Program-made: the position numbers and the translations under genes
Origin: Thermoplasmata archaeon
Lineage (GTDB): Archaea > Thermoplasmatota > Thermoplasmata > Lutacidiplasmatales > UBA184
Direction: 5' to 3'
DNA: 64,000 nucleotides
Assembly: GCA_021823345.1 (NCBI GenBank)
Contig: JAKAOF010000001.1
Coordinates: 120,174-184,173 of the forward strand
The notes under the pieces: generated by a model
Database searches by the model: none
What the model was told of the DNA's origin: nothing
The model's input: only the letters and a program-made list of their open reading frames with translations
Part shown: positions 1-64,000 of the stretch, piece after piece
How the letters are laid out: the number at the start of each line of letters is the position of its first letter
Position numbering within the stretch: the first letter of the stretch is position 1

Positions 1-103
1 TGCGAACGAAATGGCCCTCGCCTTCTTCGGAAAGCTCGCCGGAACAGTGACAGAACAGCTTTCCTGTTTGGAGCTGCTGATGGATCTCCAACCCCACTTT
101 CAT
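1..103 (-). CDS. gatE: Glu-tRNA(Gln) amidotransferase subunit E, N-terminal fragment (continues past the window edge)
   Basis: The reverse complement of 1-103 reads MKVGLEIHQQLQTGKLFCHCSGELSEEGEGHFVR, the conserved GatE/GatB-type N-terminus. Its ATG (103-101) overlaps the gatD stop TGA (102-100) as ATGA. Confidence 0.75.
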   Translation of the reverse strand, partial: MKVGLEIHQQLQTGKLFCHCSGELSEEGEGHFVR

Positions 104-1434
104 GAGGTTCCCCCCTTGAGGGGACGTCGGTCGCCCATTTCCCCGGCCATGTCCTCCAGCATCTGCTCACGGATCCCGCGGGTCCCCTGCGTTCGACCGA
201 GCACCCAGAGCAGCTTCACGTAGGCCGTTTCCGGTGCCAGGTCTTCCAGGTAGACCGCTCCGGCGGACATGAGCTCCCGGCCCCGAGAGTAGACGTACGG
301 GTCCACCTCCCCTTCCAAGCATTGGGTGGTGATCCCGACGAAGACCCCCTGCTCCGTCAGCCCCCGCACCCAGGGGACGAGTTCAGATGGCATGTGCCCC
401 ATCCCGGTGGCGGCCACGATCACGCCACGGGCCCCCTGGCAGAACGACTCCGCTGTGGCCGCGCCGAGTCCCGGAGTGATCCACACGAGCCGGCCCCGCG
501 TGTCGAAGCCCTTCTCCAGAACGATGCCGGCGGATGAGCGCGGACGGTGAGTGGAATTCAGATGGACCCCTGAATCGTCCACCACTCCCAACCGGACACC
601 GTTCAAGGTCCGGAACGCGTCTCGACGGGTGGAGTGCATCTTGCGTACTCGAGTTCCCCGATGAATCGCCCCCACGTCGTCCGACGGGCCCGCATGCATG
701 ACCACCACGACCTCGCCCAATTCCGCCTCCCGGGCGACGCGTACGGCCCAATGCATGTTCTGGATCCCGTCCGAAGATGGCCGATCGATGGAACGTTGGG
801 CTCCCACCAGTACCACCGGTCCGGGAAGGTTCCTCAGCTGGAAAGAAAGCGCAGAGGCCGTATGGGCGAGCGTGTCGGTACCGTGGGAGATCACGATCCC
901 CCGGGCCCCTTCCAAGAAGGTCTCGTGGACGGCCTCCGCCAATCCTTCCCAGTGGGTGGGTCCGATGTCTTCGCTCAGGACATCGAAGACCTCTCGCATC
1001 ATGATGTCCTTCGCCCCCTCCGGGAAGAGGGCATCCAGCGCAGCGGTCCCACGGACCGGCTTCACCCCTCCCGTAGCATAGTCGATGGACGAGGCGATGG
1101 TGCCGCCGGTCGTGAGGAGAGCGATGGACCCCTTCGGGATCGACGTGTCCCTGGTTGAATTGTCCGACCGGGGAACCGCGGAGAAGTCCCCTCCCAACAC
1201 GCCTGGGAGCTTCTCAAAACGCTCGACTTCCCGGATGAGAAGCCCCACGTTGTACCCCGAAGCGAGCTTGAGGCGCAACGATTCTGGGGGAGCGTAGGGA
1301 TCTCTCGGAAGGAGCCATCCCTCCCACTCCCTGCTTCCACGTCGAAGTATCTTCACATGCGTGCCGGGAGGCAGGGCGCTCAGCTGAGCTCCGATGTCCT
1401 CTGCCCCCTTCTCTTCCCCCCCCATGAAAAGCAC
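100..1434 (-). CDS. gatD: Glu-tRNA(Gln) amidotransferase subunit D (asparaginase-like)
   Basis: 444 aa ORF with asparaginase-type motifs (TTGGTIAS, ISHGTDTL) and a GatD N-terminal domain. It sits immediately upstream of gatE. Start is GTG at 1434 or ATG at 1425. Confidence 0.9.
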   Translation of the reverse strand: MLFMGGEEKGAEDIGAQLSALPPGTHVKILRRGSREWEGWLLPRDPYAPPESLRLKLASGYNVGLLIREVERFEKLPGVLGGDFSAVPRSDNSTRDTSIPKGSIALLTTGGTIASSIDYATGGVKPVRGTAALDALFPEGAKDIMMREVFDVLSEDIGPTHWEGLAEAVHETFLEGARGIVISHGTDTLAHTASALSFQLRNLPGPVVLVGAQRSIDRPSSDGIQNMHWAVRVAREAELGEVVVVMHAGPSDDVGAIHRGTRVRKMHSTRRDAFRTLNGVRLGVVDDSGVHLNSTHRPRSSAGIVLEKGFDTRGRLVWITPGLGAATAESFCQGARGVIVAATGMGHMPSELVPWVRGLTEQGVFVGITTQCLEGEVDPYVYSRGRELMSAGAVYLEDLAPETAYVKLLWVLGRTQGTRGIREQMLEDMAGEMGDRRPLKGGTS

Positions 1435-1734
1435 CTGTTATCGCCGACTATGCGTTCCCCCATATGAGAGTTGTACTCGCAACTCCTTCGAGAGATCCGG
1501 AGTCGCCAGGGCAGTATCCACTCCCCCCTAAAATCCGTGCTCGGACCTCCTCGACGTCAGAGCATCTTTGCCACATGGGCCGCCGTTATCCACCCTGACG
1601 AAGCAAGCCGTAGCTTGCACGGGTCCGACCCTGTCGAAGATTGACGGGGTCAACTCGCCGGTCGGAAGGGGTCGCATCACGAAATTCCTGCGCGCGGCCG
1701 ATGAAGATCTCGAAGTCACTTCGGTTTGACCAAG

Positions 1735-1742
1735 CTTATATT
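1735..1742 (+). promoter_or_regulatory. Putative archaeal TATA box for the GH25 surface protein gene
   Basis: CTTATATT lies 24 nt upstream of ATG 1766. This spacing fits a leaderless or very short-leader archaeal transcript. Confidence 0.45.
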
Positions 1743-1765
1743 CCCGTCTCCGATAGTAATGTCGT

Positions 1766-4357
1766 ATGAGCTATCATGGCTCATGGGTCTCGAACGAATC
1801 CTACGTTCCCCTCTCTCTCGCGTTTCTCCTCGGCTTGATCACACTCTTGGCCACCCAGTCCTTCTTGCCAACCATCTCGGAATCTTCGGCCGATCGCCCA
1901 TCGCCTTATGCCTCCCACCAGGGTCCCGCGCAGTCTCCCTCGGCCCTTCCCGCGGTAGGTGCGAGCACCCTTCGAGGTATCGACGTCTCACAATACCAGA
2001 AGACTCCGTCCTGGGGGAGCGTGGCGGGGAGTGGAGTCGTGTTCGCGTTCGCGCGTGCCGTGGCCTACTACGGGCAGAACGACCCCGACTTCGGCTACGA
2101 CATGTCGAATGGCCACGCGGCAGGGGTGTATATGGGCGCTTACGACTTCGTCTATCCTTCGTACGAGTCGGCTTCGGGCGACGCCGACTACTTCAACGGC
2201 GTCATCAAGCCCTACGTCAGCGCTGGCTACATGTATCCCGCGCTCGACCTCGAGGAGGATTGCGTGGCCTCCGGGGGCAGCATGAGCGCCTCGCAGATCA
2301 CCGCTTGGGTGAATGCCTGGGCCACGGAACTCCAAAAGGACCTGGCCAGTGACGGATACCCCGGGGTGAACCCGATCATCTACATGAACAGCAATTACGC
2401 CTCCAATTGCATCACTTCCGCCATCGGAGGATGGCACGTGTGGATCGCGGACTACTGCGGTTGCGGAGCCCCGAGCACCGGCATATTCGGCTACTGGAAC
2501 TACTGGCAGTATACCAGCAGCGGCTCGGTCAACGGCATCTCCGGGAGCGTCGACATGGATCTCTTTGCCGGCACGCTGTCCAACCTCCAATCGGGGTTCC
2601 TCTTCGGCGGAGCGCCTTTGACGGCAAGCTACTCTGTGCAGGATACGACCTCGGGGAGCCCCCTGTACTGTGGAGGTACGTTTTACACGGGCGACACGAT
2701 CAGATTCCAGGGCTCGGCCTCCGGGGGCTCCGGAGGTTACTCCTATGCCTGGAACTTCGGGGATGGGACGAGCGGGACTGGAAATCCGGCGAGCCACGTT
2801 TACACGAAGACGGGGACGATCGATGCCATCCTCACCGTGACGGACTCGAGCGGCGGTTCGAAGCAAACGGGCAGTGGGTGCCCCTTCACCGTGAGCCAGG
2901 GGCTCGCGATCGCATCCCCCCTGGCGGTCTCACCGAACCCCGTCATCGTGGGGAACGTGACGACCTTCTCCATATCCGCTAGTGGCGGGGCCACACCGTA
3001 CTCGTACTCCTATTCCGGGCTTCCCCCGGGTTGCAGCTCCTCCAGCACGAACTCCCTTTCGTGCACTCCCAATACGGTCGGGAACTACCAGATCACGGTG
3101 ACCGTGACCGACGCCCAAGGGCGAAAGGTCACCTCGACGACCTCCCTCGTCGTGCGCCCGACCCCGCTCGTCATCGCGGCCTTCTTGGCCACTCCGTCGA
3201 GCTTGATGGTCAACAACAGCACCACCTTCACGGTCCGACCCTCCGGCGGACTGCCGCCGTACTCGTTCTCGTTCACGAGCCTCCCCCCCGGGTGTGTGTC
3301 CGCCAACGTGGCCTCCCTCACGTGCGCCCCCAACACCATCGGCTGGTACACGGTGTCCGTCCAGGTCAATGATAGCTATGGCCAGACCCAGCGAGCCAAC
3401 ACCACGATCGACGTCACGCCCCGTCCGGTGGTCATCAGCGCCTTCACCGCGATGCCTTCGATCGTGATGATCGGCAACAACACGACCCTTCAGGTGAACT
3501 TCACCGGAGGACTGGGGCCGTACTCGTATTCCTACGAGGGGCTGCCCGCTGGGTGCGATACGCACAGTCTTCGCGTGTTGCTCTGCACTCCCTTCCAGTC
3601 TGGCGCCTTCACCGTCACGGTGATCGTCAACGACTCCCAAGGTAGGGCCGCCGTCGCCACCACCAATCTGACGGTGCAAGAGGGACTCACCGTATCGTCG
3701 TTCGTGGCCACTCCCGCTCTTATCAAGCAGGGGCAGAGCAGCACACTTACGGTGGACGTGACCAGCGGGATCGCCCCGTACTCCTACTCTTACCTCCAAC
3801 TTCCCCCCGGGTGCAAGAGCACCAATACTTCCTCCCTGGTATGCACTCCGACCCGCGCCGGCACCTACCACCTGATCGCTCTGGTCAGGGACTCGATGGA
3901 CCGGCTCGGGAGCTCCGTACTCACGCTCACCGTGATCGCCCCGATCACGATCCTTTCCTTCTCGGCATCTCCCACGCTCGTGACCGTGGACGAGCAATCG
4001 ATACTGACCGTCCAAACCACGGGCGGGTCATCCCCCCTCAAGTACACCTACACCGGGCTGCCGACGGGCTGCGTGAGTGCATCCGTGACCACTCTGGCCT
4101 GTACTCCTTCCGGCGCCGGAAACTTCACCGTCACGATCACCGTCACCGACTCGCTGGGGGACCAGGCGTTGAGCACGGTCAAGATCACCGTGGAGCCCGC
4201 CTACCTCGCTTCGCATCCGGCGAGTTCCCCGCTCTTCAGCCCCCTCGCGCTCGCCCTCGTCGGTCTCGGGGTCATCGTACTGGTCGGCCTGGCGCTGTGG
4301 ACCCGGCGCCGGAGACAACGCGCCGCCGAAGCCACCAAGGACAACCCCGCTTCGTGA
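1766..4357 (+). CDS. Membrane-anchored GH25 muramidase (lysozyme) with PKD domain, five Ig-like stalk repeats, C-terminal TM helix and basic tail
   Basis: 863 aa with an N-terminal hydrophobic signal. GH25 signature GIDVSQYQ (1976-1999) and ALDLEED D-x-E motif (about 2246-2260). PKD unit YAWNFGDGTSG...HVY. Five ~86 aa repeats follow, then TM LFSPLALALVGLGVIVLVGLALW and an RRRRQR tail. Confidence 0.85.
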   Translation: MSYHGSWVSNESYVPLSLAFLLGLITLLATQSFLPTISESSADRPSPYASHQGPAQSPSALPAVGASTLRGIDVSQYQKTPSWGSVAGSGVVFAFARAVAYYGQNDPDFGYDMSNGHAAGVYMGAYDFVYPSYESASGDADYFNGVIKPYVSAGYMYPALDLEEDCVASGGSMSASQITAWVNAWATELQKDLASDGYPGVNPIIYMNSNYASNCITSAIGGWHVWIADYCGCGAPSTGIFGYWNYWQYTSSGSVNGISGSVDMDLFAGTLSNLQSGFLFGGAPLTASYSVQDTTSGSPLYCGGTFYTGDTIRFQGSASGGSGGYSYAWNFGDGTSGTGNPASHVYTKTGTIDAILTVTDSSGGSKQTGSGCPFTVSQGLAIASPLAVSPNPVIVGNVTTFSISASGGATPYSYSYSGLPPGCSSSSTNSLSCTPNTVGNYQITVTVTDAQGRKVTSTTSLVVRPTPLVIAAFLATPSSLMVNNSTTFTVRPSGGLPPYSFSFTSLPPGCVSANVASLTCAPNTIGWYTVSVQVNDSYGQTQRANTTIDVTPRPVVISAFTAMPSIVMIGNNTTLQVNFTGGLGPYSYSYEGLPAGCDTHSLRVLLCTPFQSGAFTVTVIVNDSQGRAAVATTNLTVQEGLTVSSFVATPALIKQGQSSTLTVDVTSGIAPYSYSYLQLPPGCKSTNTSSLVCTPTRAGTYHLIALVRDSMDRLGSSVLTLTVIAPITILSFSASPTLVTVDEQSILTVQTTGGSSPLKYTYTGLPTGCVSASVTTLACTPSGAGNFTVTITVTDSLGDQALSTVKITVEPAYLASHPASSPLFSPLALALVGLGVIVLVGLALWTRRRRQRAAEATKDNPAS
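2903..4198 (+). repeat. Tandem array of five ~86 aa Cys-pair Ig-like (He_PIG/PKD-like) coding repeats
   Basis: Units at aa 380-467, 468-554, 555-640, 641-726 and 727-811. Each carries GG..PYSYSY.GLPPGC.S.N..SL.C.P...G.Y.V.V.V.D..G. Confidence 0.8.
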
Positions 4358-4482
4358 TCACCGACCGGGGCATCGGAGACCTCCTTCCCCGTACTCCACT
4401 GAGGGGGGGCTGCGACCGCACGGCTCGTTCTCGTCCGCAGGTTCTCGGTGCGGACAATGAGCACCGACTCGCCCCGACTCAA

Positions 4483-4490
4483 CATAAATA
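4483..4490 (+). promoter_or_regulatory. Putative TATA box for the GH57-like surface protein gene
   Basis: CATAAATA lies 26 nt upstream of ATG 4516. Confidence 0.45.
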
Positions 4491-4515
4491 CCCCCGGAGA
4501 TAACAATCCTTGCGA

Positions 4516-7500
4516 ATGCGCGGATATCCATCGGTCTTGGCGAGGAACCACCCGCTCCCCGCGCTCGCCTTGGTGCTCCTTCTATCACTCCCTTCGGGGG
4601 CCGCTTGGGTCGGGCCTCATTCCCCCGCGGTTCGAGGACCAGCGGCACCGTTCTTGCCTCGCGGGGCCTTTCTCAATCGGAACGTAAGCTTCTCCGGAAA
4701 CCTCGGGTTGGATTTCGGGGGAGGACCGCTGTATCAGAACACCAACGCCTCAGCCTGGGGGGCGGGCAATGCCCTTCTGGGCCTCTACGCCGCCTACAAC
4801 CGAAGCGACCTCTTTCTCGGTATTCAGGAGAACATTACGGGAAACAGTCTCATGGTCTTCGTGGGAGGCGAGGGAGTCGGCGGGATGGGTACCTTCAATC
4901 TCTCGGGCCTCAACGCGTGGTCCCGGTCGATCACCTTCACTTCTCCCGTAAGCGACATCGCGGCCCTCTATTTCGGAGGGAACAACATCAACGTCTCGGG
5001 GTACGGGGTGTACCAGGTCCTCACCCCCCCCTCGGACAGTAACTCCACGCCCAGCGACCGCATGGTGTCTTCGACACATCTCTTCTCCGCCGTCAACGGC
5101 TCGGTGGAGATCGCGCTGCCGATCGCCTCCGTCTTTCCCTCCAATCCGTCTCCCCAGGAGAACCTCACCCTGGGGGCGTTTGTCGTGGGGAGTTCGGGCT
5201 CGTGGGTCGGCACGGGCATCCCCTTCCCCCAGGCTGGAAAATACAATGCGGGAGGTACACAGACGAGCTTCCTCGTGAACGATACGCTCCGGCTTCCCCT
5301 CGCGGGCCTTCCCGTCTCGCCGTCCCAGCCCATCAATGTGGCGATCGTCTTCAACGATCACCAACCGGTCTACGAGGTCGCCGGCCAAGCGACCTACAAC
5401 CTGCCCTGGACCGAAGCCCATGCCACCGCGGAGTACATCGAGCAACCCCTCCTGCTCCGCCAGTATCCGGGCATCAACATCACCTACGAGCTTTCCGGGT
5501 CCCTGCTTTGGCAATTGGAGAACATCTCGACCGATCCTGGTTTCAATGACTCCTTCATCCAGGGAGCTTTCCTCCCGTACTCGCAGCTCAACACCACCCA
5601 GAACCAGACCCTCCTCTCCAATCTTACCTCGGACTACTTCAGCGTCCCCGGCTATGTCTATGATTTCAACGAGACGGCCTCCCGGACCTATCGCCAACTC
5701 GAGACGCAGTGGTCCTCCGGGAAACCCCTCAACGCCTCACAGTTCGAGGACGCCAAGGTGCTTTGGTTCCTCTATGAGGTCAGCACGGACCTCGTCGAAG
5801 GGCGCTTGGGAAGTTCATGGATCTCCCCCTCCCTCTGGGCCCTCCACAACCAGTCCTCGTTCACCCAGTCGGACCTAAAGACCATCCTCCAGTACAGCCA
5901 GTGGCTCACCGGCCAGGTGATCCCCGCCTTCCGCTCCGTGATGCTCGGGAATCAGACGGGATCGGACAATACGGAGCTCTTCACGAGCCCCTTTTACCAC
6001 CCACTGACCCCCTTGCTCCTTACCCCCTCGATCTCGGGTCCCTCCGGTTCCCTCACGAAGGGGGTCTACACCTCGGACGTCCTCGCTCAGATGAATTTGA
6101 GCCGAGACCAGTTTGACCAGATCTTCGGGCAGTACCCCCGTGGGCTCTACGCTTCCGAGGCCGCCGTTTCGGAGGCGATGGTGCCCCTTGTCGCAATGTC
6201 CGGCGCCCAGTGGACCGCGACGGATGAATGGACCTTGCAGCAGTCGGGAGTTCCCGCATCGGCGTGGGGGGACCCCTCTCACACGGTCGCCTCCCTGGAG
6301 GACCTCTACACTCCCTACGTCGTGCAAGACGCGAACGGCACCTCCACCATCATGCTGTTCCGCGATGCCCCGCTGTCGAACGCCTGGGCCTTCAACTACG
6401 GCAATCAGAACACGACCACCTCCGTATCGGACATCGTGAATTACCTCAAGGCGATCAACGGGGCGATTCCGGTGGGGGATCACCCGCGGACCCTGGTCAC
6501 CCTGATGCTTGACGGGGAGAACTGGCAGTTCATGTCCCCCTTCGCGGACGATGGGATCCCCTTCCTGGAGGCGCTCTACCGCGCGCTCGAACAGAACCGG
6601 AGCTACCTGCACACGGTGACCCCGAGCCAGTTCCTCGACTCGCTTCGCGGTCAGCCATGGTTGCTGCCATCCCTCGGTGCGGTCGCGACCGGGACCTGGA
6701 ACCAGGGGAGCGGTTCCTCCGCCCCGGACCAGTCCAATCCCTCGCTCACCCAATGGTCGGGGTACCCGGCCCAGGATTGGATGTGGCAGGATCTCGATAC
6801 CGTCCGGCAACAGGTCGTACAATTCCAACAGCGATGGGGGCTCACCCAGCTCGAGAACCTCACCGCCTTTGACCGGAACCTGACCGCCTCCACCCTCGAA
6901 GGGAACCTCACCCGGGCATGGTACGGCATCTACAACGCGGAGGGCAGCGACTGGTACTTCCAGATGGCCCCTTGGACCATCTCCGGTGCCAACACGGCAC
7001 CCTTCAACGCGACGTTCCAAGGTGACCTGGCATACGCGCTGTCCCAACTTCATCCGATCTTGACCCCTCCTTCGATCACGGCGTTCACCGCATCTCCGAA
7101 CCCGGTACCGGTGAACGGGACCTCTCGGCTCGACGTGAGCGTGAGCGGGGGCGTAGCGCCGGTGAGCTTCCAATACGCGGGGCTTCCGCCGGGTTGCCAC
7201 AGCGCGGATTCCTCCGTCCTCAACTGCACGCCGACCTCGGCCGGGAACTTTACCCTCCGAGTGTACGCGAACGATTCCCTCGGTCATTCCGCGAACGACT
7301 CTTTGCTTCTTTCGGTAACGCCACGCAATTCGCTCGTGTCCGTGGCCATCACTCCTTCCCAGGCGTCGATATTCCCTCTCCGTAGCGAGAACTTGACGGC
7401 TACCGCGTTGTGCTCGGGCGCCCCCACCCCTTGCCCGTCCGGGCTCACCTACACTTGGAGCACGTCCAATGCCCTCGGGACCGTGATACCCTTCGCGAAC

Positions 7501-8355
7501 GGTACCGCCCGATTCGTGGCGGGCAATCTCTCGGGAAACACTTCGGTCACCGTGACGGCCCGTCTCAACGGGACCAACCGGACGAGCGCCCCCGCCTTCC
7601 TCACGGTCCTCCCGCTCGCCCCTCCGATCTCGGTGAAGGCGTCTGCTTCGGTGCTCTCCGGGACCACCCCGCTCCCGGTCAACTTCACCTCGTCGATCTC
7701 GGGGGGAACTGCCCCGTTCTCCACCGTGTGGACCTTCGGGGACGGGAAATCCTCGCTCGTCCCCGACCCCGCCCACACCTATGTCCGAGGGGGTCGTTAC
7801 ATCGTGAACCTCTGGGTGAACGACTCCTCACTTCCCTCCCCCCAGCGATATCATGCGACCTTGGAGATCAACGTCACCGGCCTTTCGGTCACCCTCTCCC
7901 CGATCGCTGAGATCGCACTGGGCGGAACGATCCAGATCACCGCGGTGGTCTCGGGCGCGGTGGGGGCCGTGACGTACCAGTGGACGACCTTGCCTCCAGG
8001 TTGCACGGGCGGCAACCTGAGCCAGATCAGTTGCATTCCCTCCCGGGTGGGTTCCTTCCCTATCCAACTGAACGTCACCGATAGCGCCGGCCAGACGGCG
8101 AGCGGCAACACTTCCGCCGCGGTCCGGCCGCCGCCGAGCTGTGGCTGCGTGGGCCCCGCCGCTCCCTCGCCGGTCATCTGGGCGGCCCTTGGGGTCGCAG
8201 CGGTCGCGTTCCTCATCGGGGTTTACGTGCTCCGGTCAAGGTCCCGGCACCGGGGCGGTTCGCCCAAGAATGACGCGCCCGCCTCCCGGACTCCGGAGGA
8301 GAGCGTTTCCAAGAAGGCGCCGGAACCCGAGCCCCCCGGGCCGTCACGGTCTTAA
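4516..8355 (+). CDS. Membrane-anchored GH57-like alpha-glucan hydrolase with N-terminal sugar-binding-like domain and Ig-like/Big_2/PKD stalk
   Basis: Signal peptide PALALVLLLSLPSGAAW. GH57-type motifs: IVFNDHQP (HQP at 5359-5367), LYASEAAVSE (Glu at 6157-6159) and LMLDGENWQF (6511-6522). The C-terminal part has a GLPPGC..C.P repeat, a Big_2-like unit, a PKD unit (WTFGDGKS) and a second GC..C repeat, then a TM and basic tail. The ORF track starts at TTG 4510. ATG 4516 is preferred. Confidence 0.7.
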   Translation: MRGYPSVLARNHPLPALALVLLLSLPSGAAWVGPHSPAVRGPAAPFLPRGAFLNRNVSFSGNLGLDFGGGPLYQNTNASAWGAGNALLGLYAAYNRSDLFLGIQENITGNSLMVFVGGEGVGGMGTFNLSGLNAWSRSITFTSPVSDIAALYFGGNNINVSGYGVYQVLTPPSDSNSTPSDRMVSSTHLFSAVNGSVEIALPIASVFPSNPSPQENLTLGAFVVGSSGSWVGTGIPFPQAGKYNAGGTQTSFLVNDTLRLPLAGLPVSPSQPINVAIVFNDHQPVYEVAGQATYNLPWTEAHATAEYIEQPLLLRQYPGINITYELSGSLLWQLENISTDPGFNDSFIQGAFLPYSQLNTTQNQTLLSNLTSDYFSVPGYVYDFNETASRTYRQLETQWSSGKPLNASQFEDAKVLWFLYEVSTDLVEGRLGSSWISPSLWALHNQSSFTQSDLKTILQYSQWLTGQVIPAFRSVMLGNQTGSDNTELFTSPFYHPLTPLLLTPSISGPSGSLTKGVYTSDVLAQMNLSRDQFDQIFGQYPRGLYASEAAVSEAMVPLVAMSGAQWTATDEWTLQQSGVPASAWGDPSHTVASLEDLYTPYVVQDANGTSTIMLFRDAPLSNAWAFNYGNQNTTTSVSDIVNYLKAINGAIPVGDHPRTLVTLMLDGENWQFMSPFADDGIPFLEALYRALEQNRSYLHTVTPSQFLDSLRGQPWLLPSLGAVATGTWNQGSGSSAPDQSNPSLTQWSGYPAQDWMWQDLDTVRQQVVQFQQRWGLTQLENLTAFDRNLTASTLEGNLTRAWYGIYNAEGSDWYFQMAPWTISGANTAPFNATFQGDLAYALSQLHPILTPPSITAFTASPNPVPVNGTSRLDVSVSGGVAPVSFQYAGLPPGCHSADSSVLNCTPTSAGNFTLRVYANDSLGHSANDSLLLSVTPRNSLVSVAITPSQASIFPLRSENLTATALCSGAPTPCPSGLTYTWSTSNALGTVIPFANGTARFVAGNLSGNTSVTVTARLNGTNRTSAPAFLTVLPLAPPISVKASASVLSGTTPLPVNFTSSISGGTAPFSTVWTFGDGKSSLVPDPAHTYVRGGRYIVNLWVNDSSLPSPQRYHATLEINVTGLSVTLSPIAEIALGGTIQITAVVSGAVGAVTYQWTTLPPGCTGGNLSQISCIPSRVGSFPIQLNVTDSAGQTASGNTSAAVRPPPSCGCVGPAAPSPVIWAALGVAAVAFLIGVYVLRSRSRHRGGSPKNDAPASRTPEESVSKKAPEPEPPGPSRS

Positions 8356-8379
8356 GTCGGCTCTTCTCGCTGGGATTTG

Positions 8380-9327
8380 ATGTCCGAGCGGAATTCCGGC
8401 AAGCCGAAGGAACGCGATGTGATCTCGATCGTCGACCTCTCCGCCGACCTCGAGGGCCTCTTCAAACGAGCGAAAGAGCTCAAGGCGCTCCGCCGGAAGC
8501 ATGCTCCCCACCGGAGCTTCGAGGGCCGTGCCCTCGCCATGATCTTCGAGAAGCCCTCCACCCGCACGCGCAGCTCCTTCGAGCTCGCCATGACCGACCT
8601 CGGCGGCCACGCCGTCTACCTTTCACCGAAGGACATGCAGCTGGGACGGGGCGAGACGGTCGCCGACACGGCCCGGGTGCTCTCGCGCTACTACGACGCC
8701 ATCATGTATCGGGCGTTCCGGCATGAGGACATGCTGGAGCTGGCCAAGTGGGCCGACATCCCGGTGATCAACGGGCTCGACGACATCGAGCATCCGTGCC
8801 AGGCCGTTGCGGACCTGTTCACGCTCTGGGAACGCTGGGGCGGGAAGTTCACCTCGCACCAGCTGACGTACATCGGGGACGGCAACAACGTCCTCAATTC
8901 CCTGATGCTCGGCGCCGCGACCGTCGGGCTCAATTTTGTGGCGGCGACCCCTCCCGCCTACAAGCCCAAGCCGTGGGTGATGAAGCGGGCGGAAAGCCTG
9001 GCGCTGGCCAAGGGGTCCATCGTCCGCGTGGTGACGAGCCCCGAGGAGGCCGCCAAGGGCGCGGATGCCCTCTACACGGATGTCTGGGTATCCATGGGGG
9101 ACGAGGCCGAGGAAAAGCAGCGGATGGCCGCGTTCAAGGGCTACCAGATCAATGCCGCGCTCCTCGCACGGGCCAACCCGGGCGCCTTTGCCATGCACGA
9201 CCTCCCCGCCCACCGAGGGCTCGAGATCACCGACGAGGTCATGGACGGGACCGCCGAAGCGATCTGGGACCAGGCGGAGAACCGCCTCCACGCCCAGAAG
9301 GCTATCCTCGAGCTCGTGCTTTCGTAA
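8380..9327 (+). CDS. argF: Ornithine carbamoyltransferase
   Basis: STRTRSSFE carbamoyl-phosphate motif, HPCQ, DVWVSMG, and LPAHRG.E near the C-terminus. ATG is at 8380, one codon after TTG 8377. Confidence 0.88.
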   Translation: MSERNSGKPKERDVISIVDLSADLEGLFKRAKELKALRRKHAPHRSFEGRALAMIFEKPSTRTRSSFELAMTDLGGHAVYLSPKDMQLGRGETVADTARVLSRYYDAIMYRAFRHEDMLELAKWADIPVINGLDDIEHPCQAVADLFTLWERWGGKFTSHQLTYIGDGNNVLNSLMLGAATVGLNFVAATPPAYKPKPWVMKRAESLALAKGSIVRVVTSPEEAAKGADALYTDVWVSMGDEAEEKQRMAAFKGYQINAALLARANPGAFAMHDLPAHRGLEITDEVMDGTAEAIWDQAENRLHAQKAILELVLS

Positions 9328-10273
9328 CGCCGCCCAGCCGCTCCAGCGTGCCGGCGACGAGCAGCGGGAAGAGGGAGGTCACGTCCCCTTCGACCGTCAC
9401 CTCTCTCGCGTTCGGTCGGATCTTCCCCCAGCTCACGGCCTCCCGGAGCCGCGCTCCCGAGAGCGAACCATCCCACTCGACCGCCGTGGTCATGTAGACC
9501 GCCGAATCGAGACCGCCTCGGAACTGGTTCCACCAGATGGTGTGGTGCTTGGAGATCCCTCCGCCCAGCATGATCGCGTGGCTCTTCTTCGCCGTGAAGA
9601 CGAGGTCCGAAAGGGCTTGCTCGTCCGCGAAGAGATCGATGGAAAGACCGCGGTGGTCCTGCCAGTAGAGCCACATCTGGCTCCCGACCGCACCGTCCGT
9701 GATCCCCGGCACGAAGACCGGGACCTTGCGCTCAAAGGCGGCCCGGCAGATCGATCCCTTTCCCTTTTTCGGCCCGAGATGCTCCCCGATCGCCCAGACG
9801 AGGTCCCGCGTCGACACCGCCCGCGCACCCTGGCGCCAGAGGCGGTCGAGGATCTTCCGCATCTCGGACTCGATGATCCCGCCATAGTTCGCCTGAGGGA
9901 TCACAAGATTCCCCAGACGATAGACGTGCTTGCGGGCGAGTTCCCGATCGTCCAGGAGCCAGTCCCCTTGGTAATAGTTCTTGGTCGACCGGGCGAGGTC
10001 ATGATCGAGGGTGCCACAGGTCGTGATCACCGCGTCGACCAGGCCCGAGGCGACCAGGTCTCGGATGAGGCCCCGGGTCCCCGTCGCAATGATGTCGGCC
10101 GGGAAGGACAGGAAGATGGTGGCTCCCGGGTCCCGCCACATGCCCGCCAAGATATCCGAGGCCGTCGTGAGCGCACGCGCGCTGAACCCTCCCGCCTTCC
10201 CGTACGACTGGAGCAGCCGATCGGGTGAGGAGAGCGCATCGATACGGAGATCTTCCACGGGGGATCGCGGCAT
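9302..10273 (-). CDS. dys: Deoxyhypusine synthase
   Basis: 323 aa, full-length DHS-like pattern (GATIFLSFPADIIATGTRG, ITTCGTLDHD, GGGISKHH). Its 3' end overlaps the argF 3' end by 26 nt (convergent). Confidence 0.9.
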   Translation of the reverse strand: MPRSPVEDLRIDALSSPDRLLQSYGKAGGFSARALTTASDILAGMWRDPGATIFLSFPADIIATGTRGLIRDLVASGLVDAVITTCGTLDHDLARSTKNYYQGDWLLDDRELARKHVYRLGNLVIPQANYGGIIESEMRKILDRLWRQGARAVSTRDLVWAIGEHLGPKKGKGSICRAAFERKVPVFVPGITDGAVGSQMWLYWQDHRGLSIDLFADEQALSDLVFTAKKSHAIMLGGGISKHHTIWWNQFRGGLDSAVYMTTAVEWDGSLSGARLREAVSWGKIRPNAREVTVEGDVTSLFPLLVAGTLERLGGVTKARARG

Positions 10274-10309
10274 CGGGATGGCCGACCCAGCGGCGGAATC
10301 AATTTAAGA

Positions 10310-10921
10310 GTGACCGGAGCTTGCCCGCCCCTGATGCTCTGGCTCGTGGCGATGGCCGGTGCCCTCTGGGTCTTCCTCCCGACCTACGTTGCGAACGGGA
10401 CCGCACCGTTCTCCCTGGGGAAGGGACCCCGCATGGACCTTGGGGCTACTTGGAAGGCCGATGGGCGCCCGCTCCTCGGAAAGTCGAAGACCTGGGCCGG
10501 CTTCTTCATCGGCGGGACGGTGGGCCTCCTGGCCGGCCTGCTCGAGGAATACCTGCTCCTGCTCGCTCCGCCATCCCTCCAGCTCGTCCCCCTGTTTGCC
10601 GGCTCGCTGGTCGCGTCCATCTTGCCCGTCGCACTGCTGAGCTATGGAGCGCTTGCCGGGGATGCGCTGGGCTCGTTCGTCAAGCGACGCCTCGGCACGG
10701 ACAGCGGGGGTCGCTCTCCGCTCCTGGACCAGCTTCCCTTCCTGTTGCTTCCGATGGCCCTCATCGGGATCGCCGCTCCTTCGCTCTTCGTTGCGGCGAT
10801 CTGGCCGAACGTTCCGGAGGGGGTACTGATCGTCTCCTGGGTCCTCGTCCTGTCGCTCTTCCTTCACGCAGGATTCAACCTGGTGGGCTTCTACGTGGGA
10901 TTGAAGAAAGTTCCCTGGTAG
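10310..10921 (+). CDS. carS: CDP-archaeol synthase (CDP-2,3-bis-O-geranylgeranyl-sn-glycerol synthase)
   Basis: 203 aa polytopic membrane protein with YVANGTAPF and GKSKTWAGFFIG motifs typical of CarS (DUF46). GTG start. Confidence 0.8.
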   Translation: MTGACPPLMLWLVAMAGALWVFLPTYVANGTAPFSLGKGPRMDLGATWKADGRPLLGKSKTWAGFFIGGTVGLLAGLLEEYLLLLAPPSLQLVPLFAGSLVASILPVALLSYGALAGDALGSFVKRRLGTDSGGRSPLLDQLPFLLLPMALIGIAAPSLFVAAIWPNVPEGVLIVSWVLVLSLFLHAGFNLVGFYVGLKKVPW

Positions 10922-10961
10922 CGGTTCCCGAGGGCGTCGCTCCGAGCGTCCCCGAAGATAT

Positions 10962-11747
10962 CTACGAGGTCCCGAACGAGGGTCCGAGCGCTTCGCGGTC
11001 CTTCTTGGACAAACGGACGATGACCAGGCTCGAGGGGATGATATCGAAGCCGCGCTCGGTGGAATCTCCCCGGATGCGGACCGCCATGTTGGGGGGGAGC
11101 CCTGAGACATCGATGGCCTGTCCGTCCTGGTGCCAGCGATCGACCACGGTCTTGAGCGCTTGATCGACCGAGACGCCCTTGGTCTTGTAGAGTACACTGA
11201 CCTGGACCACCTTCTTCTCATCGACATCGTAGAGCGCGACCGGGGTCGCGGTCAGGAGTTCGTCCTCTTCGTGCTTCTTGACCACTTGGTCGAGGAGTCC
11301 TTGCAGGGTCGCGAGCTCCGTCGTCTTCTCCTGAAGCTTCTGGGCCAGCTGGGCGATCGCGAGCTTGATGGTGGTCATCTCGTTCGCGTGGGTCTGCGCG
11401 AGACTCTTCACCTCATCGTGGGAATGCTCGGGCAGTTCGTGCTCGTGGGCCGGGATGTCCCCATCCGTGTCTCCTGAGTCGGCGTCCCCCGATCCATTCG
11501 TGGTGGCGCGTTCCGGAAGAGGGGGGGCAGACTCCGTCTTCCGAGGAGGCAGCTCCTTGTCGGAGATCCACATCGGGACCGAGGTATCTGGCGCATCGGG
11601 ATTGCGCGGTGGGGGGGTCGGAAGCGGCACGTTGTGCAGCCGGTTCCGATGGACAGCGAGGATCTTGAGGGGAACGACCTGGCCACACTCCGGGCACCAT
11701 ACATTCTCCGGTTGTTGGGAGTAATTCCCCCCGGGATAGCTGTCCAT
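10962..11747 (-). CDS. Hypothetical protein: N-terminal zinc-ribbon-like CPEC, acidic/His-rich linker, coiled coil, C-terminal globular domain
   Basis: 261 aa ORF with GC3-rich codon usage. Contains WCPECGQVVPL..H..RLH, a heptad-like segment (IKLAIAQLAQKLQEKTTELATLQGLLDQVVKKHEE), and a C-terminal beta-rich region. I recognised no family. Confidence 0.55.
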   Translation of the reverse strand: MDSYPGGNYSQQPENVWCPECGQVVPLKILAVHRNRLHNVPLPTPPPRNPDAPDTSVPMWISDKELPPRKTESAPPLPERATTNGSGDADSGDTDGDIPAHEHELPEHSHDEVKSLAQTHANEMTTIKLAIAQLAQKLQEKTTELATLQGLLDQVVKKHEEDELLTATPVALYDVDEKKVVQVSVLYKTKGVSVDQALKTVVDRWHQDGQAIDVSGLPPNMAVRIRGDSTERGFDIIPSSLVIVRLSKKDREALGPSFGTS

Positions 11748-11942
11748 TCCAGCTGCGCCAGAGAGAGAAAGGAGAAAAGGCTACCGCCATCGGCACCCAC
11801 GGGGTCCGGATCGGACCGTTCGGACCCTTTTTCTGGACCGAGCGAAAGGAAAGAACCAAATAGTTCGCTATCCCTGTGGATGAACTGGGGACACGAATTC
11901 CACACGGCCCATTTCAAGTGGACTAAGGCGCTACGATCAAAG

Positions 11943-14900
11943 ATGGTTTCGCGATCGCTGTCACTGCGGATTGGACCCCCCCCTGGCGTGGGCCCTGGGT
12001 CGCGTAAACTCCTCGCATCCGGTCGGAACCGCTACTCCGCTTGGGTCTGGTTGTGTATCGCGATCACGGCAAGTCTCAGCGTGACCGGGTTGCCCGTGGG
12101 GTTCAACGGACTCGGGAACCCCGGGGCGACGCTCGCCGCACCGACGTTGTATGACGGCCCCGCGGTCCCATTGCCGCACGTCAATCGGGCTTCTAGCTCG
12201 GACCTGCGCTCGACCCTGAGATCGCCGCTCGGCATCCCGCTGACCACGCGCGCTTCCACCGCTTACGAGGTCGGCACTCCCGTCGAGGTCAGTCCTTTGT
12301 CCATTGGTGGGGGCGCCAAGTCGAACTATGTGGCCAACTGCGCCGTCTACGACCCGAACAGCGGGAACATTTTCTTTGCGAATGGGGCCGCGAGCACCAT
12401 CGCGGTCTTCAACACCACGACGGACCTGCAAACCAGCAGTTTTGTTGTCGGTAACCGGCCCTGTGCGCTGGCGTTCGATAACACGACCGGTGTCCTGTAT
12501 GCCGGCGATAGCGGTGTGGGTTACGTCTACGAGATCAACCCGACCACCGGGGCGGTTCTTACCCAGATAGCGGTTCCGAGCCAGGTGGGGGGTTTGGCGT
12601 ACGACTATGCGAATGATACGCTGTTCGTCACCATCTCGGGAACCAATGAGATGGTCGTGGTCAGCACCGTCACTCAGGCGGTGGTAGCGACCCTGGGAAG
12701 TGGAAATCGCCCGGTAGGGGTCGCCTATGACCCGGCGGACAATTATGTGTATGTTGCCAACTCCGGGACCAATAACGTCTCGGTGGACAATGCAACGACC
12801 TACCGGCTGGTCACCAATGTTAACCTTGGCCTTACTCCGAACGATGTCATCTACGATCCGCAGAACCAATCGGTCGTCGTATCGGTCCCCCAGTCGGGTC
12901 AAATCATTCTGCTCCATGGTATAGCGGCCATCACCTACTCAGGAGGCTCGTTCCAACCGGGACAGATGGCCTGGGACCCGGTCAACCAACTCCTCTACCT
13001 AACTCCCTATTCTGGCGCACCGGGCTCGGGCCTTGAGGCACTGAACATCTCGAGTGGCGCGTTCATCTCGCTCGGTCAGAGCTGGGGCAACTCCCCGTAC
13101 TTTCCCGCGGTGGATCCCTCGACCGGGGAACTCTTCGACTATTCGAGCGGCATAGCACGAGTACTCGTCGTCTCGACGGTGCTTCACCTCGGCACGCCCA
13201 GTGTGGCCTTCAGTGGGATCTCCACGACCGGGTCCGGTGTGACCAATCTGACCAGCGTGCCCTCTCCTTACGGGCTCGCCTACAACCCGGGCAGTTCCAT
13301 GGCGTACGTCTCAGATTACTCGAATGCGACTGTCAGTGCCTACAATCTGACGACCAATGCGCTGGTCTTCCGCGCAAGTACGGGAAGCTCCCCTGTGGGA
13401 GTCGCCTTCGACCCCACGGCGGGAGAGATTTTCGTCGCCAATTCCGGGTCGGCCACTTTTACCAAGATGAACGCAGCCACCGGGGCGAGTCTAACGACCT
13501 ATGGGGTTTGGCCGAACCCCCTCTCCGTCGTGTATGACGAGGCTCGGGGGTACGTGGAGGTAGCCAACAACAACAACGTGACGATCTTCAACTCCAGCGA
13601 ATCCTTGACACTATCTCGAATTCAAACCGGATACCCCGACCCGTACGGGGAGACGATCGATGGAGCGTCCGGGATGCTGATCGTCGCAAGCTGCACGCCG
13701 ATCGGTGGCGTGCTAACCATCGTCAACCCTGCTCCGCCTTCGGCGGGGAGCGTGATGGGGGTGGGCAGCTGCGACACGGCCATCACCTACGACCCCGCCA
13801 ACGGAGACCTTTACGTGGCGGATGAAGCCTCGGGTCAGGTGGATGTTGTCGGAGGGGTCAATTACACGCTCATCGATCATATCCCGGTGGGCTTGAAGCC
13901 TCTCGGGGTCGCCTACGATCCGGCCAACGGCTACGTCTACGTGGCCAACGCCGGATCTGGCACGATCAGCGTCATCAACGACCTCTCGCAGTCCGTGATC
14001 TCCACCATCTCCGTGGGAGGGTCGCCGCAGTCCGTCGCCTTCGCATCGCGGAGCGCATCGATCCTCGTGACGAATCCCGCGTTCTCCTCCCTGCAGTCCG
14101 TTCCGTCGGAGAAGGATATCGTCCCCGCAACCTCGAACGTATTTGACGTGGGCAGGAGCGCAACGTTCACGGCCCCGCTTCCCGAAGAAGGCGCCGGCCG
14201 CCTCCGCGAGTCCCTTTCCGTAACCCCTGGATATGGCCTCATCTGTCAGGTGGAGTCGCCGGGCCATGCGCTCTTGCCCTTCACGTGCACGGGGAACACC
14301 AGCGGGAATTACACCGTGGACCTCACGGTGAACGATAGTGTCGCAACGGTCGTTTCTTCGGTGAACGTCACGGTGGCTCCATTACCATCCGAGGGGCCGA
14401 TCACCGCCTCCCCCCCTTCCATCGATCTCAACAACGCTTCGGTCACCTTCAGCGCCTCCCCGATCGGCGGGACACCCCCCTACACCTTCCGGTGGACCAC
14501 CGCGAATGCCACGCTCGTCTGCCCGGGATCGACCAGCGTGACGCTCTCCTGCTTACCCACGGCCGCAGGGAACTTCACCGTGACCACCGGTTTCATGGAC
14601 GCCGATGGCGTGTACAGTGGGAATGTGTCCACGGTCTACCAGGTCTTCCCGCGCCCGGCCGTGACCCTGTCGGAGTCCGCTTCTGCGATCGATGTGGGCC
14701 AAGCCGTCAATTTCACGGCGGTGGCCACCCTCGGGAACGGCATCTACCACTACACGTACTCCGGACTCCCGACGGGATGCCTTACCTCGAACGTTTCGAC
14801 CCTTCCCTGCCTTCCGACCCAGTCGGGGAACTTTTCAGGGATCACGGTCAGGGTACGCGACACTTCGGGCGGTGCCAATCTGTCCTCGCCCGTCAACCTC

Positions 14901-16580
14901 ACGGTGTACCCCCGCCCTCAGATCGTGCTCTTCCGCGCCGTACCCGCGAACGACTCGGTGGGGGTCGGCATGAGCTTCGCCGTGATCGCGACCGGAGGCG
15001 AAGCCCCGTACTCGTACGCGTATTCGGGGCTTCCCGCGGGATGTAACTCGGTCGATACGGGACAGCTTAACTGTACTCCGAGCGCAACGGGCACCTACAA
15101 CGTCTCCGTCCTGCTGAAGGATTCGCTCGGGGAAACTTCCCTGGGGTATGCCCTCCTCACGGTCTATTCGCTTCCCGTGGTCAGCGGCTTCCACATCCTT
15201 CCGGACCCCGTGGTCGCCGGCCAGGCGGTCGCGCTCTCGTCCTCGATCTCCGGTGGAACCCCCCCGTATTCCCTTTCCTATACTGGGCTGCCGCTCGGTT
15301 GCCTGACGGAGAACCTCGCGAACTGGACCTGCACCCCGGTCGCCGCCGGGAATTATTCCATCACGTTGTCCGTGGTAGACGGCCGAGGTTCGACCACGTC
15401 CGCTCAGGCGCCGCTCACGGTGACCCCTCAGTCCGGGGGCCCGGTCATCACCTCCTTCGTGGCCACGCCCAACCCCGTCGGCCAGGGGACGAACACCACG
15501 ATCCGCACCACCGTCAGCGGCGGGAAGGCACCGCTTTCCTATCTCTATTCCGGGCTCCCGCCCGGGTGTTACGACACGAACGCGAGCGCGATCTCCTGCG
15601 CTCCCACCTCCCCTGGGAACTACTCGATCTCGGTCCTCGTGCGGGATACCTTGGGGCGGCTCGCCCACGGGAACCTCTCCCTCGAGGTACTTTCGAGCGG
15701 GAAGGTCACTCCGCCGACCGTCACCTTGGTCAGTAGCGGTGCCACGATAACCGCCGGTGGAACGGTCAATCTTACGGCCCAGGTCACGGGCGGGCTCGGG
15801 CCGTTCCGGTACGCCTGGTCCCTCAACGGGACGAACGTCTCTACGGCCCCCGATGCCCCGCAATGGTCCGAGGCGCTCGCCCATCCGGGAACCTATCAGT
15901 TCCGCTCCTGGGTCGTAGATGGACGGGGACAGGCCGCCGGGAGCAACACCGTGACGGTCTCGGTGGTCGCCAAGGCGCCGACCACAACTTCCCAGAACGC
16001 TCTCGCGTTCAACACGTGGATCTACGTGATCATCGGCGCCGTGGTGATCCTGGCCATACTCCTCCTCCTGTTCCGGCGGCGGAAGGCCGGCCCGGCCGAC
16101 CGCTCCGCCGACCGTCATGGGGTTCGGGACTCGGATGCGGGCACTTCGGCAGAGAGCGCTCCTTCGCCTCCGGGAACTCCTCCCTCCTCGCCCGTGCCGG
16201 GGTCTTCCTCCGACCCCATCGCTGCCGGCTCCCCGGTGGCCGAATCCGCGCTTCCGTCACCCACACCGTCGCTCGACGACGTCGAGGAGGCCCGGAAGAA
16301 GCGGATCTCCGTCATCGGGCTCACCGAGTGCCCCCTGTGCCGGGTCGCGCTCCCCCAAGACATGAAGTGCCCCCAATGTGGCATGGACTGGAGCCCCAAG
16401 CCGGCGGGATCCTCCTCCGGGGCGAGTTCCACCGCCCCCTCCGGCTCAGAGAGCTCGGTGGCGAAGGAACCCGCGGGCGGAACGGGGTCCTCCGCTCCCT
16501 CGAGATCTCCCGACGACATCGAGGAAGAACTTCGCCGGGCGGAAAAGCGCATCCGGGACCGGAAGGAATCCCCACCGTAA
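11943..16580 (+). CDS. Giant surface protein: YVTN-type beta-propeller repeats, Ig-like stalk repeats, TM helix, cytoplasmic tail with zinc ribbon
   Basis: Repeated P.GVAYDP.....YVAN.G.N.VSV units (YVTN beta-propeller repeat pattern). Five to six GLP.GC..C.P repeats plus a PKD-like unit. TM WIYVIIGAVVILAILLLLF (16017-16073). The tail carries CPLCRVALPQDMKCPQCG (16329-16382). The ORF track start 11634 overlaps the divergent gene, so ATG 11943 (MVSRSLSL) is preferred. Confidence 0.8.
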   Translation: MVSRSLSLRIGPPPGVGPGSRKLLASGRNRYSAWVWLCIAITASLSVTGLPVGFNGLGNPGATLAAPTLYDGPAVPLPHVNRASSSDLRSTLRSPLGIPLTTRASTAYEVGTPVEVSPLSIGGGAKSNYVANCAVYDPNSGNIFFANGAASTIAVFNTTTDLQTSSFVVGNRPCALAFDNTTGVLYAGDSGVGYVYEINPTTGAVLTQIAVPSQVGGLAYDYANDTLFVTISGTNEMVVVSTVTQAVVATLGSGNRPVGVAYDPADNYVYVANSGTNNVSVDNATTYRLVTNVNLGLTPNDVIYDPQNQSVVVSVPQSGQIILLHGIAAITYSGGSFQPGQMAWDPVNQLLYLTPYSGAPGSGLEALNISSGAFISLGQSWGNSPYFPAVDPSTGELFDYSSGIARVLVVSTVLHLGTPSVAFSGISTTGSGVTNLTSVPSPYGLAYNPGSSMAYVSDYSNATVSAYNLTTNALVFRASTGSSPVGVAFDPTAGEIFVANSGSATFTKMNAATGASLTTYGVWPNPLSVVYDEARGYVEVANNNNVTIFNSSESLTLSRIQTGYPDPYGETIDGASGMLIVASCTPIGGVLTIVNPAPPSAGSVMGVGSCDTAITYDPANGDLYVADEASGQVDVVGGVNYTLIDHIPVGLKPLGVAYDPANGYVYVANAGSGTISVINDLSQSVISTISVGGSPQSVAFASRSASILVTNPAFSSLQSVPSEKDIVPATSNVFDVGRSATFTAPLPEEGAGRLRESLSVTPGYGLICQVESPGHALLPFTCTGNTSGNYTVDLTVNDSVATVVSSVNVTVAPLPSEGPITASPPSIDLNNASVTFSASPIGGTPPYTFRWTTANATLVCPGSTSVTLSCLPTAAGNFTVTTGFMDADGVYSGNVSTVYQVFPRPAVTLSESASAIDVGQAVNFTAVATLGNGIYHYTYSGLPTGCLTSNVSTLPCLPTQSGNFSGITVRVRDTSGGANLSSPVNLTVYPRPQIVLFRAVPANDSVGVGMSFAVIATGGEAPYSYAYSGLPAGCNSVDTGQLNCTPSATGTYNVSVLLKDSLGETSLGYALLTVYSLPVVSGFHILPDPVVAGQAVALSSSISGGTPPYSLSYTGLPLGCLTENLANWTCTPVAAGNYSITLSVVDGRGSTTSAQAPLTVTPQSGGPVITSFVATPNPVGQGTNTTIRTTVSGGKAPLSYLYSGLPPGCYDTNASAISCAPTSPGNYSISVLVRDTLGRLAHGNLSLEVLSSGKVTPPTVTLVSSGATITAGGTVNLTAQVTGGLGPFRYAWSLNGTNVSTAPDAPQWSEALAHPGTYQFRSWVVDGRGQAAGSNTVTVSVVAKAPTTTSQNALAFNTWIYVIIGAVVILAILLLLFRRRKAGPADRSADRHGVRDSDAGTSAESAPSPPGTPPSSPVPGSSSDPIAAGSPVAESALPSPTPSLDDVEEARKKRISVIGLTECPLCRVALPQDMKCPQCGMDWSPKPAGSSSGASSTAPSGSESSVAKEPAGGTGSSAPSRSPDDIEEELRRAEKRIRDRKESPP
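14393..15705 (+). repeat. Tandem array of about five to six ~86 aa Cys-pair Ig-like coding repeats
   Basis: Successive units contain PYTFRW..., YHYTYSGLPTGC, PYSYAYSGLPAGC, PYSLSYTGLPLGC and PLSYLYSGLPPGC, each followed by ..C.P...GN[YF]. Confidence 0.75.
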
Positions 16581-16667
16581 GGGTCGTCTCGCCGTCCGTA
16601 CCTCGCCTGGTCGCAGTGTACGAAATCTTAAGATGAAGTGGTCCCTGCGCGTGGGCTAGGGCAACCC

Positions 16668-18167
16668 ATGGACTGGAAAGCGCTCGTAGACGGGGAATGG
16701 ACGGACGCGATCTCGGGATCAAAGACCACCCTTACGGACCCCTCCACCGGAGAGGTGATCGGGACCGTTCCGAAATGTGGCCGAGAGGACACGCTACGGG
16801 CTATCGATTCCGCCCGGAATGCGTTCGACCGTGGACCGTGGCCCCGCATGAAGCCGAAGGAACGGGCACAGATCCTCCAGAAGGCGGCCCAGATCCTCTC
16901 CGACCGTCAAGCGGACCTCGCCCTCCTTGAGACGCGGAACGCTGGCAAGCCCATTCGGCAGAGTACCTATTTTGACCTGGCGCTCGCGGTGGCTCATCTC
17001 GCCTACTTCGGGGAGCTCGCGACGCATCTCAAGCCGAAGAAGATCAAGCAGCCGGACCTGGAGGGAAGCCACGGGATCGTCCTGCACGAACCCATGGGGG
17101 TCGTTGCCGGGATCTGCCCCTGGAACCTTCCCCTGTTGATGGCGGTCTGGAAAGCGGGACCGGCGCTCGCTGCCGGGAACACGGTGGTCCTGAAACCCGC
17201 CTCGATCACTCCCCTCACCACCCTCGAGCTGGCCAAAGCGCTCCTTGAGGCCGGACTCCCCAAGAATGCCCTCCAGGTCATCACGGGGCCGGGGGAAGAG
17301 ATCGGTACCTTGCTCTCCTCCCACGAGAAGGTCGACAAGGTGAGCTTCACCGGCTCGACCGAGGTCGGCCGGGACGTCCTGCTCAAGGCCGCCCCGTCGA
17401 TCAAGCGGACCACGATGGAGCTGGGCGGAAAGAGCGCGAACATCCTCCTCGAGGATGCGGACCTCGACCGAGCGATCGACGGATCGCTCTTCGGCATCTT
17501 CCTCAACTCCGGGCAGCTCTGTGAGTCGGGCAGCCGCCTGCTCGTGCCACGCAAGCGGGAGCAGGAGATCCTCCAGAAACTCACCGACCGGGCCCGTCAG
17601 ATCCGGCTCGGGGTCACCACCTCGTACGATACGGACATGGGACCCCTGGTCAGCCGGGGACAGCGGGACCGGGTCGAGGAGTACATCCGCTCGGGGGTGG
17701 ACCAAGGGGCCCACCTTCGTACCGGTGGAAAGCGGCCCGAGGGGTCCGAGCTCTCCCACGGCTTCTACGAGGAGCCCACCATCTTCTCTGACGTGAGCCC
17801 CGACATGCGGATCGCGAAGGAAGAGATCTTCGGGCCCGTGCTGGCTGTCGTCCCGTACGATTCCCTGGACGACGCGATCGAGATCGCCAACAATACCATC
17901 TTCGGACTTGCCGGCGCCGTATGGAGCCAGAACCTGCGCAAGGCCACCCAGGTCGCCCGTTCGCTCAAGGCCGGTACGGTCTGGGTGAACGACTACCACA
18001 TGCTCTCCTGCCACGCTCCGCGGGGAGGTTACAAGCAGTCCGGGATCGGACGCGAGCTCGGGGAAGAAGCCCTGCTCGAGTTCACGGAGACCAAGCACCT
18101 CTACTTCGATGAAGCCGGTGTGCTCTGGCCGATGGCCCGTGGTCTGGTCCTCCCTTCGGATGAATGA
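16668..18167 (+). CDS. NAD(P)-dependent aldehyde dehydrogenase family protein
   Basis: ALDH motifs FTGSTEVG, ELGGKSANI and the catalytic Cys context NSGQLCESGSR. ATG 16668 (MDWKALVDGEW) is preferred over the upstream ORF start at 16638. Confidence 0.88.
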   Translation: MDWKALVDGEWTDAISGSKTTLTDPSTGEVIGTVPKCGREDTLRAIDSARNAFDRGPWPRMKPKERAQILQKAAQILSDRQADLALLETRNAGKPIRQSTYFDLALAVAHLAYFGELATHLKPKKIKQPDLEGSHGIVLHEPMGVVAGICPWNLPLLMAVWKAGPALAAGNTVVLKPASITPLTTLELAKALLEAGLPKNALQVITGPGEEIGTLLSSHEKVDKVSFTGSTEVGRDVLLKAAPSIKRTTMELGGKSANILLEDADLDRAIDGSLFGIFLNSGQLCESGSRLLVPRKREQEILQKLTDRARQIRLGVTTSYDTDMGPLVSRGQRDRVEEYIRSGVDQGAHLRTGGKRPEGSELSHGFYEEPTIFSDVSPDMRIAKEEIFGPVLAVVPYDSLDDAIEIANNTIFGLAGAVWSQNLRKATQVARSLKAGTVWVNDYHMLSCHAPRGGYKQSGIGRELGEEALLEFTETKHLYFDEAGVLWPMARGLVLPSDE

Positions 18168-18201
18168 GGGGACCCATCGCCGGGGAACGAGTACCGGGGG
18201 C

Positions 18202-18208
18202 TTCTTTT
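18202..18208 (+). terminator. Oligo-T stretch downstream of the aldehyde dehydrogenase gene (possible archaeal terminator)
   Basis: TTCTTTT lies about 35 nt after the stop at 18167, in an otherwise GC-rich spacer. Confidence 0.3.
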
Positions 18209-18223
18209 CAGGGCTCAGTAACG

Positions 18224-18231
18224 TCTAAATA
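18224..18231 (+). promoter_or_regulatory. Putative TATA box for the Lys-rich small protein gene
   Basis: TCTAAATA lies 25 nt upstream of ATG 18256. Confidence 0.45.
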
Positions 18232-18255
18232 GGGCCCCAACTGTGCCCTCGCCCG

Positions 18256-18573
18256 ATGGCGAAGACGGCAAAGAAGACAGCCAAGCCCAAAGCCCGCCCC
18301 CACAAGGCTGCCCCCAAGACGGCCAAGCCGGCTAAGGCGACCAAGAAAGCATCCCCGAAGGCGGAAGCGCCCCCGGTGGAAGAGTCGACCGTAGCTGTCC
18401 CCGCCACGTCCAACCTTCCGGAACGCCTCTTGACGCTCTCTTTTCTCCGCGACGACGGGGAGTTCTGTGTGCGTCTCGAGAAGAACTCGGGGACCATGAC
18501 CGAGCTTAAGAATCGTTCTCCAGATCTTCTCCTGCGGATGGTCGCAGGCGAGCTGGAGGACCTGCTCGGCTGA
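18256..18573 (+). CDS. Small basic protein with Lys/Ala/Pro-rich N-terminal tail (H1-tail-like) and ~55 aa C-terminal domain
   Basis: 105 aa starting MAKTAKKTAKPKARPHKAAPKTAKPAKATKKASPKAEAP, followed by a non-repetitive domain. The upstream TATA spacing supports expression. Confidence 0.55.
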   Translation: MAKTAKKTAKPKARPHKAAPKTAKPAKATKKASPKAEAPPVEESTVAVPATSNLPERLLTLSFLRDDGEFCVRLEKNSGTMTELKNRSPDLLLRMVAGELEDLLG

Positions 18574-19111
18574 TCCGGCGGTCCCTCCGCGGTAGCACCC
18601 CATCCAAGATCCCTTCTGCCACCACGATCCGTATCGGCCGCGCCATCGGCTGAGCGTGGATCTCCGCCAGTTCGCAGGGCTCTCTCAGCAGGAGCCGGGG
18701 CGGAAACGATTCGAGCACGCGGTAGTAGGAAGCCTCCTCCAGCCGCACGTGTACGATGGGCCGTCCCGCCGCCAGCCACCGCAAGGCATGCCCGGGTCTC
18801 GCCAGGATCCAGCGGGGGGTCCGGTAGAGGGTGAGGAAGTACCCGATCACCAAGGCGAGCGGGAGGATGGCCACCATGTAGAGGAGGTCCGGCGCTTCGA
18901 GGGAGAAGTACGGCTGGGAACTACTGTAGAGCACGAAGGCGGCCACCAGGGCGAGCGGGGCGAAGAAGTATCCGTAGAGGAAGATCCGGGCGGACCATTC
19001 GAACGCCGGGGTGTTGTTGAGGCGTTGCCAGGCCCCCCCTTTGTCCTCCTCCATCCCGTTCGACGAGGACGGCAAGATGAAAAACCTATTGTACCCCCCC
19101 TGGTTCTTCAC
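18506..19111 (-). CDS. Hypothetical membrane protein (two TM helices plus ~80 aa soluble domain, possibly bPH-like)
   Basis: TM segments IFLYGYFFAPLALVAAFVLY and LLYMVAILPLALVIGYFLTLY. The start is uncertain (19111 or ATG 19054). The 3' end overlaps 18256-18573 by 68 nt. Confidence 0.5.
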   Translation of the reverse strand: MKNQGGYNRFFILPSSSNGMEEDKGGAWQRLNNTPAFEWSARIFLYGYFFAPLALVAAFVLYSSSQPYFSLEAPDLLYMVAILPLALVIGYFLTLYRTPRWILARPGHALRWLAAGRPIVHVRLEEASYYRVLESFPPRLLLREPCELAEIHAQPMARPIRIVVAEGILDGVLPRRDRRISRAGPPARLRPSAGEDLENDS

Positions 19112-19140
19112 CTACCGAAACTGCTCCAGGAGAATTCTCC

Positions 19141-20292
19141 GTGAAGGACCTCAAGCTCACTATGCTCCCCATGGCCTCGGGTACCCGCGGCCCCCTGTCG
19201 GTCGGATGCGAGCAGTGTGAGGAGGGCCGCAAGATGGTCCTCTTTGTCTCGGGGTTGTGCCCCTTCCGTTGCTTCTACTGCCCGGTCTCCGAACGACGTA
19301 ACCAGAAGGACATGGTCTACGCGAACGAGCGCCCGGTGAACTGCGACGAAGATATCCTGGAGGAAGCCCGGGCCATGGACGCTTCCGGGACCGGCATCAC
19401 GGGGGGCGACCCACTCTACTCCTTCCCCCGGACCCTGCATTACGTGCGTCTCCTCAAGCAGGCTTTCGGCAAGGACCACCACCTCCACCTCTATACCCGC
19501 GAACCCAATCCGATGAAGATCCGCGCCTTGGCCGCGGCGGGCCTGGACGAGGTCCGCCTCCACATCCCGCACTACCTTTGGGGAGCCATGGAGACGCGCG
19601 GCCAGGCCTTCCACAAGATCTTCCGGGACGCCCCCCGTTGGGGGCTCCGACGGGGTGTGGAGATCCCGCTCATCCCCGACAAGGAGGACGACCTCCGCAA
19701 ACTTCTGCGCTCCCTCCGGACGGCGAAGGTCGACTTCGTGAACCTGAACGAGTTCGAGTTCTCCGAGACCAATGAGCAGAACCTCGGCGCCCGGGGCTAC
19801 CGGGTGAACCCCTCCGGAGGCTGGGGCGTCCAGGGCAGCCGCATCGTCGCGCGAAAGCTCCTCGGGGAGGATTGGGGGTTCCCCTTGCACTTCTGCTCCT
19901 CGGGATTCAAGGACTCGGTCCAACTGCGCCAGCGGCTGCTTCGCCGCGGGGCGAAGACCGCCCAACCATTCGACGTCCTCACTGACGACGGCACGTTGGT
20001 CAAGGGGATCATCGAGCCCCTCCGGGGGGAGCGGTCCCTTCTCCAGTTCGTGAAGCAACTGCGCACGGACCTTCAGCTCACGGAAGGCTCGTACTTCGTC
20101 AACAAGGAACGCCGCAGGGTCGAGGTGTCCCCTTACCTCTTGCGTCGTGAGGCTGTCCGCTTGCGGTGGCCGGCCTTCGAGGTAGAGGAGTATCCCACGG
20201 CCGAGGCCATCGAAGTGGAGCGAGCTCCGCTCAATCGGCCGGCCCGGGAAGCGGTCGCCCTCCCAAGGGCGATAGGAACGGGCGGAGTATAG
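19141..20292 (+). CDS. Radical SAM protein (uncharacterised archaeal family, PFL-activase-related)
   Basis: CPFRCFYC is the CxxxCxxC radical SAM cluster motif near the N-terminus, preceded by CEQC. 383 aa. Start is GTG 19141 or ATG 19162. Confidence 0.75.
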   Translation: MKDLKLTMLPMASGTRGPLSVGCEQCEEGRKMVLFVSGLCPFRCFYCPVSERRNQKDMVYANERPVNCDEDILEEARAMDASGTGITGGDPLYSFPRTLHYVRLLKQAFGKDHHLHLYTREPNPMKIRALAAAGLDEVRLHIPHYLWGAMETRGQAFHKIFRDAPRWGLRRGVEIPLIPDKEDDLRKLLRSLRTAKVDFVNLNEFEFSETNEQNLGARGYRVNPSGGWGVQGSRIVARKLLGEDWGFPLHFCSSGFKDSVQLRQRLLRRGAKTAQPFDVLTDDGTLVKGIIEPLRGERSLLQFVKQLRTDLQLTEGSYFVNKERRRVEVSPYLLRREAVRLRWPAFEVEEYPTAEAIEVERAPLNRPAREAVALPRAIGTGGV

Positions 20293-20456
20293 TTCTCATC
20301 GCACTCGTGCGATCCGAAGGTGATGAAACGGACATCTCCCCGTTGATGCTTGATGGAGCAAGGTCCCCAGCCCTTGTCCTCCTCGCCGTACCACATCGGG
20401 CAGTCCCGGCAGTGTAGGTCGCTTCGCTCGGAAGGGGTCTTTTCAGCCCGGCTCAT
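20133..20456 (-). CDS. Small Cys-rich protein (CxxC...C...C), translationally coupled to folD
   Basis: MSRAEKTPSERSDLHCRDCPMWYGEEDKGWGPCSIKHQRGDVRFITFGSHECDENY, followed by a 51 aa low-complexity tail. ATG (20456-20454) overlaps the folD stop TGA (20455-20453). The tail is antisense to the radical SAM 3' end. Confidence 0.45.
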   Translation of the reverse strand: MSRAEKTPSERSDLHCRDCPMWYGEEDKGWGPCSIKHQRGDVRFITFGSHECDENYTPPVPIALGRATASRAGRLSGARSTSMASAVGYSSTSKAGHRKRTASRRKR

Positions 20457-21367
20457 GGGGGGACCCCCTTTCCGGTCGAGATCTCCCAACCCTTCACGGT
20501 GCTCCGGAGCAGTTCCGCCACCGTGACCGGACCGACCCCCCCCGGGACGGGGGTCAGGGCTCCTGCCCATCCCTGAAGGTTCTGGGCATCCCCGGACATG
20601 CGCACCCCGTTGGGGGCGGAGGGGTCGTCCACCGTAGAGAGCCCGACATCGACCACGGCCGCCCCTCGGGCGACGTTTCCCCGGTGAAGCATCTCGGGCA
20701 CTCCGGCGCACGAGATCACCACCCTTCCCATGCCGATGATCCGGTCCCGGTCCCGGGACTGGCTATGCACGACGGTCACGGTCGCATCGGCGGATTCCCC
20801 TTTCATCAAATGGAGCAGCGCCGTCGGAAGCCCCACGGTCTCCGAACGGCCCACGACCACCAGGTGCTCCCCCTGGGTTGGGATATGGTAGGCGCGCAAG
20901 ATGTCCTGTGCGGCCAGGGCCACGGCGGGCACGTGTAGCGGACGGCGAGCGAGGAGCCGGCCCAGATTCACGGCGCCGACCCCGTCGATGTCCTTCTCGG
21001 GCGCGACCTTGGACATGAGGGCAAAGAAATCGAGTTGCTTTGGGAGCGGGTGTTGGACGATGATGCCATGGATGGTCGGGTCCCCGTTGAGGTCGGCGAC
21101 CGCCTCGACCAGCCGTTCCTGGGTGACCCCCTCGGGAAGCAGCAGCCCCCGGAAGTTGAACCCGAGCTTTTCGACCGCCCTCTTCTGCTGACGTTGATAC
21201 AAGTGGAAGGGGCTTCCTTCACCGATCGCGACCGAGGCAAGGCAGGGTACGGGGTCTTCCGGGCGCTTCGTGGTCTCCCACCGCCGGGTCGTCTCCAGGT
21301 TCAGGGCTTCGGCCACCGGGCGCCCCGACAGGACCACCGTGGCGATGGCTTCCGAGGCGTCGCTCAT
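20453..21367 (-). CDS. folD: Bifunctional methylenetetrahydrofolate dehydrogenase/cyclohydrolase
   Basis: 304 aa with FolD motifs (GIIVQHPLP, VVVGRSETVG.P, PVPGGVGPVT). Confidence 0.88.
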   Translation of the reverse strand: MSDASEAIATVVLSGRPVAEALNLETTRRWETTKRPEDPVPCLASVAIGEGSPFHLYQRQQKRAVEKLGFNFRGLLLPEGVTQERLVEAVADLNGDPTIHGIIVQHPLPKQLDFFALMSKVAPEKDIDGVGAVNLGRLLARRPLHVPAVALAAQDILRAYHIPTQGEHLVVVGRSETVGLPTALLHLMKGESADATVTVVHSQSRDRDRIIGMGRVVISCAGVPEMLHRGNVARGAAVVDVGLSTVDDPSAPNGVRMSGDAQNLQGWAGALTPVPGGVGPVTVAELLRSTVKGWEISTGKGVPP

Positions 21368-21502
21368 CGAACGATCCTCTGACGGAGGATTCGGGGTGAG
21401 AGAACATCCGGCGCGGGCATGCGAGGGGGCGGGAGGGGAGCGGGTGATTTAAGAGTTCTCGAGCGGAAAATCCACACTCTCTAACCTCGGTGTTAGGCCA
21501 AA

Positions 21503-21510
21503 GATATATA
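21503..21510 (+). promoter_or_regulatory. Putative TATA box for lonB
   Basis: GATATATA lies 33 nt upstream of ATG 21543. Confidence 0.5.
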
Positions 21511-21542
21511 CGTTGATGCGGCATGGATAGGATTGAGAGCGC

Positions 21543-23561
21543 ATGACCGACACGAGTGCTGAAGCCCAGAACGCGCCGCCCCCACCCCTCGATACTTGGG
21601 GGGCTCAGCAGCCGTTCGCTTCGACCTCCGACGTGGACGTTCCGTCCCGTCTCCTGGACCAGGTGATCGGTCAGGATGAGGCGGTCGAGGTGGTCAAGAA
21701 GGCCGCCCAGCAGAAGCGCCACGTGATCCTCATCGGAGAGCCCGGCACCGGCAAGTCGATGCTCGCCCGAGCGATGACCGACTTCATGCCGAAGAAGGCC
21801 CTCCAGGACATCCTCGCCTACCCCAATCAGGAGGATCCGAACGAGCCGAAGATCCGCGTGGTCCCCTCCGGGAAGGGCAAGGAGATCGTGGCGGCCCAGA
21901 AGCTCGAGATCGCCCAGAAGAAGGAGGCCAAGTCCATCTTCGTGATCGTCATCGCCGTGGCCATCTTCCTCTTCATCGCCTACGGCCTCATCACCAACCC
22001 CTCCCAATGGGTGCTGATCGTGCTGGTCGGCGTCTTCATCATGGTCGCCTTCTTCTTCCTCATCGGATTCTCGCGGATGAGCGCGGGCCGCTCCGACCCC
22101 ACAACCACCGTGGCGAAGCTGCTCGTTGCGCACTCCAATGACGAGAAGCCCCCGTTCGTGGATGCGACCGGGGCTCACGCCGGCGCTTTGCTCGGGGATG
22201 TGAAGCACGATCCCTTCCAATCCGGTGGACTCGAGACCCCCCCGCATGAGCGGGTGGAGGTCGGCGCCATCCACAAGGCGAACGGCGGAGTGCTCTTCGT
22301 CGATGAGATCCACCTGCTCAAGATCGAGAGCCAGCACTCGTTGCTGACCGCCCTCCAGGAGAAGCGCTTCCCCATCGTCGGCCAGTCCGAGCGCTCGGCC
22401 GGAGCCATGGTAAAGACCGAGCCGGTCCCGTGCGATTTCATCCTGGTCGCGGCAGGGAACTTGGACAGCATGCAGGAGATGCACCCTGCGTTGCGCAGCC
22501 GTATCCGGGGGTATGGATACGAGGTCTACGTCAAGACCACCATGCCCGACAACATCGAGAACCGGAACAAGCTGGTGCGCTTCGTGGCCCAGGAGGTCGC
22601 GAAGGACAAGAAGATCACCCACTTCGACAAGGGGGCGGTCATCGAGATCATCCGGGAGGCACAGCGCCGGGCCGGCCGGTCGGGACAACTGACCCTGCGG
22701 CTGCGGGAACTGGGCGGGCTCGTCCGTGTCGCGGGAGACATCGCCAATACGGAGAACAGCCCCGTGGTCACCGCCGACCACGTCGTGCGGGCCAAGCGGG
22801 CCAGCCGCTCCTTGGAGCAGCAGATCGCCGATCGCTACATCGAGCGCCGCAAGGACTACCACATGTACAACGTTGAAGGCTCCGCCGTCGGAGTGGTCAA
22901 CGGGCTCGCCGCCCTGGGGGGCCAGAGCGGGATGAGCGAGTTTTCGGGCATCGTTCTACCCATCGTCGCCGAGGTCACTCCCGCCCAGTCCCGGAACAAT
23001 GGGGGGGTCATCGCGACCGGGAAGCTTGGGGACATCGCAAAGGAAGCGGTCCAGAACGTCTCCGCCCTCATCAAGAAGTACACCGGCACGGATGTCTCGA
23101 ACTACGACATCCACATCCAGTTCGTCGGAACCTCCGACGGGGTCGAGGGGGACAGCGCGAGCGTCTCCATCGCCACGGCGGTCATCAGTGCCCTGGAAGG
23201 GGTACCGGTGGACCAGGGTCTGGGCATGACCGGGTCCCTGTCCGTTCGGGGTCTCGTGCTCCCGATCGGCGGAGTCACCGCCAAGGTCGAGGCCGCCGCC
23301 GAGACCGGGCTCAAGCGGGTCCTCATCCCCGAAGACAACCTGGCCGACCTCATTCTCGAGCAACGGTACCGGGGCAAGATCGAGGTGATCCCCGTCCGCA
23401 CCCTGAGCGATGTGCTGCACTATGCGCTCGTGGGTGCCGGGACCATCAAGGAAAGTCTCCTGGAGCGCCTGGCGGCCATGGTCCATGCGACCGCGGGCGA
23501 CCAGCCCCGCGAGAAGCAGCCGATCCGGGCACCGATCGCCTCTGCGCGTCCTGGCAACTAG
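21543..23561 (+). CDS. lonB: Archaeal membrane-bound ATP-dependent Lon protease (LonB)
   Basis: Walker A GEPGTGKS. Two TM helices are inserted in the AAA module ([39 protein letters not shown]). C-terminal Lon protease domain with GDSASVSIA. Confidence 0.92.
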
Positions 23562-23582
23562 GGGGACCGCCTAACCTACGAT

Positions 23583-23825
23583 ATGCCTCCCAAGAAGACG
23601 TCTCGGGCGCCTTCTCCGGAGCCACCTCCCTCCCCTCCTCCCTTCACGGGACGTCCGTGCTACGAGTTCAATCTCCGGCTCAAGAGCGGGTTGAATGATA
23701 CGGCCTGCTATCATTGCCGGCACTATCTCACCACCCGCTGTCCTCACCTCGATGAGTTCATGGACCGCCTGGACGACCTCGAGGGCGAGTATGACGCGGC
23801 CCCGGATTCCCACTCCCTGGGATAG
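23583..23825 (+). CDS. Small Pro-rich/Cys-containing hypothetical protein
   Basis: 80 aa starting 21 nt after the lonB stop. Cys spacing is C-x15-CxxC-x7-C, with an acidic C-terminus. Confidence 0.4.
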   Translation: MPPKKTSRAPSPEPPPSPPPFTGRPCYEFNLRLKSGLNDTACYHCRHYLTTRCPHLDEFMDRLDDLEGEYDAAPDSHSLG

Positions 23826-23866
23826 TCGTTTTGTAGCCCGCTGGTCTCGTCCGTACAGGAGGGGTC

Positions 23867-24415
23867 ATGCGACGGGGGATCTACGTGGGGCGTTTCCAGC
23901 CGTTCCACAACGGGCACATGGAGCTCGTCCGGCACGTGATGAAGACCTACGCCCTTTCCGAGCTTCTGATCGGGATCGGTAGCGCCCAGGTCTCCCACAC
24001 CGCGCACGATCCCTTTACCGCAGGGGAAAGGTTCGAGATGATCGAGGCCGCCCTTCGGTCCGAACAGTTCTCCAACTGCCGGGTCGTGCCCATCCCGGAC
24101 ATCGACCGGCACGCGCTTTGGGTGAGCCACGTGGCCTCCCTCGTGCCTCCGTTCGAACAGGCCTACTCGAACGACCCGCTGACCCGGATGCTCTTCCACG
24201 AGGCAGGTTACGAGACCCCCGAGCTTCCCATGTTCAACCGGGGCCAGTACGAGGGCCATGAGATCCGCCGCCGGATGGTAGACCACGAGCCGTGGGAGGA
24301 CCTCGTGCCCACCGCCGTCCGCAAGATCATCGAGGAGATTGGGGGGGTCGAACGCCTCCGGCTCCTGACTGGTTCCAAGGAGGCCCATCGCCTGGAGCGC
24401 CATGGCGAAGGGTGA
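23867..24415 (+). CDS. nadM: Nicotinamide-nucleotide adenylyltransferase (archaeal type)
   Basis: N-terminal RGIYVGRFQPFHNGH nucleotidyltransferase motif. 182 aa, typical archaeal NMNAT length. Confidence 0.88.
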   Translation: MRRGIYVGRFQPFHNGHMELVRHVMKTYALSELLIGIGSAQVSHTAHDPFTAGERFEMIEAALRSEQFSNCRVVPIPDIDRHALWVSHVASLVPPFEQAYSNDPLTRMLFHEAGYETPELPMFNRGQYEGHEIRRRMVDHEPWEDLVPTAVRKIIEEIGGVERLRLLTGSKEAHRLERHGEG

Positions 24416-25607
24416 GGACGAAAAGCCCCGCGACCGATCGAAGAAGGCGAAAGCATTCGATACGCGTGCGGTCCACGCCGCCTCCCCGCCCGACTACAAT
24501 GCCGGGGCCGTGGTGGCTCCGATCTACCAGACCACCACCTTCCACTTTCCCGCGGAACTCTCCGAGGCGCGCAACCATGGGGAGGTGCACCTCTACACTC
24601 GCCTCCGGAACCCTACGACCTCACAGGCGGCGCAGGCGATCTCCGAGCTCGAGGGGGCGGAGACCGGGAGGGTCTTCGCATCCGGGATGGGCGCGCTCTC
24701 CTGTGCCGTGCTCTCCTTGCTCGGCACCGGCGATGAGATAGTCGCCCTGGAAGATCTCTATGGCAACACCATCACCATGTTGCGGGACCTCCTTCCGCAG
24801 TGGGGTATCCGCGTCCGATGGGTCCCGCAGGGGGCGTCATCCACAGTAGCGGACCTCGTCTCGGATTCCACTCGATTGCTCCTGATGGAGTCGCCGACCA
24901 ATCCGACCCTCCGGGTGCACGACGTCCGGGCGTGGGCGGCCGCTGCCCGGAAGGCGGGAGCACTGCTTCTCGTCGACAACACCTTTGCCACGCCGGTCAA
25001 CCAGAACCCGCTCGATCTCGGGGCGGACCTGGTCATGCATTCGGCGACGAAGTACCTCTCCGGGCATTCGGACGTCATCGCGGGAGCGCTGGTGGGTCGT
25101 ACGGAACCCATGGAACGGGCGACACGTTGGGCGGACACGTTGGGCGCCACTCTCGACCCGATGGCGGCCTTCTTGCTCATCCGAGGGATCAAGACCGTGG
25201 GAGTGCGGGTACGCCGACAGAACGAGACCGCACGCATCCTCGTGGAGACCTTCTCGGAGGACCCCCGGATCGAACAGGTCCTTTACCCGGGACGGCATTC
25301 GGCGGAAGAGGAACGCTTGGCGAGTGTTCAGATGCGGGGCAGGGGGGGAATGGTCTCCCTCAGCTTGCGGGGAGGAAGGAGTTCCGCCCGGAACTTCCTG
25401 GCCGGGCTGAAGTTGATCCATCCGGCGAGCAGCCTCGGAGGAGTCGAGAGCCTTGCGAGCCTCCCGGTCGAGACCTCGCACCGCCACCTTACCCCGGAAG
25501 AACGCCACGCTCGGGGGATCGACGACGGCCTGGTCCGCATCTCGGTCGGTCTGGAAGACCCCGATGATCTCGCCGACGACATCCGTCAAGCCCTCTCGTC
25601 CCTCTGA
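24402..25607 (+). CDS. Cys/Met-metabolism PLP-dependent enzyme (cystathionine gamma-synthase/beta-lyase/methionine gamma-lyase family)
   Basis: SATKYLSGHSDV PLP-lysine motif and family-wide similarity. Overlaps the nadM end by 14 nt. Confidence 0.85.
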   Translation: MAKGEDEKPRDRSKKAKAFDTRAVHAASPPDYNAGAVVAPIYQTTTFHFPAELSEARNHGEVHLYTRLRNPTTSQAAQAISELEGAETGRVFASGMGALSCAVLSLLGTGDEIVALEDLYGNTITMLRDLLPQWGIRVRWVPQGASSTVADLVSDSTRLLLMESPTNPTLRVHDVRAWAAAARKAGALLLVDNTFATPVNQNPLDLGADLVMHSATKYLSGHSDVIAGALVGRTEPMERATRWADTLGATLDPMAAFLLIRGIKTVGVRVRRQNETARILVETFSEDPRIEQVLYPGRHSAEEERLASVQMRGRGGMVSLSLRGGRSSARNFLAGLKLIHPASSLGGVESLASLPVETSHRHLTPEERHARGIDDGLVRISVGLEDPDDLADDIRQALSSL

Positions 25608-25748
25608 GGGACCTCGACCCTACTTGGGGGTACGTTCTTCCTCTTCCTTCCCAGTCGTCCTGGGGGAGTCACGAGCTTCTATGCCCGGAACCTGGGAGAC
25701 CAGGGCCCCCAGGTGGGTAAGGCTTTTTTAAGTCGGTTCTTGATATTG

Positions 25749-26519
25749 ATGTCGGAGGAGCCCATGGCGGAAGCATCTCCCCCTGACGAACCGGTGACGT
25801 CTTCCGGCCGGGACGTCCCCCTCGAACCCGAGGAGGCATCGATCGTCTGCAAGCTGTCGATCCCACTGCCTCCGGGGCAGGCCTATATGGAGCGCGTCAC
25901 GTCCGCTCACCCGGAGTCCGTCTTTGCGGTCAGTGGCTATCTTCTGACCGGTTCCGAGGTCATCATCAACTTCGAGATCACCTCGCCCGGGAGCCTCGAG
26001 GAGATCCTGGACGAGATCCGCCGCTCCCTTGATGTGCAGTCCTGCCAGGTCTTGACCCGTGACCCGGGGCGGCTCTCCCTTCGGGTGACGTCAAAGGTCC
26101 CCAAGGTGAGCGCCATCCGGATCCAAACCAACCTCGGTCTCCTTCCCTCATTCCCGGTCTTTCTGCAGGACGGCAAGCTCTCCTTGGTGGTCGTCGCCCC
26201 GGGGAACACGATCCGCCGGCTCTTTGCCGAGATGCAGCGTCAGTTCCCTGGCACCGGGATCTCTTCCGTGCGCCGGGATCGGCTGGAGCGCGCCAGTGGG
26301 CTGTTGACTCCGCACCAGCTCGAGATCTTCCACACCGCGCTTTCTTCTGGATACTGGGACGTTCCCCGGAGAGTGAGCCTCACAGACCTCGCCGGGAAGC
26401 TCGGCCTCTCGAAATCCACCCTGTCCGAGTCCCTGGCGAACATCGAACACAAGTTGATCCGAGAGATCGCAGACCAGATCTACGTCCCCTCTCCGCACCC
26501 ACCACCGAAGATACCATGA
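25749..26519 (+). CDS. HTH_10 (bacterio-opsin activator-type) DNA-binding protein
   Basis: C-terminal LTPHQLEIFHTALSSGYWDVPRRVSLTDLAGKLGLSKSTLSESLANIEHKL. A T-rich TATA-like element lies at 25723-25732. The start is uncertain (25713 GTG, 25749 or 25764 ATG). Confidence 0.75.
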   Translation: MSEEPMAEASPPDEPVTSSGRDVPLEPEEASIVCKLSIPLPPGQAYMERVTSAHPESVFAVSGYLLTGSEVIINFEITSPGSLEEILDEIRRSLDVQSCQVLTRDPGRLSLRVTSKVPKVSAIRIQTNLGLLPSFPVFLQDGKLSLVVVAPGNTIRRLFAEMQRQFPGTGISSVRRDRLERASGLLTPHQLEIFHTALSSGYWDVPRRVSLTDLAGKLGLSKSTLSESLANIEHKLIREIADQIYVPSPHPPPKIP

Positions 26520-27991
26520 GCCCGGGATCCGAGGAGCGCGCTCCTGGGTCACGTCCTTCCGCCGGGTCCAAAGCACCTCCCGCCGGATACACTTGGGAAT
26601 ACGTGGTGTCCGGCGGGACTGAACCCGGACCCCTCCCTCCTCCCCCGGTCTTCCCATCCTTGAAGGCCCGGGCACGCCGGGCCGATCGCATCGAGCAGGT
26701 GCTCGTCTTGGTCAGCATCGCCGTCCTGCTCTTCGCCGCCCTCGCCTCCGAAGTGGAGGTCGCAAAGCGGTCCTCGGTCCCCCGCAGCCCCTTCTCGATG
26801 ACCGCCCTATCGATCGAGGGTTGGAGTGGATGCTACCCCCAGCTCGGGATAGCGAGCAGTGGTCCGACCGTGGTTGCCGGGTTCCTGGGCCGATCCTCGC
26901 TCAACCTCTCCCGGAGTTCGGATTCTGGCGTGCAGTGGGTGACATTGCCCTCGCTCGTCCTACCCACCCTGAACACCACCGTCGGGTTCCCCCTCGAATG
27001 GAACTCGCTGGCGATGAGCGCCCAATCCTCGGACTTCCTGGCGGTCGTGAGCAGTGGCATGTCCGTGTGCGCGGTCGCCGGACCCCACTCGGCCAATCCT
27101 CCAACCCCTCCTGGGTTACCCCAGGAGGTCGTCGCATTCGTGAGCGAAGATGCGGGAATCTCCTGGAACGAGACCGTCCTCCTTAATCGGACGGTCCCGA
27201 GCACCTTTCCCGGGATGGCCATGAACCTCTATGCTTCCGTGAATGGCGGTTCGCTGGGAGTCCTCTTCGAGCCTCCGATCTTGCCCTCCAACAATTCGAC
27301 CAGCCCCGAGCCGCTGGCTTCCTTCAGTGTCGATGGTGGAAAGAGCTGGGACGGTCTTCAAAACGTCTCTCGAGCGGTCGGCGTATCCAATTCCACGGCC
27401 TTTGGTCTTGCCCCATCCGGGACCCAGGGTTTCGACGTCGTCGTGGGCCGTCAGGATCCGACCAGCTTCGAGTACAACCAGTACTTCCTTGCGACCCTTG
27501 CCGGCTCGGGAAACACCACGTTGGTCGGCGAGGGACCGATCGCCCCCCTCCCCTCCGGGTCGAATCCGTACTCTCCCATCAGCGGAGTGGCCGCGGGACC
27601 CGGGACCGATACCTACGCCCTGACGGAACAAGGGCTCATGGACCTGTCGGCGCACGGTTTTCCCTCCGTAACGCTGCCGAATTTCTTGCAACCGATGATG
27701 GGTTCTCACGATCAGGTCTTCTTACTTCCCGGGTCCGGTCCCGGTATCGAGGTGGAGGAGCTGAACGCCACGGGGGTTCAATGCTGGAACGTCACCCAAG
27801 GTGCGCCTTCGGCGACGCTCTCGTGCAGCATGCGCCCTGGATGGGGTGGACCGTACGATGTCCCCCAGGTGATCACTCCGACTTCCAACGGATGGGTGGC
27901 GGGCGTCCTCAAGGGATGCTTCGGAGGGGTGGCTCAGAGCCAATGTCCTCCTCCTGCCGTGGTCTTCTACGCTTACGTTCCGGTAGCCTGA
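26516..27991 (+). CDS. N-terminally anchored extracellular BNR/Asp-box repeat protein
   Basis: TM VLVLVSIAVLLFAALA. Asp-boxes SDSGVQW, EDAGISW and VDGGKSW. The ATG overlaps the stop of the HTH_10 gene (ATGA at 26516-26519). Confidence 0.65.
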   Translation: MSPGSEERAPGSRPSAGSKAPPAGYTWEYVVSGGTEPGPLPPPPVFPSLKARARRADRIEQVLVLVSIAVLLFAALASEVEVAKRSSVPRSPFSMTALSIEGWSGCYPQLGIASSGPTVVAGFLGRSSLNLSRSSDSGVQWVTLPSLVLPTLNTTVGFPLEWNSLAMSAQSSDFLAVVSSGMSVCAVAGPHSANPPTPPGLPQEVVAFVSEDAGISWNETVLLNRTVPSTFPGMAMNLYASVNGGSLGVLFEPPILPSNNSTSPEPLASFSVDGGKSWDGLQNVSRAVGVSNSTAFGLAPSGTQGFDVVVGRQDPTSFEYNQYFLATLAGSGNTTLVGEGPIAPLPSGSNPYSPISGVAAGPGTDTYALTEQGLMDLSAHGFPSVTLPNFLQPMMGSHDQVFLLPGSGPGIEVEELNATGVQCWNVTQGAPSATLSCSMRPGWGGPYDVPQVITPTSNGWVAGVLKGCFGGVAQSQCPPPAVVFYAYVPVA

Positions 27992-29712
27992 CCCGGCGGC
28001 GGGGTTCCGGTCGACCCCACGGGTTGCTCTCCCTTCAGTTGCCACAGGACGGAAAGGTCGAATTCCATCCAACCGACCGGTTCTTGGACCTTGAACGCGG
28101 CCAGGGATTCGGGGTGGATCTCCCCGACAACCCCGATCACCTCCCCGGCGAACCGGAGATGAGCGACTCGTCCCCGAATGGTGCCAGGCACTTCCGCCGC
28201 ATCCTTGGTGACCGTGATCCCGACGACGCGCAGCACCCGCTCGGCGAGGGCCATGAGCGCGGCAAACCCGGCGTCTCCTCCCGCCATGGCGGCCCCCAAG
28301 TTCATCCGGGTCTGAGATCCGGTCTGGCTTCCTGGCTCGGGGACCACGACCTCGCCCATCTCGTAGATCCGCTGGGGGTAGCCGTGCCCATTGTTCGCTT
28401 CGAACGCTCCCATCAGCGTCGGAAGCAGCGAAGGTCGGAGGATCGACAGTTCCTCCGAAACGGGATTCTGGAGCTCAAGGTAGGAGTTCGGAGGCAGGAA
28501 CCGCCGGGCCGCCTCCTGGGAGATGAGGAGGGTGGTGTGGATCTCTTGGTAGCCCATGCCGACCATCACCTCGGCGAGGTGCTCGCAGTACCGGGAGAAT
28601 GCGAGGGCTCTTCCGCGGGTAGGGTGCCCCCGTTCTTCGGGGACAAAGTTCGACAGTCCCTCCCAGATCATCACCTCCTCGGAGAGATCCACCGCTCCGA
28701 GTAGGTCGGGTCGCCAGGGCGGGATAGTCGCCGTCCACGGCGTGTCTCGGTCCGATACCGGAATGCCGAACGCGGTCAAGGCGTTTCGGACGGTGGTTCG
28801 CTCGAACCGGCGGCCGAGCAGGGTATCGACGCTCTCTGGGGTGAACGACACCTTCCTCTCCGAGAGGGAAAAGGAGGGGGACTCTGCGCCGCCCGCCACG
28901 ATGCCGAACACTTCCTGCGCCGACCAACCCCGGGTCGCGAACGGCAGGAGCATGTACCCCACGAAGTCGCGTACGGTTCTCGGATTGCGCCCCGTGGATT
29001 CGATAAGGACCTCCGTATCGCCGGGGGCGATCTCGCCGTATCGGGCGGCGTTGAGCACCGGCGGAAGCGATAGGACGTGCTCCTCGGCGTCGCGGAGGAC
29101 GAGGGCCCGATCCCCGTCCTTCCCCAGCGCGCCATACTTGATCGCCATCGGGTGGCGGGCGTAGAACTCTTCCCCGTCCATCAGCCCCGAGGGGACATCC
29201 TCGAGGGGGAGCGGGTCGAATCGGAGCCCCTTCAACGACTCGAGCCGGTAACGGTAGGGCGGAACGAGTCGTCGTGACGGGTAGAGCCCCAGGCTCCCTT
29301 CCTTGCGATCGAATCCGAGGGAGGTATGGAGGACTTCCTGGTAGCGGATGAGTTCGGAGATGAGCTCGGCGTCCAGCGGTTGCTGCGGGGGAGCCCGCAC
29401 GTTGACCATCGCGATCTCGCCACGCAACGGGGCGACAGAGGCATCAATATCGACCGTGAGCCTGGGTCCATCCGAAGCCTTCGGAAGCTGTCCCAGCGGT
29501 CTTTCGTGAAGGAGCCCGCGGATCAGGTTCGCGATCCCACTTTCACAGAGCAAGTCGAGCCGGTCATGGGTCACCTCAATCTTGAGCTCGTCCCCATCCA
29601 TCTCGACAGGTTCCGCCTTGGTGCGGAAAAGGAGTTCTTCCAGTTGCTTCGAGTCGAGGGAGGAACCCACGAGGCGTTCCACCGTCCGCTTGGAAAAGGT
29701 CGCTTGCGGCAC
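27973..29712 (-). CDS. pheT: Phenylalanine--tRNA ligase beta subunit (archaeal type)
   Basis: 579 aa with an archaeal PheT-like N-terminus and B3/4-B5 pattern. It lies 4 nt downstream of pheS. GTG start. Confidence 0.88.
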   Translation of the reverse strand: MPQATFSKRTVERLVGSSLDSKQLEELLFRTKAEPVEMDGDELKIEVTHDRLDLLCESGIANLIRGLLHERPLGQLPKASDGPRLTVDIDASVAPLRGEIAMVNVRAPPQQPLDAELISELIRYQEVLHTSLGFDRKEGSLGLYPSRRLVPPYRYRLESLKGLRFDPLPLEDVPSGLMDGEEFYARHPMAIKYGALGKDGDRALVLRDAEEHVLSLPPVLNAARYGEIAPGDTEVLIESTGRNPRTVRDFVGYMLLPFATRGWSAQEVFGIVAGGAESPSFSLSERKVSFTPESVDTLLGRRFERTTVRNALTAFGIPVSDRDTPWTATIPPWRPDLLGAVDLSEEVMIWEGLSNFVPEERGHPTRGRALAFSRYCEHLAEVMVGMGYQEIHTTLLISQEAARRFLPPNSYLELQNPVSEELSILRPSLLPTLMGAFEANNGHGYPQRIYEMGEVVVPEPGSQTGSQTRMNLGAAMAGGDAGFAALMALAERVLRVVGITVTKDAAEVPGTIRGRVAHLRFAGEVIGVVGEIHPESLAAFKVQEPVGWMEFDLSVLWQLKGEQPVGSTGTPPPGQATGT

Positions 29713-29716
29713 GGGG

Positions 29717-31225
29717 TCAGATCCTCGCCTCGGAGAGGGATGTCAAGGGATTCGCATAGATCTCTCGGATGTCGTTGATGCCGAGCGCCACCATCGCCAA
29801 CCGCATCACTCCGATCCCCCAGGCGGCCACCGGCACATGGATGCCGAGGGGTCGCAGCACCTCGGGGCGGAACATCCCTCCTGGAAGTATCTCCATCCAA
29901 CCGATCGAAGGGTGTCGCACGTAACCTTCCACGCTGGGCTCGGTGAACGGGAAGTAGGCGGGCTTGAACTTGACCTCCCCCACTCCCAGCTCCCGGGCTA
30001 CGGTCGTGAACAACCCCAAGAGGTCCCGAAGGCTCACGTCCTTCCCTCCGTAGACGCCCTCGCACTGATCGAACTGGATGTGATGGCGAGCGTCCAACGA
30101 CTCTCGGCGGAAGACGGCCCCGATGGAGTACATCCGGAAAGGCGGGGTCGGGTGCTTCTCGAGGTACCGGACTGAAACGGGAGTCGTCTGGCTGCGAAGC
30201 AGGAGTTGCTGGGAGCGTTCGAGATCGAACGGGCTCCCCCATCCCTCGGAGAGCCGAGGCTCCCCCGGAGCCAGCGGACGGCCCTCGTGGGCGTTCTTCA
30301 CCGCTTCGAGGGTCTTCGGCTCGGGGTGCCTTCCCGGGGAACCCTTGAGGAAGAACACATCCTGGGCCGTCCGGGCCGGGTGATTCTGCGGGATGAAAAG
30401 GGCATCGTTGTTGTAGAACTCCGTCTCGACCAGGGGGCCCCGCGCCTCCTCGAATCCCAGCCCGATGAGGAGTTGCTCGACTTCCCGGAGCCAGGAGAGG
30501 TACTCATGCCGACGCGCCCCCTCCAGGAACGGCACCCGGGCCCGGACATCATAGGGTCGAAGGAGCGCACCCCGCCAGGCCCCGGACTTGAGATGCATCG
30601 AGGTGAGGGCACTGAGGGATGGGCGCTCGTCAAGGCTGGGGAGAAGGGAGCGTCCGTTGTCCGAAAGGCTCCATTGTTTCCGAGAAACCGATACGGTCTC
30701 GATCAGGCCACGACGTACGAGTTGTTCCGCGCGTGGGCCACCGGTAGCGGCGGGCAAGGGGCCCTGGGACAACCTTCCGAGCAGTTCCTCATCGGCCTTG
30801 AGCTCCGGGGGATCGTTCTGGACGACTTGCAACTCGCTCCCGATCGTAAGTGCCTTCGCTCGCCGGAGCTGTCCAATGGCCGCCGCGAACTCCTTGTCAT
30901 CCAGCCCGCTTCGATGCCGGGCGTCGTTCTGGACCAACGGTCCCGGTTGGAGGGCGGTCAGCAGTCTTCGTTCCGGCAACCCTCGTTCCAAAGCTTCCCG
31001 GCCGCGAACGGTTAGCTCCAGCCGACGATCATGTTCTTCGGAGGAGACCACGAGTCCCCTCGCCTTGAGCCGCTCGAGCCCCCCCCGCACTCCCTCGATG
31101 GGCAGGGTCAGCTGCCCCACGAGGTCTTCCTCACTCGCCGTCGCTCGAGGTTCAAGTGCCCCGAGGCGCCAAAGGATCTTGGACTCCTGCGGAGAAAGGG
31201 AGATTGCGATATCGGGTTCAGCCAT
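29717..31225 (-). CDS. pheS: Phenylalanine--tRNA ligase alpha subunit
   Basis: 502 aa. Class II motifs FRRE.LDARH and GWGIGVMRLAM, with N-terminal winged-helix repeats. Confidence 0.9.
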   Translation of the reverse strand: MAEPDIAISLSPQESKILWRLGALEPRATASEEDLVGQLTLPIEGVRGGLERLKARGLVVSSEEHDRRLELTVRGREALERGLPERRLLTALQPGPLVQNDARHRSGLDDKEFAAAIGQLRRAKALTIGSELQVVQNDPPELKADEELLGRLSQGPLPAATGGPRAEQLVRRGLIETVSVSRKQWSLSDNGRSLLPSLDERPSLSALTSMHLKSGAWRGALLRPYDVRARVPFLEGARRHEYLSWLREVEQLLIGLGFEEARGPLVETEFYNNDALFIPQNHPARTAQDVFFLKGSPGRHPEPKTLEAVKNAHEGRPLAPGEPRLSEGWGSPFDLERSQQLLLRSQTTPVSVRYLEKHPTPPFRMYSIGAVFRRESLDARHHIQFDQCEGVYGGKDVSLRDLLGLFTTVARELGVGEVKFKPAYFPFTEPSVEGYVRHPSIGWMEILPGGMFRPEVLRPLGIHVPVAAWGIGVMRLAMVALGINDIREIYANPLTSLSEARI

Positions 31226-31234
31226 GTCCTGCGC

Positions 31235-34200
31235 TCACTGCGAGCCGGACTTGGTCTTAGGGGTTTTGGCCTTTCCCTTCGTTTCGGTCTTGGCCGGTTT
31301 CGAAGGCTTTTCCGGTCGGCTGTCCTTCTTTGCCGTCCGGGGGGCCGCCCGGCGCGGTGCGGTCTTGCGGGGCTCCGCGGGTGTCACAGCGGAACTCGCC
31401 TTGACCGACGGCGACCGAGCGACCTCTGCCGGGGGCGGGGAAGGAGGAACGGGTTCGGGTACGGCCTCAGGTGGAACTTCCGGCGTCGGGTTCTCGGCCG
31501 GAAGCTCTTCCTCGACCGGGGTCGCTTCCAGAGGCGTCTCGACGACGGCCGGGGTCTCGGGCGCCGAAGGCGCGGCCTCGTCCGCTTGCGGAGTCTCTGC
31601 GCTCGGGAGGTCCTCCGGCGCCACCTCCGGTGCGCTCGACACGGGTTCCGCCCCCGCCTCGGGCTCTTGCGCCGGAGCGGCGGCCTCTTCTTCCTCGGTC
31701 TCTGGAACGTCTTGGGCGGGGACCGAGCTCTCCGCAGGTCCCTCGACCCCCTCCACCGGCGCGAGGTCATCGCCCGGTTCTTCGGGGGCCTCGGTCCACT
31801 CAGGTTCCTGGGATTCTGCCACCGGTGGTTCTGTCTGCGGTGCGACCGTCACGTCGTTCCCCTCGTGGGTTACTGGGATATCATTGGTGTGGACCATCTG
31901 CGGGTCCTGTGGTGCGACGGCGGGAACAATGGTCACCGGTCCGCGGGACTCCATCGGAATGTCGGAACGGGGCGCCGGTGTCCCGGTCGCACGAACCGGT
32001 GCGTTCGGGCGGGATTGCGCCACGACCGGAGGACGGGACGGCGCTCGGACGGGTTGGGTGGCCGACGGGGCGGCCGGTTGCGGGGCCCCTATGGGTCCCC
32101 TGGGGGGAGGGCGAGTCACGGGAGGCCCCGTAGCCGCTCGCTGAGGTGCCGGTCCCGGGGGTGGTCTTTGGGTCACCGGTCGAGGTTGCGCTCCACCGGC
32201 GACCGGGACCCTTCTCCGAACCGGGGCGGGTTTCTTCCGTCCCAGGGCCCAACCCACCGCGGTCGCAAGCCCGAACAAGAGCACGAAGAACAGGATGCTG
32301 AGAGGGTACGAGAGCAGCGGGGACAGAGGACCCCAGTACGAGCCGAGGACCGAGACGCCGAGGATGCCCGACGCGGAGCCTACGTAGCTCCCCGTCAGTA
32401 CCCCGGCTTTCACGAGCACCGAGTCGAAGGCGTAGGAAACGGGAACGGTAAACGTGCCGCTGCCGCTCCCCGAATTCCCGACATAGACGGTGAGGCTAGA
32501 GACCACACTGGGTGCTTCCCCCAGCGTGGGCTGGGAGAATATGTTCACGCTCACGTCGAGTCCCGAAACTGTCCCGGAGCTCGAGGTCGCCGTCACGGTC
32601 AAGGTCTCTGTCTGTCCCGGAGTTGCCGTCACCGGGTTGAAGTTCATGGAGAGCTTGAGCAGTCCATGGATTAAGTTCCCGTAGAGCACGAGTACGTCTT
32701 GGGGGGAACCCCAACCAGTGACCGGGTCCCATCCCGCCCCGGCGGAAAAGATGCAGTTGGATCCCTGCACGACGTCATTGAATGAGGGGGATCCGGTCGC
32801 GTTCTCTTGCTGGGCTCCCAGGGAGTAGAGCGACGGGGCGAGTAGGCCGAGGTCCTTTCCATGCACCGCATCAAGCTCTGCGGCGATCCCTCCCCACATC
32901 GGAGAAGCAAAACTGGTCCCTTCTCCCGCCGTCTCGGTGGAATTGTAGTAGAGCATGTTGTTGGCGGAGGGCCCGGAGATGTCCGGGACCCCGCGATGTC
33001 CCCCTCCCTGAGAAAGAATGAGCTGGCGCGCATTCCCTTGCAACTGCCACGAGGGCGCGGGGAACGTGCTGGAGTACCCTCCCGTGCTCGAACCCCAGGC
33101 GTACTCCGCAAGAAGCGAGTCGGCGTTGCTGTTGCCGATCCCGATGTTCACTACCGGGGCCGTGCCACCGACCGCGGTGATCCACGGCGAGGTCGCGGGA
33201 AACTCGACCTGAGGGGTCGAAGAGCACGTTCCTTGGGTGGCCTCCACCGAGCCCCCGTTGTCTCCCGATGAAGCGAAGACGCTGACTCCGCGGGCCGCCG
33301 CCACCTGGAGGGCATTGTCCATCGCCGCCTCGAAGCTCAGGTCCTGTCCGTCCGGGGCCCCGAAGGACATGGAGATCACGTTGATCCCGGAAGCGTTCAC
33401 AAGGTAGTTCAGAGCATCCTCGAGGTCGACATCCGAGGGGGAGTATCGGTTGGATGCGGGCCCGTCCGGTACGTAGACCGGCATGAGGGTGGCCCCCGGG
33501 GCCTGCGACTCGCTCCACTCCATGTCCAGGGTGAGTTCGAACGGCGCAGTGCTCGGGTCGTTCACCGCCCCCGGACTGGGGGACGGCGCTCCGTCCAATG
33601 GGACCGGCTGGATCACGAACGTGGGCTGGGTCGAAGGGTAGAGCTGGCTCGCAAAGGCGCTGAGATCGTTCGGATTGTACCCATCGCCCCACAGGATGAG
33701 CCCAATGGTCTCCCCGGTGGCCCATAGGCCCGTTGCGGTCAGATTGTAGATGTGGTCCAGGCCGTACATGAAGTGGGGGTAATCCGGCAGTATGGCACTG
33801 CTGTTCACGGCGGGCATCGGGGTCAGGTCATAGGTGAAGGTCGCCACATTCTGGGAAAGACCCGACACCGAACTCACGAGCGGGGCGAGGTTGGCCGGCA
33901 GCGATGGCGGGCTCGCCGGTACCACGACCATCCTTCCCTGGTAGCTTCCGGTGAGGAGGGTGGTCGAGAATAGGCGATCGGCGGACTGGGCCGTTCCTTG
34001 GGCCGTGAGAAACAGGTGATCGGAGTACGTCCGAACCGGTGTGAACCCCCCCTGGCGTAGTGCGGACTCTACGGCCGCATAGCTCGACGTGGTCGGGGCA
34101 TACGCCGCCAAGATGTCGTGCCGGGACAGGAAGTGCCCGTAGGACGCCGAACCGGGGGTTGCCGCCGAGACGGCCACCGAGTCGAGACCGCTTGAGTTCC

Positions 34201-34480
34201 GAAGTTGCAGGGTAACGCCAATGGTGACCGGGGCGATCGGAGAGACCACTTGGGGATGGGTCAGTTCGCCGAGCACGGTCGGCGAGTAACCCATCTGCTC
34301 GGCCCGAGCGACGCGGGAGGGACTCGCGCTCCCCAGTTCAGAGGTCCTAAGGGACGTCGTAGCGGAGATGGTGTGACCCACGATTGGGGCGGGACTCACC
34401 AGACTGAACATCAACAGACCGGCCAGGAATGGTAGGGCAAGGAGCGGGGGATTTGGAGGATACAACCGTCGATCCTTCAT
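31235..34480 (-). CDS. Membrane-anchored sedolisin (S53) serine protease with pro-kumamolisin activation domain, Ig-like domain, TM helix and 334 aa disordered cytoplasmic tail
   Basis: Signal LLALPFLAGLLMFSLVSPAP. Pro-domain pattern (HFLSRHDILAAYAP...). S53 motifs FASSGDNGG and GEGTSFASPMWGG. TM LSILFFVLLFGLATAVGWALG. The tail is encoded by 31238-32239. Confidence 0.8.
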   Translation of the reverse strand: MKDRRLYPPNPPLLALPFLAGLLMFSLVSPAPIVGHTISATTSLRTSELGSASPSRVARAEQMGYSPTVLGELTHPQVVSPIAPVTIGVTLQLRNSSGLDSVAVSAATPGSASYGHFLSRHDILAAYAPTTSSYAAVESALRQGGFTPVRTYSDHLFLTAQGTAQSADRLFSTTLLTGSYQGRMVVVPASPPSLPANLAPLVSSVSGLSQNVATFTYDLTPMPAVNSSAILPDYPHFMYGLDHIYNLTATGLWATGETIGLILWGDGYNPNDLSAFASQLYPSTQPTFVIQPVPLDGAPSPSPGAVNDPSTAPFELTLDMEWSESQAPGATLMPVYVPDGPASNRYSPSDVDLEDALNYLVNASGINVISMSFGAPDGQDLSFEAAMDNALQVAAARGVSVFASSGDNGGSVEATQGTCSSTPQVEFPATSPWITAVGGTAPVVNIGIGNSNADSLLAEYAWGSSTGGYSSTFPAPSWQLQGNARQLILSQGGGHRGVPDISGPSANNMLYYNSTETAGEGTSFASPMWGGIAAELDAVHGKDLGLLAPSLYSLGAQQENATGSPSFNDVVQGSNCIFSAGAGWDPVTGWGSPQDVLVLYGNLIHGLLKLSMNFNPVTATPGQTETLTVTATSSSGTVSGLDVSVNIFSQPTLGEAPSVVSSLTVYVGNSGSGSGTFTVPVSYAFDSVLVKAGVLTGSYVGSASGILGVSVLGSYWGPLSPLLSYPLSILFFVLLFGLATAVGWALGRKKPAPVRRRVPVAGGAQPRPVTQRPPPGPAPQRAATGPPVTRPPPRGPIGAPQPAAPSATQPVRAPSRPPVVAQSRPNAPVRATGTPAPRSDIPMESRGPVTIVPAVAPQDPQMVHTNDIPVTHEGNDVTVAPQTEPPVAESQEPEWTEAPEEPGDDLAPVEGVEGPAESSVPAQDVPETEEEEAAAPAQEPEAGAEPVSSAPEVAPEDLPSAETPQADEAAPSAPETPAVVETPLEATPVEEELPAENPTPEVPPEAVPEPVPPSPPPAEVARSPSVKASSAVTPAEPRKTAPRRAAPRTAKKDSRPEKPSKPAKTETKGKAKTPKTKSGSQ

Positions 34481-34572
34481 CACGGGTGATTATCGTATGT
34501 ACAACCGCTTCGGGGATGAAGGCATCGGTCGGTGCCGAGCGAGTGGTAAAACAATCCGACGAACCGCACCGT

Positions 34573-36054
34573 TCAAAGCTTCCAAGTGGGTTTGCCATAA
34601 CCCCGGGGGACCGGTGGGGGTGGAATCGCACTTCCCCAGGGGTCGGGGCGAGGAGTTGGTTCTCCGCCCCGTTGACGAGCCAGGTAACGATCGATAGCTT
34701 CCGCCGCTCGGGTTCCGGCCGCCATCGCGTACACGACGGACTTGCCACCGGCCGCGAAGACCCCTTCTCGATCCGTCTCGAAACCTTCACGTCCACCCTG
34801 CGGCCATCCTTGACTGCCGAATCCAAGGTGAAGCTCGGTCGGAAACGACGCCACGTTCGCTTGCTGACCGACCGCCACGATGACGGTGTCACAGGGTAGG
34901 ATGGAATTCGTTCCCTCTACCGGGACGGGCGACCGCCGACCGGAATGATCGACCGGACCGAGCTCGACCCGTTGCACTTCGAGCCCCTCGACCCGCTGCG
35001 TACCCACGATGCGAACGGGGTGCGTCTGGAATAGGAAGGCGACCCCTTCTTGCTCGGCTTCACGTACCTCCTCCTTGTCCGCCAGCATCTCGCTCCGTCC
35101 TCGACGGTAGACCAGCGTGATGGGTACACCGGGAGACAGTCGTGCCGCGCTTCGGACCGCGTCCATAGCCACGTCCCCTCCACCAATGACCACGACCCGA
35201 CCCATCGGCTCCTTGGACGGAGCATGCGCGTCGTTCACCGCTCGCAACCACTCGAAGGCCGGGACTACTCCGGGAAGCTCTTCTCCTGGGATCTGGAGAG
35301 ACCGATGCCGGGTGGTTCCCAGCGCGAGGAAGACCGCCTGGTACCCGTCCTTCATGAGGGAGTCCACCGAGATACTCTTCCCGATTTCTCGCCGGGTCTC
35401 AAAATGCACGGGGAGATCCCGGAACCGGGCGAGGTCCTCCGCGAGCTCCCCCCCCGTCATCCGATATCTCGGGATGGTCGTGATCTGGCCCCCCGCGTGT
35501 TCCAGTTCCTCGAACACGGTTACGTCGTACCCTCGAAGGCCCAGTTCCCAGGCGGCCATGATGCCCGCTGGTCCCGCTCCGACCACCGCTACGCGTTGAT
35601 GCTTGGGCGCGCTCGGGACATACAGCAGTTTAGAATTGCCGAGTTCCAGCCCCGCCCGCTTGAGTTGGCGGATCGCTACCGGGATCCCCTTCTTGCTCAC
35701 GATGCACGCGTCCTCACAGTAGTGGTAACACACCTTGCACAGGGTGGTGGCGAGGGGATCCTCGGTTAGTATGGCCCGGGCTGCCTCGTCGAACTTTCGC
35801 TCGGCGACCAATCCGATGTACTTCCGTGCATCCTGGGTGATCGGGCAAGCTTCGACACAGTACGGCTTCCCGCACTGGATGCACCGCTGCGCTTCCAGTA
35901 CCGCGTCTTCGAGCCCGTAGGGGTGGAGCACCTCTCGGAAGTCTTTCGTACGGGTCCGCGGGTCTTCCGTGGGAATGGCCACCCGGACGGGGTTCAGCTT
36001 GACGGGCACTGACTTCACGCGGGCCGTGCCGGGGGCAGGGTCATCAGCGGACAT
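34573..36054 (-). CDS. Glutamate synthase small-subunit-like / NfnB-SudA-like FAD-NAD(P) oxidoreductase
   Basis: N-terminal Cys clusters (CIQCGKPYCVEACP, CKVCYHYCEDAC) and two Rossmann motifs (VAVVGAGPAG, VVVIGGGDVAMD). Confidence 0.82.
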   Translation of the reverse strand: MSADDPAPGTARVKSVPVKLNPVRVAIPTEDPRTRTKDFREVLHPYGLEDAVLEAQRCIQCGKPYCVEACPITQDARKYIGLVAERKFDEAARAILTEDPLATTLCKVCYHYCEDACIVSKKGIPVAIRQLKRAGLELGNSKLLYVPSAPKHQRVAVVGAGPAGIMAAWELGLRGYDVTVFEELEHAGGQITTIPRYRMTGGELAEDLARFRDLPVHFETRREIGKSISVDSLMKDGYQAVFLALGTTRHRSLQIPGEELPGVVPAFEWLRAVNDAHAPSKEPMGRVVVIGGGDVAMDAVRSAARLSPGVPITLVYRRGRSEMLADKEEVREAEQEGVAFLFQTHPVRIVGTQRVEGLEVQRVELGPVDHSGRRSPVPVEGTNSILPCDTVIVAVGQQANVASFPTELHLGFGSQGWPQGGREGFETDREGVFAAGGKSVVYAMAAGTRAAEAIDRYLARQRGGEPTPRPDPWGSAIPPPPVPRGYGKPTWKL

Positions 36055-36232
36055 CAGCGCAGAGTTTCATCCGAAGCCCCCCTAAAAGGTTTTGGAGAAT
36101 TTCCGGGTAACCGCGTGCGGTGGCTCGGACCTCGCGGAACTCTTCGAAGTGGGTTGGTGTGCGTTGCGGCGCAAGGTTATGTAGGGGGGTTGGCTGACCG
36201 CGCTCGGCAATCGAAATCACCTTGCCTTCGGT

Positions 36233-36318
36233 GCTGAGGTAGCCTAGCTCGGTCAAGGCGCCGGTCTCGAAAACCGGTGGGGGTTCACTCCACGGGAGTT
36301 CAAATCTCCCCCTCAGCG
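36233..36318 (+). tRNA. tRNA-Ser (anticodon CGA)
   Basis: Hand-folded. Acceptor GCTGAGG/CCTCAGC. Anticodon stem CCGGT/ACCGG with loop CTCGAAA (CGA at 36268-36270). Long variable arm. T arm GGGAG-TTCAAAT-CTCCC. Discriminator G. No encoded CCA. Confidence 0.85.
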
Positions 36319-36513
36319 CTTCCCCGATTGGTCACGACCCTTGCATGATGCAGGCCACGGAACGGGCCGGTCGATCCCACATTCTTCTTGAGTGATGACC
36401 GCTTTGGGTCGGCCAGGTAAGCGTACTTTCGGTTTGTCCGCTGAAATCAACTGAGCTCCCGCTAAAGGTCGAACAAAGGTCAGGAAGTATCACCCTCTAA
36501 GGCGACCTTCGGG

Positions 36514-37767
36514 TTACGTCTCTTCGGGGGGGGCCCGTGCCTTCAGTCGCATGAGGTAGGTCAAAATGTCCTCCCCGGGAGTTTGGGGCGTGTCGAGTTC
36601 CTTCCCGACCTTGGCGGTCAAGTCCGCGCCGACGCGGATGAGGGCGCTTAGGTCCCGCTCGGGAAGCCGGCGGAACGCTTCTACGAGATCGGCGTCGATG
36701 GCATCGAGGATCTTGAGGAACGATGGTTTCACGTGGGTCGGCGGCAACGCGAGCATCCGCTCGAGATACGCACCCGCGGCCTCCTCTTCCCGCCGGGCGA
36801 TCCCGCGTCGGGAGGCCTGTTCAAGTGCGGAGATCTCATCCTCCAATAATTGGTTGACGATGCCTCCCGTATTCTCTCGGGCCACACCCAGGGCTTGGTC
36901 TACAGCGGTCGATATCGCCACCTGGGAGCCATCACCTTCCGCACCGAGGCTGCCCACGAGCATCGCCTGCCCCTCGGAGGCGGAGAGGTTGGCGAGGGGG
37001 GGCATTTCGAGTGCCTTGGCGGCCTGACTACCCCGCGGGAGGGCGGCGATCCGCATGAACGATGGTCGGATGACCCGGTCTACGTAGGATAGGGGAACCC
37101 CCAGGGTCGGTAACCGCTCGATCTTCAACTTGCCCTTGAGCAGGCCGTTCAAGATGAGGTTGCGTGCTGTACCATCGAACCCCAGCACGGGAGATGCCAT
37201 GTCCTCCCGGCGACAGTCGGGGCACAGGCTGTGCTTGCTCCAGATCTCGTCGTCCCCGATCGCATTGTGGACCTCGCGCTCCGCCTTGGGGGACGTGCGA
37301 AATGGGATGCCGCATCGGTGGCAGATGACGAGCCGATAATCGCTGCCGAAGTCGGATGGACAATGGGGGCATCGCCACGGATAATGGGAGGCATCGATCC
37401 GGGTCCCACAGAGCGAGCAAGGGATCTGGGTGAACTTGGGTTCGGCGGGGAAGCGATAGATCGTGACTCCGAGCTTGCGCGAGCCTTCCACGACCGCGTC
37501 CGGTACAGTGACCGCCAACATCACTCGATGCACTGGCCGATCCCCGGCGGCTCCCTTGTGCTCGAACAACGTGATCAGGTTGGCACGCGTCGCCGTCCGA
37601 GAAGCGAGGATGAGCCATAGTTCGCCCTTCGACTCGTAGGCGATACCGCGATGGACCCACTCCCCCTCCACGTCGAGCATGGAAGTGATGAGCCCACGCC
37701 CTGCTGGGCCCGACCGCAGGAACTGATGATAATAGGGAAGTAGGTAAATACGCTCACTCGGTATCAT
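36514..37767 (-). CDS. Hypothetical protein: N-terminal possible PD-(D/E)xK-like domain, two CxxC zinc-ribbon pairs, C-terminal helical domain
   Basis: 417 aa from ATG 37767. The longer listed ORF (to 38274) is antisense to the Nudix gene. Contains LDVEGEW..YESKG and CSLCG..CPHC..CHRCG..CPDC (37213-37419). Confidence 0.55.
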   Translation of the reverse strand: MIPSERIYLLPYYHQFLRSGPAGRGLITSMLDVEGEWVHRGIAYESKGELWLILASRTATRANLITLFEHKGAAGDRPVHRVMLAVTVPDAVVEGSRKLGVTIYRFPAEPKFTQIPCSLCGTRIDASHYPWRCPHCPSDFGSDYRLVICHRCGIPFRTSPKAEREVHNAIGDDEIWSKHSLCPDCRREDMASPVLGFDGTARNLILNGLLKGKLKIERLPTLGVPLSYVDRVIRPSFMRIAALPRGSQAAKALEMPPLANLSASEGQAMLVGSLGAEGDGSQVAISTAVDQALGVARENTGGIVNQLLEDEISALEQASRRGIARREEEAAGAYLERMLALPPTHVKPSFLKILDAIDADLVEAFRRLPERDLSALIRVGADLTAKVGKELDTPQTPGEDILTYLMRLKARAPPEET

Positions 37768-37785
37768 GCGAAGTGAACCCCGAGA

Positions 37786-38325
37786 ATGGCTATGAGTGAG
37801 CCAGTAGATAAACCCGTGGGGTCGGCGCTCACAAAGCACTTCGTGGCAACGGCCCTCATCGTCCGGAACGACCGGATTTTGCTGGTGCATCACCGCAAGA
37901 TCGGCCTGTGGCTGCCTCCGGGGGGCCACGTGGAAGCGCATGAAGATCCGGTCGAGGCCATGCACCGGGAAGTTCGGGAGGAGACGGGGCTCGACGTCAC
38001 GATCGTTCCCGCCGCGGACCCTCCCGTATCCACGGATGAGAACGTTCGAGTGTTGCCTCCTCCCCACCATGTACAGGTCGAGCGCATCGCGGAGGGGCCC
38101 CACGATCACGTAGATCTCGTCTATCTCTGCGAAGCCCTGCCGGGGATCGAGAAGGGGAATGCCGAGTCCCTGGGTCTCCGGTGGTTCACTCTCGAGGATC
38201 TGCGCTCGCCAGAGATCGTCCAGAATGTTCGTTACTATGCGCAGAAGGCGATCGAAGAAGTCGCGGCTTACCACTCATCTCAACGGGCAAAAGCTTCGGC
38301 CAACTCACAACGAGGCAGCCCGTGA
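37786..38325 (+). CDS. Nudix hydrolase
   Basis: Nudix box GGHVEAHEDPVEAMHREVREETGLDV. Confidence 0.85.
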   Translation: MAMSEPVDKPVGSALTKHFVATALIVRNDRILLVHHRKIGLWLPPGGHVEAHEDPVEAMHREVREETGLDVTIVPAADPPVSTDENVRVLPPPHHVQVERIAEGPHDHVDLVYLCEALPGIEKGNAESLGLRWFTLEDLRSPEIVQNVRYYAQKAIEEVAAYHSSQRAKASANSQRGSP

Positions 38326-38573
38326 GCGACGCGCATTCCCCCCCTGCTCCCTCCGAGACGGTGCAGATTCGTTTGCTCACCCATGGTGTGCATCCCGGTC
38401 TTCCCGCCTCGGTCGCTGTGGCCCCGGGTACTTCCGCCCGAGCGCTCCTCCACCAGCTCCAACTTCCCGTCGAAGGTTGCGGGCTCTGGTGGGAGGGAGA
38501 ACCCGTCCCCTCCGACTTTGAGTTTCTTGCCGACGGAACGTTAGAGATCGTCCGGACGTTCTCGGGTGGGTAA
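38322..38573 (+). CDS. ThiS/MoaD-family ubiquitin-like beta-grasp protein ending in Gly-Gly (SAMP-like)
   Basis: GTG 38322 overlaps the Nudix stop TGA (GTGA). Sequence ...VQIRLLTHG....VAVAPGTSARALLHQLQLPVEGCGLWWEGEPVPSDFEFLADGTLEIVRTFSGG-stop matches the ThiS pattern, including the terminal diglycine. Confidence 0.6.
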   Translation: MSDAHSPPAPSETVQIRLLTHGVHPGLPASVAVAPGTSARALLHQLQLPVEGCGLWWEGEPVPSDFEFLADGTLEIVRTFSGG

Positions 38574-38593
38574 GCGGTCGTATCTATCCGGGG

Positions 38594-39172
38594 TCAGTGG
38601 CCCTGGTCCTCGGTGGAGCGCAGCAAGCTCTCCCGAGATTGTTGCAACTGTTTCCTCCGGTCCGTGAGCGCGTTCAATTCCTGAGTTGGAACCCGGTCAT
38701 CTTTTCCGGACTTCCGGAGGGAGCGGATCTCGTGCCGGAGCCTTCGTTCGGTCCGGGCCATCTCTTCCAAGGACTTCCAGTAATCCCCGGTGTCGTCCTC
38801 GGCGGGAAGTTCCTCTCCGCCCACGGGAGCCGGGGCGGGGGCCGTGCGAGCGAACGCTCCCCGGAACCAACCCGCCACAAAGAAGACCGCGGACAGCGCC
38901 CCCAAAAGCGCTTCGAGGTACGGCTGCGAAGGTCCCGCTTGGAAGAGCCCAACGTTTCCAAGATAGAATCCGATCAGGATCGACAGCACCGTGCTGAGCA
39001 CGACCCCGCCGGCCAACCCCTGGAGGAGCCACAACCTCCCGCCGGGTCCCCGGACCCTATGCTCGGGCCACAGGGCCTTCATGAGAAGGTACCCGGGAAG
39101 GAAGAAGAGGAGGACGAGGGCGGCCAGGGAAAAGAGGGGATCGACCGCCATGGCATCCGGCCCGGAATTCAC
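38594..39172 (-). CDS. Hypothetical membrane protein with C-terminal coiled coil
   Basis: Four hydrophobic segments, then a charged heptad-like tail (LEEMARTERRLRHEIRSLRK...). The GTG start overlaps the srp54 stop (GTGA at 39169-39172). Confidence 0.55.
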   Translation of the reverse strand: MNSGPDAMAVDPLFSLAALVLLFFLPGYLLMKALWPEHRVRGPGGRLWLLQGLAGGVVLSTVLSILIGFYLGNVGLFQAGPSQPYLEALLGALSAVFFVAGWFRGAFARTAPAPAPVGGEELPAEDDTGDYWKSLEEMARTERRLRHEIRSLRKSGKDDRVPTQELNALTDRRKQLQQSRESLLRSTEDQGH

Positions 39173-40524
39173 TCCGAGGGCGGGGTGGCCGCGTTAAAAC
39201 CACCTTGGGCAAACTGCTTCTCCATGTGCCGGCGAAGCTTCCGGTTCGAGGCGAGGCCGTGGGCGGCCTTCTTCGTCTGCTCATAGTACTTGAGCAGGGC
39301 GCGCACTTCCTGCGGCTTCTGGCCGCTGCCCCGGGCGATGCGGTGGATCCGGTCCCCCTTGATCAGATTGGGGTTCGACATCTCCTCCTTGGTCATCGAT
39401 TCGAGGATGTTCTTGAAGCGTTTCATCTGGTGCTGGGTGTTCTCCATCTGCTTCTCGTCCACCTTGGCCGTGGCGAAACCCGGAAGGAACGAGAGGAGCT
39501 TGGAAAACGGACCCATCTTGCCGAGCGAATCGATCTGCACGTAGAAATCTTGGAGCGTGAACTTGCCGGACATGAGGTTCGCCGCGGCCTTCTCGGCCTC
39601 CTCCTTCCGCTCGATTGTCTCGAAACGTTCGACGAGGGATTTGATGTCCCCCATCCCGAGGAGACGTGAGACGAACCGGGTCGTTTCGAAGTGCTCCAGT
39701 TCGTCCATATGTTCCCCGGTCCCCACAAAGAGGATGGGCGCGCCGCTCTGTGCGACGGCGGAAAGGGCACCCCCCCCTTTGGCGGAACCATCCAGCTTGG
39801 TGAGGATGACCCCCGTGAGCCCAACCGCTTCATGGAACGCAGCGGCCGAACGCCCTGCCAGCTGTCCCATGGCCGCATCGAGCACGAGGAGCACCTCCTC
39901 CGGCTCGAACGCCTGCTTGCAGCGTTTGATCTCGGCGATGAGCTCGGGATCGATCGCCGAGCGCCCCGCCGTATCGAGGATCACCGTTTCCGAAGGCGCC
40001 GCACGGGCGCGTCCCTCCCGGGCGATCACCTCGGCCCGTTTTTCCTCCCGATGGGCGTAGAACCCGGCCTTCACCCTCCGGGAGATCTGCTCCAGTTGGT
40101 CGATCGCCGCCGGTCGATGGATGTCGCCGGCGATCAGCAGCGTGTGAACTCCCTTCTTTTGATAGTACCGGGCGAGCTTGCCGGCATGGGTGGTCTTCCC
40201 TTGTCCGAAGAGCCCCACTAACATGATCCGTTTCGGCTTCACCACGTAGGGCGCCTCCTTGCCGAGGATGCCGCAGATCTCCTCGTAGATGACCCGCACG
40301 AGATAGTCCCGAAGGTTGGCCCCCGGGGGGACCTTTCCCGCTTGGGCCCGCGAACGGACCCGTTGGGAGAGCTCTAGCGCCAATTGGACGTTGACGTCCG
40401 CCTGGAGCAGTGCTCGTTGAAGGTCCTTGACCACTTCGTTCAGCAGCTCCTCATCGATCGTTGAGGAGCGGGCGATCTTCGAGAGGATCGAACGAAGGGA
40501 CTTGCCTAGGGAGTCAAGCGCCAT
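39169..40524 (-). CDS. srp54: Signal recognition particle protein SRP54
   Basis: GLFGQGKTT, DTAGR and a Met-rich M domain. ATG 40524 (MALDSLGKSL) matches the canonical SRP54 N-terminus, so the listed upstream TTG 40551 is less likely. Confidence 0.92.
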   Translation of the reverse strand: MALDSLGKSLRSILSKIARSSTIDEELLNEVVKDLQRALLQADVNVQLALELSQRVRSRAQAGKVPPGANLRDYLVRVIYEEICGILGKEAPYVVKPKRIMLVGLFGQGKTTHAGKLARYYQKKGVHTLLIAGDIHRPAAIDQLEQISRRVKAGFYAHREEKRAEVIAREGRARAAPSETVILDTAGRSAIDPELIAEIKRCKQAFEPEEVLLVLDAAMGQLAGRSAAAFHEAVGLTGVILTKLDGSAKGGGALSAVAQSGAPILFVGTGEHMDELEHFETTRFVSRLLGMGDIKSLVERFETIERKEEAEKAAANLMSGKFTLQDFYVQIDSLGKMGPFSKLLSFLPGFATAKVDEKQMENTQHQMKRFKNILESMTKEEMSNPNLIKGDRIHRIARGSGQKPQEVRALLKYYEQTKKAAHGLASNRKLRRHMEKQFAQGGFNAATPPSE

Positions 40525-40556
40525 GTACCGGTCCGCCAGCGAACGGTACAACAGGT

Positions 40557-40564
40557 CATATACC
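40557..40564 (-). promoter_or_regulatory. Putative TATA box for srp54
   Basis: The minus strand reads GGTATATG, 33 nt upstream of ATG 40524. Confidence 0.45.
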
Positions 40565-40751
40565 TTTGCAGGGCCCGTCTCCTCCGAACCCTTCGACAGA
40601 TGCCGTCCTCACCGATGTTGGAAAGGTCCCGCGAGCGACAGTTAACGTGGGTCAGGTCGCAGGATCAACTCCGAGGCGAACCGGGGGGGCCCGAACTTCC
40701 CTGCGTCGCGGATTTCGGGGATGGTCCGGGAGCACCGAGGGGGGACACCAG

Positions 40752-40759
40752 CTATTAAA
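40752..40759 (+). promoter_or_regulatory. Putative TATA box for the HisA/HisF-like gene
   Basis: CTATTAAA lies about 21 nt upstream of GTG 40780. Confidence 0.4.
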
Positions 40760-40779
40760 CCCGAGGCACTCACGGGGTC

Positions 40780-41433
40780 GTGAAGGATTCGGAGTCCCCG
40801 GTCATCTTCCCACTGGTCTACCTCTTGAACGGCCAGGCGGTACGTCCGGCTCCGGGGGGGTACGTCCCCCTTTCCTCCCCAGGTCCGGACCCGGTCGATG
40901 TCTTCGATGTGACAGATCGGCTCTTCACAAAGTACCACCGTCTCTACCTGGTGGACGTCAACGGCAAGGAAGGCAAGGATCCTCAACTCGACTACTTGCA
41001 GGAGATTTCCCGCGGTCAGGAAATGTGGGTGGAGACCTCTCCAGGAACCGCCGAAGAGGTCATTGACACGCTCGTTGCCGGCGCGACCCGGGTGGTCATG
41101 GCGACCAGCGACCTCAAGGACCTGCGTACCGAAGTCCGTCGGGCCCTTGCCCTCACGGAGGAGATCGCCCTGGAGATCAACCTGGAGGGGAACCGCGTGC
41201 GGGCCTCGGACCCGCTCTATCAGGGACTCGGGCCCCAGGACCTCATTTCCGAGGCGGAGGAGTGGGGTGCGAGCACGTTCATCCTGACCTCGCCCGGGAT
41301 GGGATGGGAGACCATCGCGGATCTTTCTCGATCCTTGGAGATCTACCTGAAGAACCTGCGCCCGGAGGAGATGGAGAGCCTGCGGGCCTCCGGGGCCGCG
41401 GGAGCGATCATGGAGGTCGCCCATGACCGATGA
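40780..41433 (+). CDS. HisA/HisF-family (beta/alpha)8-barrel-like protein
   Basis: 217 aa. The N-terminus VIFPLVYLLNGQAV resembles the I-P-x-I-D-L-x-x-G start of HisA/HisF-like barrels. The call is by pattern only. Confidence 0.5.
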   Translation: MKDSESPVIFPLVYLLNGQAVRPAPGGYVPLSSPGPDPVDVFDVTDRLFTKYHRLYLVDVNGKEGKDPQLDYLQEISRGQEMWVETSPGTAEEVIDTLVAGATRVVMATSDLKDLRTEVRRALALTEEIALEINLEGNRVRASDPLYQGLGPQDLISEAEEWGASTFILTSPGMGWETIADLSRSLEIYLKNLRPEEMESLRASGAAGAIMEVAHDR

Positions 41434-41914
41434 TCTCGAGGTCGTGGGGGCCTTTCTGTGGCGGCAGTTGGGCCACCGGCCCGCAACCTCCAACCAAGCG
41501 GAGGGGGCGCTCTCCTACGAGCTCCACCTCTTCAAGCCGAGCGAAGCCCGGATCGTCCTTGATGCGCTGATCTCTCGGGGCCTCTTCCACCGAGAAGGCG
41601 ATCAGCTCACGGGGGTTCCCGATCTCCTGGGGATCGACATACCTTTGGGCTATCACCCACCCGAGTCCTTCCTCAAGGATCTTCCGCGGGGCGTGTCTCT
41701 TCCCCTGCTGCCACGGCTGCTCGAATTCATCAGTACGGGACTGTCCGAGGTCGAGCAGTCTCGAGTCCCCGAAGAGGTGGCCGAGGTGGCGAAGCACCTG
41801 GGAGTATCCCGGGAAAGCGCGGCCCTGCTCGTGGGTTGGAAGAAGGGTCGCCGAGACCCGACGCTCATCGAGGAGTGCGCTCGGTCGATATCACAGTCCG
41901 TCCCGGCCAAATGA
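41423..41914 (+). CDS. Conserved archaeal hypothetical protein (possibly DUF2240-like)
   Basis: 163 aa with coding-like GC3 bias. Overlaps the previous gene by 11 nt. Its stop TGA lies inside the C box of the downstream sRNA. Confidence 0.55.
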   Translation: MTDDLEVVGAFLWRQLGHRPATSNQAEGALSYELHLFKPSEARIVLDALISRGLFHREGDQLTGVPDLLGIDIPLGYHPPESFLKDLPRGVSLPLLPRLLEFISTGLSEVEQSRVPEEVAEVAKHLGVSRESAALLVGWKKGRRDPTLIEECARSISQSVPAK

Positions 41915-41965
41915 TGATACCAAGAACCAGCTGAAAAGTGATGAGTGATGGGCGAGCTGATGGCC
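41905..41965 (+). ncRNA. C/D box sRNA (2'-O-methylation guide)
   Basis: GGCCA-a-ATGATGA(C, 41911-17)-13 nt-CTGA(D', 41931-34)-aaa-GTGATGA(C', 41938-44)-12 nt-CTGA(D, 41957-60)-TGGCC. All four boxes match the consensus, the spacers are canonical length, and there is a perfect 5 bp terminal stem. Confidence 0.85.
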
Positions 41966-42017
41966 GGGGCCGAGCGCGCCGCGTCGAGGGAACCGACGAG
42001 CACCGCGGCGGATCTCG

Positions 42018-42749
42018 GTGGGCGCCACACGCAATCTTCATTTCCTGACCCCGCTCGATAACCCCGTGGATCTCCCTGTCTGTCGCCTGGTAAGTTGGAC
42101 CGACATCGACAGATGGGCCGACATCGTCGCGGAACGAGTGCGATTGGCCGCACGAGTTCCGGAGACCATCGTGGGACTGACCCGGGGGGGATGGATCCCC
42201 GCCCGCCTGCTCGCGGACCGGTTGGATGTGAAGCATCTCGCCGCGCTCCGGGCCCAACACTGGGGGGTCACGGCCACACCGAACGGCAAGGCCGAGATCA
42301 CCGAGTCGCTCAATTCCTCCGTTCGAGGAAAGACCGTCCTCGTGGTCGATGACATCACCGACACGGGGGACAGCCTCCGTCTTGCGGTGACCCACGTGAA
42401 GTCCGACCGGCCGGCTCGGCTCGAAAGCGCCACCTTCCTCCATATCAGTCACTCCACGTACACCCCGACGTACTACGGGGAGGAAGTCCCCAAGGAGGGT
42501 TGGGCGTGGTTCATCTTCCCCTGGAACTACTGGGAGGACCTGCGCACCCTGTCGAACAAGGCGCATGCCGAAGCTGCTACACCCGAGGAAGTGGCCAGCC
42601 TATTGCTCGAACAGGCCAAGATCCAGGTGCCGGCGGAGGATGTGGCCCAAGCACTGGGTCACCCCGCGCCCGTGGGTTCCCGAGGCCGGACTAAACGCAC
42701 CGGTACTCGCGCCGGCGGGCGTCGCGCATCGAGATCGACTCCGCGATGA
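42018..42749 (+). CDS. hpt: Purine (hypoxanthine/guanine) phosphoribosyltransferase with basic C-terminal extension
   Basis: PRPP-binding motif VLVVDDITDTGDSL. Start is uncertain (GTG 42018 or GTG 42066). The Arg-rich tail overlaps the comA-like gene 3' end by 59 nt. Confidence 0.75.
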   Translation: MGATRNLHFLTPLDNPVDLPVCRLVSWTDIDRWADIVAERVRLAARVPETIVGLTRGGWIPARLLADRLDVKHLAALRAQHWGVTATPNGKAEITESLNSSVRGKTVLVVDDITDTGDSLRLAVTHVKSDRPARLESATFLHISHSTYTPTYYGEEVPKEGWAWFIFPWNYWEDLRTLSNKAHAEAATPEEVASLLLEQAKIQVPAEDVAQALGHPAPVGSRGRTKRTGTRAGGRRASRSTPR

Positions 42750-43680
42750 GTCCCTGACGCTCTAGTTCCCGCACCGCCATCTGGACCGTGCGCCGAGGAA
42801 GTCGAGAGAGACTGACGATCTCTCCTTGTTCGAGCCCTTGGTGGTTCTCGATCAGAAAGTAGACGAACTTGGCGGCGGGGGATCCTTCGGGGAGCGCCCG
42901 GTGGGCCGGGAGCCCGAAGGTGTCCCCACGTAGACCGAGGCGTTGCGAGGCGAGTGGAAAGACGGAATCGGGGGAGACGTTGCCGAGATTCACCTCGCCT
43001 CCTAGTTCCTTGATGAGCGCGATCTGCTGTTCCTCCCGGGGCGCCTCGAAGATGATGTCCTCCATCGGTAGGGAGGCGGTGATGGCGTGCACCCAATCCC
43101 ACTTGACGCCACCGATCTCATCGTAGATCCCGACCCCTTTCCCGCTCTCTCGGCTCTCGAGGATCACCTTCCGTGGGGAGAGCTTCCGGGCGTGCAGCAG
43201 CCGACTCATCGTCTCCCGCAACGAATACTGGTGCTGAATGTCCTTCTTGCCGACCTCGATCAGGACCTCCAGCCCTTTGGAGCGCACCAGTTCGGCCATC
43301 TCCTCGACCTGTTCGGGGCTGAGGTCGATCACCCCTTCGCTCACCTCGACGATGTTGAACCCGAGGTCCCGGGCTTCCGTCACGAACCGCTCCGCCTTGC
43401 CCTCGCGGATGGTGAGCTCGAGGAGCGTCCCTCCCGTGGAAACCTCGATGGCGTGGGATTGGTACTCGCGGATCCGCCGCCGGATCGTTTCTCGGGGAAA
43501 GAGGAGGGGAAGCCCCCACCCGATCTTCACGATGTCGACATAGGGCGCGGCGTGGGCCCACCACTCGCCGGAAAGGGGCCCCTGCATTCGGTCCAGCACA
43601 TGGGTGACCCCCGTCACCCGGGGGGCCTTCTTTTCCGGTCCTTTGGCGGGGAACACCGGGCCGTCACGTTCCAGCTTCAA
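42691..43680 (-). CDS. comA: Phosphosulfolactate synthase (ComA family) fused to a C-terminal winged-helix DNA-binding domain
   Basis: ComA pattern (RVTGVTHVLD, YVDIVKIGWG, VSTGGTLLE, FNIVEVSEG, EVGKKD) over about 250 aa. A MarR/ArsR-like wHTH follows (FVYFLIENHQGLEQGEIVSLSRLPRRTVQMAVRELERQGLI). Start is uncertain (TTG 43680 or GTG 43656). Confidence 0.75.
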   Translation of the reverse strand: MKLERDGPVFPAKGPEKKAPRVTGVTHVLDRMQGPLSGEWWAHAAPYVDIVKIGWGLPLLFPRETIRRRIREYQSHAIEVSTGGTLLELTIREGKAERFVTEARDLGFNIVEVSEGVIDLSPEQVEEMAELVRSKGLEVLIEVGKKDIQHQYSLRETMSRLLHARKLSPRKVILESRESGKGVGIYDEIGGVKWDWVHAITASLPMEDIIFEAPREEQQIALIKELGGEVNLGNVSPDSVFPLASQRLGLRGDTFGLPAHRALPEGSPAAKFVYFLIENHQGLEQGEIVSLSRLPRRTVQMAVRELERQGLIAESISMRDARRREYRCV

Positions 43681-43687
43681 TGAAATG

Positions 43688-43695
43688 CTTTATAT
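43688..43695. promoter_or_regulatory. Shared TATA-like element between the divergent comA-like and ACT-domain genes
   Basis: CTTTATAT (reverse complement ATATAAAG) lies 30 nt upstream of ATG 43725 on the plus strand. On the minus strand it lies about 32 nt upstream of GTG 43656. Confidence 0.4.
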
Positions 43696-43724
43696 CGGGC
43701 CCCCCTTTGGCTTTTGCTCTAGCA

Positions 43725-44216
43725 ATGGCGCTCGAAGAGATTTCGTTTGTCTTGGGGAACAAGCCGGGGGCGCTCCAGAAGATCTCAAAGCTTCTCGCCG
43801 AGGGAAGGATCAATGTGGCGGCCATCTCGGTGCATTCCCAGTCCCAACGGGGATTCATCCGCATGGTGGTCAGCGATACCGAGCGGGCGCTCTGGCTCCT
43901 CCGCCGCGAAGGGTACAAGGTCGATTCGAACGAGCTCATCGTCGTGGGCCTCGAGGATCGCTCCGGGAACCTCCTACGGGTCCTCGACATTCTCGCCCAA
44001 CACCGCATCAACATCATTTCGGCGAACGTCTTGGTCTCCCGGGAGGGGATGAAGAGCCTGATCGCCATCGGGGTCGACAATCCATCTCGGGCCCGAGAGC
44101 TGCTTTCCTCCGCTGGCTATGTCTCGGCCCGCGCCGAGCAACTCATCACCAACGCCGCTCTCGTGACGAGCAGCATCGTGGACTCTGGCCGGGAATCCGT
44201 CGGCATGCTCCTGTGA
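43725..44216 (+). CDS. Tandem ACT-domain protein
   Basis: Two ACT-like units (ISFVLGNKPGALQKISKLLAEGRINV and IVVGLEDRSGNLLRVLDILAQHRINI). ATG 43725 is preferred because the TATA element lies inside the longer listed ORF. Confidence 0.75.
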   Translation: MALEEISFVLGNKPGALQKISKLLAEGRINVAAISVHSQSQRGFIRMVVSDTERALWLLRREGYKVDSNELIVVGLEDRSGNLLRVLDILAQHRINIISANVLVSREGMKSLIAIGVDNPSRARELLSSAGYVSARAEQLITNAALVTSSIVDSGRESVGMLL

Positions 44217-44228
44217 ACCGGCCCCCGT

Positions 44229-44300
44229 GCGGACATAGTGTAGTGGTTAGCACGCAAGCTTCCCAAGCTTGCAACCCGGGTTCAAATCCCGGTGTCCGCA
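44229..44300 (+). tRNA. tRNA-Gly (anticodon CCC)
   Basis: Hand-folded. Acceptor GCGGACA/TGTCCGC. Anticodon stem CAAGC/GCTTG with loop TTCCCAA (CCC at 44262-44264). T arm CCGGG-TTCAAAT-CCCGG. Discriminator A. No encoded CCA. Confidence 0.88.
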
Positions 44301-44315
44301 CTTAACCCGCGTTCC

Positions 44316-46193
44316 ATGGCAATGGGGTTCGAGCTCCTCGACCGGGATGGCCTGGCCCGTTTGGGTCGGCTGACCACCCTCCACGGAACGGTCCGGACCC
44401 CGGTGTTGCTACCTGTCCTCCACCCGGATCCCGCCCGGCAAGCCATCCCCTCTTCTGAGATTCAGGCACGTTTTCACGCCGAGGCGGTGATGACCTCGAG
44501 CTATATCTTGCGTCGTCAGGCGGACCTTTCTACCGAGGCGCAGACGAAGGGGATCCATTCGGTGCTCGGATTCCCCGGTACGGTCGTGACCGACTCCGGC
44601 GCCTTCCAGCAGCATGTGTACGGGGGGGTGGAAGCGACCCCACCGGAGATCCTCGAGTTCCAGAACGCGATCGGCACCGATGTCGCCACTCCGCTCGACC
44701 TGTTCGTGGAGCCAGAGGTCTCGCATGCCGAAGCCTCCCGGGGCGTGGAGGAAACGGCCCGTCGGGTGGAGGAGGCCCGGAAGCTGCGCGGCGAACGCCT
44801 CCTTGCCGTACCCGTCCAAGGTGGTCTCCACGATGACCTGCGACGGCGTTCGGCCGAGCTGACCTCGTCCTTCGCCGATGTGTTGGCGGTGGGGGGCATC
44901 GTCCCGCTCATGGACTCCTACCGGTTCGCCGAGCTCCTACGGATGCTCTGTCGCTTGCGTCCCCACTTGCCCCCCGAGAAGCCTCTGCATCTTTACGGCC
45001 TCGGCCATCCCATGCTCTTCGCCTTTGGTGCGCTCTTGGGCGCCGACATCTTCGACACCGCCTCCTACTACAAGTTCGCCGTCCGCTCCTCCCTTCAGTT
45101 CCCCACGGGGTCCATGCCGCTCTCCTCCGTCCGGGAAGAGTTCTGCGGGTGCGCGCTTTGCTCGGAGGTGCCCTTGCAGAAGGTCGCCGAGCTGCCGGCC
45201 CCCGCCCGGGAGAAACACCTTGCCCTCCACAACCTCGAACAGTGCTTTCTCGAGATCGCCCGCGTCCGGCAGGCCATTCGCGAAGGGGAGCTCTGGGACC
45301 TCGTGGAGCAACGCGCCTCCGGCCATCCCGCCCTCATGGCGGCCTACCGCGAAGTGCTCCAGCACCCCGAGGTCTTTCTACCCACCGAGCCCCCGAGCCG
45401 GCGACGGCTCTTCCTTCGAGGCCCGCTTTCCCTCCAGTTGCCGCCCGTCGTTCGGTTCCAGCGTCACCTTCACGAGTACACCTCCCGCCCCTCCCGGGAC
45501 CACTCGTCCCCCCAGTGGCCATCCACCCCGTTGGGCAAGGTTCCTCCCGAGCTCGCTCAAGTGTATCCGGTCGGGTGCGTGGTGGCCCCGGAGGAATACC
45601 TGCCCCGGGATCGCGGCACGGCATCCGCTCCTCCCGCACCCGTCCCTTCCTCGGTGAGCGCGGTCGATCCCATGGAGCAGGCCTTGGGGATCCTCGAATG
45701 GACCTGGGGTGAATCCGTCCGGCAGGCGCTCAACGGCAAGTCCATACAGCTCCGACATTCGAAGGGGTCGGGTCGGCTGCGAGAGATCTTCATCGACGGG
45801 AACGCGGCCTTCGTGGTCGGGAACGACGGCCTTCCCCACCCGACCTTCCGCGGAGGCGAGTTCCTGCACGCGACCCTTCCGGCGGGACACCATCGTGTCA
45901 CTGCTTCCGACGATGCCCAACCCTTCGTCGAGACGGGTCGCAGTCTCTTCGCACAGCATGTACTACGCGCGTCCCCGGATGTCGTCCCGGGGGCCTACGT
46001 GCTGATCGTGAACCAAGCGGACGCGCTGCTTGCGGTGGGCCGGTGCCTGTTGGGCTCCGCCGAGATGGTGCGATTCCGTCACGGCGTTGCAGTGCGTCCG
46101 GTGGCCCACCGAAAGCCGGCTACTTCGTCCGCCGCATCAGGGGATTCGGCGACCGGGGCGCTTCCGCTCCCCGACGCGGGCCCGGCACCGTAG
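44316..46193 (+). CDS. tgtA: Archaeosine tRNA-guanine transglycosylase with C-terminal PUA domain
   Basis: N-terminus FELLDRDGLARLGRLTTLHGTVRTPVLLPV, a zinc site (CGCALC), and a C-terminal PUA-like segment (YVLIVNQADALLAVGRCL). ATG 44316 avoids overlap with tRNA-Gly. Confidence 0.88.
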   Translation: MAMGFELLDRDGLARLGRLTTLHGTVRTPVLLPVLHPDPARQAIPSSEIQARFHAEAVMTSSYILRRQADLSTEAQTKGIHSVLGFPGTVVTDSGAFQQHVYGGVEATPPEILEFQNAIGTDVATPLDLFVEPEVSHAEASRGVEETARRVEEARKLRGERLLAVPVQGGLHDDLRRRSAELTSSFADVLAVGGIVPLMDSYRFAELLRMLCRLRPHLPPEKPLHLYGLGHPMLFAFGALLGADIFDTASYYKFAVRSSLQFPTGSMPLSSVREEFCGCALCSEVPLQKVAELPAPAREKHLALHNLEQCFLEIARVRQAIREGELWDLVEQRASGHPALMAAYREVLQHPEVFLPTEPPSRRRLFLRGPLSLQLPPVVRFQRHLHEYTSRPSRDHSSPQWPSTPLGKVPPELAQVYPVGCVVAPEEYLPRDRGTASAPPAPVPSSVSAVDPMEQALGILEWTWGESVRQALNGKSIQLRHSKGSGRLREIFIDGNAAFVVGNDGLPHPTFRGGEFLHATLPAGHHRVTASDDAQPFVETGRSLFAQHVLRASPDVVPGAYVLIVNQADALLAVGRCLLGSAEMVRFRHGVAVRPVAHRKPATSSAASGDSATGALPLPDAGPAP

Positions 46194-46601
46194 GGCGTCC
46201 TCGAGGATCTCCTCGTGGTCGAACGCCAGGGGAGGGCGGCGAGCGAGGGGCCACCAGGCGGCCTCGCGAGCATCATCTCCTCCCTGGAGCCGACCGCCGG
46301 CAGCGGAGAGCAGATACACTGCGCTCGCCACGTGCCCCCGAGGGTCGCGGTCCGGGTCGGAATAGAAGCCCACTAAGGTCTTGATCCGGGTGCGCAGTCC
46401 CGTCTCTTCCAGGATCTCTCGGACCACTGCATCTTCGGCACGTTCTCCCAGTTCTACGAAGCCGCCGGGGAAGGCCCAGTGTCCTTCGAAGGGAGCGTGG
46501 CCGCGCCGGATGAGCAACACCGCCCCCTTCCGGAGCAGCACGCCATCGACGGCCAGCGCCGGGGTCGGATACCGGAACCTTCGAGACCGGGGGGGCGTCA
46601 A
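46137..46601 (-). CDS. Nudix hydrolase
   Basis: Nudix box GGFVELGERAEDAVVREILEETGL. There is no in-frame ATG upstream. A TTG at 46601 overlaps the methylmalonyl-CoA mutase stop (TTGA), so the start is uncertain. Confidence 0.7.
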   Translation of the reverse strand: MTPPRSRRFRYPTPALAVDGVLLRKGAVLLIRRGHAPFEGHWAFPGGFVELGERAEDAVVREILEETGLRTRIKTLVGFYSDPDRDPRGHVASAVYLLSAAGGRLQGGDDAREAAWWPLARRPPLAFDHEEILEDALRCRARVGERKRPGRRIP

Positions 46602-48292
46602 AACATCGAGGTCTCCCGGAAATGCCCGTAGACCTCCTCGAGCGCCTGGACGATCTCCCCGAGGGTCGCTTGGGCTCGAAGCGCCTCCAGGATCGGCCCC
46701 ATCGTGTTCCCGCTCTCCGTCGCGGCGACCTTTCGAAGCTTCTCCAGGGCACGGCTCCACTGGGCCGCATCTCGGCTCTGCCGGAGGCGGCGCAGGCGGC
46801 GGATCTGCGCATCCCGCGCGCTTTCGGGGATCCGGAGCGGGGGGACCTTCGGCGGTGCTTCGGCCCGGGCATAGTTGACCGCCACCACTCTCCGCTGCTC
46901 CGCCTCGATCTCGCTCTGGTAGCGGAAGCTGGCCTCCTGGATCTCCCGTTGAGGGTAACCCTTCTCGATGGCGGCCACGACACCTCCCATCTCTTCGATC
47001 CGGTCGAAGTACTTGTTGGCCTCCTCCTCCATCCGGTCGGTGAGCCACTCAACGTAGTACGATCCTCCGAACGGGTCGATGGTGTCGATCACGCCGACCT
47101 CCTCGGCCAGGATCTGCTGCGTCCGGAGGGCAATGCGGGCCGCACTCTCGCTCGGGAGTTGCAGCGCTTCGTCGTAGGAGTTGGTGTGCAAGGACTGCGT
47201 TCCCCCTATCACGGCGGAAAGCGCCTGCAGGGTGGTGCGCACGATGTTGACCTCTGGCTGCTCGGCGGTGCAGGAGCATCCGGCCGTTTGGGTATGGAAC
47301 CGCAGCCACCAGGAGCGCTCCTTCTTCGCCCCGTAGACCTCGCGGGTGCGCTGGGCCCAGATGCGCCGAGCGGCCCGGAACTTCGCGATCTCCTCGAAGA
47401 AGTCATTGTGCGCGTTGAAGAAGAAGGAGATCCTCGGGAGGAAGTCATCCGGGGCGATCCCCCGCTTCAATGCCTCCTCCACGTAGGTGAACCCGTCTGC
47501 TAGCGTGAACGCAAGCTCCTGGACGGCGGTCGACCCCGCCTCCCGGATGTGGTATCCGGACACCGAGATCGGATTCCACCGGGGCATGTGCTTCGTGGCG
47601 TACTCGATGGTGTCGGTGACGAGCCGTAACGCCGCCCGGGGAGGGTAGACGAACTCTTTCTGAGCAATGTACTCCTTCAGGATGTCGTTCTGAAGGGTGC
47701 CCCCGAGGAGCGCACGGTCGATGCCCTTCTTCTCGGCATCGACGATGTACATCCCCCAGATGATCGATGCCGGGGCATTGATGGTCATGGAGGTCGTGAT
47801 CTCGTCCGGGCGGAGGCCCTTCAGCAGGCGTTCCATGTCGTCGGTGGACGAGACGTTCACGCCGCATTTCCCTACCTCTCCGAGCGTCTGCGGGTCGTCC
47901 ACATCCAATCCGTAGAGGGTGGGATCGTCGAACGCGATCGAGAGTCCGGATTCCCCGTGCTTCAAGAGATAGTGGAAGCGGCGGTTGGTGTCCTCGGGGG
48001 TGCCGAACCCGGAGAACATGCGCATCGACCACTGTCGCCCCTGGTACATCGTGGGATGGATGCCGCGGGTGAAGGGGTACTGGCCCGGATAGCCCAGTTG
48101 GGCAGCGTCCCGGTGGGAGTTCACCGGGGTATACAGGCGGTCGATGTCAACCCAGGAGAGGTTGCGGAAGCTTGCGTTACGCTCGGGCCACTTCTCCAGC
48201 GCAGGCTTGACCGCTTCGTCTTCCCACCGACGCTGGGCCTCGGGAAGGGAGGAACTCGTATTGGGTGAAGAAGGCCGTTTGGTGGCGGCCAT
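46598..48292 (-). CDS. mcmA: Methylmalonyl-CoA mutase, large (catalytic) subunit
   Basis: 564 aa from ATG 48292. Full-length MCM catalytic-domain pattern (YPGQYPFTRGI, RMFSGFGTPEDTN, TQTAGCS). There is no B12-binding domain, so this is the split archaeal form. Confidence 0.9.
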   Translation of the reverse strand: MAATKRPSSPNTSSSLPEAQRRWEDEAVKPALEKWPERNASFRNLSWVDIDRLYTPVNSHRDAAQLGYPGQYPFTRGIHPTMYQGRQWSMRMFSGFGTPEDTNRRFHYLLKHGESGLSIAFDDPTLYGLDVDDPQTLGEVGKCGVNVSSTDDMERLLKGLRPDEITTSMTINAPASIIWGMYIVDAEKKGIDRALLGGTLQNDILKEYIAQKEFVYPPRAALRLVTDTIEYATKHMPRWNPISVSGYHIREAGSTAVQELAFTLADGFTYVEEALKRGIAPDDFLPRISFFFNAHNDFFEEIAKFRAARRIWAQRTREVYGAKKERSWWLRFHTQTAGCSCTAEQPEVNIVRTTLQALSAVIGGTQSLHTNSYDEALQLPSESAARIALRTQQILAEEVGVIDTIDPFGGSYYVEWLTDRMEEEANKYFDRIEEMGGVVAAIEKGYPQREIQEASFRYQSEIEAEQRRVVAVNYARAEAPPKVPPLRIPESARDAQIRRLRRLRQSRDAAQWSRALEKLRKVAATESGNTMGPILEALRAQATLGEIVQALEEVYGHFRETSMF

Positions 48293-48303
48293 TCGACCCT
48301 CCC

Positions 48304-48900
48304 CTACAGGACCATCTCGAGGAGTTGGACGTCTTCCTTCCAAAGGTGCTTGTGGAAGACTCCGGTCTCGTGAAAGCCCAATTTCTTGAAGAGCGAGATT
48401 GCGTGCGCGAAGCGGGTCAGCGGCTCCGTCCAGAGGGACGCGGCGTTCGCCTTCTTGGCCCATTCGATCCCGGACATGAGGAGCGCTCGGCCGACGCCCT
48501 GCTTGCGGTACTCCGGTTCGACCGCCACGTGCACGATGCGCGCAGAGCCATCCGCCATCGAGCATCCGAGGATGCCGATGAGCCGGCGATCCCGGCGTGC
48601 GGCGAAGAATGTCACCCCTTCCATTTGACTCGTGAATTCGAGCGGGGTCGGTTGCCAGGTCTTCTCGAACTCGTTGGGGATCTTTCCCTTGAACTCCTCC
48701 CAGATCTTCTTGTACAGCGCACAGATGTCCGGAATATCGCTGTGAGTCGCCTGCGCCACCAAAAGCCCGGGAGGGCTTGGTTCTGCGGGTGACGCGCTGG
48801 TGTTTCGTTCTTGAGAGGCAGGCTCCTTCTTCTGCGGGGGTACGGCGGGCGCCCCCTCAGCCTTGCCCTGTGCACTCATCTTGGTTGCCGCGCTAGACAT
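48304..48900 (-). CDS. GNAT family N-acetyltransferase with low-complexity N-terminus
   Basis: Acetyl-CoA motif VAVEPEYRKQGVGRALL. Start is ATG 48900 or 48879. The stop lies 11 nt upstream of the mutase start. Confidence 0.8.
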   Translation of the reverse strand: MSSAATKMSAQGKAEGAPAVPPQKKEPASQERNTSASPAEPSPPGLLVAQATHSDIPDICALYKKIWEEFKGKIPNEFEKTWQPTPLEFTSQMEGVTFFAARRDRRLIGILGCSMADGSARIVHVAVEPEYRKQGVGRALLMSGIEWAKKANAASLWTEPLTRFAHAISLFKKLGFHETGVFHKHLWKEDVQLLEMVL

Positions 48901-48927
48901 AGCAGACGGAGGCCTTAAATCTAGCGC

Positions 48928-51900
48928 ATGGCGACCGGGAGAATCCGCTCGCTTTCGCGCGTGGGGGACCGAAACGGGGCCCATCGCTGGTTCCGCAAGC
49001 ATTTTGGACAGGCACTCTCTTCCCTGCCGCTGGTGAGACGTGCTGTGAACCGGAACATCGAAGGAAGGAGCTCCCTGACCTGGACGATCTTCATCGTGGC
49101 GATCGGCGTGCTCCTCCTGACGCCGGGAGGTTTCCTCTCCACCGGGTCCACCGTTGCCTCGCACCCGGTCGCGCCGGTTTCACTCGTGTCCCGGTCGTTG
49201 ACTCGGGCGCTACCCTTCGGGGCTCCGGGCCACTCATCCTCGAGAACGATGGCCGGTCCGGCCCTTTCCTACTTCCCCTCCGTTAACCAGTCGATTGGCG
49301 TCAACTATCAGGCGACGAGCAATCCCACCGCACAGAACGAACCGGGGATCGCCGTCAATCCGACCAACCCCCGGAACATCATCGTCTCCGGGAACGACTA
49401 TAATGTCAACGCCACGGGCTCGGTGTTCGGACCTTGGGCCAGCGAGTGGACCTCCATGGATGGCGGGGCCTCTTGGTCATATCATCCGGCCGCGATGAAC
49501 TCGACGTTCCCGGGCGGACATCCTTGCTTCGGCGGTGACCCCAACGTCTTCTTCGGCCCGGATGGGACCGCCTACTTCGCCGGTATCGGCTATTCGGACC
49601 CGGTCGCCTCATCGACCTGTGGCAGTGCAAGCTCGACCAATGGCGGGCTCTTTGTCGCCCACTCCACCGACGGAGGATTGACCTGGAACTATGTGTCCGT
49701 GGCCAACGACTCGGCAGGGTATTGGTACGACAAAGAGTGGATGGGTGTCGACCCATCGACCGGGACGGTCTCGATCGATGTGATGCAGTACGGCCTCACG
49801 AGCTCATCCGCCCTCATCCAGTACTTCTATTCCACGAACAAGGGCGTCTCTTGGAATGGCCCGATCGACGTCAACAATCCCGCCGTGGACCAGAACATGG
49901 TGGCCGCGGGGCTCGCCGTCGACAACCAGGGAGGCATCGATGTCGTTTGGCAGAACGAGTCGGCCGGCAACGTGATCGAGTTCTCCCGCGCCAGTGCCCC
50001 CGGGAACCCCTTCTCCGCCGAGATGGCATTGGGGACCATCAACTGCGCCCCGGCCCCCCCGGGAGGATTTCCCGAGATCAATGGGGTCCAACGGATGAAC
50101 TGCTTCCCTCAGATATTTGCCGATGACTCCTCGACCAGTCCCTACAAGGGCAATCTCTACATCGTCTACTCGACGAACACCACCTCGTTGCAGATCCAGC
50201 TCCTCCGGTCCACGAACTACGGCTCCTCATGGACCTCTCAGGCTTCCGCCGTTGCGGTCAACAACGACCCGAGCGACGGGGCGGATCATTGGTTCCCGCA
50301 GGTGACCGTCGGGAAGAACGGCACGGTCTACGTCGAGTTCCTGGACCGCCGATACAACTCCGGCAACCTCCTCGTGGATACCACCGTAGGGGTCTCCACC
50401 AATGGCGGGGTTTCCTTCTCCCGGAACATCCGTGTTTCTTCCGTAAGCGGGAATCCTGACGTATGGACGGGTTTCATGGGAGACTACCAGAACGTGTGGT
50501 GGTCCGCCAACGGGACTTTCTCGGTGTGGACCGATTTCCGTAACGGGGTCGCGGGCAACATGAACGAGGACCTCTACGTGGGCCAGTTGGTCTGGGTCAA
50601 TGTGACCGCCAACATACCGGGAGTCACCGCCACCGTGGATGGGACCTCCGCACCCCTGTCGGAGAAGGTCTGGTGGAACCATGGTACGATCCACAACGTC
50701 TCCGTACCTTCGACCGTCACCTACCTCGGTAACACCTATTCCTTCCAGCGGTGGCAGGGGTATTCCACCTCCACATCGCCGGCCCTCACCGGTGTGACGG
50801 CGCTGGGGACCGGTCGATTGACCGCGGTCTATCTGAGCCCGAGCCTCAAGAACCTCTCCGCCGCCGTGACCACGCTCCCTTCCGGGAGTGCCTCCACCAG
50901 CCAGCGGGTGACGGTGAAGGTCAATGTGACCTCCTCCGGATCCCCCGTTTCGGGCGCCAAGGTCTCCTTCTCGGATTCACTTTCCGATGCCTTCACTCCG
51001 TCCTTGGGCACCACCTCGGCGACGGGACTCGCCTGGGCCAACTTCACCACCCCGCTCGTTGCAAGCGCCACCAACGACACCGTCTCGGTGACGGTGAACG
51101 CCACCGGCTACAATCCGGGATCGGGTGGGGCCGCTCTCAACATCACTCCCTCCTCCACGGGACCGGTCATCAACCGGTTCCTCCCGGGCCCCAATCCCAT
51201 CGACCAAGGTTTCACCACGTTCCTCAATGTGAGCACTTCCGGCGGAAAGAGTCCGCTTACCTACCGTTACACTGGACTTCCGCCGGGCTGCAGTTCTCAG
51301 AACGTCTCGTCGCTGCCATGCTCCCCTACCTCCTCTGGTAACTACTCGATCACGGTCAATGTCACCGATGCTTCGGGACTCTCCCACACCGCGACCACCC
51401 TCCTCGAGGTCTTCCCGGCTCCCGCGATCTCGTCGTTCACCGCCACTCCGTCCTCCGTCAAGGTCGGGAGCGCCACTTACCTCAACGTCACGGCCACCGG
51501 GGGTTCCAGTGCGCTCCGATTCGTCTACGTCGGTCTCCCCCCGGGCTGCGCGACGTCCAACACCTCCTCCCTGCGCTGTGTGCCGACTCTCGCCGGCAGT
51601 TTCGCGGTCACGGTCTTTGCGAATGACTCCTTGGGAGGAACCTCCCAGAGGACCTTCGACCTGAGCGTCTACCTCGCTCCGGTGATCACGTCGTTCACGG
51701 CCGCGCCCAACCCCGCCTTCGTGGGGGGGACCGTCTATCTCAACGTCTCGACGACCGGCGGCGAGGGGGTCATCTCGTTCGCCTACGGTGGGCTTCCGAA
51801 CCTCTGCGTCTCTGTCAATACCCCCACCTTCACTTGCGCGGTCAACACTCCGGGGAATTACTCGGTGCGGGCGTATGCGAACGACTCCTTCGGCCATTCG

Positions 51901-52704
51901 ACCTCGGCCCTCGCCTCAGTGAGCGTTCTCTCCCTTCCTGCGATCAGCGTCTTCACCATGTCGCCCGCTCGCATCGATGTCTCCCAAACAACTTATCTCA
52001 ACGTGACAGCCACCGGGGGAGAGGCTCCCCTCACGTACTCGTTCGTAGGTTTGCCGGGGGGATGCCTTTCGACCAACTCCATCCACCTGCCGTGCTCGCC
52101 GACGACCTCCGGAAGTTTCCCGGTCCAAGCGCAGGTGAAGGATGCCGCCGGTCATGTGGCCACCCAGTTCGCGACCCTCTCGGTCGCTGCCATTCCCACC
52201 ATCTCCGCGTTCAATGCCTCTGCAAATCCCGCGACGGTGGGCACCGTGGTCGCCTTCCATGTCCTTGCTGCCGGAGGCCAGGCGCCGCTCACCTACTCGT
52301 ACTTGGGACTGCCCCCGGGTTGCCAAAACACCTCGGTCCCCAACTTCTCCTGCACTCCCGCCACCGCCGGAACCTTCAACATCACGGTGGTGGTCGAGGA
52401 CGCGAGCCATGAGTCGGCTTCGGCCGTTCTCCGGCTCAGCGTGGTCTCGCCCCCGGCGGCCTCCAATGGGTTCTTGGGGATCGGGTCCACCACCCTGGTG
52501 ATCCTGCTCCTCGTGGCCGTCGTGGTCGCGGTGGTCATCGCCACCCTCGTGGTCCTGTCGAGGCGCCGGCGGCAGTCTCCCCCCGGTAATCCCGTCTCTG
52601 CTCCTCCGGGACCCCCGCCGGGGTGGCCCGCGGGCCCGCCTCCTCCCGCCCCGGGTTACTACCCGCCCCCTCCGGGGGGGTACCCTCCGCCGCCGCCGGG
52701 ATGA
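48928..52704 (+). CDS. Giant surface protein: BNR/Asp-box (sialidase-like) propeller, Ig-like domains, five Cys-pair stalk repeats, TM helix, Pro-rich cytoplasmic tail
   Basis: Asp-boxes SMDGGASW, STDGGLTW, STNKGVSW, STNYGSSW and STNGGVSF. Five GLPPGC..C.P repeats. TM LVILLLVAVVVAVVIATLVVL. Tail PPGPPPGWPAGPPPPAPGYYPPPPGGYPPPPPG. The start may be GTG 48961 rather than ATG 48928. Confidence 0.8.
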   Translation: MATGRIRSLSRVGDRNGAHRWFRKHFGQALSSLPLVRRAVNRNIEGRSSLTWTIFIVAIGVLLLTPGGFLSTGSTVASHPVAPVSLVSRSLTRALPFGAPGHSSSRTMAGPALSYFPSVNQSIGVNYQATSNPTAQNEPGIAVNPTNPRNIIVSGNDYNVNATGSVFGPWASEWTSMDGGASWSYHPAAMNSTFPGGHPCFGGDPNVFFGPDGTAYFAGIGYSDPVASSTCGSASSTNGGLFVAHSTDGGLTWNYVSVANDSAGYWYDKEWMGVDPSTGTVSIDVMQYGLTSSSALIQYFYSTNKGVSWNGPIDVNNPAVDQNMVAAGLAVDNQGGIDVVWQNESAGNVIEFSRASAPGNPFSAEMALGTINCAPAPPGGFPEINGVQRMNCFPQIFADDSSTSPYKGNLYIVYSTNTTSLQIQLLRSTNYGSSWTSQASAVAVNNDPSDGADHWFPQVTVGKNGTVYVEFLDRRYNSGNLLVDTTVGVSTNGGVSFSRNIRVSSVSGNPDVWTGFMGDYQNVWWSANGTFSVWTDFRNGVAGNMNEDLYVGQLVWVNVTANIPGVTATVDGTSAPLSEKVWWNHGTIHNVSVPSTVTYLGNTYSFQRWQGYSTSTSPALTGVTALGTGRLTAVYLSPSLKNLSAAVTTLPSGSASTSQRVTVKVNVTSSGSPVSGAKVSFSDSLSDAFTPSLGTTSATGLAWANFTTPLVASATNDTVSVTVNATGYNPGSGGAALNITPSSTGPVINRFLPGPNPIDQGFTTFLNVSTSGGKSPLTYRYTGLPPGCSSQNVSSLPCSPTSSGNYSITVNVTDASGLSHTATTLLEVFPAPAISSFTATPSSVKVGSATYLNVTATGGSSALRFVYVGLPPGCATSNTSSLRCVPTLAGSFAVTVFANDSLGGTSQRTFDLSVYLAPVITSFTAAPNPAFVGGTVYLNVSTTGGEGVISFAYGGLPNLCVSVNTPTFTCAVNTPGNYSVRAYANDSFGHSTSALASVSVLSLPAISVFTMSPARIDVSQTTYLNVTATGGEAPLTYSFVGLPGGCLSTNSIHLPCSPTTSGSFPVQAQVKDAAGHVATQFATLSVAAIPTISAFNASANPATVGTVVAFHVLAAGGQAPLTYSYLGLPPGCQNTSVPNFSCTPATAGTFNITVVVEDASHESASAVLRLSVVSPPAASNGFLGIGSTTLVILLLVAVVVAVVIATLVVLSRRRRQSPPGNPVSAPPGPPPGWPAGPPPPAPGYYPPPPGGYPPPPPG
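51160..52452 (+). repeat. Tandem array of five ~86 aa Cys-pair Ig-like coding repeats
   Basis: Units carry PLTYRYTGLPPGC, ALRFVYVGLPPGC, VISFAYGGLPNLC, PLTYSFVGLPGGC and PLTYSYLGLPPGC, each followed by ..C.P...G.[YF]. Confidence 0.8.
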
Positions 52705-52730
52705 ACGGAAGGGGACCCTGGCCGCTCCGT

Positions 52731-54032
52731 TCAGGGAGTGACGCGGGACGGGGTGCGCGGGAACGGTGTGGTGTCGCGGATGTGCTCGCGCTTACAGATC
52801 CATCGGACCAAGCGCTCGACACCGAGACCGAAACCTGCATGGGGCACGCTCCCGTACCTCCGCAGGTCGAGATACCACTCGTAGTTCTCAAGACGCGCTC
52901 CCTGCCGGTCGAGCCGGGACCGGAGCGTGTCGATGCTCGTCTCACGGCAGGAAGCCCCGATGAGCTCGCCATAGCCTTCGGGTGCGAGGAGGTCGTTGCC
53001 GTCCACGACCCGGTCGTCGTCCGTACTGCGGAGCATGTAGAAGGCCTTGATCTCGGCCGGGTAGTTCGTGACGAACAACGGTTCGCTACGGTCGGCCGTG
53101 AGCGCTCGCTCCTCGTTGGTCCCCAGGTCCTTGCCGAAGGGGAGCTCAACGCCCTTGGCGCGGAGCCGGTCGAGCGCTTCCTCGTACCGGATGCGTTCGA
53201 AGGGCGCCTTAAGGGCCAGCAGCTCTTCCGGCTTTCGGCCGAGCGATTCGAGTTCCTTCGGTCGCTTGCGAGCGACGTCGTGACAGATCCGGAGCACGAG
53301 CCCTTCCTGGAGTTCCAGGTTGTCCCGAAGGTCCGCCCACGCGCTCTCGACCTCGAGGTGGGTGTACTCGGTCAGGTGGCGATTCGTCCGCGACTTCTCG
53401 GCCCGGAACGAGGTGGTGACCGAGTAGACGCGCTCCAAGGGGAAGATGAGGGCTTCAAGGTAGAGTTGGGCGGTCTGGGCGAGGTAAGCCTCCCGTCCGA
53501 AATAATCGAGGGTGAACGCTTCGGCCCCTCCCTCGGCGGCGTTGCCGGTCAAGAGCGGTGGGGTCATCTCAAGATAGCCCCGCTCGTCGAGGTACGCTCG
53601 GGCGGACCGAAGGATCTCGGCCTTGACCTTGAGGGTCGCCACGATGTCGCTCGAACGGACGGCGAGGTGCCGTTGGTCGAGCTGGAATTCTTCCGTCTGC
53701 CCGCTGAAGATCGGGAACGGCGCTGCCGCGGAGACGACCCGGGCGACCTCGACCCGAAGCTCGAAACCTCCCGGGGCCCGAGCATCCTCGGCGACCGTCC
53801 CCGTCACTTCCACCGAGCTCTCGATGAGCGCAGACGAATACTGGGCAAAGCCCGCCTCTCCGAGCGTCTGCTTACGCGCGGTCGTCTGGATAAGTCCGGA
53901 GGAGTCCCGGACCACCACGAAGGCCAAGCCTCCGGAGCTCCGGGTCCGGAAGATCCACCCTCGAATCGAGAGCCGTTTCCCCACCGAAGCGGTCGAGTTG
54001 GCCGTGGCGATGGGGACGAACTCCCAGGTCAC
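52731..54032 (-). CDS. asnS: Asparagine--tRNA ligase
   Basis: Class IIb motifs FRAEKSRTNRHLTEY, KAFYM and YEWYLDLRRYGSVPHAGFGLGVERL...PFPRTP (AsnRS-type C-terminus). GTG 54032 overlaps the tfs stop (GTGA) and gives a canonical N-terminus. Confidence 0.85.
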   Translation of the reverse strand: MTWEFVPIATANSTASVGKRLSIRGWIFRTRSSGGLAFVVVRDSSGLIQTTARKQTLGEAGFAQYSSALIESSVEVTGTVAEDARAPGGFELRVEVARVVSAAAPFPIFSGQTEEFQLDQRHLAVRSSDIVATLKVKAEILRSARAYLDERGYLEMTPPLLTGNAAEGGAEAFTLDYFGREAYLAQTAQLYLEALIFPLERVYSVTTSFRAEKSRTNRHLTEYTHLEVESAWADLRDNLELQEGLVLRICHDVARKRPKELESLGRKPEELLALKAPFERIRYEEALDRLRAKGVELPFGKDLGTNEERALTADRSEPLFVTNYPAEIKAFYMLRSTDDDRVVDGNDLLAPEGYGELIGASCRETSIDTLRSRLDRQGARLENYEWYLDLRRYGSVPHAGFGLGVERLVRWICKREHIRDTTPFPRTPSRVTP

Positions 54033-54340
54033 TGATACTCCCTCCACTTGTGGTCGCACTTCGTGCACTGGAAGATGCGGGTCTCGGGTTCATCGGCCCC
54101 TCGAGTCTGCCGTAGCACCCAGTAGGCCTCGTTATGGCCGCATTTGGGGCACTCCTCCTCCTTGGAGACGGGCAACGGGTTGACCTTCTGCTCCACCACC
54201 GCCACTTCCTTCGCCTTTAGCTGGTGATGCTCCACGACCTTGCCACTACCCATCTTGACGTTCGTACCGCATTTGGGGCAGATCCAGAGCCCCTGTGCGG
54301 TGTTCGGTCGCATGAGCTTCTTGCAGGCAGGGCAAAACAT
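54029..54340 (-). CDS. tfs: Transcription factor S / RNA polymerase subunit M-like
   Basis: MFCPACKKLM...CPKCG N-terminal Zn ribbon. C-terminal Zn ribbon CPKCGHNEAYWVLRQTRGADEPETRIFQCTKCDHKW with the acidic DE loop. Confidence 0.9.
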   Translation of the reverse strand: MFCPACKKLMRPNTAQGLWICPKCGTNVKMGSGKVVEHHQLKAKEVAVVEQKVNPLPVSKEEECPKCGHNEAYWVLRQTRGADEPETRIFQCTKCDHKWREYQ

Positions 54341-54363
54341 GGTGGGGGTAATGCGCACCACCG

Positions 54364-54370
54364 CTAATTA
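54364..54370 (-). promoter_or_regulatory. Putative TATA box for tfs
   Basis: The minus strand reads TAATTAG, 24 nt upstream of ATG 54340. Confidence 0.4.
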
Positions 54371-54441
54371 CCCCTTCGGAGTCCAACGTGAGAACGGGAC
54401 CCTTCGTGCGCCTACCAAAAGGATGAAGAGCCCCTCGCGCC

Positions 54442-55146
54442 ATGGACGTCCGGATGAACGAGCGCCACATCGCCGACCTCCAGGATGTCACCAAGGTGTA
54501 CGGTTCCGGAAGGAACACGGTCACGGCGCTCCGGGGAGTGAACCTTCGGATCGATCCCGGGGAGTTCCTGGCGGTCGTGGGGCCCTCGGGAAGCGGCAAG
54601 TCCACCCTGCTCCATATCCTCGGATGCATGGATGTCCCCACGACCGGCACGGTCGAGATCGACGGCGAACCCGTTCCGCGGGAGAACGAACGCAAGCGAA
54701 CGGCGCTGCGGGGGGAGAAGATCGGCTTCGTCTTCCAGGCCTTCCATCTGCTCAATGAGCTTTCGGTCCGAGAGAACATCGAACTGCCTCGGATGTTCCT
54801 GCGCCGGACCAACGGGAGCCGCCTCCTCAAGCCCGAGGAGCTCATCGCGAAGGTCCACATGCCGGTCGCCCTCCTCGACCGTCGGCCCACGGAGATCTCC
54901 GGGGGCGAACGACAACGGGTGGCCATCGCCCGCGCGCTCGCCAACAACCCCTCCATGCTCCTTTGCGACGAGCCCACGGGAAACCTTGACTCGGCCAACT
55001 CCGAGGCCGTCATGGCGATCTTCGATTCGTTGAACCGGGCCGGGGGTACGATCGTGGTGGTGACCCATAACCCCGAAGTGGCCTCCCATGCCTCCCGGAT
55101 GGTCACGTTAAAGGACGGTCAGGTGGTCGAGGCGGAGAGCCCATGA
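54442..55146 (+). CDS. ABC transporter ATP-binding protein (MacB/LolD-like)
   Basis: Walker A GPSGSGKST, signature ISGGERQR, Walker B LLCDEPTGNLD. Confidence 0.9.
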   Translation: MDVRMNERHIADLQDVTKVYGSGRNTVTALRGVNLRIDPGEFLAVVGPSGSGKSTLLHILGCMDVPTTGTVEIDGEPVPRENERKRTALRGEKIGFVFQAFHLLNELSVRENIELPRMFLRRTNGSRLLKPEELIAKVHMPVALLDRRPTEISGGERQRVAIARALANNPSMLLCDEPTGNLDSANSEAVMAIFDSLNRAGGTIVVVTHNPEVASHASRMVTLKDGQVVEAESP

Positions 55147-56372
55147 CCGGACGTAGCACCCTCGCGTTCCGCTACCTGTGGCGGCAGAAGATGCGGACCG
55201 GGTTCGTCGTCCTCACCTTCACGGCCGCGGTGACCGTCACGTTGTTGCTGACGAGCGCGATCGTGGGCACGGAGCAGACGTTCATCGGCGAGATCAACGC
55301 ATTGGGAGTCACGTGGATCTACGTGGAACCGGGCACCTCGAACAGCGCCGCGATCTACCCGCTCACGGTCGGGGACGCCCAGGCCATCGCCCATAATGTG
55401 TCCCATCTCTCGGCGGTCGCCCCGATCATGATCGACGGTCTTTCCGTCAACCTCCCTTCCTGGGGCAAGTCCCTTTCGGATATCACGGGCACAAACGCCT
55501 CCGTCCAAACGATCTTCAAGTACGGCGTGTCCGAGGGAACGTTCGCCCTGGACTGGCAGGGGAACCTGTCCGCTCCGCTCCCGATCGTCGTGGGATACAA
55601 CATCTGGACCCACAACGATCTGAGCGTGGGCCAGGAGCTCCCGGCGACCATCGTCTCGCTATCCGCCTCCGGGGGCGGCGGAGCGACCCAGGTGAACCTC
55701 ATCGTCGAGGGGTTGCTCGGACCCCGCGGCTCCCTGGCCGGCACCAACCTCGATGACGCCATCTTCACTCCCATCTCCGCCCTGGAAGACCTCACGAACA
55801 GCATTTCGCTGACCTACATCTTCGTCTCGGCATCTTCCTCGCAGTACGTCTCGCAGGTGACGAGCGATATCAGCACGGTCGTCCAGGCCCGTCACCAGGG
55901 CTATCAGGACTTCACCGTGCTCAGCGAGCAGTCCTGGGTCTCCTACGTGCACGATCAGCTCGCCCAGTTCACCTCGATCATCTCCCTGGTCGAAGCCACT
56001 CTGCTGATGCTCTCCTCCATGAGCGTCTTCGTCGTGATGACGATGGCCGTCAAGGACCGACGGCGGGTCATCGGGGCGATGCGGGCGATCGGCGCGCATC
56101 GCAGCGACATCATGGGGCAGTTCCTGCTCGAAGCATCCCTGATGAGCGTGACGGGGATCGGCGTGGGGGTGATCCTCGGCACCGTGGTGGCGGGCTATCT
56201 CAAAGCCAATGCGGGCGGGTTCTACAGCTACCTCCTCACCAACCCGATGGACCTGGGGGCGTACTTCTACGAGCTCTTGGGCATACTGTGGGCGGTGGGT
56301 TTCCTCTTCTCGATGGTCCCCGCCTACCAGGCGTCCCGGCTCGAGGCCGTGGAAGCGCTCAGTTCGCTTTAG
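55143..56372 (+). CDS. ABC transporter permease (FtsX/MacB-type)
   Basis: 409 aa with an N-terminal TM, a large extracytoplasmic loop and a C-terminal FtsX-like 3-TM bundle. The ATG overlaps the ATPase stop (ATGA). Confidence 0.82.
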   Translation: MTGRSTLAFRYLWRQKMRTGFVVLTFTAAVTVTLLLTSAIVGTEQTFIGEINALGVTWIYVEPGTSNSAAIYPLTVGDAQAIAHNVSHLSAVAPIMIDGLSVNLPSWGKSLSDITGTNASVQTIFKYGVSEGTFALDWQGNLSAPLPIVVGYNIWTHNDLSVGQELPATIVSLSASGGGGATQVNLIVEGLLGPRGSLAGTNLDDAIFTPISALEDLTNSISLTYIFVSASSSQYVSQVTSDISTVVQARHQGYQDFTVLSEQSWVSYVHDQLAQFTSIISLVEATLLMLSSMSVFVVMTMAVKDRRRVIGAMRAIGAHRSDIMGQFLLEASLMSVTGIGVGVILGTVVAGYLKANAGGFYSYLLTNPMDLGAYFYELLGILWAVGFLFSMVPAYQASRLEAVEALSSL

Positions 56373-57891
56373 ATCGTTCCCGGCGTCGGAACCAGATGCC
56401 CACGTTGAACAGGATCCCGGCCGCGATCCCGAGGCCGATCGCGATCACCAGCCACTGCGTCGCATCCGACGGTGGGGCACTCACGTTTCCAGAAACGTTC
56501 CCAAGGATGAAGTGCATTGCGGCCGACCCGGAGTACAGGAGCCCCGAGGCGTTGACCCACAGGGTCACCTCGGTGGCGTTCTCCGGGGCGGTGTAGTTCC
56601 CGTAGGTCATGCCGTTCGAGTCGGTGACCCATGGGGCGTACGGCGAGAACGAGCCTCCCCCGATACTCGCCGAGGGTAGCAGGGTCACCCCGGCCGCGGG
56701 CTTCCCTCCGCTCATCACCTCGATGGCGAGCGCGATCACGCGGGCCGTCCCATTGGTCTGCACGTGGTCGTGCAGGCTGATCGTCAGGGTCTCCGTCCCG
56801 GAAGGAAGTACCTTGGCCGAGAGGTTCCCAGAACCGAACACACTGTCGTTGAGGACCATGGACGTGAGTTCAAAGGTCGCTGCCCCGGTGACCCGGGGCA
56901 CCGGGTACGTGCTGTTGGCATAGCCCTCGGCATCCGTGACGGAGGTGCCGGGGGCTCCGCCAAGGTTCGACCAGTAACTGACGCACACTCCGGGGAGCAC
57001 CCTCCCCTGGGAGGTGACCCGCCAGCTCACGTTGGTCACGGTACCGGACACCAGCGGCGTGGGGGCCACCGCTCCGGTCACTTGGGCGTCCAGGATCGGA
57101 GTGCGGTTCCAAAGCTCGATGAGCTGCGCACCGCGGTAGATCGATGCGAACGAGGTCCCAGCCATGAACTCTCCCGAGAAGAGCGAGGAGTTCTGCACCT
57201 CTCCGGAAATGTTGAGGGGTGCCGTTCCGTTCCCTACCCAGCTCGCGAACGCGTTCTGCGGGCGGTACCAGTGGGTCGAGTTGAGCACCTCGAGGGTATC
57301 GGGAAGCAGGATCTCCTGTGGGAGCCACGCCCCATCCTGGGACGAGGAGGTCACCGTGACAAACGTGTCCGACGGAGTGGACACATTTTGCACTCCGGCG
57401 GAATAGTTCAGGATCGGGAGGCCGTTGACCGAGGCGGTCCACACCCCATTCGAACCTCCGGTCATGCGGACCTGGACCAGGCTGCCGACGGGTACGGGGT
57501 TGCCGGTGGAATATGTGATCAACTGGTCGGTCACGATGCTGAGGACCGCCGCGAACGGATAGGCCGTGCTCCCTCCGAGCGTCCAGTTCGCCTCCAGCCC
57601 CACCGCAATGAGGTCGGTCGAGTTGACCAACTCGTCCACTGCGACCTGGAAGCTTGCGAACCCCTTCCCCGGATAGGGTGGGAGCGAGAACTGGGTGATG
57701 TTCATGGCCGCCCCTGAGTTGGGCCAGACGTTGGGGTCGGTGGTGTTGATGAGATATGCGCCGGCAAAGGGGCTCTTGATCCCGGGAACGCCGGTGTGTG
57801 CGGGAACGCTTCCCACCCGAGAGGTCGGGAGGCTGTACGCTCCCGCGATGAGCAGGCCGACGAGGAGGACCGTCACCGGTACCGACGTCAT
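56359..57891 (-). CDS. Sequon-rich surface glycoprotein candidate with C-terminal TM anchor
   Basis: Signal MTSVPVTVLLVGLLIAGAYS. About 20 N-x-S/T sequons counted by eye. Two TD..G Ig-like units (VTDAEGYAN, VTDSNGMTY). TM WLVIAIGLGIAAGILFNVGIWF. The ATG overlaps the pgi/pmi stop (ATGA). Confidence 0.65.
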   Translation of the reverse strand: MTSVPVTVLLVGLLIAGAYSLPTSRVGSVPAHTGVPGIKSPFAGAYLINTTDPNVWPNSGAAMNITQFSLPPYPGKGFASFQVAVDELVNSTDLIAVGLEANWTLGGSTAYPFAAVLSIVTDQLITYSTGNPVPVGSLVQVRMTGGSNGVWTASVNGLPILNYSAGVQNVSTPSDTFVTVTSSSQDGAWLPQEILLPDTLEVLNSTHWYRPQNAFASWVGNGTAPLNISGEVQNSSLFSGEFMAGTSFASIYRGAQLIELWNRTPILDAQVTGAVAPTPLVSGTVTNVSWRVTSQGRVLPGVCVSYWSNLGGAPGTSVTDAEGYANSTYPVPRVTGAATFELTSMVLNDSVFGSGNLSAKVLPSGTETLTISLHDHVQTNGTARVIALAIEVMSGGKPAAGVTLLPSASIGGGSFSPYAPWVTDSNGMTYGNYTAPENATEVTLWVNASGLLYSGSAAMHFILGNVSGNVSAPPSDATQWLVIAIGLGIAAGILFNVGIWFRRRERSKAN

Positions 57892-58895
57892 GGCTTTGCG
57901 AGCGCCTTCCGCATCTTTTCGATGCCGATGATCGGCATCGGATCGATCCCCGACCGCTCCGCGTGCCACAGGGATGCATAATCCCCGATCCAGACCGCTT
58001 CCATGATCTCCGTCAGCGTATCCTTGCTCTGGAGGCGGACCTCCAATGTGACCACCCCAGCGTCCCGGAGTGCGCCGGCGAGGTACGTCACTCGCCGGGC
58101 CACCTCTCCATCATCCGTGGGTCCATGTATCAGAACGACCCTTCGGTTCGTCATGGACCCCCCTCGCTGCGCGTCCCAGGCGACGATCGCATTGTGGAGC
58201 ACTTCCGGCACGGTGTCGAAATGGGCGAGGCGTTTGGCGTTCTCCTCCGCTTGGGTGGTCCAACGGCGGCCCACGGGGGCAAGTCGCTCCGGTACGTAGA
58301 CGAGCAGATCCCCTTCTCCCCATGCCTTCGCCACGGTTTCCGACAACCCTCCTCGGTCGGCGATCCCCGGGCGCAGTCGACGAAGTTCGTCGGCGGTCCG
58401 ATGAACCATCTCTCCAGGAATGGACAGGTCCTTTTGCAGCATCCCCAACAACCCCCCGAGCTGGTAACCTAAGGAGGCCCGGGGAGGAAGTCCTGCGGGA
58501 ACCAGGGTACACGGCGCTTGGTCGTTCATCGCCCGCTGCCGGAGGTCCCCTCCCGAGGTGATGACCCCCACTCGAGCCCCCTGGCTCCGGCAGGCATCGT
58601 AGGCCGCGAGGGTCTCCACCGTGCCTCCTCCGTAGGACACGGCGAGGACGGGGGTTTGGGGTCCGACCCATGCCGGAGGACGGAAGTTGCGACATACCAC
58701 CAGCGCACGTTTCCCCCGCTGGAGCAAGTAGGAGCCGAGGAGGTCCGCGGCGATCGAACTACCCCCCATCCCGAGGACCACGAGCGGTTCTGAGCCCTGG
58801 GCGGCATAGGGGTTCTCCGAACCGGCCTCGAAGCCGGTCACGAGTTGGTCGGGGAGATCATCCACCCATTTCCGCATCCTCTCGAGCCCCTCCAT
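57888..58895 (-). CDS. Bifunctional phosphoglucose/phosphomannose isomerase (SIS domain)
   Basis: 335 aa. VVLGMGGSSIAADLL SIS motif and overall archaeal PGI/PMI pattern. Confidence 0.8.
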   Translation of the reverse strand: MEGLERMRKWVDDLPDQLVTGFEAGSENPYAAQGSEPLVVLGMGGSSIAADLLGSYLLQRGKRALVVCRNFRPPAWVGPQTPVLAVSYGGGTVETLAAYDACRSQGARVGVITSGGDLRQRAMNDQAPCTLVPAGLPPRASLGYQLGGLLGMLQKDLSIPGEMVHRTADELRRLRPGIADRGGLSETVAKAWGEGDLLVYVPERLAPVGRRWTTQAEENAKRLAHFDTVPEVLHNAIVAWDAQRGGSMTNRRVVLIHGPTDDGEVARRVTYLAGALRDAGVVTLEVRLQSKDTLTEIMEAVWIGDYASLWHAERSGIDPMPIIGIEKMRKALAKP

Positions 58896-58964
58896 CGCCT
58901 TCCTTCCCGCCCGAGGCGATACTCGATAGCCGTAAAAGAGTTATTTCCTACATCCCTTCTCGGA

Positions 58965-60764
58965 ATGGCTATGGCGTCACCGAAAAGTTGGGCCGTCCGG
59001 TACGTGGTGGACCCCCTGGACCTCCCGGGACACACGGTGCGGGTCACCACGGTCGTCGATCGAGCGCCCGGAGCACCACCGGTGCTCCAGTTCAGCTTGC
59101 CCGTCTGGACTCCGGGGTCCTACAGTGTTCGGGAGTATGCCCGGAACCTTCGGGGCGTTCGGGCCACCACCACGGAAGGAACGACGCTCGCCGTCACCAA
59201 GGAGACGAAGAACCGTTGGGGCGTTGCTGCCGGCAACGAGTCCCGGGTGCGGTTCGAGTACTCCGTCTATGGGCACGAGCCCTCCTGTCAAGGGGTCGAC
59301 ATCTCCCCCGAGCACCTCTATCTCAACGGGGCCGGAGTGTTCTGCGAGGTCGAGGGCACGAAGGGGCTTCCCCTTGAGCTCGAGATCCATCCCCCGGGCG
59401 ACTGGAAGGTCTACGTGGAACTGCCGGAGATCTCCCGCCATCCCCCCCTCTTTCGGGCCCGAGACTTCGACCAGCTGATCGATTCCCCGATCGAGGTCGG
59501 GACCCCGCAGGTCCATACCATTCGTCCGGCGGGGGTCCCCCATGACCTCCTGTTCTGCGGTCCCTCGGAGATGGTTCCGGCGCACCAGGTGGAGGAGGAT
59601 GTGGGAAAGATCGTCGAAGCAACGGCCCAGCTCTTCGGCAGCCTCCCGATGCCCCACTACACGTTCTTCTACCACCTCACGGAAAAGTGGGACGGGGGAC
59701 TCGAACACGCGGCCAGCACGTCCATCGTGATGCCGCACACGGTCTTCCGACCCCGCAAGGAGTACGAAGGCTTTCTCGGGGTCACCTGCCATGAGTACTT
59801 CCATCTGTTCAACGTCAAGCGCATCCACCCCCAGGCTCTCGGTCCCTTCGACTACTCCCGGGAGAACTACACCCACCTGCTCTGGCTCATGGAGGGCACG
59901 ACGGACTACTACACCGACCTCCTTCTGCGTCGGGCGGGACTCTTCAGCCCGCGGCATTATCTCTCCGAGCTCGGCAAGAAGATCAAGCGGTACCGCGAGA
60001 CCCCGGGGCGGCTCGTACAGAGCCTCGAGGACTCGAGCTTCAATTCATGGATCGACTTCTATCGGCCGAACGAGAACACCCGGAACACCTCGATCTCCTA
60101 CTACCTCAAGGGGGGACTGGTCTCCCTGTGCCTGGATCTCGAGCTTCGCCACCGCACCTCCAACGCGAAATCCCTGGACGATGTGATGCGCTATCTCTGG
60201 AAGGAATACGGGGTCCGCGGCGTGGGATTCCCCGAGGACTCACTTCCCGCGTCCATCGAGAAGGCCACTGGGGTCCTCACGCAAGATTTCTTTGCGGCCT
60301 ATGTGGCGGGGACGGAGGAGATCGATTTCAGCGCCTTCCTGGGGCATGCCGGCCTTTCCGCCTCGCCGGCCGAGAAGGAGCGGAAGAACTCCGACGAGGA
60401 AGAGGAGACCCCCGGGTACCTCGGCATCGAGTCGGAGAAGGTACGGGAGATCCCCCGTGTCCGGGTCGTCATCGAGGGCTCCCCGGCCCAGAAAGCCGGA
60501 TTGACCCCGGGCGACGAGCTCCTCGCGGTCGACGGGACTCGACTCACCTACGACTCGCTGCCGGACGTCCTCAAGCGGTACTCCCCGGGAGATGTCGCCG
60601 AGTTCACCTTCTTCCGTCGCGCCAAGCTGCAGAGCGTCCGGGTCGAGGTCGGAAAGGCGCCCCCCGAGAAGTGGTCGATCAAGCCGCGGGAGGGGGCGAC
60701 CCCGGAAGAACAGGCCATTGCGGTCGACTGGCTCAAGTTGGCCTGGAAGGACCTCACACCATGA
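58965..60764 (+). CDS. M61 family glycyl aminopeptidase with C-terminal PDZ domain
   Basis: HEYFHLFNVKRI (HExxH) and a PDZ segment GYLGIE...VIEGSPAQKAGLTPGDELLAVDG. ATG 58965 follows an A/T-rich TATA-like element (58933-58946). Confidence 0.82.
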   Translation: MAMASPKSWAVRYVVDPLDLPGHTVRVTTVVDRAPGAPPVLQFSLPVWTPGSYSVREYARNLRGVRATTTEGTTLAVTKETKNRWGVAAGNESRVRFEYSVYGHEPSCQGVDISPEHLYLNGAGVFCEVEGTKGLPLELEIHPPGDWKVYVELPEISRHPPLFRARDFDQLIDSPIEVGTPQVHTIRPAGVPHDLLFCGPSEMVPAHQVEEDVGKIVEATAQLFGSLPMPHYTFFYHLTEKWDGGLEHAASTSIVMPHTVFRPRKEYEGFLGVTCHEYFHLFNVKRIHPQALGPFDYSRENYTHLLWLMEGTTDYYTDLLLRRAGLFSPRHYLSELGKKIKRYRETPGRLVQSLEDSSFNSWIDFYRPNENTRNTSISYYLKGGLVSLCLDLELRHRTSNAKSLDDVMRYLWKEYGVRGVGFPEDSLPASIEKATGVLTQDFFAAYVAGTEEIDFSAFLGHAGLSASPAEKERKNSDEEEETPGYLGIESEKVREIPRVRVVIEGSPAQKAGLTPGDELLAVDGTRLTYDSLPDVLKRYSPGDVAEFTFFRRAKLQSVRVEVGKAPPEKWSIKPREGATPEEQAIAVDWLKLAWKDLTP

Positions 60765-61348
60765 CCCCGTCTCCGTCCGGAACGGTCGTGATCGGACTGA
60801 CCGGAGCGAGCGGTGCGCCGATCGCCCTGTCGGTGCTCCGGGCCCTCAAACACGCCGAGGTCCCCGTCCACCTCGTCGTCTCCGAGGGGGGGCTGGCCGT
60901 GCTCCGGGAAGAGTGCGGCCTGGGTCTCGACGACCTGCGCCCCTTGGCCACCGCCGTCCTCGGGGAAAAGGAGTTCACCGCCCGGGTCGCTAGCGGCTCG
61001 ACCTCGACCCGGGGAATGGCCATCGTCCCCTGTTCGTCGAACACGCTCGCGAAGATCGCCCACGGGATGGCTGATTCGCTGATCACTCGGGCGGCGCACG
61101 TTCACCTGAAGGAACACCGCCCGCTCATCCTGGTCCCCCGGGAGACCCCGCTCTCGGTCTTCACCCTGCGGAACATGACGACCCTTTCCGAGGCGGGAGC
61201 GACGATCCTCATGGCCGCGCCACCGTACTACCTCAAAGCCACCCAGGTGCAGGAACTGGTCGATTACCTCGCGGGCAAAGTGCTCGACCACCTCGGCGTC
61301 GCCCACTCCTTGTACCGGGGTTGGAAGACAGAGGAGGACCGTTCGTGA
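60761..61348 (+). CDS. ubiX: Flavin prenyltransferase UbiX
   Basis: GLTGASGAPIA, PCSSNTLAKIAHGMADSLITRAA and LKEHRPLILVPRETP motifs. The ATG overlaps the M61 stop (ATGA). Confidence 0.88.
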   Translation: MTPSPSGTVVIGLTGASGAPIALSVLRALKHAEVPVHLVVSEGGLAVLREECGLGLDDLRPLATAVLGEKEFTARVASGSTSTRGMAIVPCSSNTLAKIAHGMADSLITRAAHVHLKEHRPLILVPRETPLSVFTLRNMTTLSEAGATILMAAPPYYLKATQVQELVDYLAGKVLDHLGVAHSLYRGWKTEEDRS

Positions 61349-61923
61349 GACTACCCGACCTCCCTCGTCAGGACATGAACGTGCACCTTTCGTTCGGAGG
61401 GGTAGCCTTGCTCCTCGTGCTGCTCATCCTCATCACCCCCGCGCTCGAGAACGGCAGCACGTCGCCTTCGGGGCCGTTGTTCAGCCGCGGCGAGATATTC
61501 GTCGATTATCTGCCGAACTCCACTTTCACCCTCTATGTCGAGAGCTACGGGCACGTGCGTTTCTCCTCGATCTCCATCGCCATCAACACGACGGCCAACA
61601 ACCTCACGACCGGCAGCCACCCCCAACTCCTGTGGAATCTCTGGCAGAACAGCACCGATCGGCTGGACGCTTCCCTCTCAGTGACGAACACCACGGACTT
61701 CGTCGTGAACGTCACCACCGTCTATGAGAGCAGTCCCCCCATCACGATCACCACTTCCTATGGAGAGTACGGGTTCATGCTCGGTTCGGGTTCCAGCGGG
61801 CTGGTCCTCACGGCCATCCCGCTCGGCAACCTTCCCGCAACGGGCCCGGAGTCGTGGCCGGTGTCCCAGCTCCCCCAGGCCCTCCTGCTGGAAGAGACCT
61901 CGAGCTCCGGGGTGAAGGCATGA
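61345..61923 (+). CDS. Hypothetical N-terminally anchored, sequon-rich extracytoplasmic protein
   Basis: TM GGVALLLVLLILITPAL followed by a beta-rich domain with several N-x-S/T. Candidate starts are TTG 61321, GTG 61345 (GTGA overlap with the ubiX stop) and ATG 61375. Confidence 0.55.
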   Translation: MRLPDLPRQDMNVHLSFGGVALLLVLLILITPALENGSTSPSGPLFSRGEIFVDYLPNSTFTLYVESYGHVRFSSISIAINTTANNLTTGSHPQLLWNLWQNSTDRLDASLSVTNTTDFVVNVTTVYESSPPITITTSYGEYGFMLGSGSSGLVLTAIPLGNLPATGPESWPVSQLPQALLLEETSSSGVKA

Positions 61924-62249
61924 AGCCTTCCCGGGCGATCGTCTTCTGGACGCTCGTCATCGCCGTGCTGGTGATCCTCGAGCTTGCCGAGGTGTTCAAG
62001 TTCTTCACCTTGGGCTACGTCGCCGTCCTGGAGAACCCGCTCGCCTTCATCTTCTCCATCGTGCTCATCACGATCCTCGCCCTGGTCGGGGCCGTTTTCA
62101 TCGGAATCTATATTGCCCATCGCATCCTGTCCCCTCAAGGATTCACCCCTTTCGAGGAGGAAATGCTCCACATGCGTGAGGATGTCACCAAGCTTCGTCA
62201 AGAGCTCGAGACCGTATCGCAGACCCTGCGTACCGGGGAGAAGAAGTGA
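61920..62249 (+). CDS. Hypothetical small membrane protein (2 TM plus coiled-coil tail)
   Basis: 109 aa. TMs AIVFWTLVIAVLVILELA and FIFSIVLITILALVGAVFIGIYIA. The ATG overlaps the upstream stop (ATGA). Confidence 0.55.
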   Translation: MKPSRAIVFWTLVIAVLVILELAEVFKFFTLGYVAVLENPLAFIFSIVLITILALVGAVFIGIYIAHRILSPQGFTPFEEEMLHMREDVTKLRQELETVSQTLRTGEKK

Positions 62250-62812
62250 GGGTCCCCGTCGTCGACAATGGGGGCCAGTGGACCCACCGGGAGTACCGGG
62301 TCCTTCGTGACCTCGGGGTCGACACGGCGATCGTACCGAACACGACCCCCTTCGAACGGCTCGAGGCGGACGGGATCGTGTTGAGCGGAGGTACCCCGAG
62401 CCTAGAAGGGGCGACGCACGGTCTGGGGGTCGAGGGGACCTACCTTGAAGAGGCGAAGGTGCCCATCCTCGCCATCTGCGTGGGGCACCAACTGATGGCC
62501 CAACACTTCGGCGGTCAGATCGGGAAGGCCCGGACCCCGGAGTTCGGCCGAGTTCTGGTCCGGGTTTCCGAGGACGCTTCGCCCATCTTCCTGGGCATTC
62601 CCCAGACGTTTGTGGTGTGGGCCTCGCACAACGATGAAGTGACCCGACTGCCGGACCACTTCCGTACGGTCGCCCGGTCGGAGAACTGCTCCGTCGAGGC
62701 GATGGTGCATGATTCCCGCGCCCTGTTCGGTCTGCAATTCCATCCTGAGGTCGAGCACACGGAGCACGGAGAGCGCATCTTCCAGAACTTCCTGGCGCTC
62801 TGCCATCGGTAA
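62246..62812 (+). CDS. guaAA: GMP synthase subunit A (glutamine amidotransferase)
   Basis: 188 aa class I GATase. ILAICVGHQLMA catalytic Cys and GLQFHPEV His. The GTG overlaps the upstream stop (GTGA). Confidence 0.88.
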   Translation: MRVPVVDNGGQWTHREYRVLRDLGVDTAIVPNTTPFERLEADGIVLSGGTPSLEGATHGLGVEGTYLEEAKVPILAICVGHQLMAQHFGGQIGKARTPEFGRVLVRVSEDASPIFLGIPQTFVVWASHNDEVTRLPDHFRTVARSENCSVEAMVHDSRALFGLQFHPEVEHTEHGERIFQNFLALCHR

Positions 62813-62826
62813 AGGGGGAGATCAAG

Positions 62827-64000
62827 ATGCCACGGATCCGAGCGACATCGGGGGGAAAGGAGGAGCAGATCGTCGGTCGCGCCCGCGAGCTCCGACGGAA
62901 CCCTGAGGCGCTGCTCCCGAAACTCACCGACGATTGTCCGACCGCTCCATTCGACCGCCTCCGGGAGGAACTGAAGAAGGTCCAGGAGGCCGCCGATGAC
63001 CCGGAGGCGCTCAAACGCTGGATCGTGCGCGGGTCGGACCTCTCGCGCGCCTACGCCGCCCTCCTGCTCTTCCTCAAGGAACGTCCGGACGTGGTGACCG
63101 CCGTCGGCCGGTTCTCGACCGGGACTATTCCCTACCTCGCCCTCGGCAACCCTCCGCCCGAGGCGCAGATCGCGGTCCAGTACTACAGCGACCCCCGGCG
63201 CCTCCTCATGGGATACTACAAGCTCGCCAAGGGGGGCCTGTTCGGCGGAGGGGGACTCCATTTCTATGCGATGGAAGACCGGGTGATCTGCACCGGGAAG
63301 GAAGGGAGCCCGCCCGACCGGTTCGTGGCCCAGGCGGTTGCCCGGCTGCCGTATCGGTTGAACTTCGTCGAGTCCCCTGAGCGAGGGTACGTCTGTCAGC
63401 ATCTCCAGCGGGGCGAATTGCAGCCCCACCTTGCCATCACGTGGGAGGCGGCGCGGGCCACGATCAAGGTCTGCCGGCGTTGCGCCCGGGAAGACACCCA
63501 TCTCTTGGGCTCGCTCTTGGACAACATGGCCGTTCCGGACCCGATGAGCGGGTTCTCCATCACCCTCGAGTATCCCGTCCAGCACCACCATGAAGGGAGC
63601 TGTCTCCTCGCGGATCTTCAAGGGCACGACAGCGGGAGCGAGAAGACCTACCGCCGGGGAAAGCTCTCCGACGCGGCGCTCCTCGCCGAGTTCGTCCGGA
63701 GCTCCGAAGAATCGATCCGCTCGAGCCGCAATCCGTGCTTCGTGGCGGGGGGACACTGCTACTCGACCGACGTGAAGGCCTTCACCGAGAGCCTCTCGCC
63801 CACCGAGGCGGAGAAGATCGTGCTATCGGAGATGCTTCCGACCCACGGATCCCCCCTCCTCGTCCCTGAACGCACCTCCGGGAAGACCCTCGAGGTGCTC
63901 TGGAAGGACCGGGCCCTCGATATCCTCCGGATCATGGGGACGGACGACGCCGAGGCGGAGCGACTCCTCAGCGAGTTCCAGAGTTCCCCCGGGCGCGTCA
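62827..64000 (+). CDS. Conserved-looking hypothetical protein, 5' part (open to the window end)
   Basis: By hand translation, frame 1 is open from ATG 62827 to position 64000, with strong GC3 bias. A purine-rich GGGGGAG lies 7 nt upstream. It is absent from the ORF track because there is no stop in the window. Contains CRRC and several His/Cys. I recognised no family. Confidence 0.6.
   Translation, partial: MPRIRATSGGKEEQIVGRARELRRNPEALLPKLTDDCPTAPFDRLREELKKVQEAADDPEALKRWIVRGSDLSRAYAALLLFLKERPDVVTAVGRFSTGTIPYLALGNPPPEAQIAVQYYSDPRRLLMGYYKLAKGGLFGGGGLHFYAMEDRVICTGKEGSPPDRFVAQAVARLPYRLNFVESPERGYVCQHLQRGELQPHLAITWEAARATIKVCRRCAREDTHLLGSLLDNMAVPDPMSGFSITLEYPVQHHHEGSCLLADLQGHDSGSEKTYRRGKLSDAALLAEFVRSSEESIRSSRNPCFVAGGHCYSTDVKAFTESLSPTEAEKIVLSEMLPTHGSPLLVPERTSGKTLEVLWKDRALDILRIMGTDDAEAERLLSEFQSSPGRV

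Follow-up and report, generated by a model that had tools for sequence, protein, structure and literature searches.

The closest described relatives of the repeated domain reported here are the He_PIG (PF05345) or dystroglycan-type cadherin-like repeats, which are beta-sandwiches of ~90 amino acids that occur in tandem at the cell surface. A modular system is also represented by the YVTN-PKD protein of Methanosarcina mazei (PDB: 1L0Q), in which a propeller or enzyme head is followed by repeated PKD-fold domains, and archaeal surface proteins that combine a head, an Ig/PKD array and an anchor have been on record since 2002 (Jing et al. 2002). In SraP of Staphylococcus aureus (PDB: 4M00–4M03), the cadherin-like CDHL modules have been demonstrated experimentally to form a rigid stem which projects a lectin head (PMC4047093). 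This bacterial protein is sortase-linked to the cell wall and has two such modules only, and it owes its rigidity to Ca2+ bound where the domains join and not to a disulfide.

The window, i.e., the whole stretch of 64,000 nucleotides that was analysed, comes from an uncultured Thermoplasmata archaeon and encodes four surface proteins anchored in the membrane, which carry different enzyme or binding heads and share one repeated Ig-like stalk domain (proteins A to D; Table 1). This domain, the Cys-pair unit, has in common with the He_PIG repeats the signature GG..PY.Y...LP.G...........P...G.Y...V.V.D, and with the SraP modules the motif LPSGL...GTP..G. In contrast to He_PIG, the Cys-pair units contain a strictly paired Cys-x9-Cys in place of the conserved Leu and Gly. 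Unlike PKD arrays, they have the Cys pair and lack a WxFGDG-type motif, with Y-x-Y-x-G-L-P-x-G-C at that position, and the anchor of the proteins is a TM helix near the C terminus, beyond which the cytoplasmic tails vary. The order of a YVTN propeller followed by PKD-fold repeats, as in 1L0Q, is reproduced by protein C only. The Cys-pair stalk varies a PKD/He_PIG design already known from surface proteins, and constitutes no new mechanism or kind of system.

Table 1. Features of the four carrier proteins. Nucleotide positions are those of the window; aa, amino acid positions in the protein.
Feature	Position	Strand	Remarks
Protein A	1766..4357	+	863 aa
A, N-terminal hydrophobic segment	aa 16-34
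A, head: GH25 muramidase	aa 72-258		Pfam 1.9e-26; motifs GIDVS and LDLEED
A, canonical PKD	aa 305-368		adjoins array; WNFGDG
A, stalk array	2891..4195	+	five tandem Cys-pair units, i-E 5e-34 to 9e-32
A, units	2891-3157, 3155-3418, 3416-3679, 3674-3937, 3932-4195	+
A, C-terminal TM helix	4244..4300, aa 827-845	+	LALALVGLGVIVLVGLALW; begins 14 aa past last unit
Protein B	4510..8355, likely ATG 4516	+	~1,280 aa
B, head: GH57	aa 278-713		Pfam 8.7e-58
B, unit B1 (Cys pair)	7057..7320	+	i-E 1.7e-32
B, canonical PKD	aa 1046-1106		WTFGDG
B, unit B2 (Cys pair)	7855..8127	+	i-E 4.8e-25; membrane-adjacent, most divergent canonical unit
B, TM helix	aa 1222-1240, nt 8173-8229	+	followed by basic/Pro-rich tail
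Protein C	11943..16580, ORF open from 11634	+	1,545 aa counted from ATG 11943
C, stalk array	14139..15968	+
C, degenerate unit	14139-14378	+	C-x14-C
C, Cys-pair variant unit	14379-14639	+
C, four canonical units	14643-14909, 14904-15167, 15162-15425, 15429-15692	+
C, Cys-less unit	15702-15968	+
C, TM helix	16017-16073	+
C, cytoplasmic tail	CPLC-x10-CPQC at 16329-16379	+	~170 aa
Protein D	48928..52704	+	1,258 aa
D, N-terminal hydrophobic segment	aa 53-71
D, head: BNR/sialidase-family propeller	aa 176-497		5 Asp-boxes; homologues carry BNR_2/BNR
D, stalk array	51151..52446	+	five tandem Cys-pair units, i-E 6e-22 to 5e-33
D, units	51151-51414, 51409-51672, 51667-51930, 51925-52188, 52183-52446	+
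D, TM helix	aa 1191-1209, nt 52498-52554	+	followed by Pro-rich tail

The heads assigned in the initial annotation of this DNA were all recovered. Those of proteins A and B were identified by Pfam, and that of protein C by the YVTN model TIGR02276 (89.7 bits; cut-off 27.85). The head of protein D had no significant match in Pfam or, by sequence, in the PDB; it was recognised instead from its Asp-box motifs, together with the BNR_2/BNR domains that Pfam assigns to its homologues. The number of carriers stood at four, although the description of them as giant was an overstatement for proteins of 863 to 1,545 aa. After its TM helix, protein A continues with RRRRQR. The order in protein B is a signal-like segment, GH57, unit B1, a Big_2-like domain, a canonical PKD, unit B2, the TM helix and a tail; because the Big_2-like and PKD domains interrupt the units, its "stalk" is not a pure array. 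Protein C consists of a signal-like segment, YVTN/NHL beta-propellers, seven to eight Ig-like units, the TM helix and the cytoplasmic tail, while in protein D an Ig-like linker domain lies between the propeller and the units. True PKD domains with WxFGDG, which had been noticed beside the arrays, are present in A and B.

An HMM derived from motif-seeded units was run against all 564 stop-to-stop ORFs of at least 60 aa in the six frames of the window, and found matches in four + strand ORFs only. The clear Cys-pair units number 17 (five in A, two in B, five in C and five in D), i.e., 16 canonical units of ~88 aa and one variant with the same C-x9-C pair; the total becomes 18 if the degenerate unit of protein C is counted. 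These results agree with the counts and positions first read from the translations, the coordinates of which differ by ~15 nt at most. A profile made from the five units of protein A alone detects the units of the three other proteins with i-E values between 5e-13 and 4e-25, and had no match among residue-shuffled ORFs. The units thus align significantly across the four proteins, and their homology is not due to chance. In the alignment of the 17 units, C48, C58, G64, D74 and V88 are invariant and the mean pairwise identity is 30–47%. A word-indexed protein search with this alignment returned only eight short fragments.

The AF2 model of the unit is an all-beta Ig-like sandwich (pLDDT 92.6) and has the PKD-type beta-sandwich fold. 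The best fold matches in the PDB are the cadherin-like stem modules of SraP (4m02/4m03; E value 1e-4, TMq 0.70), and SraP is also the best PDB sequence match (1.6e-7). Fold matches were likewise obtained with the PKD domains of ColG/ColH collagenase, PrtV and AAVR (TMq 0.70–0.76) and with 1l0q_A, the archaeal YVTN+PKD surface-layer protein (TMq 0.71). When seven canonical units were scanned singly, the PKD model PF00801 gave 30.9, 14.3, 23.3, 16.6, 17.9, 20.5 and 29.6 bits, two of the seven reaching the cut-off of 23.5, and PF05345 gave 33.7, 17.1, 16.1, 23.8, none, 15.9 and 18.5 bits, with unit A1 (33.7) above the cut-off of 24. Single-unit Pfam scans at an E value <0.01 named PKD (PF00801) in 12 of the 17 units and He_PIG in 5. 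Most units thus remain under the curated cut-offs of both families, and the unit takes an intermediate place between He_PIG and PKD. NCBIfam holds no model for the unit, and yielded only weak tandem-95 and LapB repeat matches far under cut-off.

The He_PIG signature LPxGL...G.isGTP..G.Y...V.V.D can be followed through the units, with Cys in place of L and G. Cys-less sister units retrieved by the same HMM have exactly the He_PIG consensus, and the hhalign columns correspond. Comparison by hhalign with Cys-less He_PIG-type units (40 units of the Halarchaeum "putative Ig domain-containing protein" P0013) gave a probability of 98.6 (E value 6.7e-16, 36% identity), a value biased towards similarity because these units had been picked up by the query HMM; the comparison with canonical PKD gave 97.7 (E value 2e-12). 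The earlier suggestion that the units are closer to He_PIG than to PKD is therefore borne out by the motif and by hhalign, but not by the single-unit Pfam scans, in which PKD is named more often. The unit probably represents a subfamily, typical of this lineage, within the He_PIG/PKD (E-set) Ig-like beta-sandwiches, and it is nearer to the He_PIG type in profile-profile comparison.

In the Cys-pair units, the He_PIG motif LPxGL-x8-G-x-P has changed to LPxGC-x9-C-x-P. Both Cys residues are present in 1,398 of 2,268 units of relatives, neither in 860 and one in 10, and within proteins with mixed arrays the corresponding numbers are 1,398, 155 and 7, although these counts do not represent independent events since the units are related by descent. 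The C-x9-C spacing was found in 1,006 of 1,170 scored units. According to DSSP analysis of the AF2 model, only Cys58 of the two residues is in a strand. The idea of a disulfide, raised in the initial annotation, is strongly supported at the level of sequence by this co-occurrence. Given the paired presence and absence of the residues and the extracellular location, the two Cys most likely form an intradomain disulfide, which would staple a loop or hairpin.

A hydrophobic segment at the N terminus is common to the four proteins, as is a C-terminal TM helix with an Arg/Lys cluster after it. The N-glycosylation sequons of these proteins number 1.5–3.5 per 100 aa, compared with 0.17 in 15 cytoplasmic proteins, i.e., 9 to 21 times the cytoplasmic level, and there are 1–5 sequons in each unit. 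This density predicts that the arrays are outside the cell and not cytoplasmic, and it was confirmed that, as originally described, each array has the head on one side and a single C-terminal TM helix on the other. The distance from the last unit to the TM helix is 14–17 aa in A, B and D. No NCBIfam match to a C-terminal sorting signal (PGF-CTERM/archaeosortase) was obtained in the four proteins, whose tails are 18 to ~170 aa long and contain no PGF motif. The window encodes two further surface proteins with a C-terminal anchor that are devoid of the unit, which is thus optional for display.

The unit matched 46,041 representative proteins at an E value ≤1e-3 and 4,156 at ≤1e-30. Among the 119 top representatives with at least two Cys-pair units, a TM segment follows the last unit in 111 and at least 250 aa precede the first unit in 98. 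A search of GTDB with a four-unit alignment and the narrow pattern P[LY][ST]Y[SLR]Y[STL]GLP gave 68 loci with the unit, almost all in Thermoplasmata MAGs; because the pattern is narrow, this result is a lower bound on the spread and not proof of restriction. A C-terminal TM helix was present in 49 of the 57 3'-complete ORFs at these loci. Almost every occurrence of the Cys-pair form was in a Thermoplasmata MAG. The heads at the GTDB loci include Kelch (16/39), thermopsin, phosphoesterase, GH25, sedolisin, SBP_bac_5 and YVTN/PQQ, and the number of units per protein ranges from 1 to >30. The stalk is common with other heads in related genomes, and to combine a head, a Cys-pair array and a C-terminal TM helix is a design of the Thermoplasmata lineage at large rather than something peculiar to this window.

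In the explanation that we prefer, tandem arrays of two to seven Cys-pair units, heavily N-glycosylated and situated just outside the single C-terminal TM anchor, would form an extended, stabilised stalk which would keep the N-terminal head away from the Thermoplasmata cell membrane. The heads in question are a GH25 muramidase, a GH57 glucan hydrolase, YVTN propellers and a BNR/sialidase-family propeller. From the size of Ig-type domains in general, the length of the stalk may be estimated at ~4 nm per unit and ~10–30 nm in all. A function as a spacer is suggested by the position of the arrays and by analogy, and we consider the explanation as a whole, i.e., disulfide-stapled He_PIG/PKD-type units acting as a spacer for surface heads, to be probable.

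In other proteins, PKD and He_PIG domains also take part in substrate binding or in adhesion. The units might instead be binding modules, directed at carbohydrate or protein or serving adhesion between cells, and their arrays would then provide multivalent attachment to substrates or to adjacent cells and not just distance. Heads of the GH25 and GH57 type act on insoluble polymers, for which accessory binding modules are common, and parallels are found in the PKD domains of chitinases and collagenases and in the cadherin-like domains of adhesins. The fold matches include the substrate-associated PKD domains of ColG/ColH, the Ig-like domain of Sas6, which is associated with starch adherence, and the PKD domains of AAVR, which bind virus capsids; the CDHL modules of SraP also homodimerise (PMC4047093). 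However, the unit accompanies very different heads (proteases, Kelch/YVTN propellers, solute-binding proteins), the arrays are always on the membrane-proximal side, a binding face would be masked by the sequons of each unit, and surface residues are poorly conserved, with invariance confined to core and turn positions, so that we regard a binding role as unlikely. Alternatively, the arrays could build the envelope itself, through lateral contacts or intermolecular disulfides that would produce an S-layer-like or glycocalyx mesh replacing the wall, with the heads being secondary. Many Thermoplasmata are without a classical wall or S-layer (PMC10354927), the family is very abundant in the Thermoplasmata MAGs, with several loci per MAG even with the narrow search pattern, and Methanosarcina surface-layer proteins are composed of YVTN and PKD modules (1l0q; Jing et al. 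2002). Nevertheless, the strictly paired gain and loss of Cys, always nine residues apart, is more in keeping with a bond inside the domain than with links between molecules, so variable a copy number is unlike that of lattice-forming S-layer proteins, and catalytic heads with intact motifs argue for display as the primary role; a structural mesh of this kind appears quite improbable. A broader proposal is that the Cys-pair unit is a standard envelope block of uncultured Thermoplasmata of soil, peat and acid habitats (Lutacidiplasmatales and relatives), with dozens of proteins per genome relying on this glycosylated, disulfide-stapled stalk to form a tall glycocalyx, bearing enzymes and receptors, in place of a wall or S-layer. 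It is speculative and rather doubtful; if it were true, the surface-tethered heads, bacteriolytic (GH25) or polymer-degrading, would make of this coat an organ of contact-dependent feeding or antagonism.

The occurrence of four carriers within 64 kb, with A and B adjacent, could also stem from a mobile cassette of stalk and anchor, recently shuffled among the four genes or evolving in concert in them, and the initial annotation had spoken of swapped heads. Recent swapping found no support. Units of one gene share 36% amino acid identity and units of different genes 34% (Mann-Whitney p=0.11), a unit finds its best partner in another gene as frequently as in its own, and the top nucleotide identity between any units is 58%. 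Since divergence within genes equals that between genes, there is no sign of recent shuffling or concerted evolution. Tandem Repeats Finder detected no DNA tandem repeats with a period near 260 nt in the window, because the copies are too diverged, and housekeeping genes lie between the carriers. A common anchor cassette was rejected, as comparison by eye showed no sequence relationship among the TM helices or among the tails, and positional orthology of units was rejected as well. A recently mobile cassette is hardly credible; the four genes are old paralogues with a common domain type.

The expectation that standard per-gene annotation would not reveal this architecture did not hold, in that PKD is flagged in all four proteins and NCBI names relatives "PKD domain-containing protein". 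No description of the Cys-pair unit in Thermoplasmata was found in the literature, and the Lutacidiplasmatales genome paper makes no mention of PKD, S-layer or surface proteins. Because there is no dedicated Pfam or NCBIfam match and most units are under the cut-offs, a dedicated model would improve the annotation of several thousand proteins. The searchable signature is LPxGC-x9-CxP in an Ig-like unit of ~88 aa, followed by a C-terminal TM helix, and with its help the proteins that a large, uncultured lineage of archaea displays at its surface can be listed, including extracellular hydrolases such as a tethered muramidase. The strictly paired Cys residues suggest that extracellular disulfide stabilisation may be employed in Thermoplasmata archaea.

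Antibacterial GH25 and other PGH enzymes have been documented in archaea, including Thermoplasmatota (PMC4241558, PMC12352652). Like the GH25 of Aciduliprofundum boonei and the Thermoplasmatota PGHs, the head of protein A is a GH25 domain with the motifs GIDVS and LDLEED. In contrast to them, protein A is predicted not to be released but to be tethered to the membrane of its producer on a five-unit stalk. The likeness to archaeal PGHs concerns this one head and not the stalk.

An HMM was built from units seeded on the motif [LV]P.[GLN]C...C.P and searched against the 564 stop-to-stop ORFs (at least 60 aa, six frames) of the window. Matches were confined to the four ORFs A to D, whose translations agree with the initial annotation.

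Positions of the stalk proteins and other features of the window; unit counts are from the HMM of the ~88-aa Cys-pair repeat
Feature	Position	Strand	Units
Protein A, GH25 head	1766–4357	+	5
Protein B, GH57 head	4510/4516–8355	+	2
Protein C, YVTN head	11634/11943–16580	+	4 canonical, 1 Cys-pair variant, 1 Cys-less, 1 degenerate (longer Cys loop)
Tail of C	16074–16580	+	
CPLC-x10-CPQC of C	16329–16379	+	
Protein D, BNR/Asp-box head	48928–52704	+	5
BNR_2 head of D	49228–50850	+	
Tail of D	52555–52704	+	
Sedolisin/S8-type protease	31235–34483	-	
586-aa ORF	36514–38274	-	
536-aa ORF	56359–57969	-	

In the alignment of 17 units, both Cys, G64, D74, and V88 are invariant, and pairwise identity is 30–47%. 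A profile made from the A units only retrieves all units of B, C, and D (i-E 5e-13 to 4e-25) and has zero matches in shuffled ORFs; thus, units from different proteins do align significantly, as expected of the common stalk proposed initially. The maximum nucleotide identity between units is 58%, and the copies were not seen as repeats by TRF in the window DNA because their divergence is too high. Unit identity is 36% within genes and 34% between genes (p=0.11), best partner units are scattered over the four genes, and neither result gives evidence of recent duplication. Nor is there evidence of concerted evolution or recent cassette transfer, the within-gene value being so close to that between genes. 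Only in domain content are A to D old paralogues.

The unit was modelled by AlphaFold2 from the 17-unit alignment as a confident all-beta domain (pLDDT 92.6, pTM 0.76), which Foldseek groups with Ig-like sandwiches of the PDB. The top match is to the cadherin-like stem modules of S. aureus SraP, also the best match in a PDB sequence search, followed by the PKD domains of collagenase, AAVR, and PrtV, and the archaeal YVTN+PKD surface-layer protein 1L0Q. Pfam places single units between PKD and He_PIG, both families of long standing, mostly below the gathering cut-off of either, and NCBIfam has no model for the unit. Profile-profile comparison gave a probability of 98.6 (E value 7e-16) with Cys-less He_PIG-type units, a comparison biased by the picking of this set with the query HMM, versus 97.7 (E value 2e-12) with canonical WxFGDG PKD domains of the same proteins and lineages. 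Fold matches, Pfam scores, and profile comparison together identify the unit as a divergent He_PIG/PKD-clan domain, its motif lying nearer to He_PIG, as had been suggested.

The Cys census comprised 2,268 units aligned to the HMM, taken from 68 GTDB loci and the top 150 representative proteins. The full pair is found in 1,398 units, 860 lack both Cys, and 10 have a single one, counts which overstate independent events as the units are phylogenetically related; within proteins with mixed arrays, the corresponding figures are 1,398, 155, and 7. In Cys-less units, the two Cys columns are occupied by L/T/S and G, i.e., the classical He_PIG motif LPxGL...tG.isGTP. Since the Cys are paired, spaced as C-x9-C in 1,006 of 1,170 scored cases, and rarely accompanied by additional Cys inside the extracellular units, a predicted intradomain disulfide is the most economical reading.

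Each of proteins A to D has a hydrophobic segment near the N-terminus and a single strong hydrophobic helix towards the C-terminus, directly followed by RRRRQR, RSRSRHR, RRRK or RRRRQ; sorting-signal models, including PGF-CTERM, match none of them. N-x-S/T sequons number 1.5 (A), 3.5 (B), 2.5 (C), and 2.5 (D) per 100 aa, with 1–5 per individual unit, versus 0.17 per 100 aa in a cytoplasmic comparison set (15 window proteins, 7,454 aa). Because N-glycosylation in archaea takes place on the external face of the cell membrane, this density argues that the arrays lie outside the cell, in line with the surface location first proposed. The cytoplasmic tails have no mutual relationship. That of D is nearly pure Pro/Gly (…PPGPPPGWPAGPPPPAPGYYPPPPGGYPPPPPG), and that of C (~170 aa) is Ser/Pro-rich with a zinc-ribbon-like CPLC-x10-CPQC, for which Pfam gave no match. 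In some relatives, zinc_ribbon_2 (PF13240) is found alongside PKD and thermopsin or NHL domains. These motifs hint that some stalk proteins may be coupled intracellularly.

When 1.84 billion representatives were searched exhaustively with the HMM, 46,041 proteins matched at E<=1e-3, of which 4,156 reached E<=1e-30. At least two Cys-pair units (maximum 33 per protein) occur in 119 of the top 150 representatives; in 111 of these 119, the last unit is followed by a TM segment, and in 98, at least 250 aa precede the first. A GTDB scan, with one genome per species and a narrow peptide pattern, gave 68 loci, nearly all in Thermoplasmata MAGs, a single MAG often having several, with the array and TM layout in 49 of 57 3'-complete ORFs. 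Their heads include Kelch propellers (16/39), thermopsin, phosphoesterase, GH25, sedolisin, solute-binding protein, and YVTN/NHL/PQQ propellers; SGNH hydrolase and BNR_2 were found among further relatives. Since this layout recurs with so many heads, the proposal of a reused stalk with exchanged heads holds lineage-wide. Many of the stalk-bearing GTDB loci (L003–L070) are from acidic-soil MAGs with AcS or SubAcS isolate prefixes, suspected to be genomes of the Lutacidiplasmatales study. Organism-named homologues are nearly all from 'Thermoplasmata archaeon', 'Euryarchaeota archaeon' or 'Candidatus Lutacidiplasmatales' MAGs; one locus set labelled 'bacterium' (DX1.bin10) and one protein labelled 'Nitrospira sp.' are probably binning or labelling errors. 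The window itself (GC ~64%) has archaeal genes (GatD, deoxyhypusine synthase, LonB, archaeosine TGT + PUA, SRP54, and two PheRS subunits), and the identical protein A sequence is present in the ENA metagenome contig ERZ27237364 k141_4137 (169.7 kb) and Logan assembly SRR13206618.

The four heads were recovered as first assigned: GH25 in A (1.9e-26), GH57 in B (8.7e-58), YVTN repeats in C (TIGR02276, above cut-off), and five Asp-boxes in D, whose homologues, up to 69% identical, bear BNR_2/BNR. Bacterial relatives of the sialidase-family head of D are joined to T9SS C-terminal sorting domains or dockerin, and Thermoplasmata relatives to PKD-like or Cys-pair repeats, which illustrates a common head mounted on anchoring modules that differ by lineage. 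The catalytic motifs of the A muramidase, GIDVS and LDLEED, look intact; its gene is directly upstream of B on the same strand (152-nt gap). The GH25 is predicted to be tethered to the producer's own membrane on a five-unit stalk. Bacteria-killing archaeal GH25 and other peptidoglycan hydrolases are documented (PMC4241558, PMC12352652), and we found no description of a membrane-tethered one.

The arrays invariably lie on the membrane-proximal side, their heads vary widely, and the closest solved relative, the CDHL pair of SraP, acts as a rigid stem (PMC4047093). Hence, the units most likely would serve as a glycosylated, disulfide-stabilised spacer that holds catalytic or binding heads away from the membrane. 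That the units themselves bind ligands or cells, or knit an envelope layer, is possible at lower probability.

Knowledge of modular archaeal surface proteins that combine propellers with PKD repeats dates back to Jing et al. 2002 (PDB: 1L0Q), and NCBI already labels the present stalk-bearing type 'PKD domain-containing'. The novelty is modest: a large subfamily with a strictly paired Cys staple, apparently centred on Thermoplasmata, and its use as the shared stalk of surface enzymes and propellers with a C-terminal anchor. This subfamily was matched by no dedicated Pfam or NCBIfam model, no paper describing it was found, and the Lutacidiplasmatales study (PMC9287336) is silent on PKD, S-layer and surface proteins.

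Among the other window proteins, the 586-aa ORF is coding-like in GC3 and has 10 Cys, with no TM segment or family match; its sole hit is sub-threshold and rubrerythrin-like. The protease (1,082 aa; Pro-kumamolisin activation domain and Peptidase_S8) carries a signal-like segment at its N-terminus, and its TM helix (aa 730–748) is followed by an extraordinary ~330-aa low-complexity C-terminal tail rich in Pro/Glu/Ala. It is without the Cys-pair unit, and thus C-terminal TM anchoring in this organism is independent of the stalk. The 536-aa ORF, with no Pfam or NCBIfam family match, has an N-terminal hydrophobic segment, a weak Big_1-like stretch, a C-terminal TM helix followed by RRRERSK, and 21 N-glycosylation sequons (3.9 per 100 aa), and is probably a further anchored surface glycoprotein.

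Follow-up and report, generated by a model that had tools for sequence, protein, structure and literature searches.

The gene at positions 1766..4357 (+ strand) of the window, as we call the whole 64-kb stretch of Thermoplasmata DNA that was analysed, is a complete, uninterrupted ORF of 863 amino acids. It probably encodes, at a likelihood that we put at roughly 60 per cent, a catalytically competent N-acetylmuramidase of family GH25, which is exported, stays attached to the cell and digests bacterial peptidoglycan at the surface, for feeding, killing or both. Judged by sequence comparison, the gene is one member of a conserved and previously undescribed archaeal family and not a one-off recent transfer. 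From the N-terminus onwards, the polypeptide consists of a hydrophobic segment, the GH25 domain, a PKD domain, five Ig-like repeats, a transmembrane (TM) helix and an RRRRQR tail, an order that supports its assignment as an ectoenzyme of type I, tethered to the membrane through an Ig-like stalk. The initial annotation had already placed a PKD unit, five stalk repeats, a TM helix and an RRRRQR tail behind the head. All of these were found by Pfam, repeat alignment and hydropathy analysis, and the proposed positions, 1973-2569 for the head and 4229-4300 for the TM helix, were right to within a few codons. The identical protein is encoded on two contigs, one from ENA with a length of 169.7 kb and one from Logan. 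Its MSYHGS start is common to the orthologues in L008, L009 and L017, and the GC3 of the ORF (0.82) is like that of the neighbouring genes.

The catalytic head occupies aa 67-282 (1964..2611, + strand), as delimited by the profile match to PF01183, the catalytic residues and the predicted fold. The Pfam Glyco_hydro_25 profile (PF01183) scored 93.9 bits (gathering cutoff 27; E 1.9e-26), with a match that spans aa 72-258 and covers profile positions 1-180 of 180. The hallmarks read earlier from the letters, GIDVSQYQ (aa 71-78) and ALDLEED (aa 159-165), were confirmed. Alignment to Cellosyl (1JFX), which had been suggested as a check on the catalytic acids, pairs D73, D161 and E163 (codons 1982-1984, 2246-2248 and 2252-2254, + strand) with Asp9, Asp98 and Glu100, and the three residues are invariant across the 11-member family alignment. 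Among solved structures 1JFX was also the best sequence match (E 1.3e-18). A deviation from the usual pattern is GAYDF, which the family has where GAYHF is common in GH25. Taken together, the sequence data support the head as a genuine GH25 domain in which the catalytic Asp/Asp/Glu are all present. The AF2 model of the head (mean pLDDT 86.8) was compared with known structures by Foldseek, which returned 4KRU (TM 0.84, rmsd 2.3 A), 1JFX (TM 0.79) and 2WAG, 6ZMV and 2X8R (TM 0.78-0.82); the predicted fold matches the beta/alpha-barrel of GH25 lysozymes. Profile searches of the window protein gave no match to SH3, amidase, LysM or PG_binding domains.

The head is followed by a PKD domain (aa 283-378; 2612..2899, + strand; PF00801, 83.3 bits at aa 305-368), which could be aligned in 11 of 11 family members and is conserved with the head as one unit. 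Foldseek related it to collagenase PKD domains (TM 0.79-0.86). The stalk proper (aa 379-810; 2900..4195, + strand), defined by repeat alignment, AF2 and Foldseek, is built of five tandem Ig-like repeats of 86-87 aa, which align without gaps and share 36-45% identity among themselves. Each repeat carries the signature GG-x-x-PY-x-Y-x-Y-x-GLPxGC and, 10 residues later, a second Cys completing a conserved Cys pair. Pfam recognized the repeat by weak PKD and He_PIG matches. The AF2 model, derived from an alignment of 24 repeats, is an Ig-like fold with a pLDDT of 94.6, and its Foldseek neighbours were SraP stalk modules, Rib domains, PKD domains and the archaeal S-layer PKD of 1L0Q. By its modelled structure the stalk is therefore Ig-like and similar to the stalk modules of adhesins and S-layer proteins. 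The stalk holds 12 N-x-S/T sequons, head and PKD domain hold none, and the stalk ectodomain is predicted from this to be N-glycosylated.

At the N-terminus, a segment of hydropathy > 1.6 (aa 14-37; 1805..1876, + strand) is a putative Sec signal peptide, and its cleavage is likewise putative. The n-region of this segment in the window protein is free of Lys and Arg, while family members display classical n/h/c signal regions (for example AHA/Q in P0021 and AYA/G in P0068). If the segment stayed uncleaved, the head would lie near the membrane and not at the tip of the stalk. Between signal segment and head lies a linker rich in Pro, Ser and Ala (aa 38-66; 1877..1963, + strand; sequence composition), the least conserved region of the protein, with 26-31% identity between orthologues. 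At the other end, the TM helix (aa 826-846; 4241..4303, + strand; hydropathy up to 2.69) is followed by a basic, presumably cytoplasmic tail, in which RRRRQR precedes 11 more residues (4304..4354, + strand). The R-rich cluster behind the helix is kept in the family, with tails of up to ~70 aa. Models of sorting signals (PGF-, PEF- and PEP-CTERM, sortase-type) gave no match on the window protein. These features are those predicted of a plain TM anchor with a basic cytoplasmic segment, in keeping with the positive-inside rule, and not those of a terminal sorting signal.

The contig is archaeal, as had been assumed at the outset. It carries GatD, GatE, deoxyhypusine synthase, CDP-archaeol synthase, LonB and archaeosine TGT (ArcTGT), and the named relatives of the SRP54 encoded in the window are all from Thermoplasmata, the nearest being Thermoplasmata MAGs. 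Upstream of the GH25 gene lies gatD, the gene of the archaeal Glu-tRNA(Gln) amidotransferase subunit D (100..1434, - strand; Pfam GatD_N, Asparaginase and Asparaginase_C), which serves as the syntenic anchor of the locus. The next gene downstream (4510..8355, + strand) was predicted to encode a similarly tethered alpha-glucan hydrolase, and this was borne out: its product is a GH57 enzyme on the same type of stalk (PF03065, 196 bits), with a PKD domain, two GLPxGC repeats, a C-terminal hydrophobic segment and RSRSRHR. The start codon of this gene is uncertain; the gene caller on L001 begins 144 nt downstream. The GLPxGC module occurs on two further window proteins, which makes three besides the GH25 protein. 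One is a surface protein with a beta-propeller head, four repeats and a TM helix (11634..16580, + strand; profile and repeat search), and the other is a surface protein with four repeats, a TM helix followed by RRRR and a Pro-rich tail (48928..52704, + strand; repeat search). A gene for a secreted sedolisin-like protease is at 31235-34483. Genes for MurNAc or GlcNAc catabolism were not seen within the 64-kb window.

An exhaustive HMMER search collected 12,634 proteins at E <= 1e-3. At least 8 Thermoplasmata MAGs contain proteins of the type GH25-PKD-stalk-TM, often together with paralogues, and 12 family loci were counted in MAGs of this class. The complete architecture of the window protein, including the C-terminal TM helix, is repeated in P0019-P0023, P0025, P0030, P0033, P0041, P0056 and P0068, among which at least P0019 is labeled at NCBI just as 'PKD domain-containing protein'. 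The adjacency of GatD and GH25 is kept in L009 and L017, the GH25-GH57 pair in L008 (71% identity), and CarS/DS downstream forms a further part of the conserved locus. GatD itself is only ~60% identical across the MAGs that keep the locus. L009 is labeled 'bacterium', yet an archaeal gatD adjoins the GH25 gene there. Within MAGs the paralogues are expanded and the stalks variable; the head and PKD domain sit as a cassette on very different stalks, and L017 is a mosaic of head and stalk. Short forms also occur, namely P0028 (250 aa), which is a Nitrososphaerales copy, and P0027, which has no C-terminal TM helix. Comparison with orthologues identified the head as the most constrained region (85.6% amino acid identity vs ~70% for the stalk), with dN of 0.12 and dS > 1.5, the latter being saturated, values which indicate purifying selection on the head.

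The nearest heads from outside the archaea, at ~44-49% identity over aligned columns, belong to secreted or surface-anchored GH25s of the Verrucomicrobia type, and the closest heads outside the family are found in bacterial proteins with a T9SS tail (PF18962), dockerin (PF00404) or PEP-CTERM. Firmicutes and phage GH25s are ~30% identical to the window head (phage endolysins <= 30%). The family as a whole is embedded among overwhelmingly bacterial GH25s, and in a neighbour-joining tree its monophyly received only a moderate bootstrap of 57/100, so that one or more transfers, in either direction, would fit. The initial annotation had pointed to a horizontal acquisition like that of Aciduliprofundum. 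The presence of GH25 in an archaeon stands, whereas a sporadic recent transfer does not agree with the occurrence in at least 8 MAGs, the synteny, the native codons and the Verrucomicrobia-type relatives. In particular, the comparison of codon usage proposed for detecting a foreign head found a native composition, as the GC3 of the head (0.824) lies inside the range of housekeeping genes (0.76-0.89) and its codon usage is also within range. Because the family is conserved, the locus syntenic, the composition native and the head under purifying selection, we favour an ancient date for any bacterial origin of the head, with subsequent vertical inheritance and paralogy. The head-PKD unit would have been gained long ago, probably from a bacterial lineage of secreted or surface-anchored GH25s, then fused to native stalk and anchor modules, inherited vertically and duplicated in a clade of Thermoplasmata. 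A vertically inherited archaeal clade acting on pseudomurein or some other substrate had been named at the outset as a possible counter-finding; vertical inheritance does fit the data, but nothing points to such a substrate, and pseudomurein is confined, as far as known, to Methanobacteria and Methanopyri (PMC12352652).

The GH25 protein of Aciduliprofundum boonei (B5ID12 / WP_008084055) is bactericidal by experiment, a nutritional role has also been raised, and in a set of 323 archaeal genomes it was reported to stand alone (Metcalf et al. 2014, eLife; PMC4241558). Its architecture is SH3_3+Amidase_6+GH25 (PMC12352652, S2 table), and its nearest relatives are from Paenibacillaceae (~43% identity). 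The two cases share a GH25 of apparent bacterial ancestry in a member of the Thermoplasmatota without murein. In contrast to B5ID12, which was compared by its published description, the window protein is devoid of a wall-binding domain and has a PKD/Ig stalk and a TM tether, and its family is conserved and syntenic, with nearest relatives outside the archaea that are of the Verrucomicrobia and not of the Firmicutes type. The survey of Strock et al. (2025, PLoS Biol) demanded a catalytic domain together with a recognized cell-wall-binding domain (PMC12352652). Its Thermoplasmatota GH25 entries are of the Aciduliprofundales type only, and the surveyed hydrolases are said to be patchy in distribution, often located on plasmids and subject to frequent gain and loss (PMC12352652). 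The window protein fits the concept of the survey, in which archaea, with Thermoplasmatota prominent among them, produce exported enzymes against bacterial peptidoglycan, but the window family is chromosomal and syntenic. The term 'PKD' is absent from the main text and from 12 supplementary files of the survey, including the domain list, and transmembrane anchoring goes unmentioned in the main text (PMC12352652). As the window protein combines GH25 with none of the listed wall-binding domains, it falls outside the survey's definition of a modular hydrolase, and the survey would have filtered the family out because a canonical wall-binding domain is lacking.

Among enzymes of solved structure, Cellosyl (Streptomyces coelicolor muramidase M1, 1JFX) and the catalytic domain of the phage phiSM101 endolysin (4KRU) share the fold of the window head, and Cellosyl shares the catalytic residues, but both are small soluble or wall-binding proteins with 24-28% identity to the head in structural alignments. 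GH25s of Verrucomicrobiota, Planctomycetota and Bacteroidia (P0181 and P0194 of Pedosphaera parvula, the PEP-CTERM protein P0034, the T9SS-tailed P0178) resemble the window protein in possessing an export or surface-anchor module and in standing outside an endolysin or autolysin context. Their anchors, however, are PEP-CTERM/exosortase, a T9SS C-terminal domain or dockerin, without a GLPxGC stalk or a type-I TM anchor. The stalk repeat shares its Ig-like/PKD-like beta-sandwich with the S-layer YVTN-PKD protein of Methanosarcina mazei (1L0Q; TM 0.72 to the PKD domain), and a sister protein in the window has a beta-propeller head, as found among archaeal surface-layer proteins. Unlike in those proteins, the distal head is a glycoside hydrolase, and the repeat has a GLPxGC and Cys-pair signature of its own, weakly detected by Pfam.

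How the protein is exported, cleaved and oriented in the membrane, what it acts on and what it does for the cell are inferred as follows. The N-terminal Sec-type signal would direct export, and the C-terminal TM helix with its positive cytoplasmic tail would provide anchoring. Ig-like domains are usually ~4 nm long; assuming this length per domain, the PKD domain and five N-glycosylated Ig-like domains would hold the enzyme ~20-25 nm off the membrane. To our knowledge, Thermoplasmata make neither murein nor pseudomurein, which is why we take the substrate to be bacterial peptidoglycan touching the cell surface. It may come from bacteria nearby, mainly Gram-positive ones, whose walls are exposed, or from wall debris. 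A tethered enzyme would be unable to reach the murein of intact Gram-negative cells, and this counts against the reading, as do the want of a recognized peptidoglycan-binding module, the absence of genes for MurNAc or GlcNAc catabolism from the 64-kb window, the n-region free of Lys and Arg, and GAYDF. Since several hydrolases and binding heads, including the adjacent GH57, share the lineage-specific stalk, the role that we favour is polymer digestion at the surface, that is grazing or necromass feeding, with lysis of bacteria as a means or a by-product.

Killing and feeding cannot be separated by sequence alone. A tethered muramidase that serves primarily as a weapon, killing competing bacteria on contact with nutrition secondary, is in our opinion unlikely. 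The idea was proposed before for the Aciduliprofundum GH25 (PMC4241558) and for halobacterial M23 peptidoglycan hydrolases (PMC12352652), so that bactericidal archaeal peptidoglycan hydrolases have precedent; paralogue expansion and variable stalks within MAGs would also suit it, and the L017 mosaic resembles the shuffling typical of arms-race proteins. However, such hydrolases are reported to be patchy and often plasmid-borne, whereas the window gene is chromosomal, located by gatD and conserved across MAGs with GatD only ~60% identical, and its partner at the locus is a tethered hydrolase of nutrient polymers, the GH57. We regard as speculative, and as distinctly doubtful in its full extent, an extension of surface digestion in which a clade of Thermoplasmata would be contact-dependent grazers of bacteria. 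A 'toolbelt' of hydrolases (GH25, GH57, proteases) on interchangeable stalks would open bacteria and digest wall, storage glucan and protein, and the GH25-PKD cassette would recombine between stalks and even archaeal phyla (e.g. P0028). If true, this would amount to a counterpart, among archaea, of epibiotic predation.

The enzyme might instead act on its producer's own surface glycans or on a chitin-like or other beta-1,4-linked amino-sugar polymer, in surface remodelling or glycan scavenging. The missing peptidoglycan-binding module, GAYDF in place of GAYHF as the possible mark of an altered subsite, and the deep embedding of the protein in the archaeal surface proteome would fit this assignment. 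It is nevertheless very unlikely, since the full catalytic triad and the predicted fold are conserved and the closest relatives outside the family are all bacterial GH25s of the lysozyme type. As far as we know, lysozyme (muramidase) is the only activity characterized for GH25 in CAZy. Digestion of peptidoglycan at the end of a lasting tether also has to be weighed against shedding, in which proteolysis, for instance at the low-complexity linkers, would release the ectodomain or the head with the PKD domain as a free lysozyme. The occurrence of the conserved cassette on very different stalks, the short forms P0028 and P0027 and the secreted proteases encoded nearby (such as the sedolisin-like one) are compatible with it. 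But TM helix, R-cluster and tail are present in nearly all members, and together with the stalks, which are long, conserved, predicted to be glycosylated and under purifying selection, they would be a costly route to a soluble enzyme; with no conserved cleavage motif evident, we find shedding hardly probable. Chimeric assembly or mis-binning of a bacterial gene into an archaeal contig, which the 'bacterium' label of the related contig L009 might suggest, is effectively ruled out by independent assembly, synteny and native codon usage: the gene lies within a 169.7-kb contig, between housekeeping genes of archaea, and a second dataset yielded it by an independent assembly, L009 itself carries an archaeal gatD beside the gene, several MAGs share the synteny, GC3 and codon usage are native, and the stalk repeat is common to three other window genes.

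Archaeal enzymes that attack bacterial walls have been recognized only recently, a single case dating from 2014 and a survey from 2025, and those known so far are soluble, equipped with wall-binding modules and patchily distributed. The family described here represents a different solution, a muramidase without a wall-binding module, predicted to be anchored by a long stalk in the membrane of the cell that makes it. Its existence means that surveys based on domain filters undercount archaeal peptidoglycan hydrolases. If the enzymes are active, some Thermoplasmata would process bacterial walls at their own surface, with a bearing on archaeal-bacterial interactions and on the turnover of bacterial necromass, and lysozymes suited to the habitats of these archaea might be obtained from the family.

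The GH25 gene (1766-4357, + strand) is an unbroken ORF of 863 aa with a GC3 of 0.82, as in the adjacent genes, and the identical protein also occurs in a 169.7-kb ENA metagenome contig and in a separately assembled Logan contig. In Pfam, Glyco_hydro_25 matched aa 72-258 over the whole profile (93.9 bits, E 1.9e-26; gathering score 27), and a PKD domain was found at aa 305-368 (83.3 bits). The motifs quoted in the initial annotation, GIDVSQYQ and ALDLEED, lie at aa 71-78 and aa 159-165, and its description of the architecture was right to within a few codons. Among solved structures the top match was Cellosyl, the Streptomyces coelicolor muramidase (1JFX, E 1.3e-18). In the alignment with 1JFX, from which the numbering is taken, D73, D161 and E163 fall on the catalytic Asp9, Asp98 and Glu100 of Cellosyl, a correspondence on which the proposed muramidase identity partly hinged, and all 11 aligned family members have the same three residues. 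An AlphaFold2 model of the head plus PKD, built on the 11-member alignment, had a mean pLDDT of 86.8. Its top Foldseek matches in the PDB were GH25 lysozymes only (4KRU, TM 0.84, rmsd 2.3 Å; 1JFX, TM 0.79; 2WAG, 6ZMV and 2X8R, TM 0.78-0.82), and its second domain was matched by collagenase-type PKD domains. The family carries GAYDF where most GH25 proteins carry GAYHF. All GH25 family features that could be tested from sequence or model were present in the window protein; with the profile score, the catalytic residues and the predicted fold in agreement, the assignment to GH25 is confirmed. In comparison with the closest orthologues, conservation was highest in the head (85.6% identity, dN 0.12), whereas the stalk was about 70% identical (dN 0.23-0.24). 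As dS was saturated in this comparison (>1.5), the low dN indicates that the head is under purifying selection.

The stalk (aa 379-810) consists of five gap-free tandem repeats of 86-87 aa with pairwise identities of 36-45%, each with one Cys in a GLPxGC motif and another ten residues further on. A repeat was modelled as a seven-stranded Ig-like sandwich (pLDDT 94.6), whose closest structural matches included the cadherin-like stalk modules of the staphylococcal adhesin SraP, Rib domains, collagenase PKD domains and the PKD of a Methanosarcina S-layer protein (1L0Q); Pfam found the repeats weakly, as PKD or He_PIG. The stalk contains 12 N-x-S/T sequons and the head and PKD domain none, a distribution that would be typical of a glycosylated archaeal ectodomain. 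An N-terminal hydrophobic segment is located at aa 14-37, with a signal n-region without basic residues. At the other end, a strongly hydrophobic helix (aa 826-846) is followed by RRRRQR and 11 residues, as predicted for a membrane-tethered protein. Archaeosortase- and exosortase-type sorting models did not match the C-terminus, and in the family the tails reach up to about 70 residues beyond the Arg cluster; on these grounds the helix appears to anchor the protein permanently in type-I fashion, and not to belong to a sorting signal that is cleaved off.

The stalk repeat recurs in three more large proteins encoded in the window: two copies in the GH57 surface protein (4510-8355), four in a beta-propeller surface protein (NHL/YVTN-like, 11634-16580) and four in a surface protein with an unknown head (48928-52704), which also has a TM helix followed by RRRR. 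The signature of the ~86-aa Ig-like repeat in the four proteins is GG-x-x-PY-x-Y-x-Y-x-GLPxGC-x9-C. Since the repeat is common to all four, stalk plus anchor looks like a native, lineage-wide display module bearing different heads (GH25, GH57, beta-propeller and one unknown). Past its TM helix the beta-propeller protein has RRRK and then some 230 aa of cytoplasmic tail that include a zinc-ribbon-like CPLC...CPQC motif; such a feature is uncommon in a surface protein and may reflect a link to signalling or to the cytoskeleton.

When the head alone was used as query, a word-indexed search returned relatives at 29-39% identity only and suggested an orphan head. This proved to be a sensitivity artefact: an exhaustive HMMER search recovered relatives at 46-68%, all of which the word-indexed search had missed. 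Six of them (P0019-P0023 and P0025) are proteins of 827-1014 aa with N-terminal heads 53-68% identical to that of the window protein, and four (P0027, P0030, P0033 and P0041) have heads 46-50% identical. The close family members were still missing from the results of a profile search against the named database, even with their own sequences in the query alignment. For this clade, 'no close homologue' from a word-indexed protein search should not be trusted. P0019 is listed at NCBI as 'PKD domain-containing protein [Euryarchaeota archaeon]', and P0027 and P0030 at JGI as 'GH25 family lysozyme M1'.

The family members share a plan of signal peptide, GH25 head, one PKD, variable stalk, C-terminal TM helix, Arg cluster and often a Pro-rich tail. 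Head plus PKD can be aligned over its full length throughout the family (mean column identity 64%), and the stalks are made up of GLPxGC repeats (six of the window-protein type in P0021), other Ig-like repeats or FN3-like modules. With the family alignment as query, 19 loci were retrieved from a set of one genome per GTDB species. The best 12 (37-81% identity) were all in Thermoplasmata MAGs save one 3-kb contig labelled only 'bacterium', and spanned at least eight MAGs, with three copies in REEB18 and two in FK3.bin56; the other seven (31-43%) were in Verrucomicrobia, Bacteroidia and Tepidisphaeraceae. In three multidomain proteins with heads about 40-44% identical in the exhaustive search (P0040, of 881 aa, P0046 and P0049), GH25 is accompanied by triple PKD, cohesin/dockerin-like or beta-helix modules and by amidase-like domains. 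Display of GH25 enzymes at the surface may therefore be commoner among uncultured lineages. P0028 (10001-10753 of a 56-kb contig, GCA_035534475.1, which also carries a histone-fold gene) comes from a MAG labelled as Nitrososphaerales and consists of 250 aa, with GH25, a Thr-rich linker and a TM helix. In the neighbour-joining tree it was nested inside the Thermoplasmata family, which suggests either transfer between archaeal phyla or mis-binning. Lineage-specific archaeosortase anchors considered for these proteins, PEF-CTERM in P0028 and PGF-CTERM in P0040, received no support from the NCBIfam models; the sole sorting-signal candidate to pass the cutoff was the PEP-CTERM of the bacterial P0034.

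The archaeal assignment of the host stood up to examination of the window and the extended contig, which encode GatD, GatE, deoxyhypusine synthase, CDP-archaeol synthase (CarS), archaeal LonB, an archaeosine tRNA-guanine transglycosylase with PUA domain, SRP54, archaeal-type PheRS subunits and HTH_10 regulators. SRP54 had hundreds of relatives at 67-83% identity, all named ones being 'Thermoplasmata archaeon' or 'Euryarchaeota archaeon'. The host, an uncultured archaeon of the Thermoplasmata, has a GC content of about 64%. The earlier view that the neighbouring GH57 protein, with its two stalk repeats, is similarly tethered is supported. Its start is ambiguous: the longest ORF, from TTG 4510, gives 1281 aa, the gene call of the source contig begins 144 nt later (4654, 1233 aa) and the Logan call has 1279 aa. 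A large sedolisin-type (S53) peptidase (31235-34483, - strand) combines a hydrophobic segment near the N-terminus and a Lys-rich C-terminus with a pro-kumamolisin activation domain; the protease is probably secreted and active in acid, which fits a peptide- or necromass-feeding lifestyle. A secreted-type M61 peptidase is encoded at 58845-60764. Phosphosulfolactate synthase (ComA, a coenzyme M pathway enzyme; 42691-43680, - strand) occurs here in a non-methanogen-looking Thermoplasmata context, and the protein has a weak MarR-like C-terminal region (24 bits, under the Pfam cutoff of 27). No amino-sugar or muropeptide catabolic genes were found in the 64-kb window.

Gene order around the GH25 gene is conserved. 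On the contig labelled 'bacterium' (JAKBKR010000334.1, MAG DX1.bin10) gatD lies directly upstream of the orthologue, as in the window (100-1434, - strand); head plus PKD is 81% identical and the aligned protein about 73%. The archaeal gatD beside the orthologue indicates that this contig is archaeal and that the bin label is uninformative or wrong. At a second locus, L008, the GH57 gene is directly downstream (71% identity). A third, L017 (MAG YS4.bin60), has gatD upstream of the orthologue (9234-11705) and a homologue of the window gene at 10962, CarS and deoxyhypusine synthase downstream, and its GatD is only 60% identical to that of the window. All four orthologues begin with MSYHGS. Like the window protein, the L017 orthologue has five repeats and the RRRRQR tail, with 51% identity in the head and 59% in the stalk; its head falls in the other subclade of the family, and a second GH25-PKD paralogue lies 1 kb further on (12763-15552). 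The mismatch between head and stalk and the adjacent paralogue suggest that the head was swapped by recombination between paralogues.

A neighbour-joining tree of 300 GH25 domains placed the Thermoplasmata proteins with P0056, P0068 and P0028 in one clade of 23 tips, with P0029/P0032 as sister. Bootstrap values were moderate (57/100 for the clade, 52-65% for the inner groups holding the window protein). The nearest heads outside the family (44-49% identity over aligned columns) were from Verrucomicrobiales or Pedosphaera where named, and many bacterial relatives bear secretion or anchoring modules (T9SS tail PF18962, dockerin PF00404, PEP-CTERM). GH25 being overwhelmingly bacterial, a bacterial origin of the head appears likely. 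The recent, singular acquisition implied in the initial annotation is contradicted by the existence of a Thermoplasmata family, by synteny and by composition: GC3 was 0.824 in the head and 0.843 in the stalk, within the 0.76-0.89 of 13 housekeeping genes, synonymous codon choice of the head also scored inside the housekeeping range, and the flanking genes are housekeeping genes without signs of mobile elements. Any transfer from bacteria would be old; the gene is fully domesticated, with subsequent vertical inheritance and duplication. A phage origin is unlikely, given matches in four of 50,697 phage records at ≤30% identity.

The GH25 protein of Aciduliprofundum boonei was the only archaeal one among 323 genomes in 2014, with Paenibacillaceae as nearest relatives (about 43% identity; Metcalf et al., PMC4241558). 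Modular peptidoglycan hydrolases were later reported in about 5% of archaeal genomes by a survey that required a recognised wall-binding domain; its Thermoplasmatota GH25 entries are only of the Aciduliprofundales type (SH3_3+Amidase_6+GH25), and PKD and transmembrane anchoring are both absent from its main text (Strock et al., PMC12352652). The survey also has GH25 proteins of Altiarchaeota and Hodarchaeales. In the library of papers searched, none had both 'Thermoplasmata' and 'GH25'. Judged by its sequences, the Thermoplasmata family would work in the same way as the known archaeal lysozymes. It differs from them in being self-tethered without a wall-binding module, in a conserved and syntenic rather than patchy distribution, in ancestry and probably in deployment. 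The window protein thus falls outside the Aciduliprofundum type, from which the published architecture and relatives of the A. boonei protein set it apart, and outside the modular hydrolases as surveyed (PMC12352652), having GH25 and no wall-binding module.

In the envisaged arrangement the protein would be exported, the putative signal peptide removed, and the muramidase held at the end of a row of six Ig-like domains, some 20-25 nm away from the membrane by our estimate of about 4 nm per domain. To our knowledge, Thermoplasmata make no murein. With pseudomurein known only in Methanobacteria and Methanopyri (PMC12352652), bacterial peptidoglycan would be the only sensible substrate. Being tethered and devoid of wall-binding modules, the enzyme could reach only what touches the cell, namely exposed Gram-positive walls or wall debris, and a role in contact-dependent attack or feeding, as first proposed, seems a reasonable reading of the sequence. 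We prefer a nutritional role, with digestion at the cell surface (grazing or feeding on necromass) and lysis of neighbours as one possible route to it, in view of the stable inheritance of the gene, its pairing with a tethered GH57 and the secreted-type peptidases in the region (sedolisin-like and M61). A dedicated weapon is less favoured on the same three grounds, although the two roles are not separable by sequence. The family adds a distinct architecture and a testable ecological hypothesis to a recently opened topic and overturns nothing.
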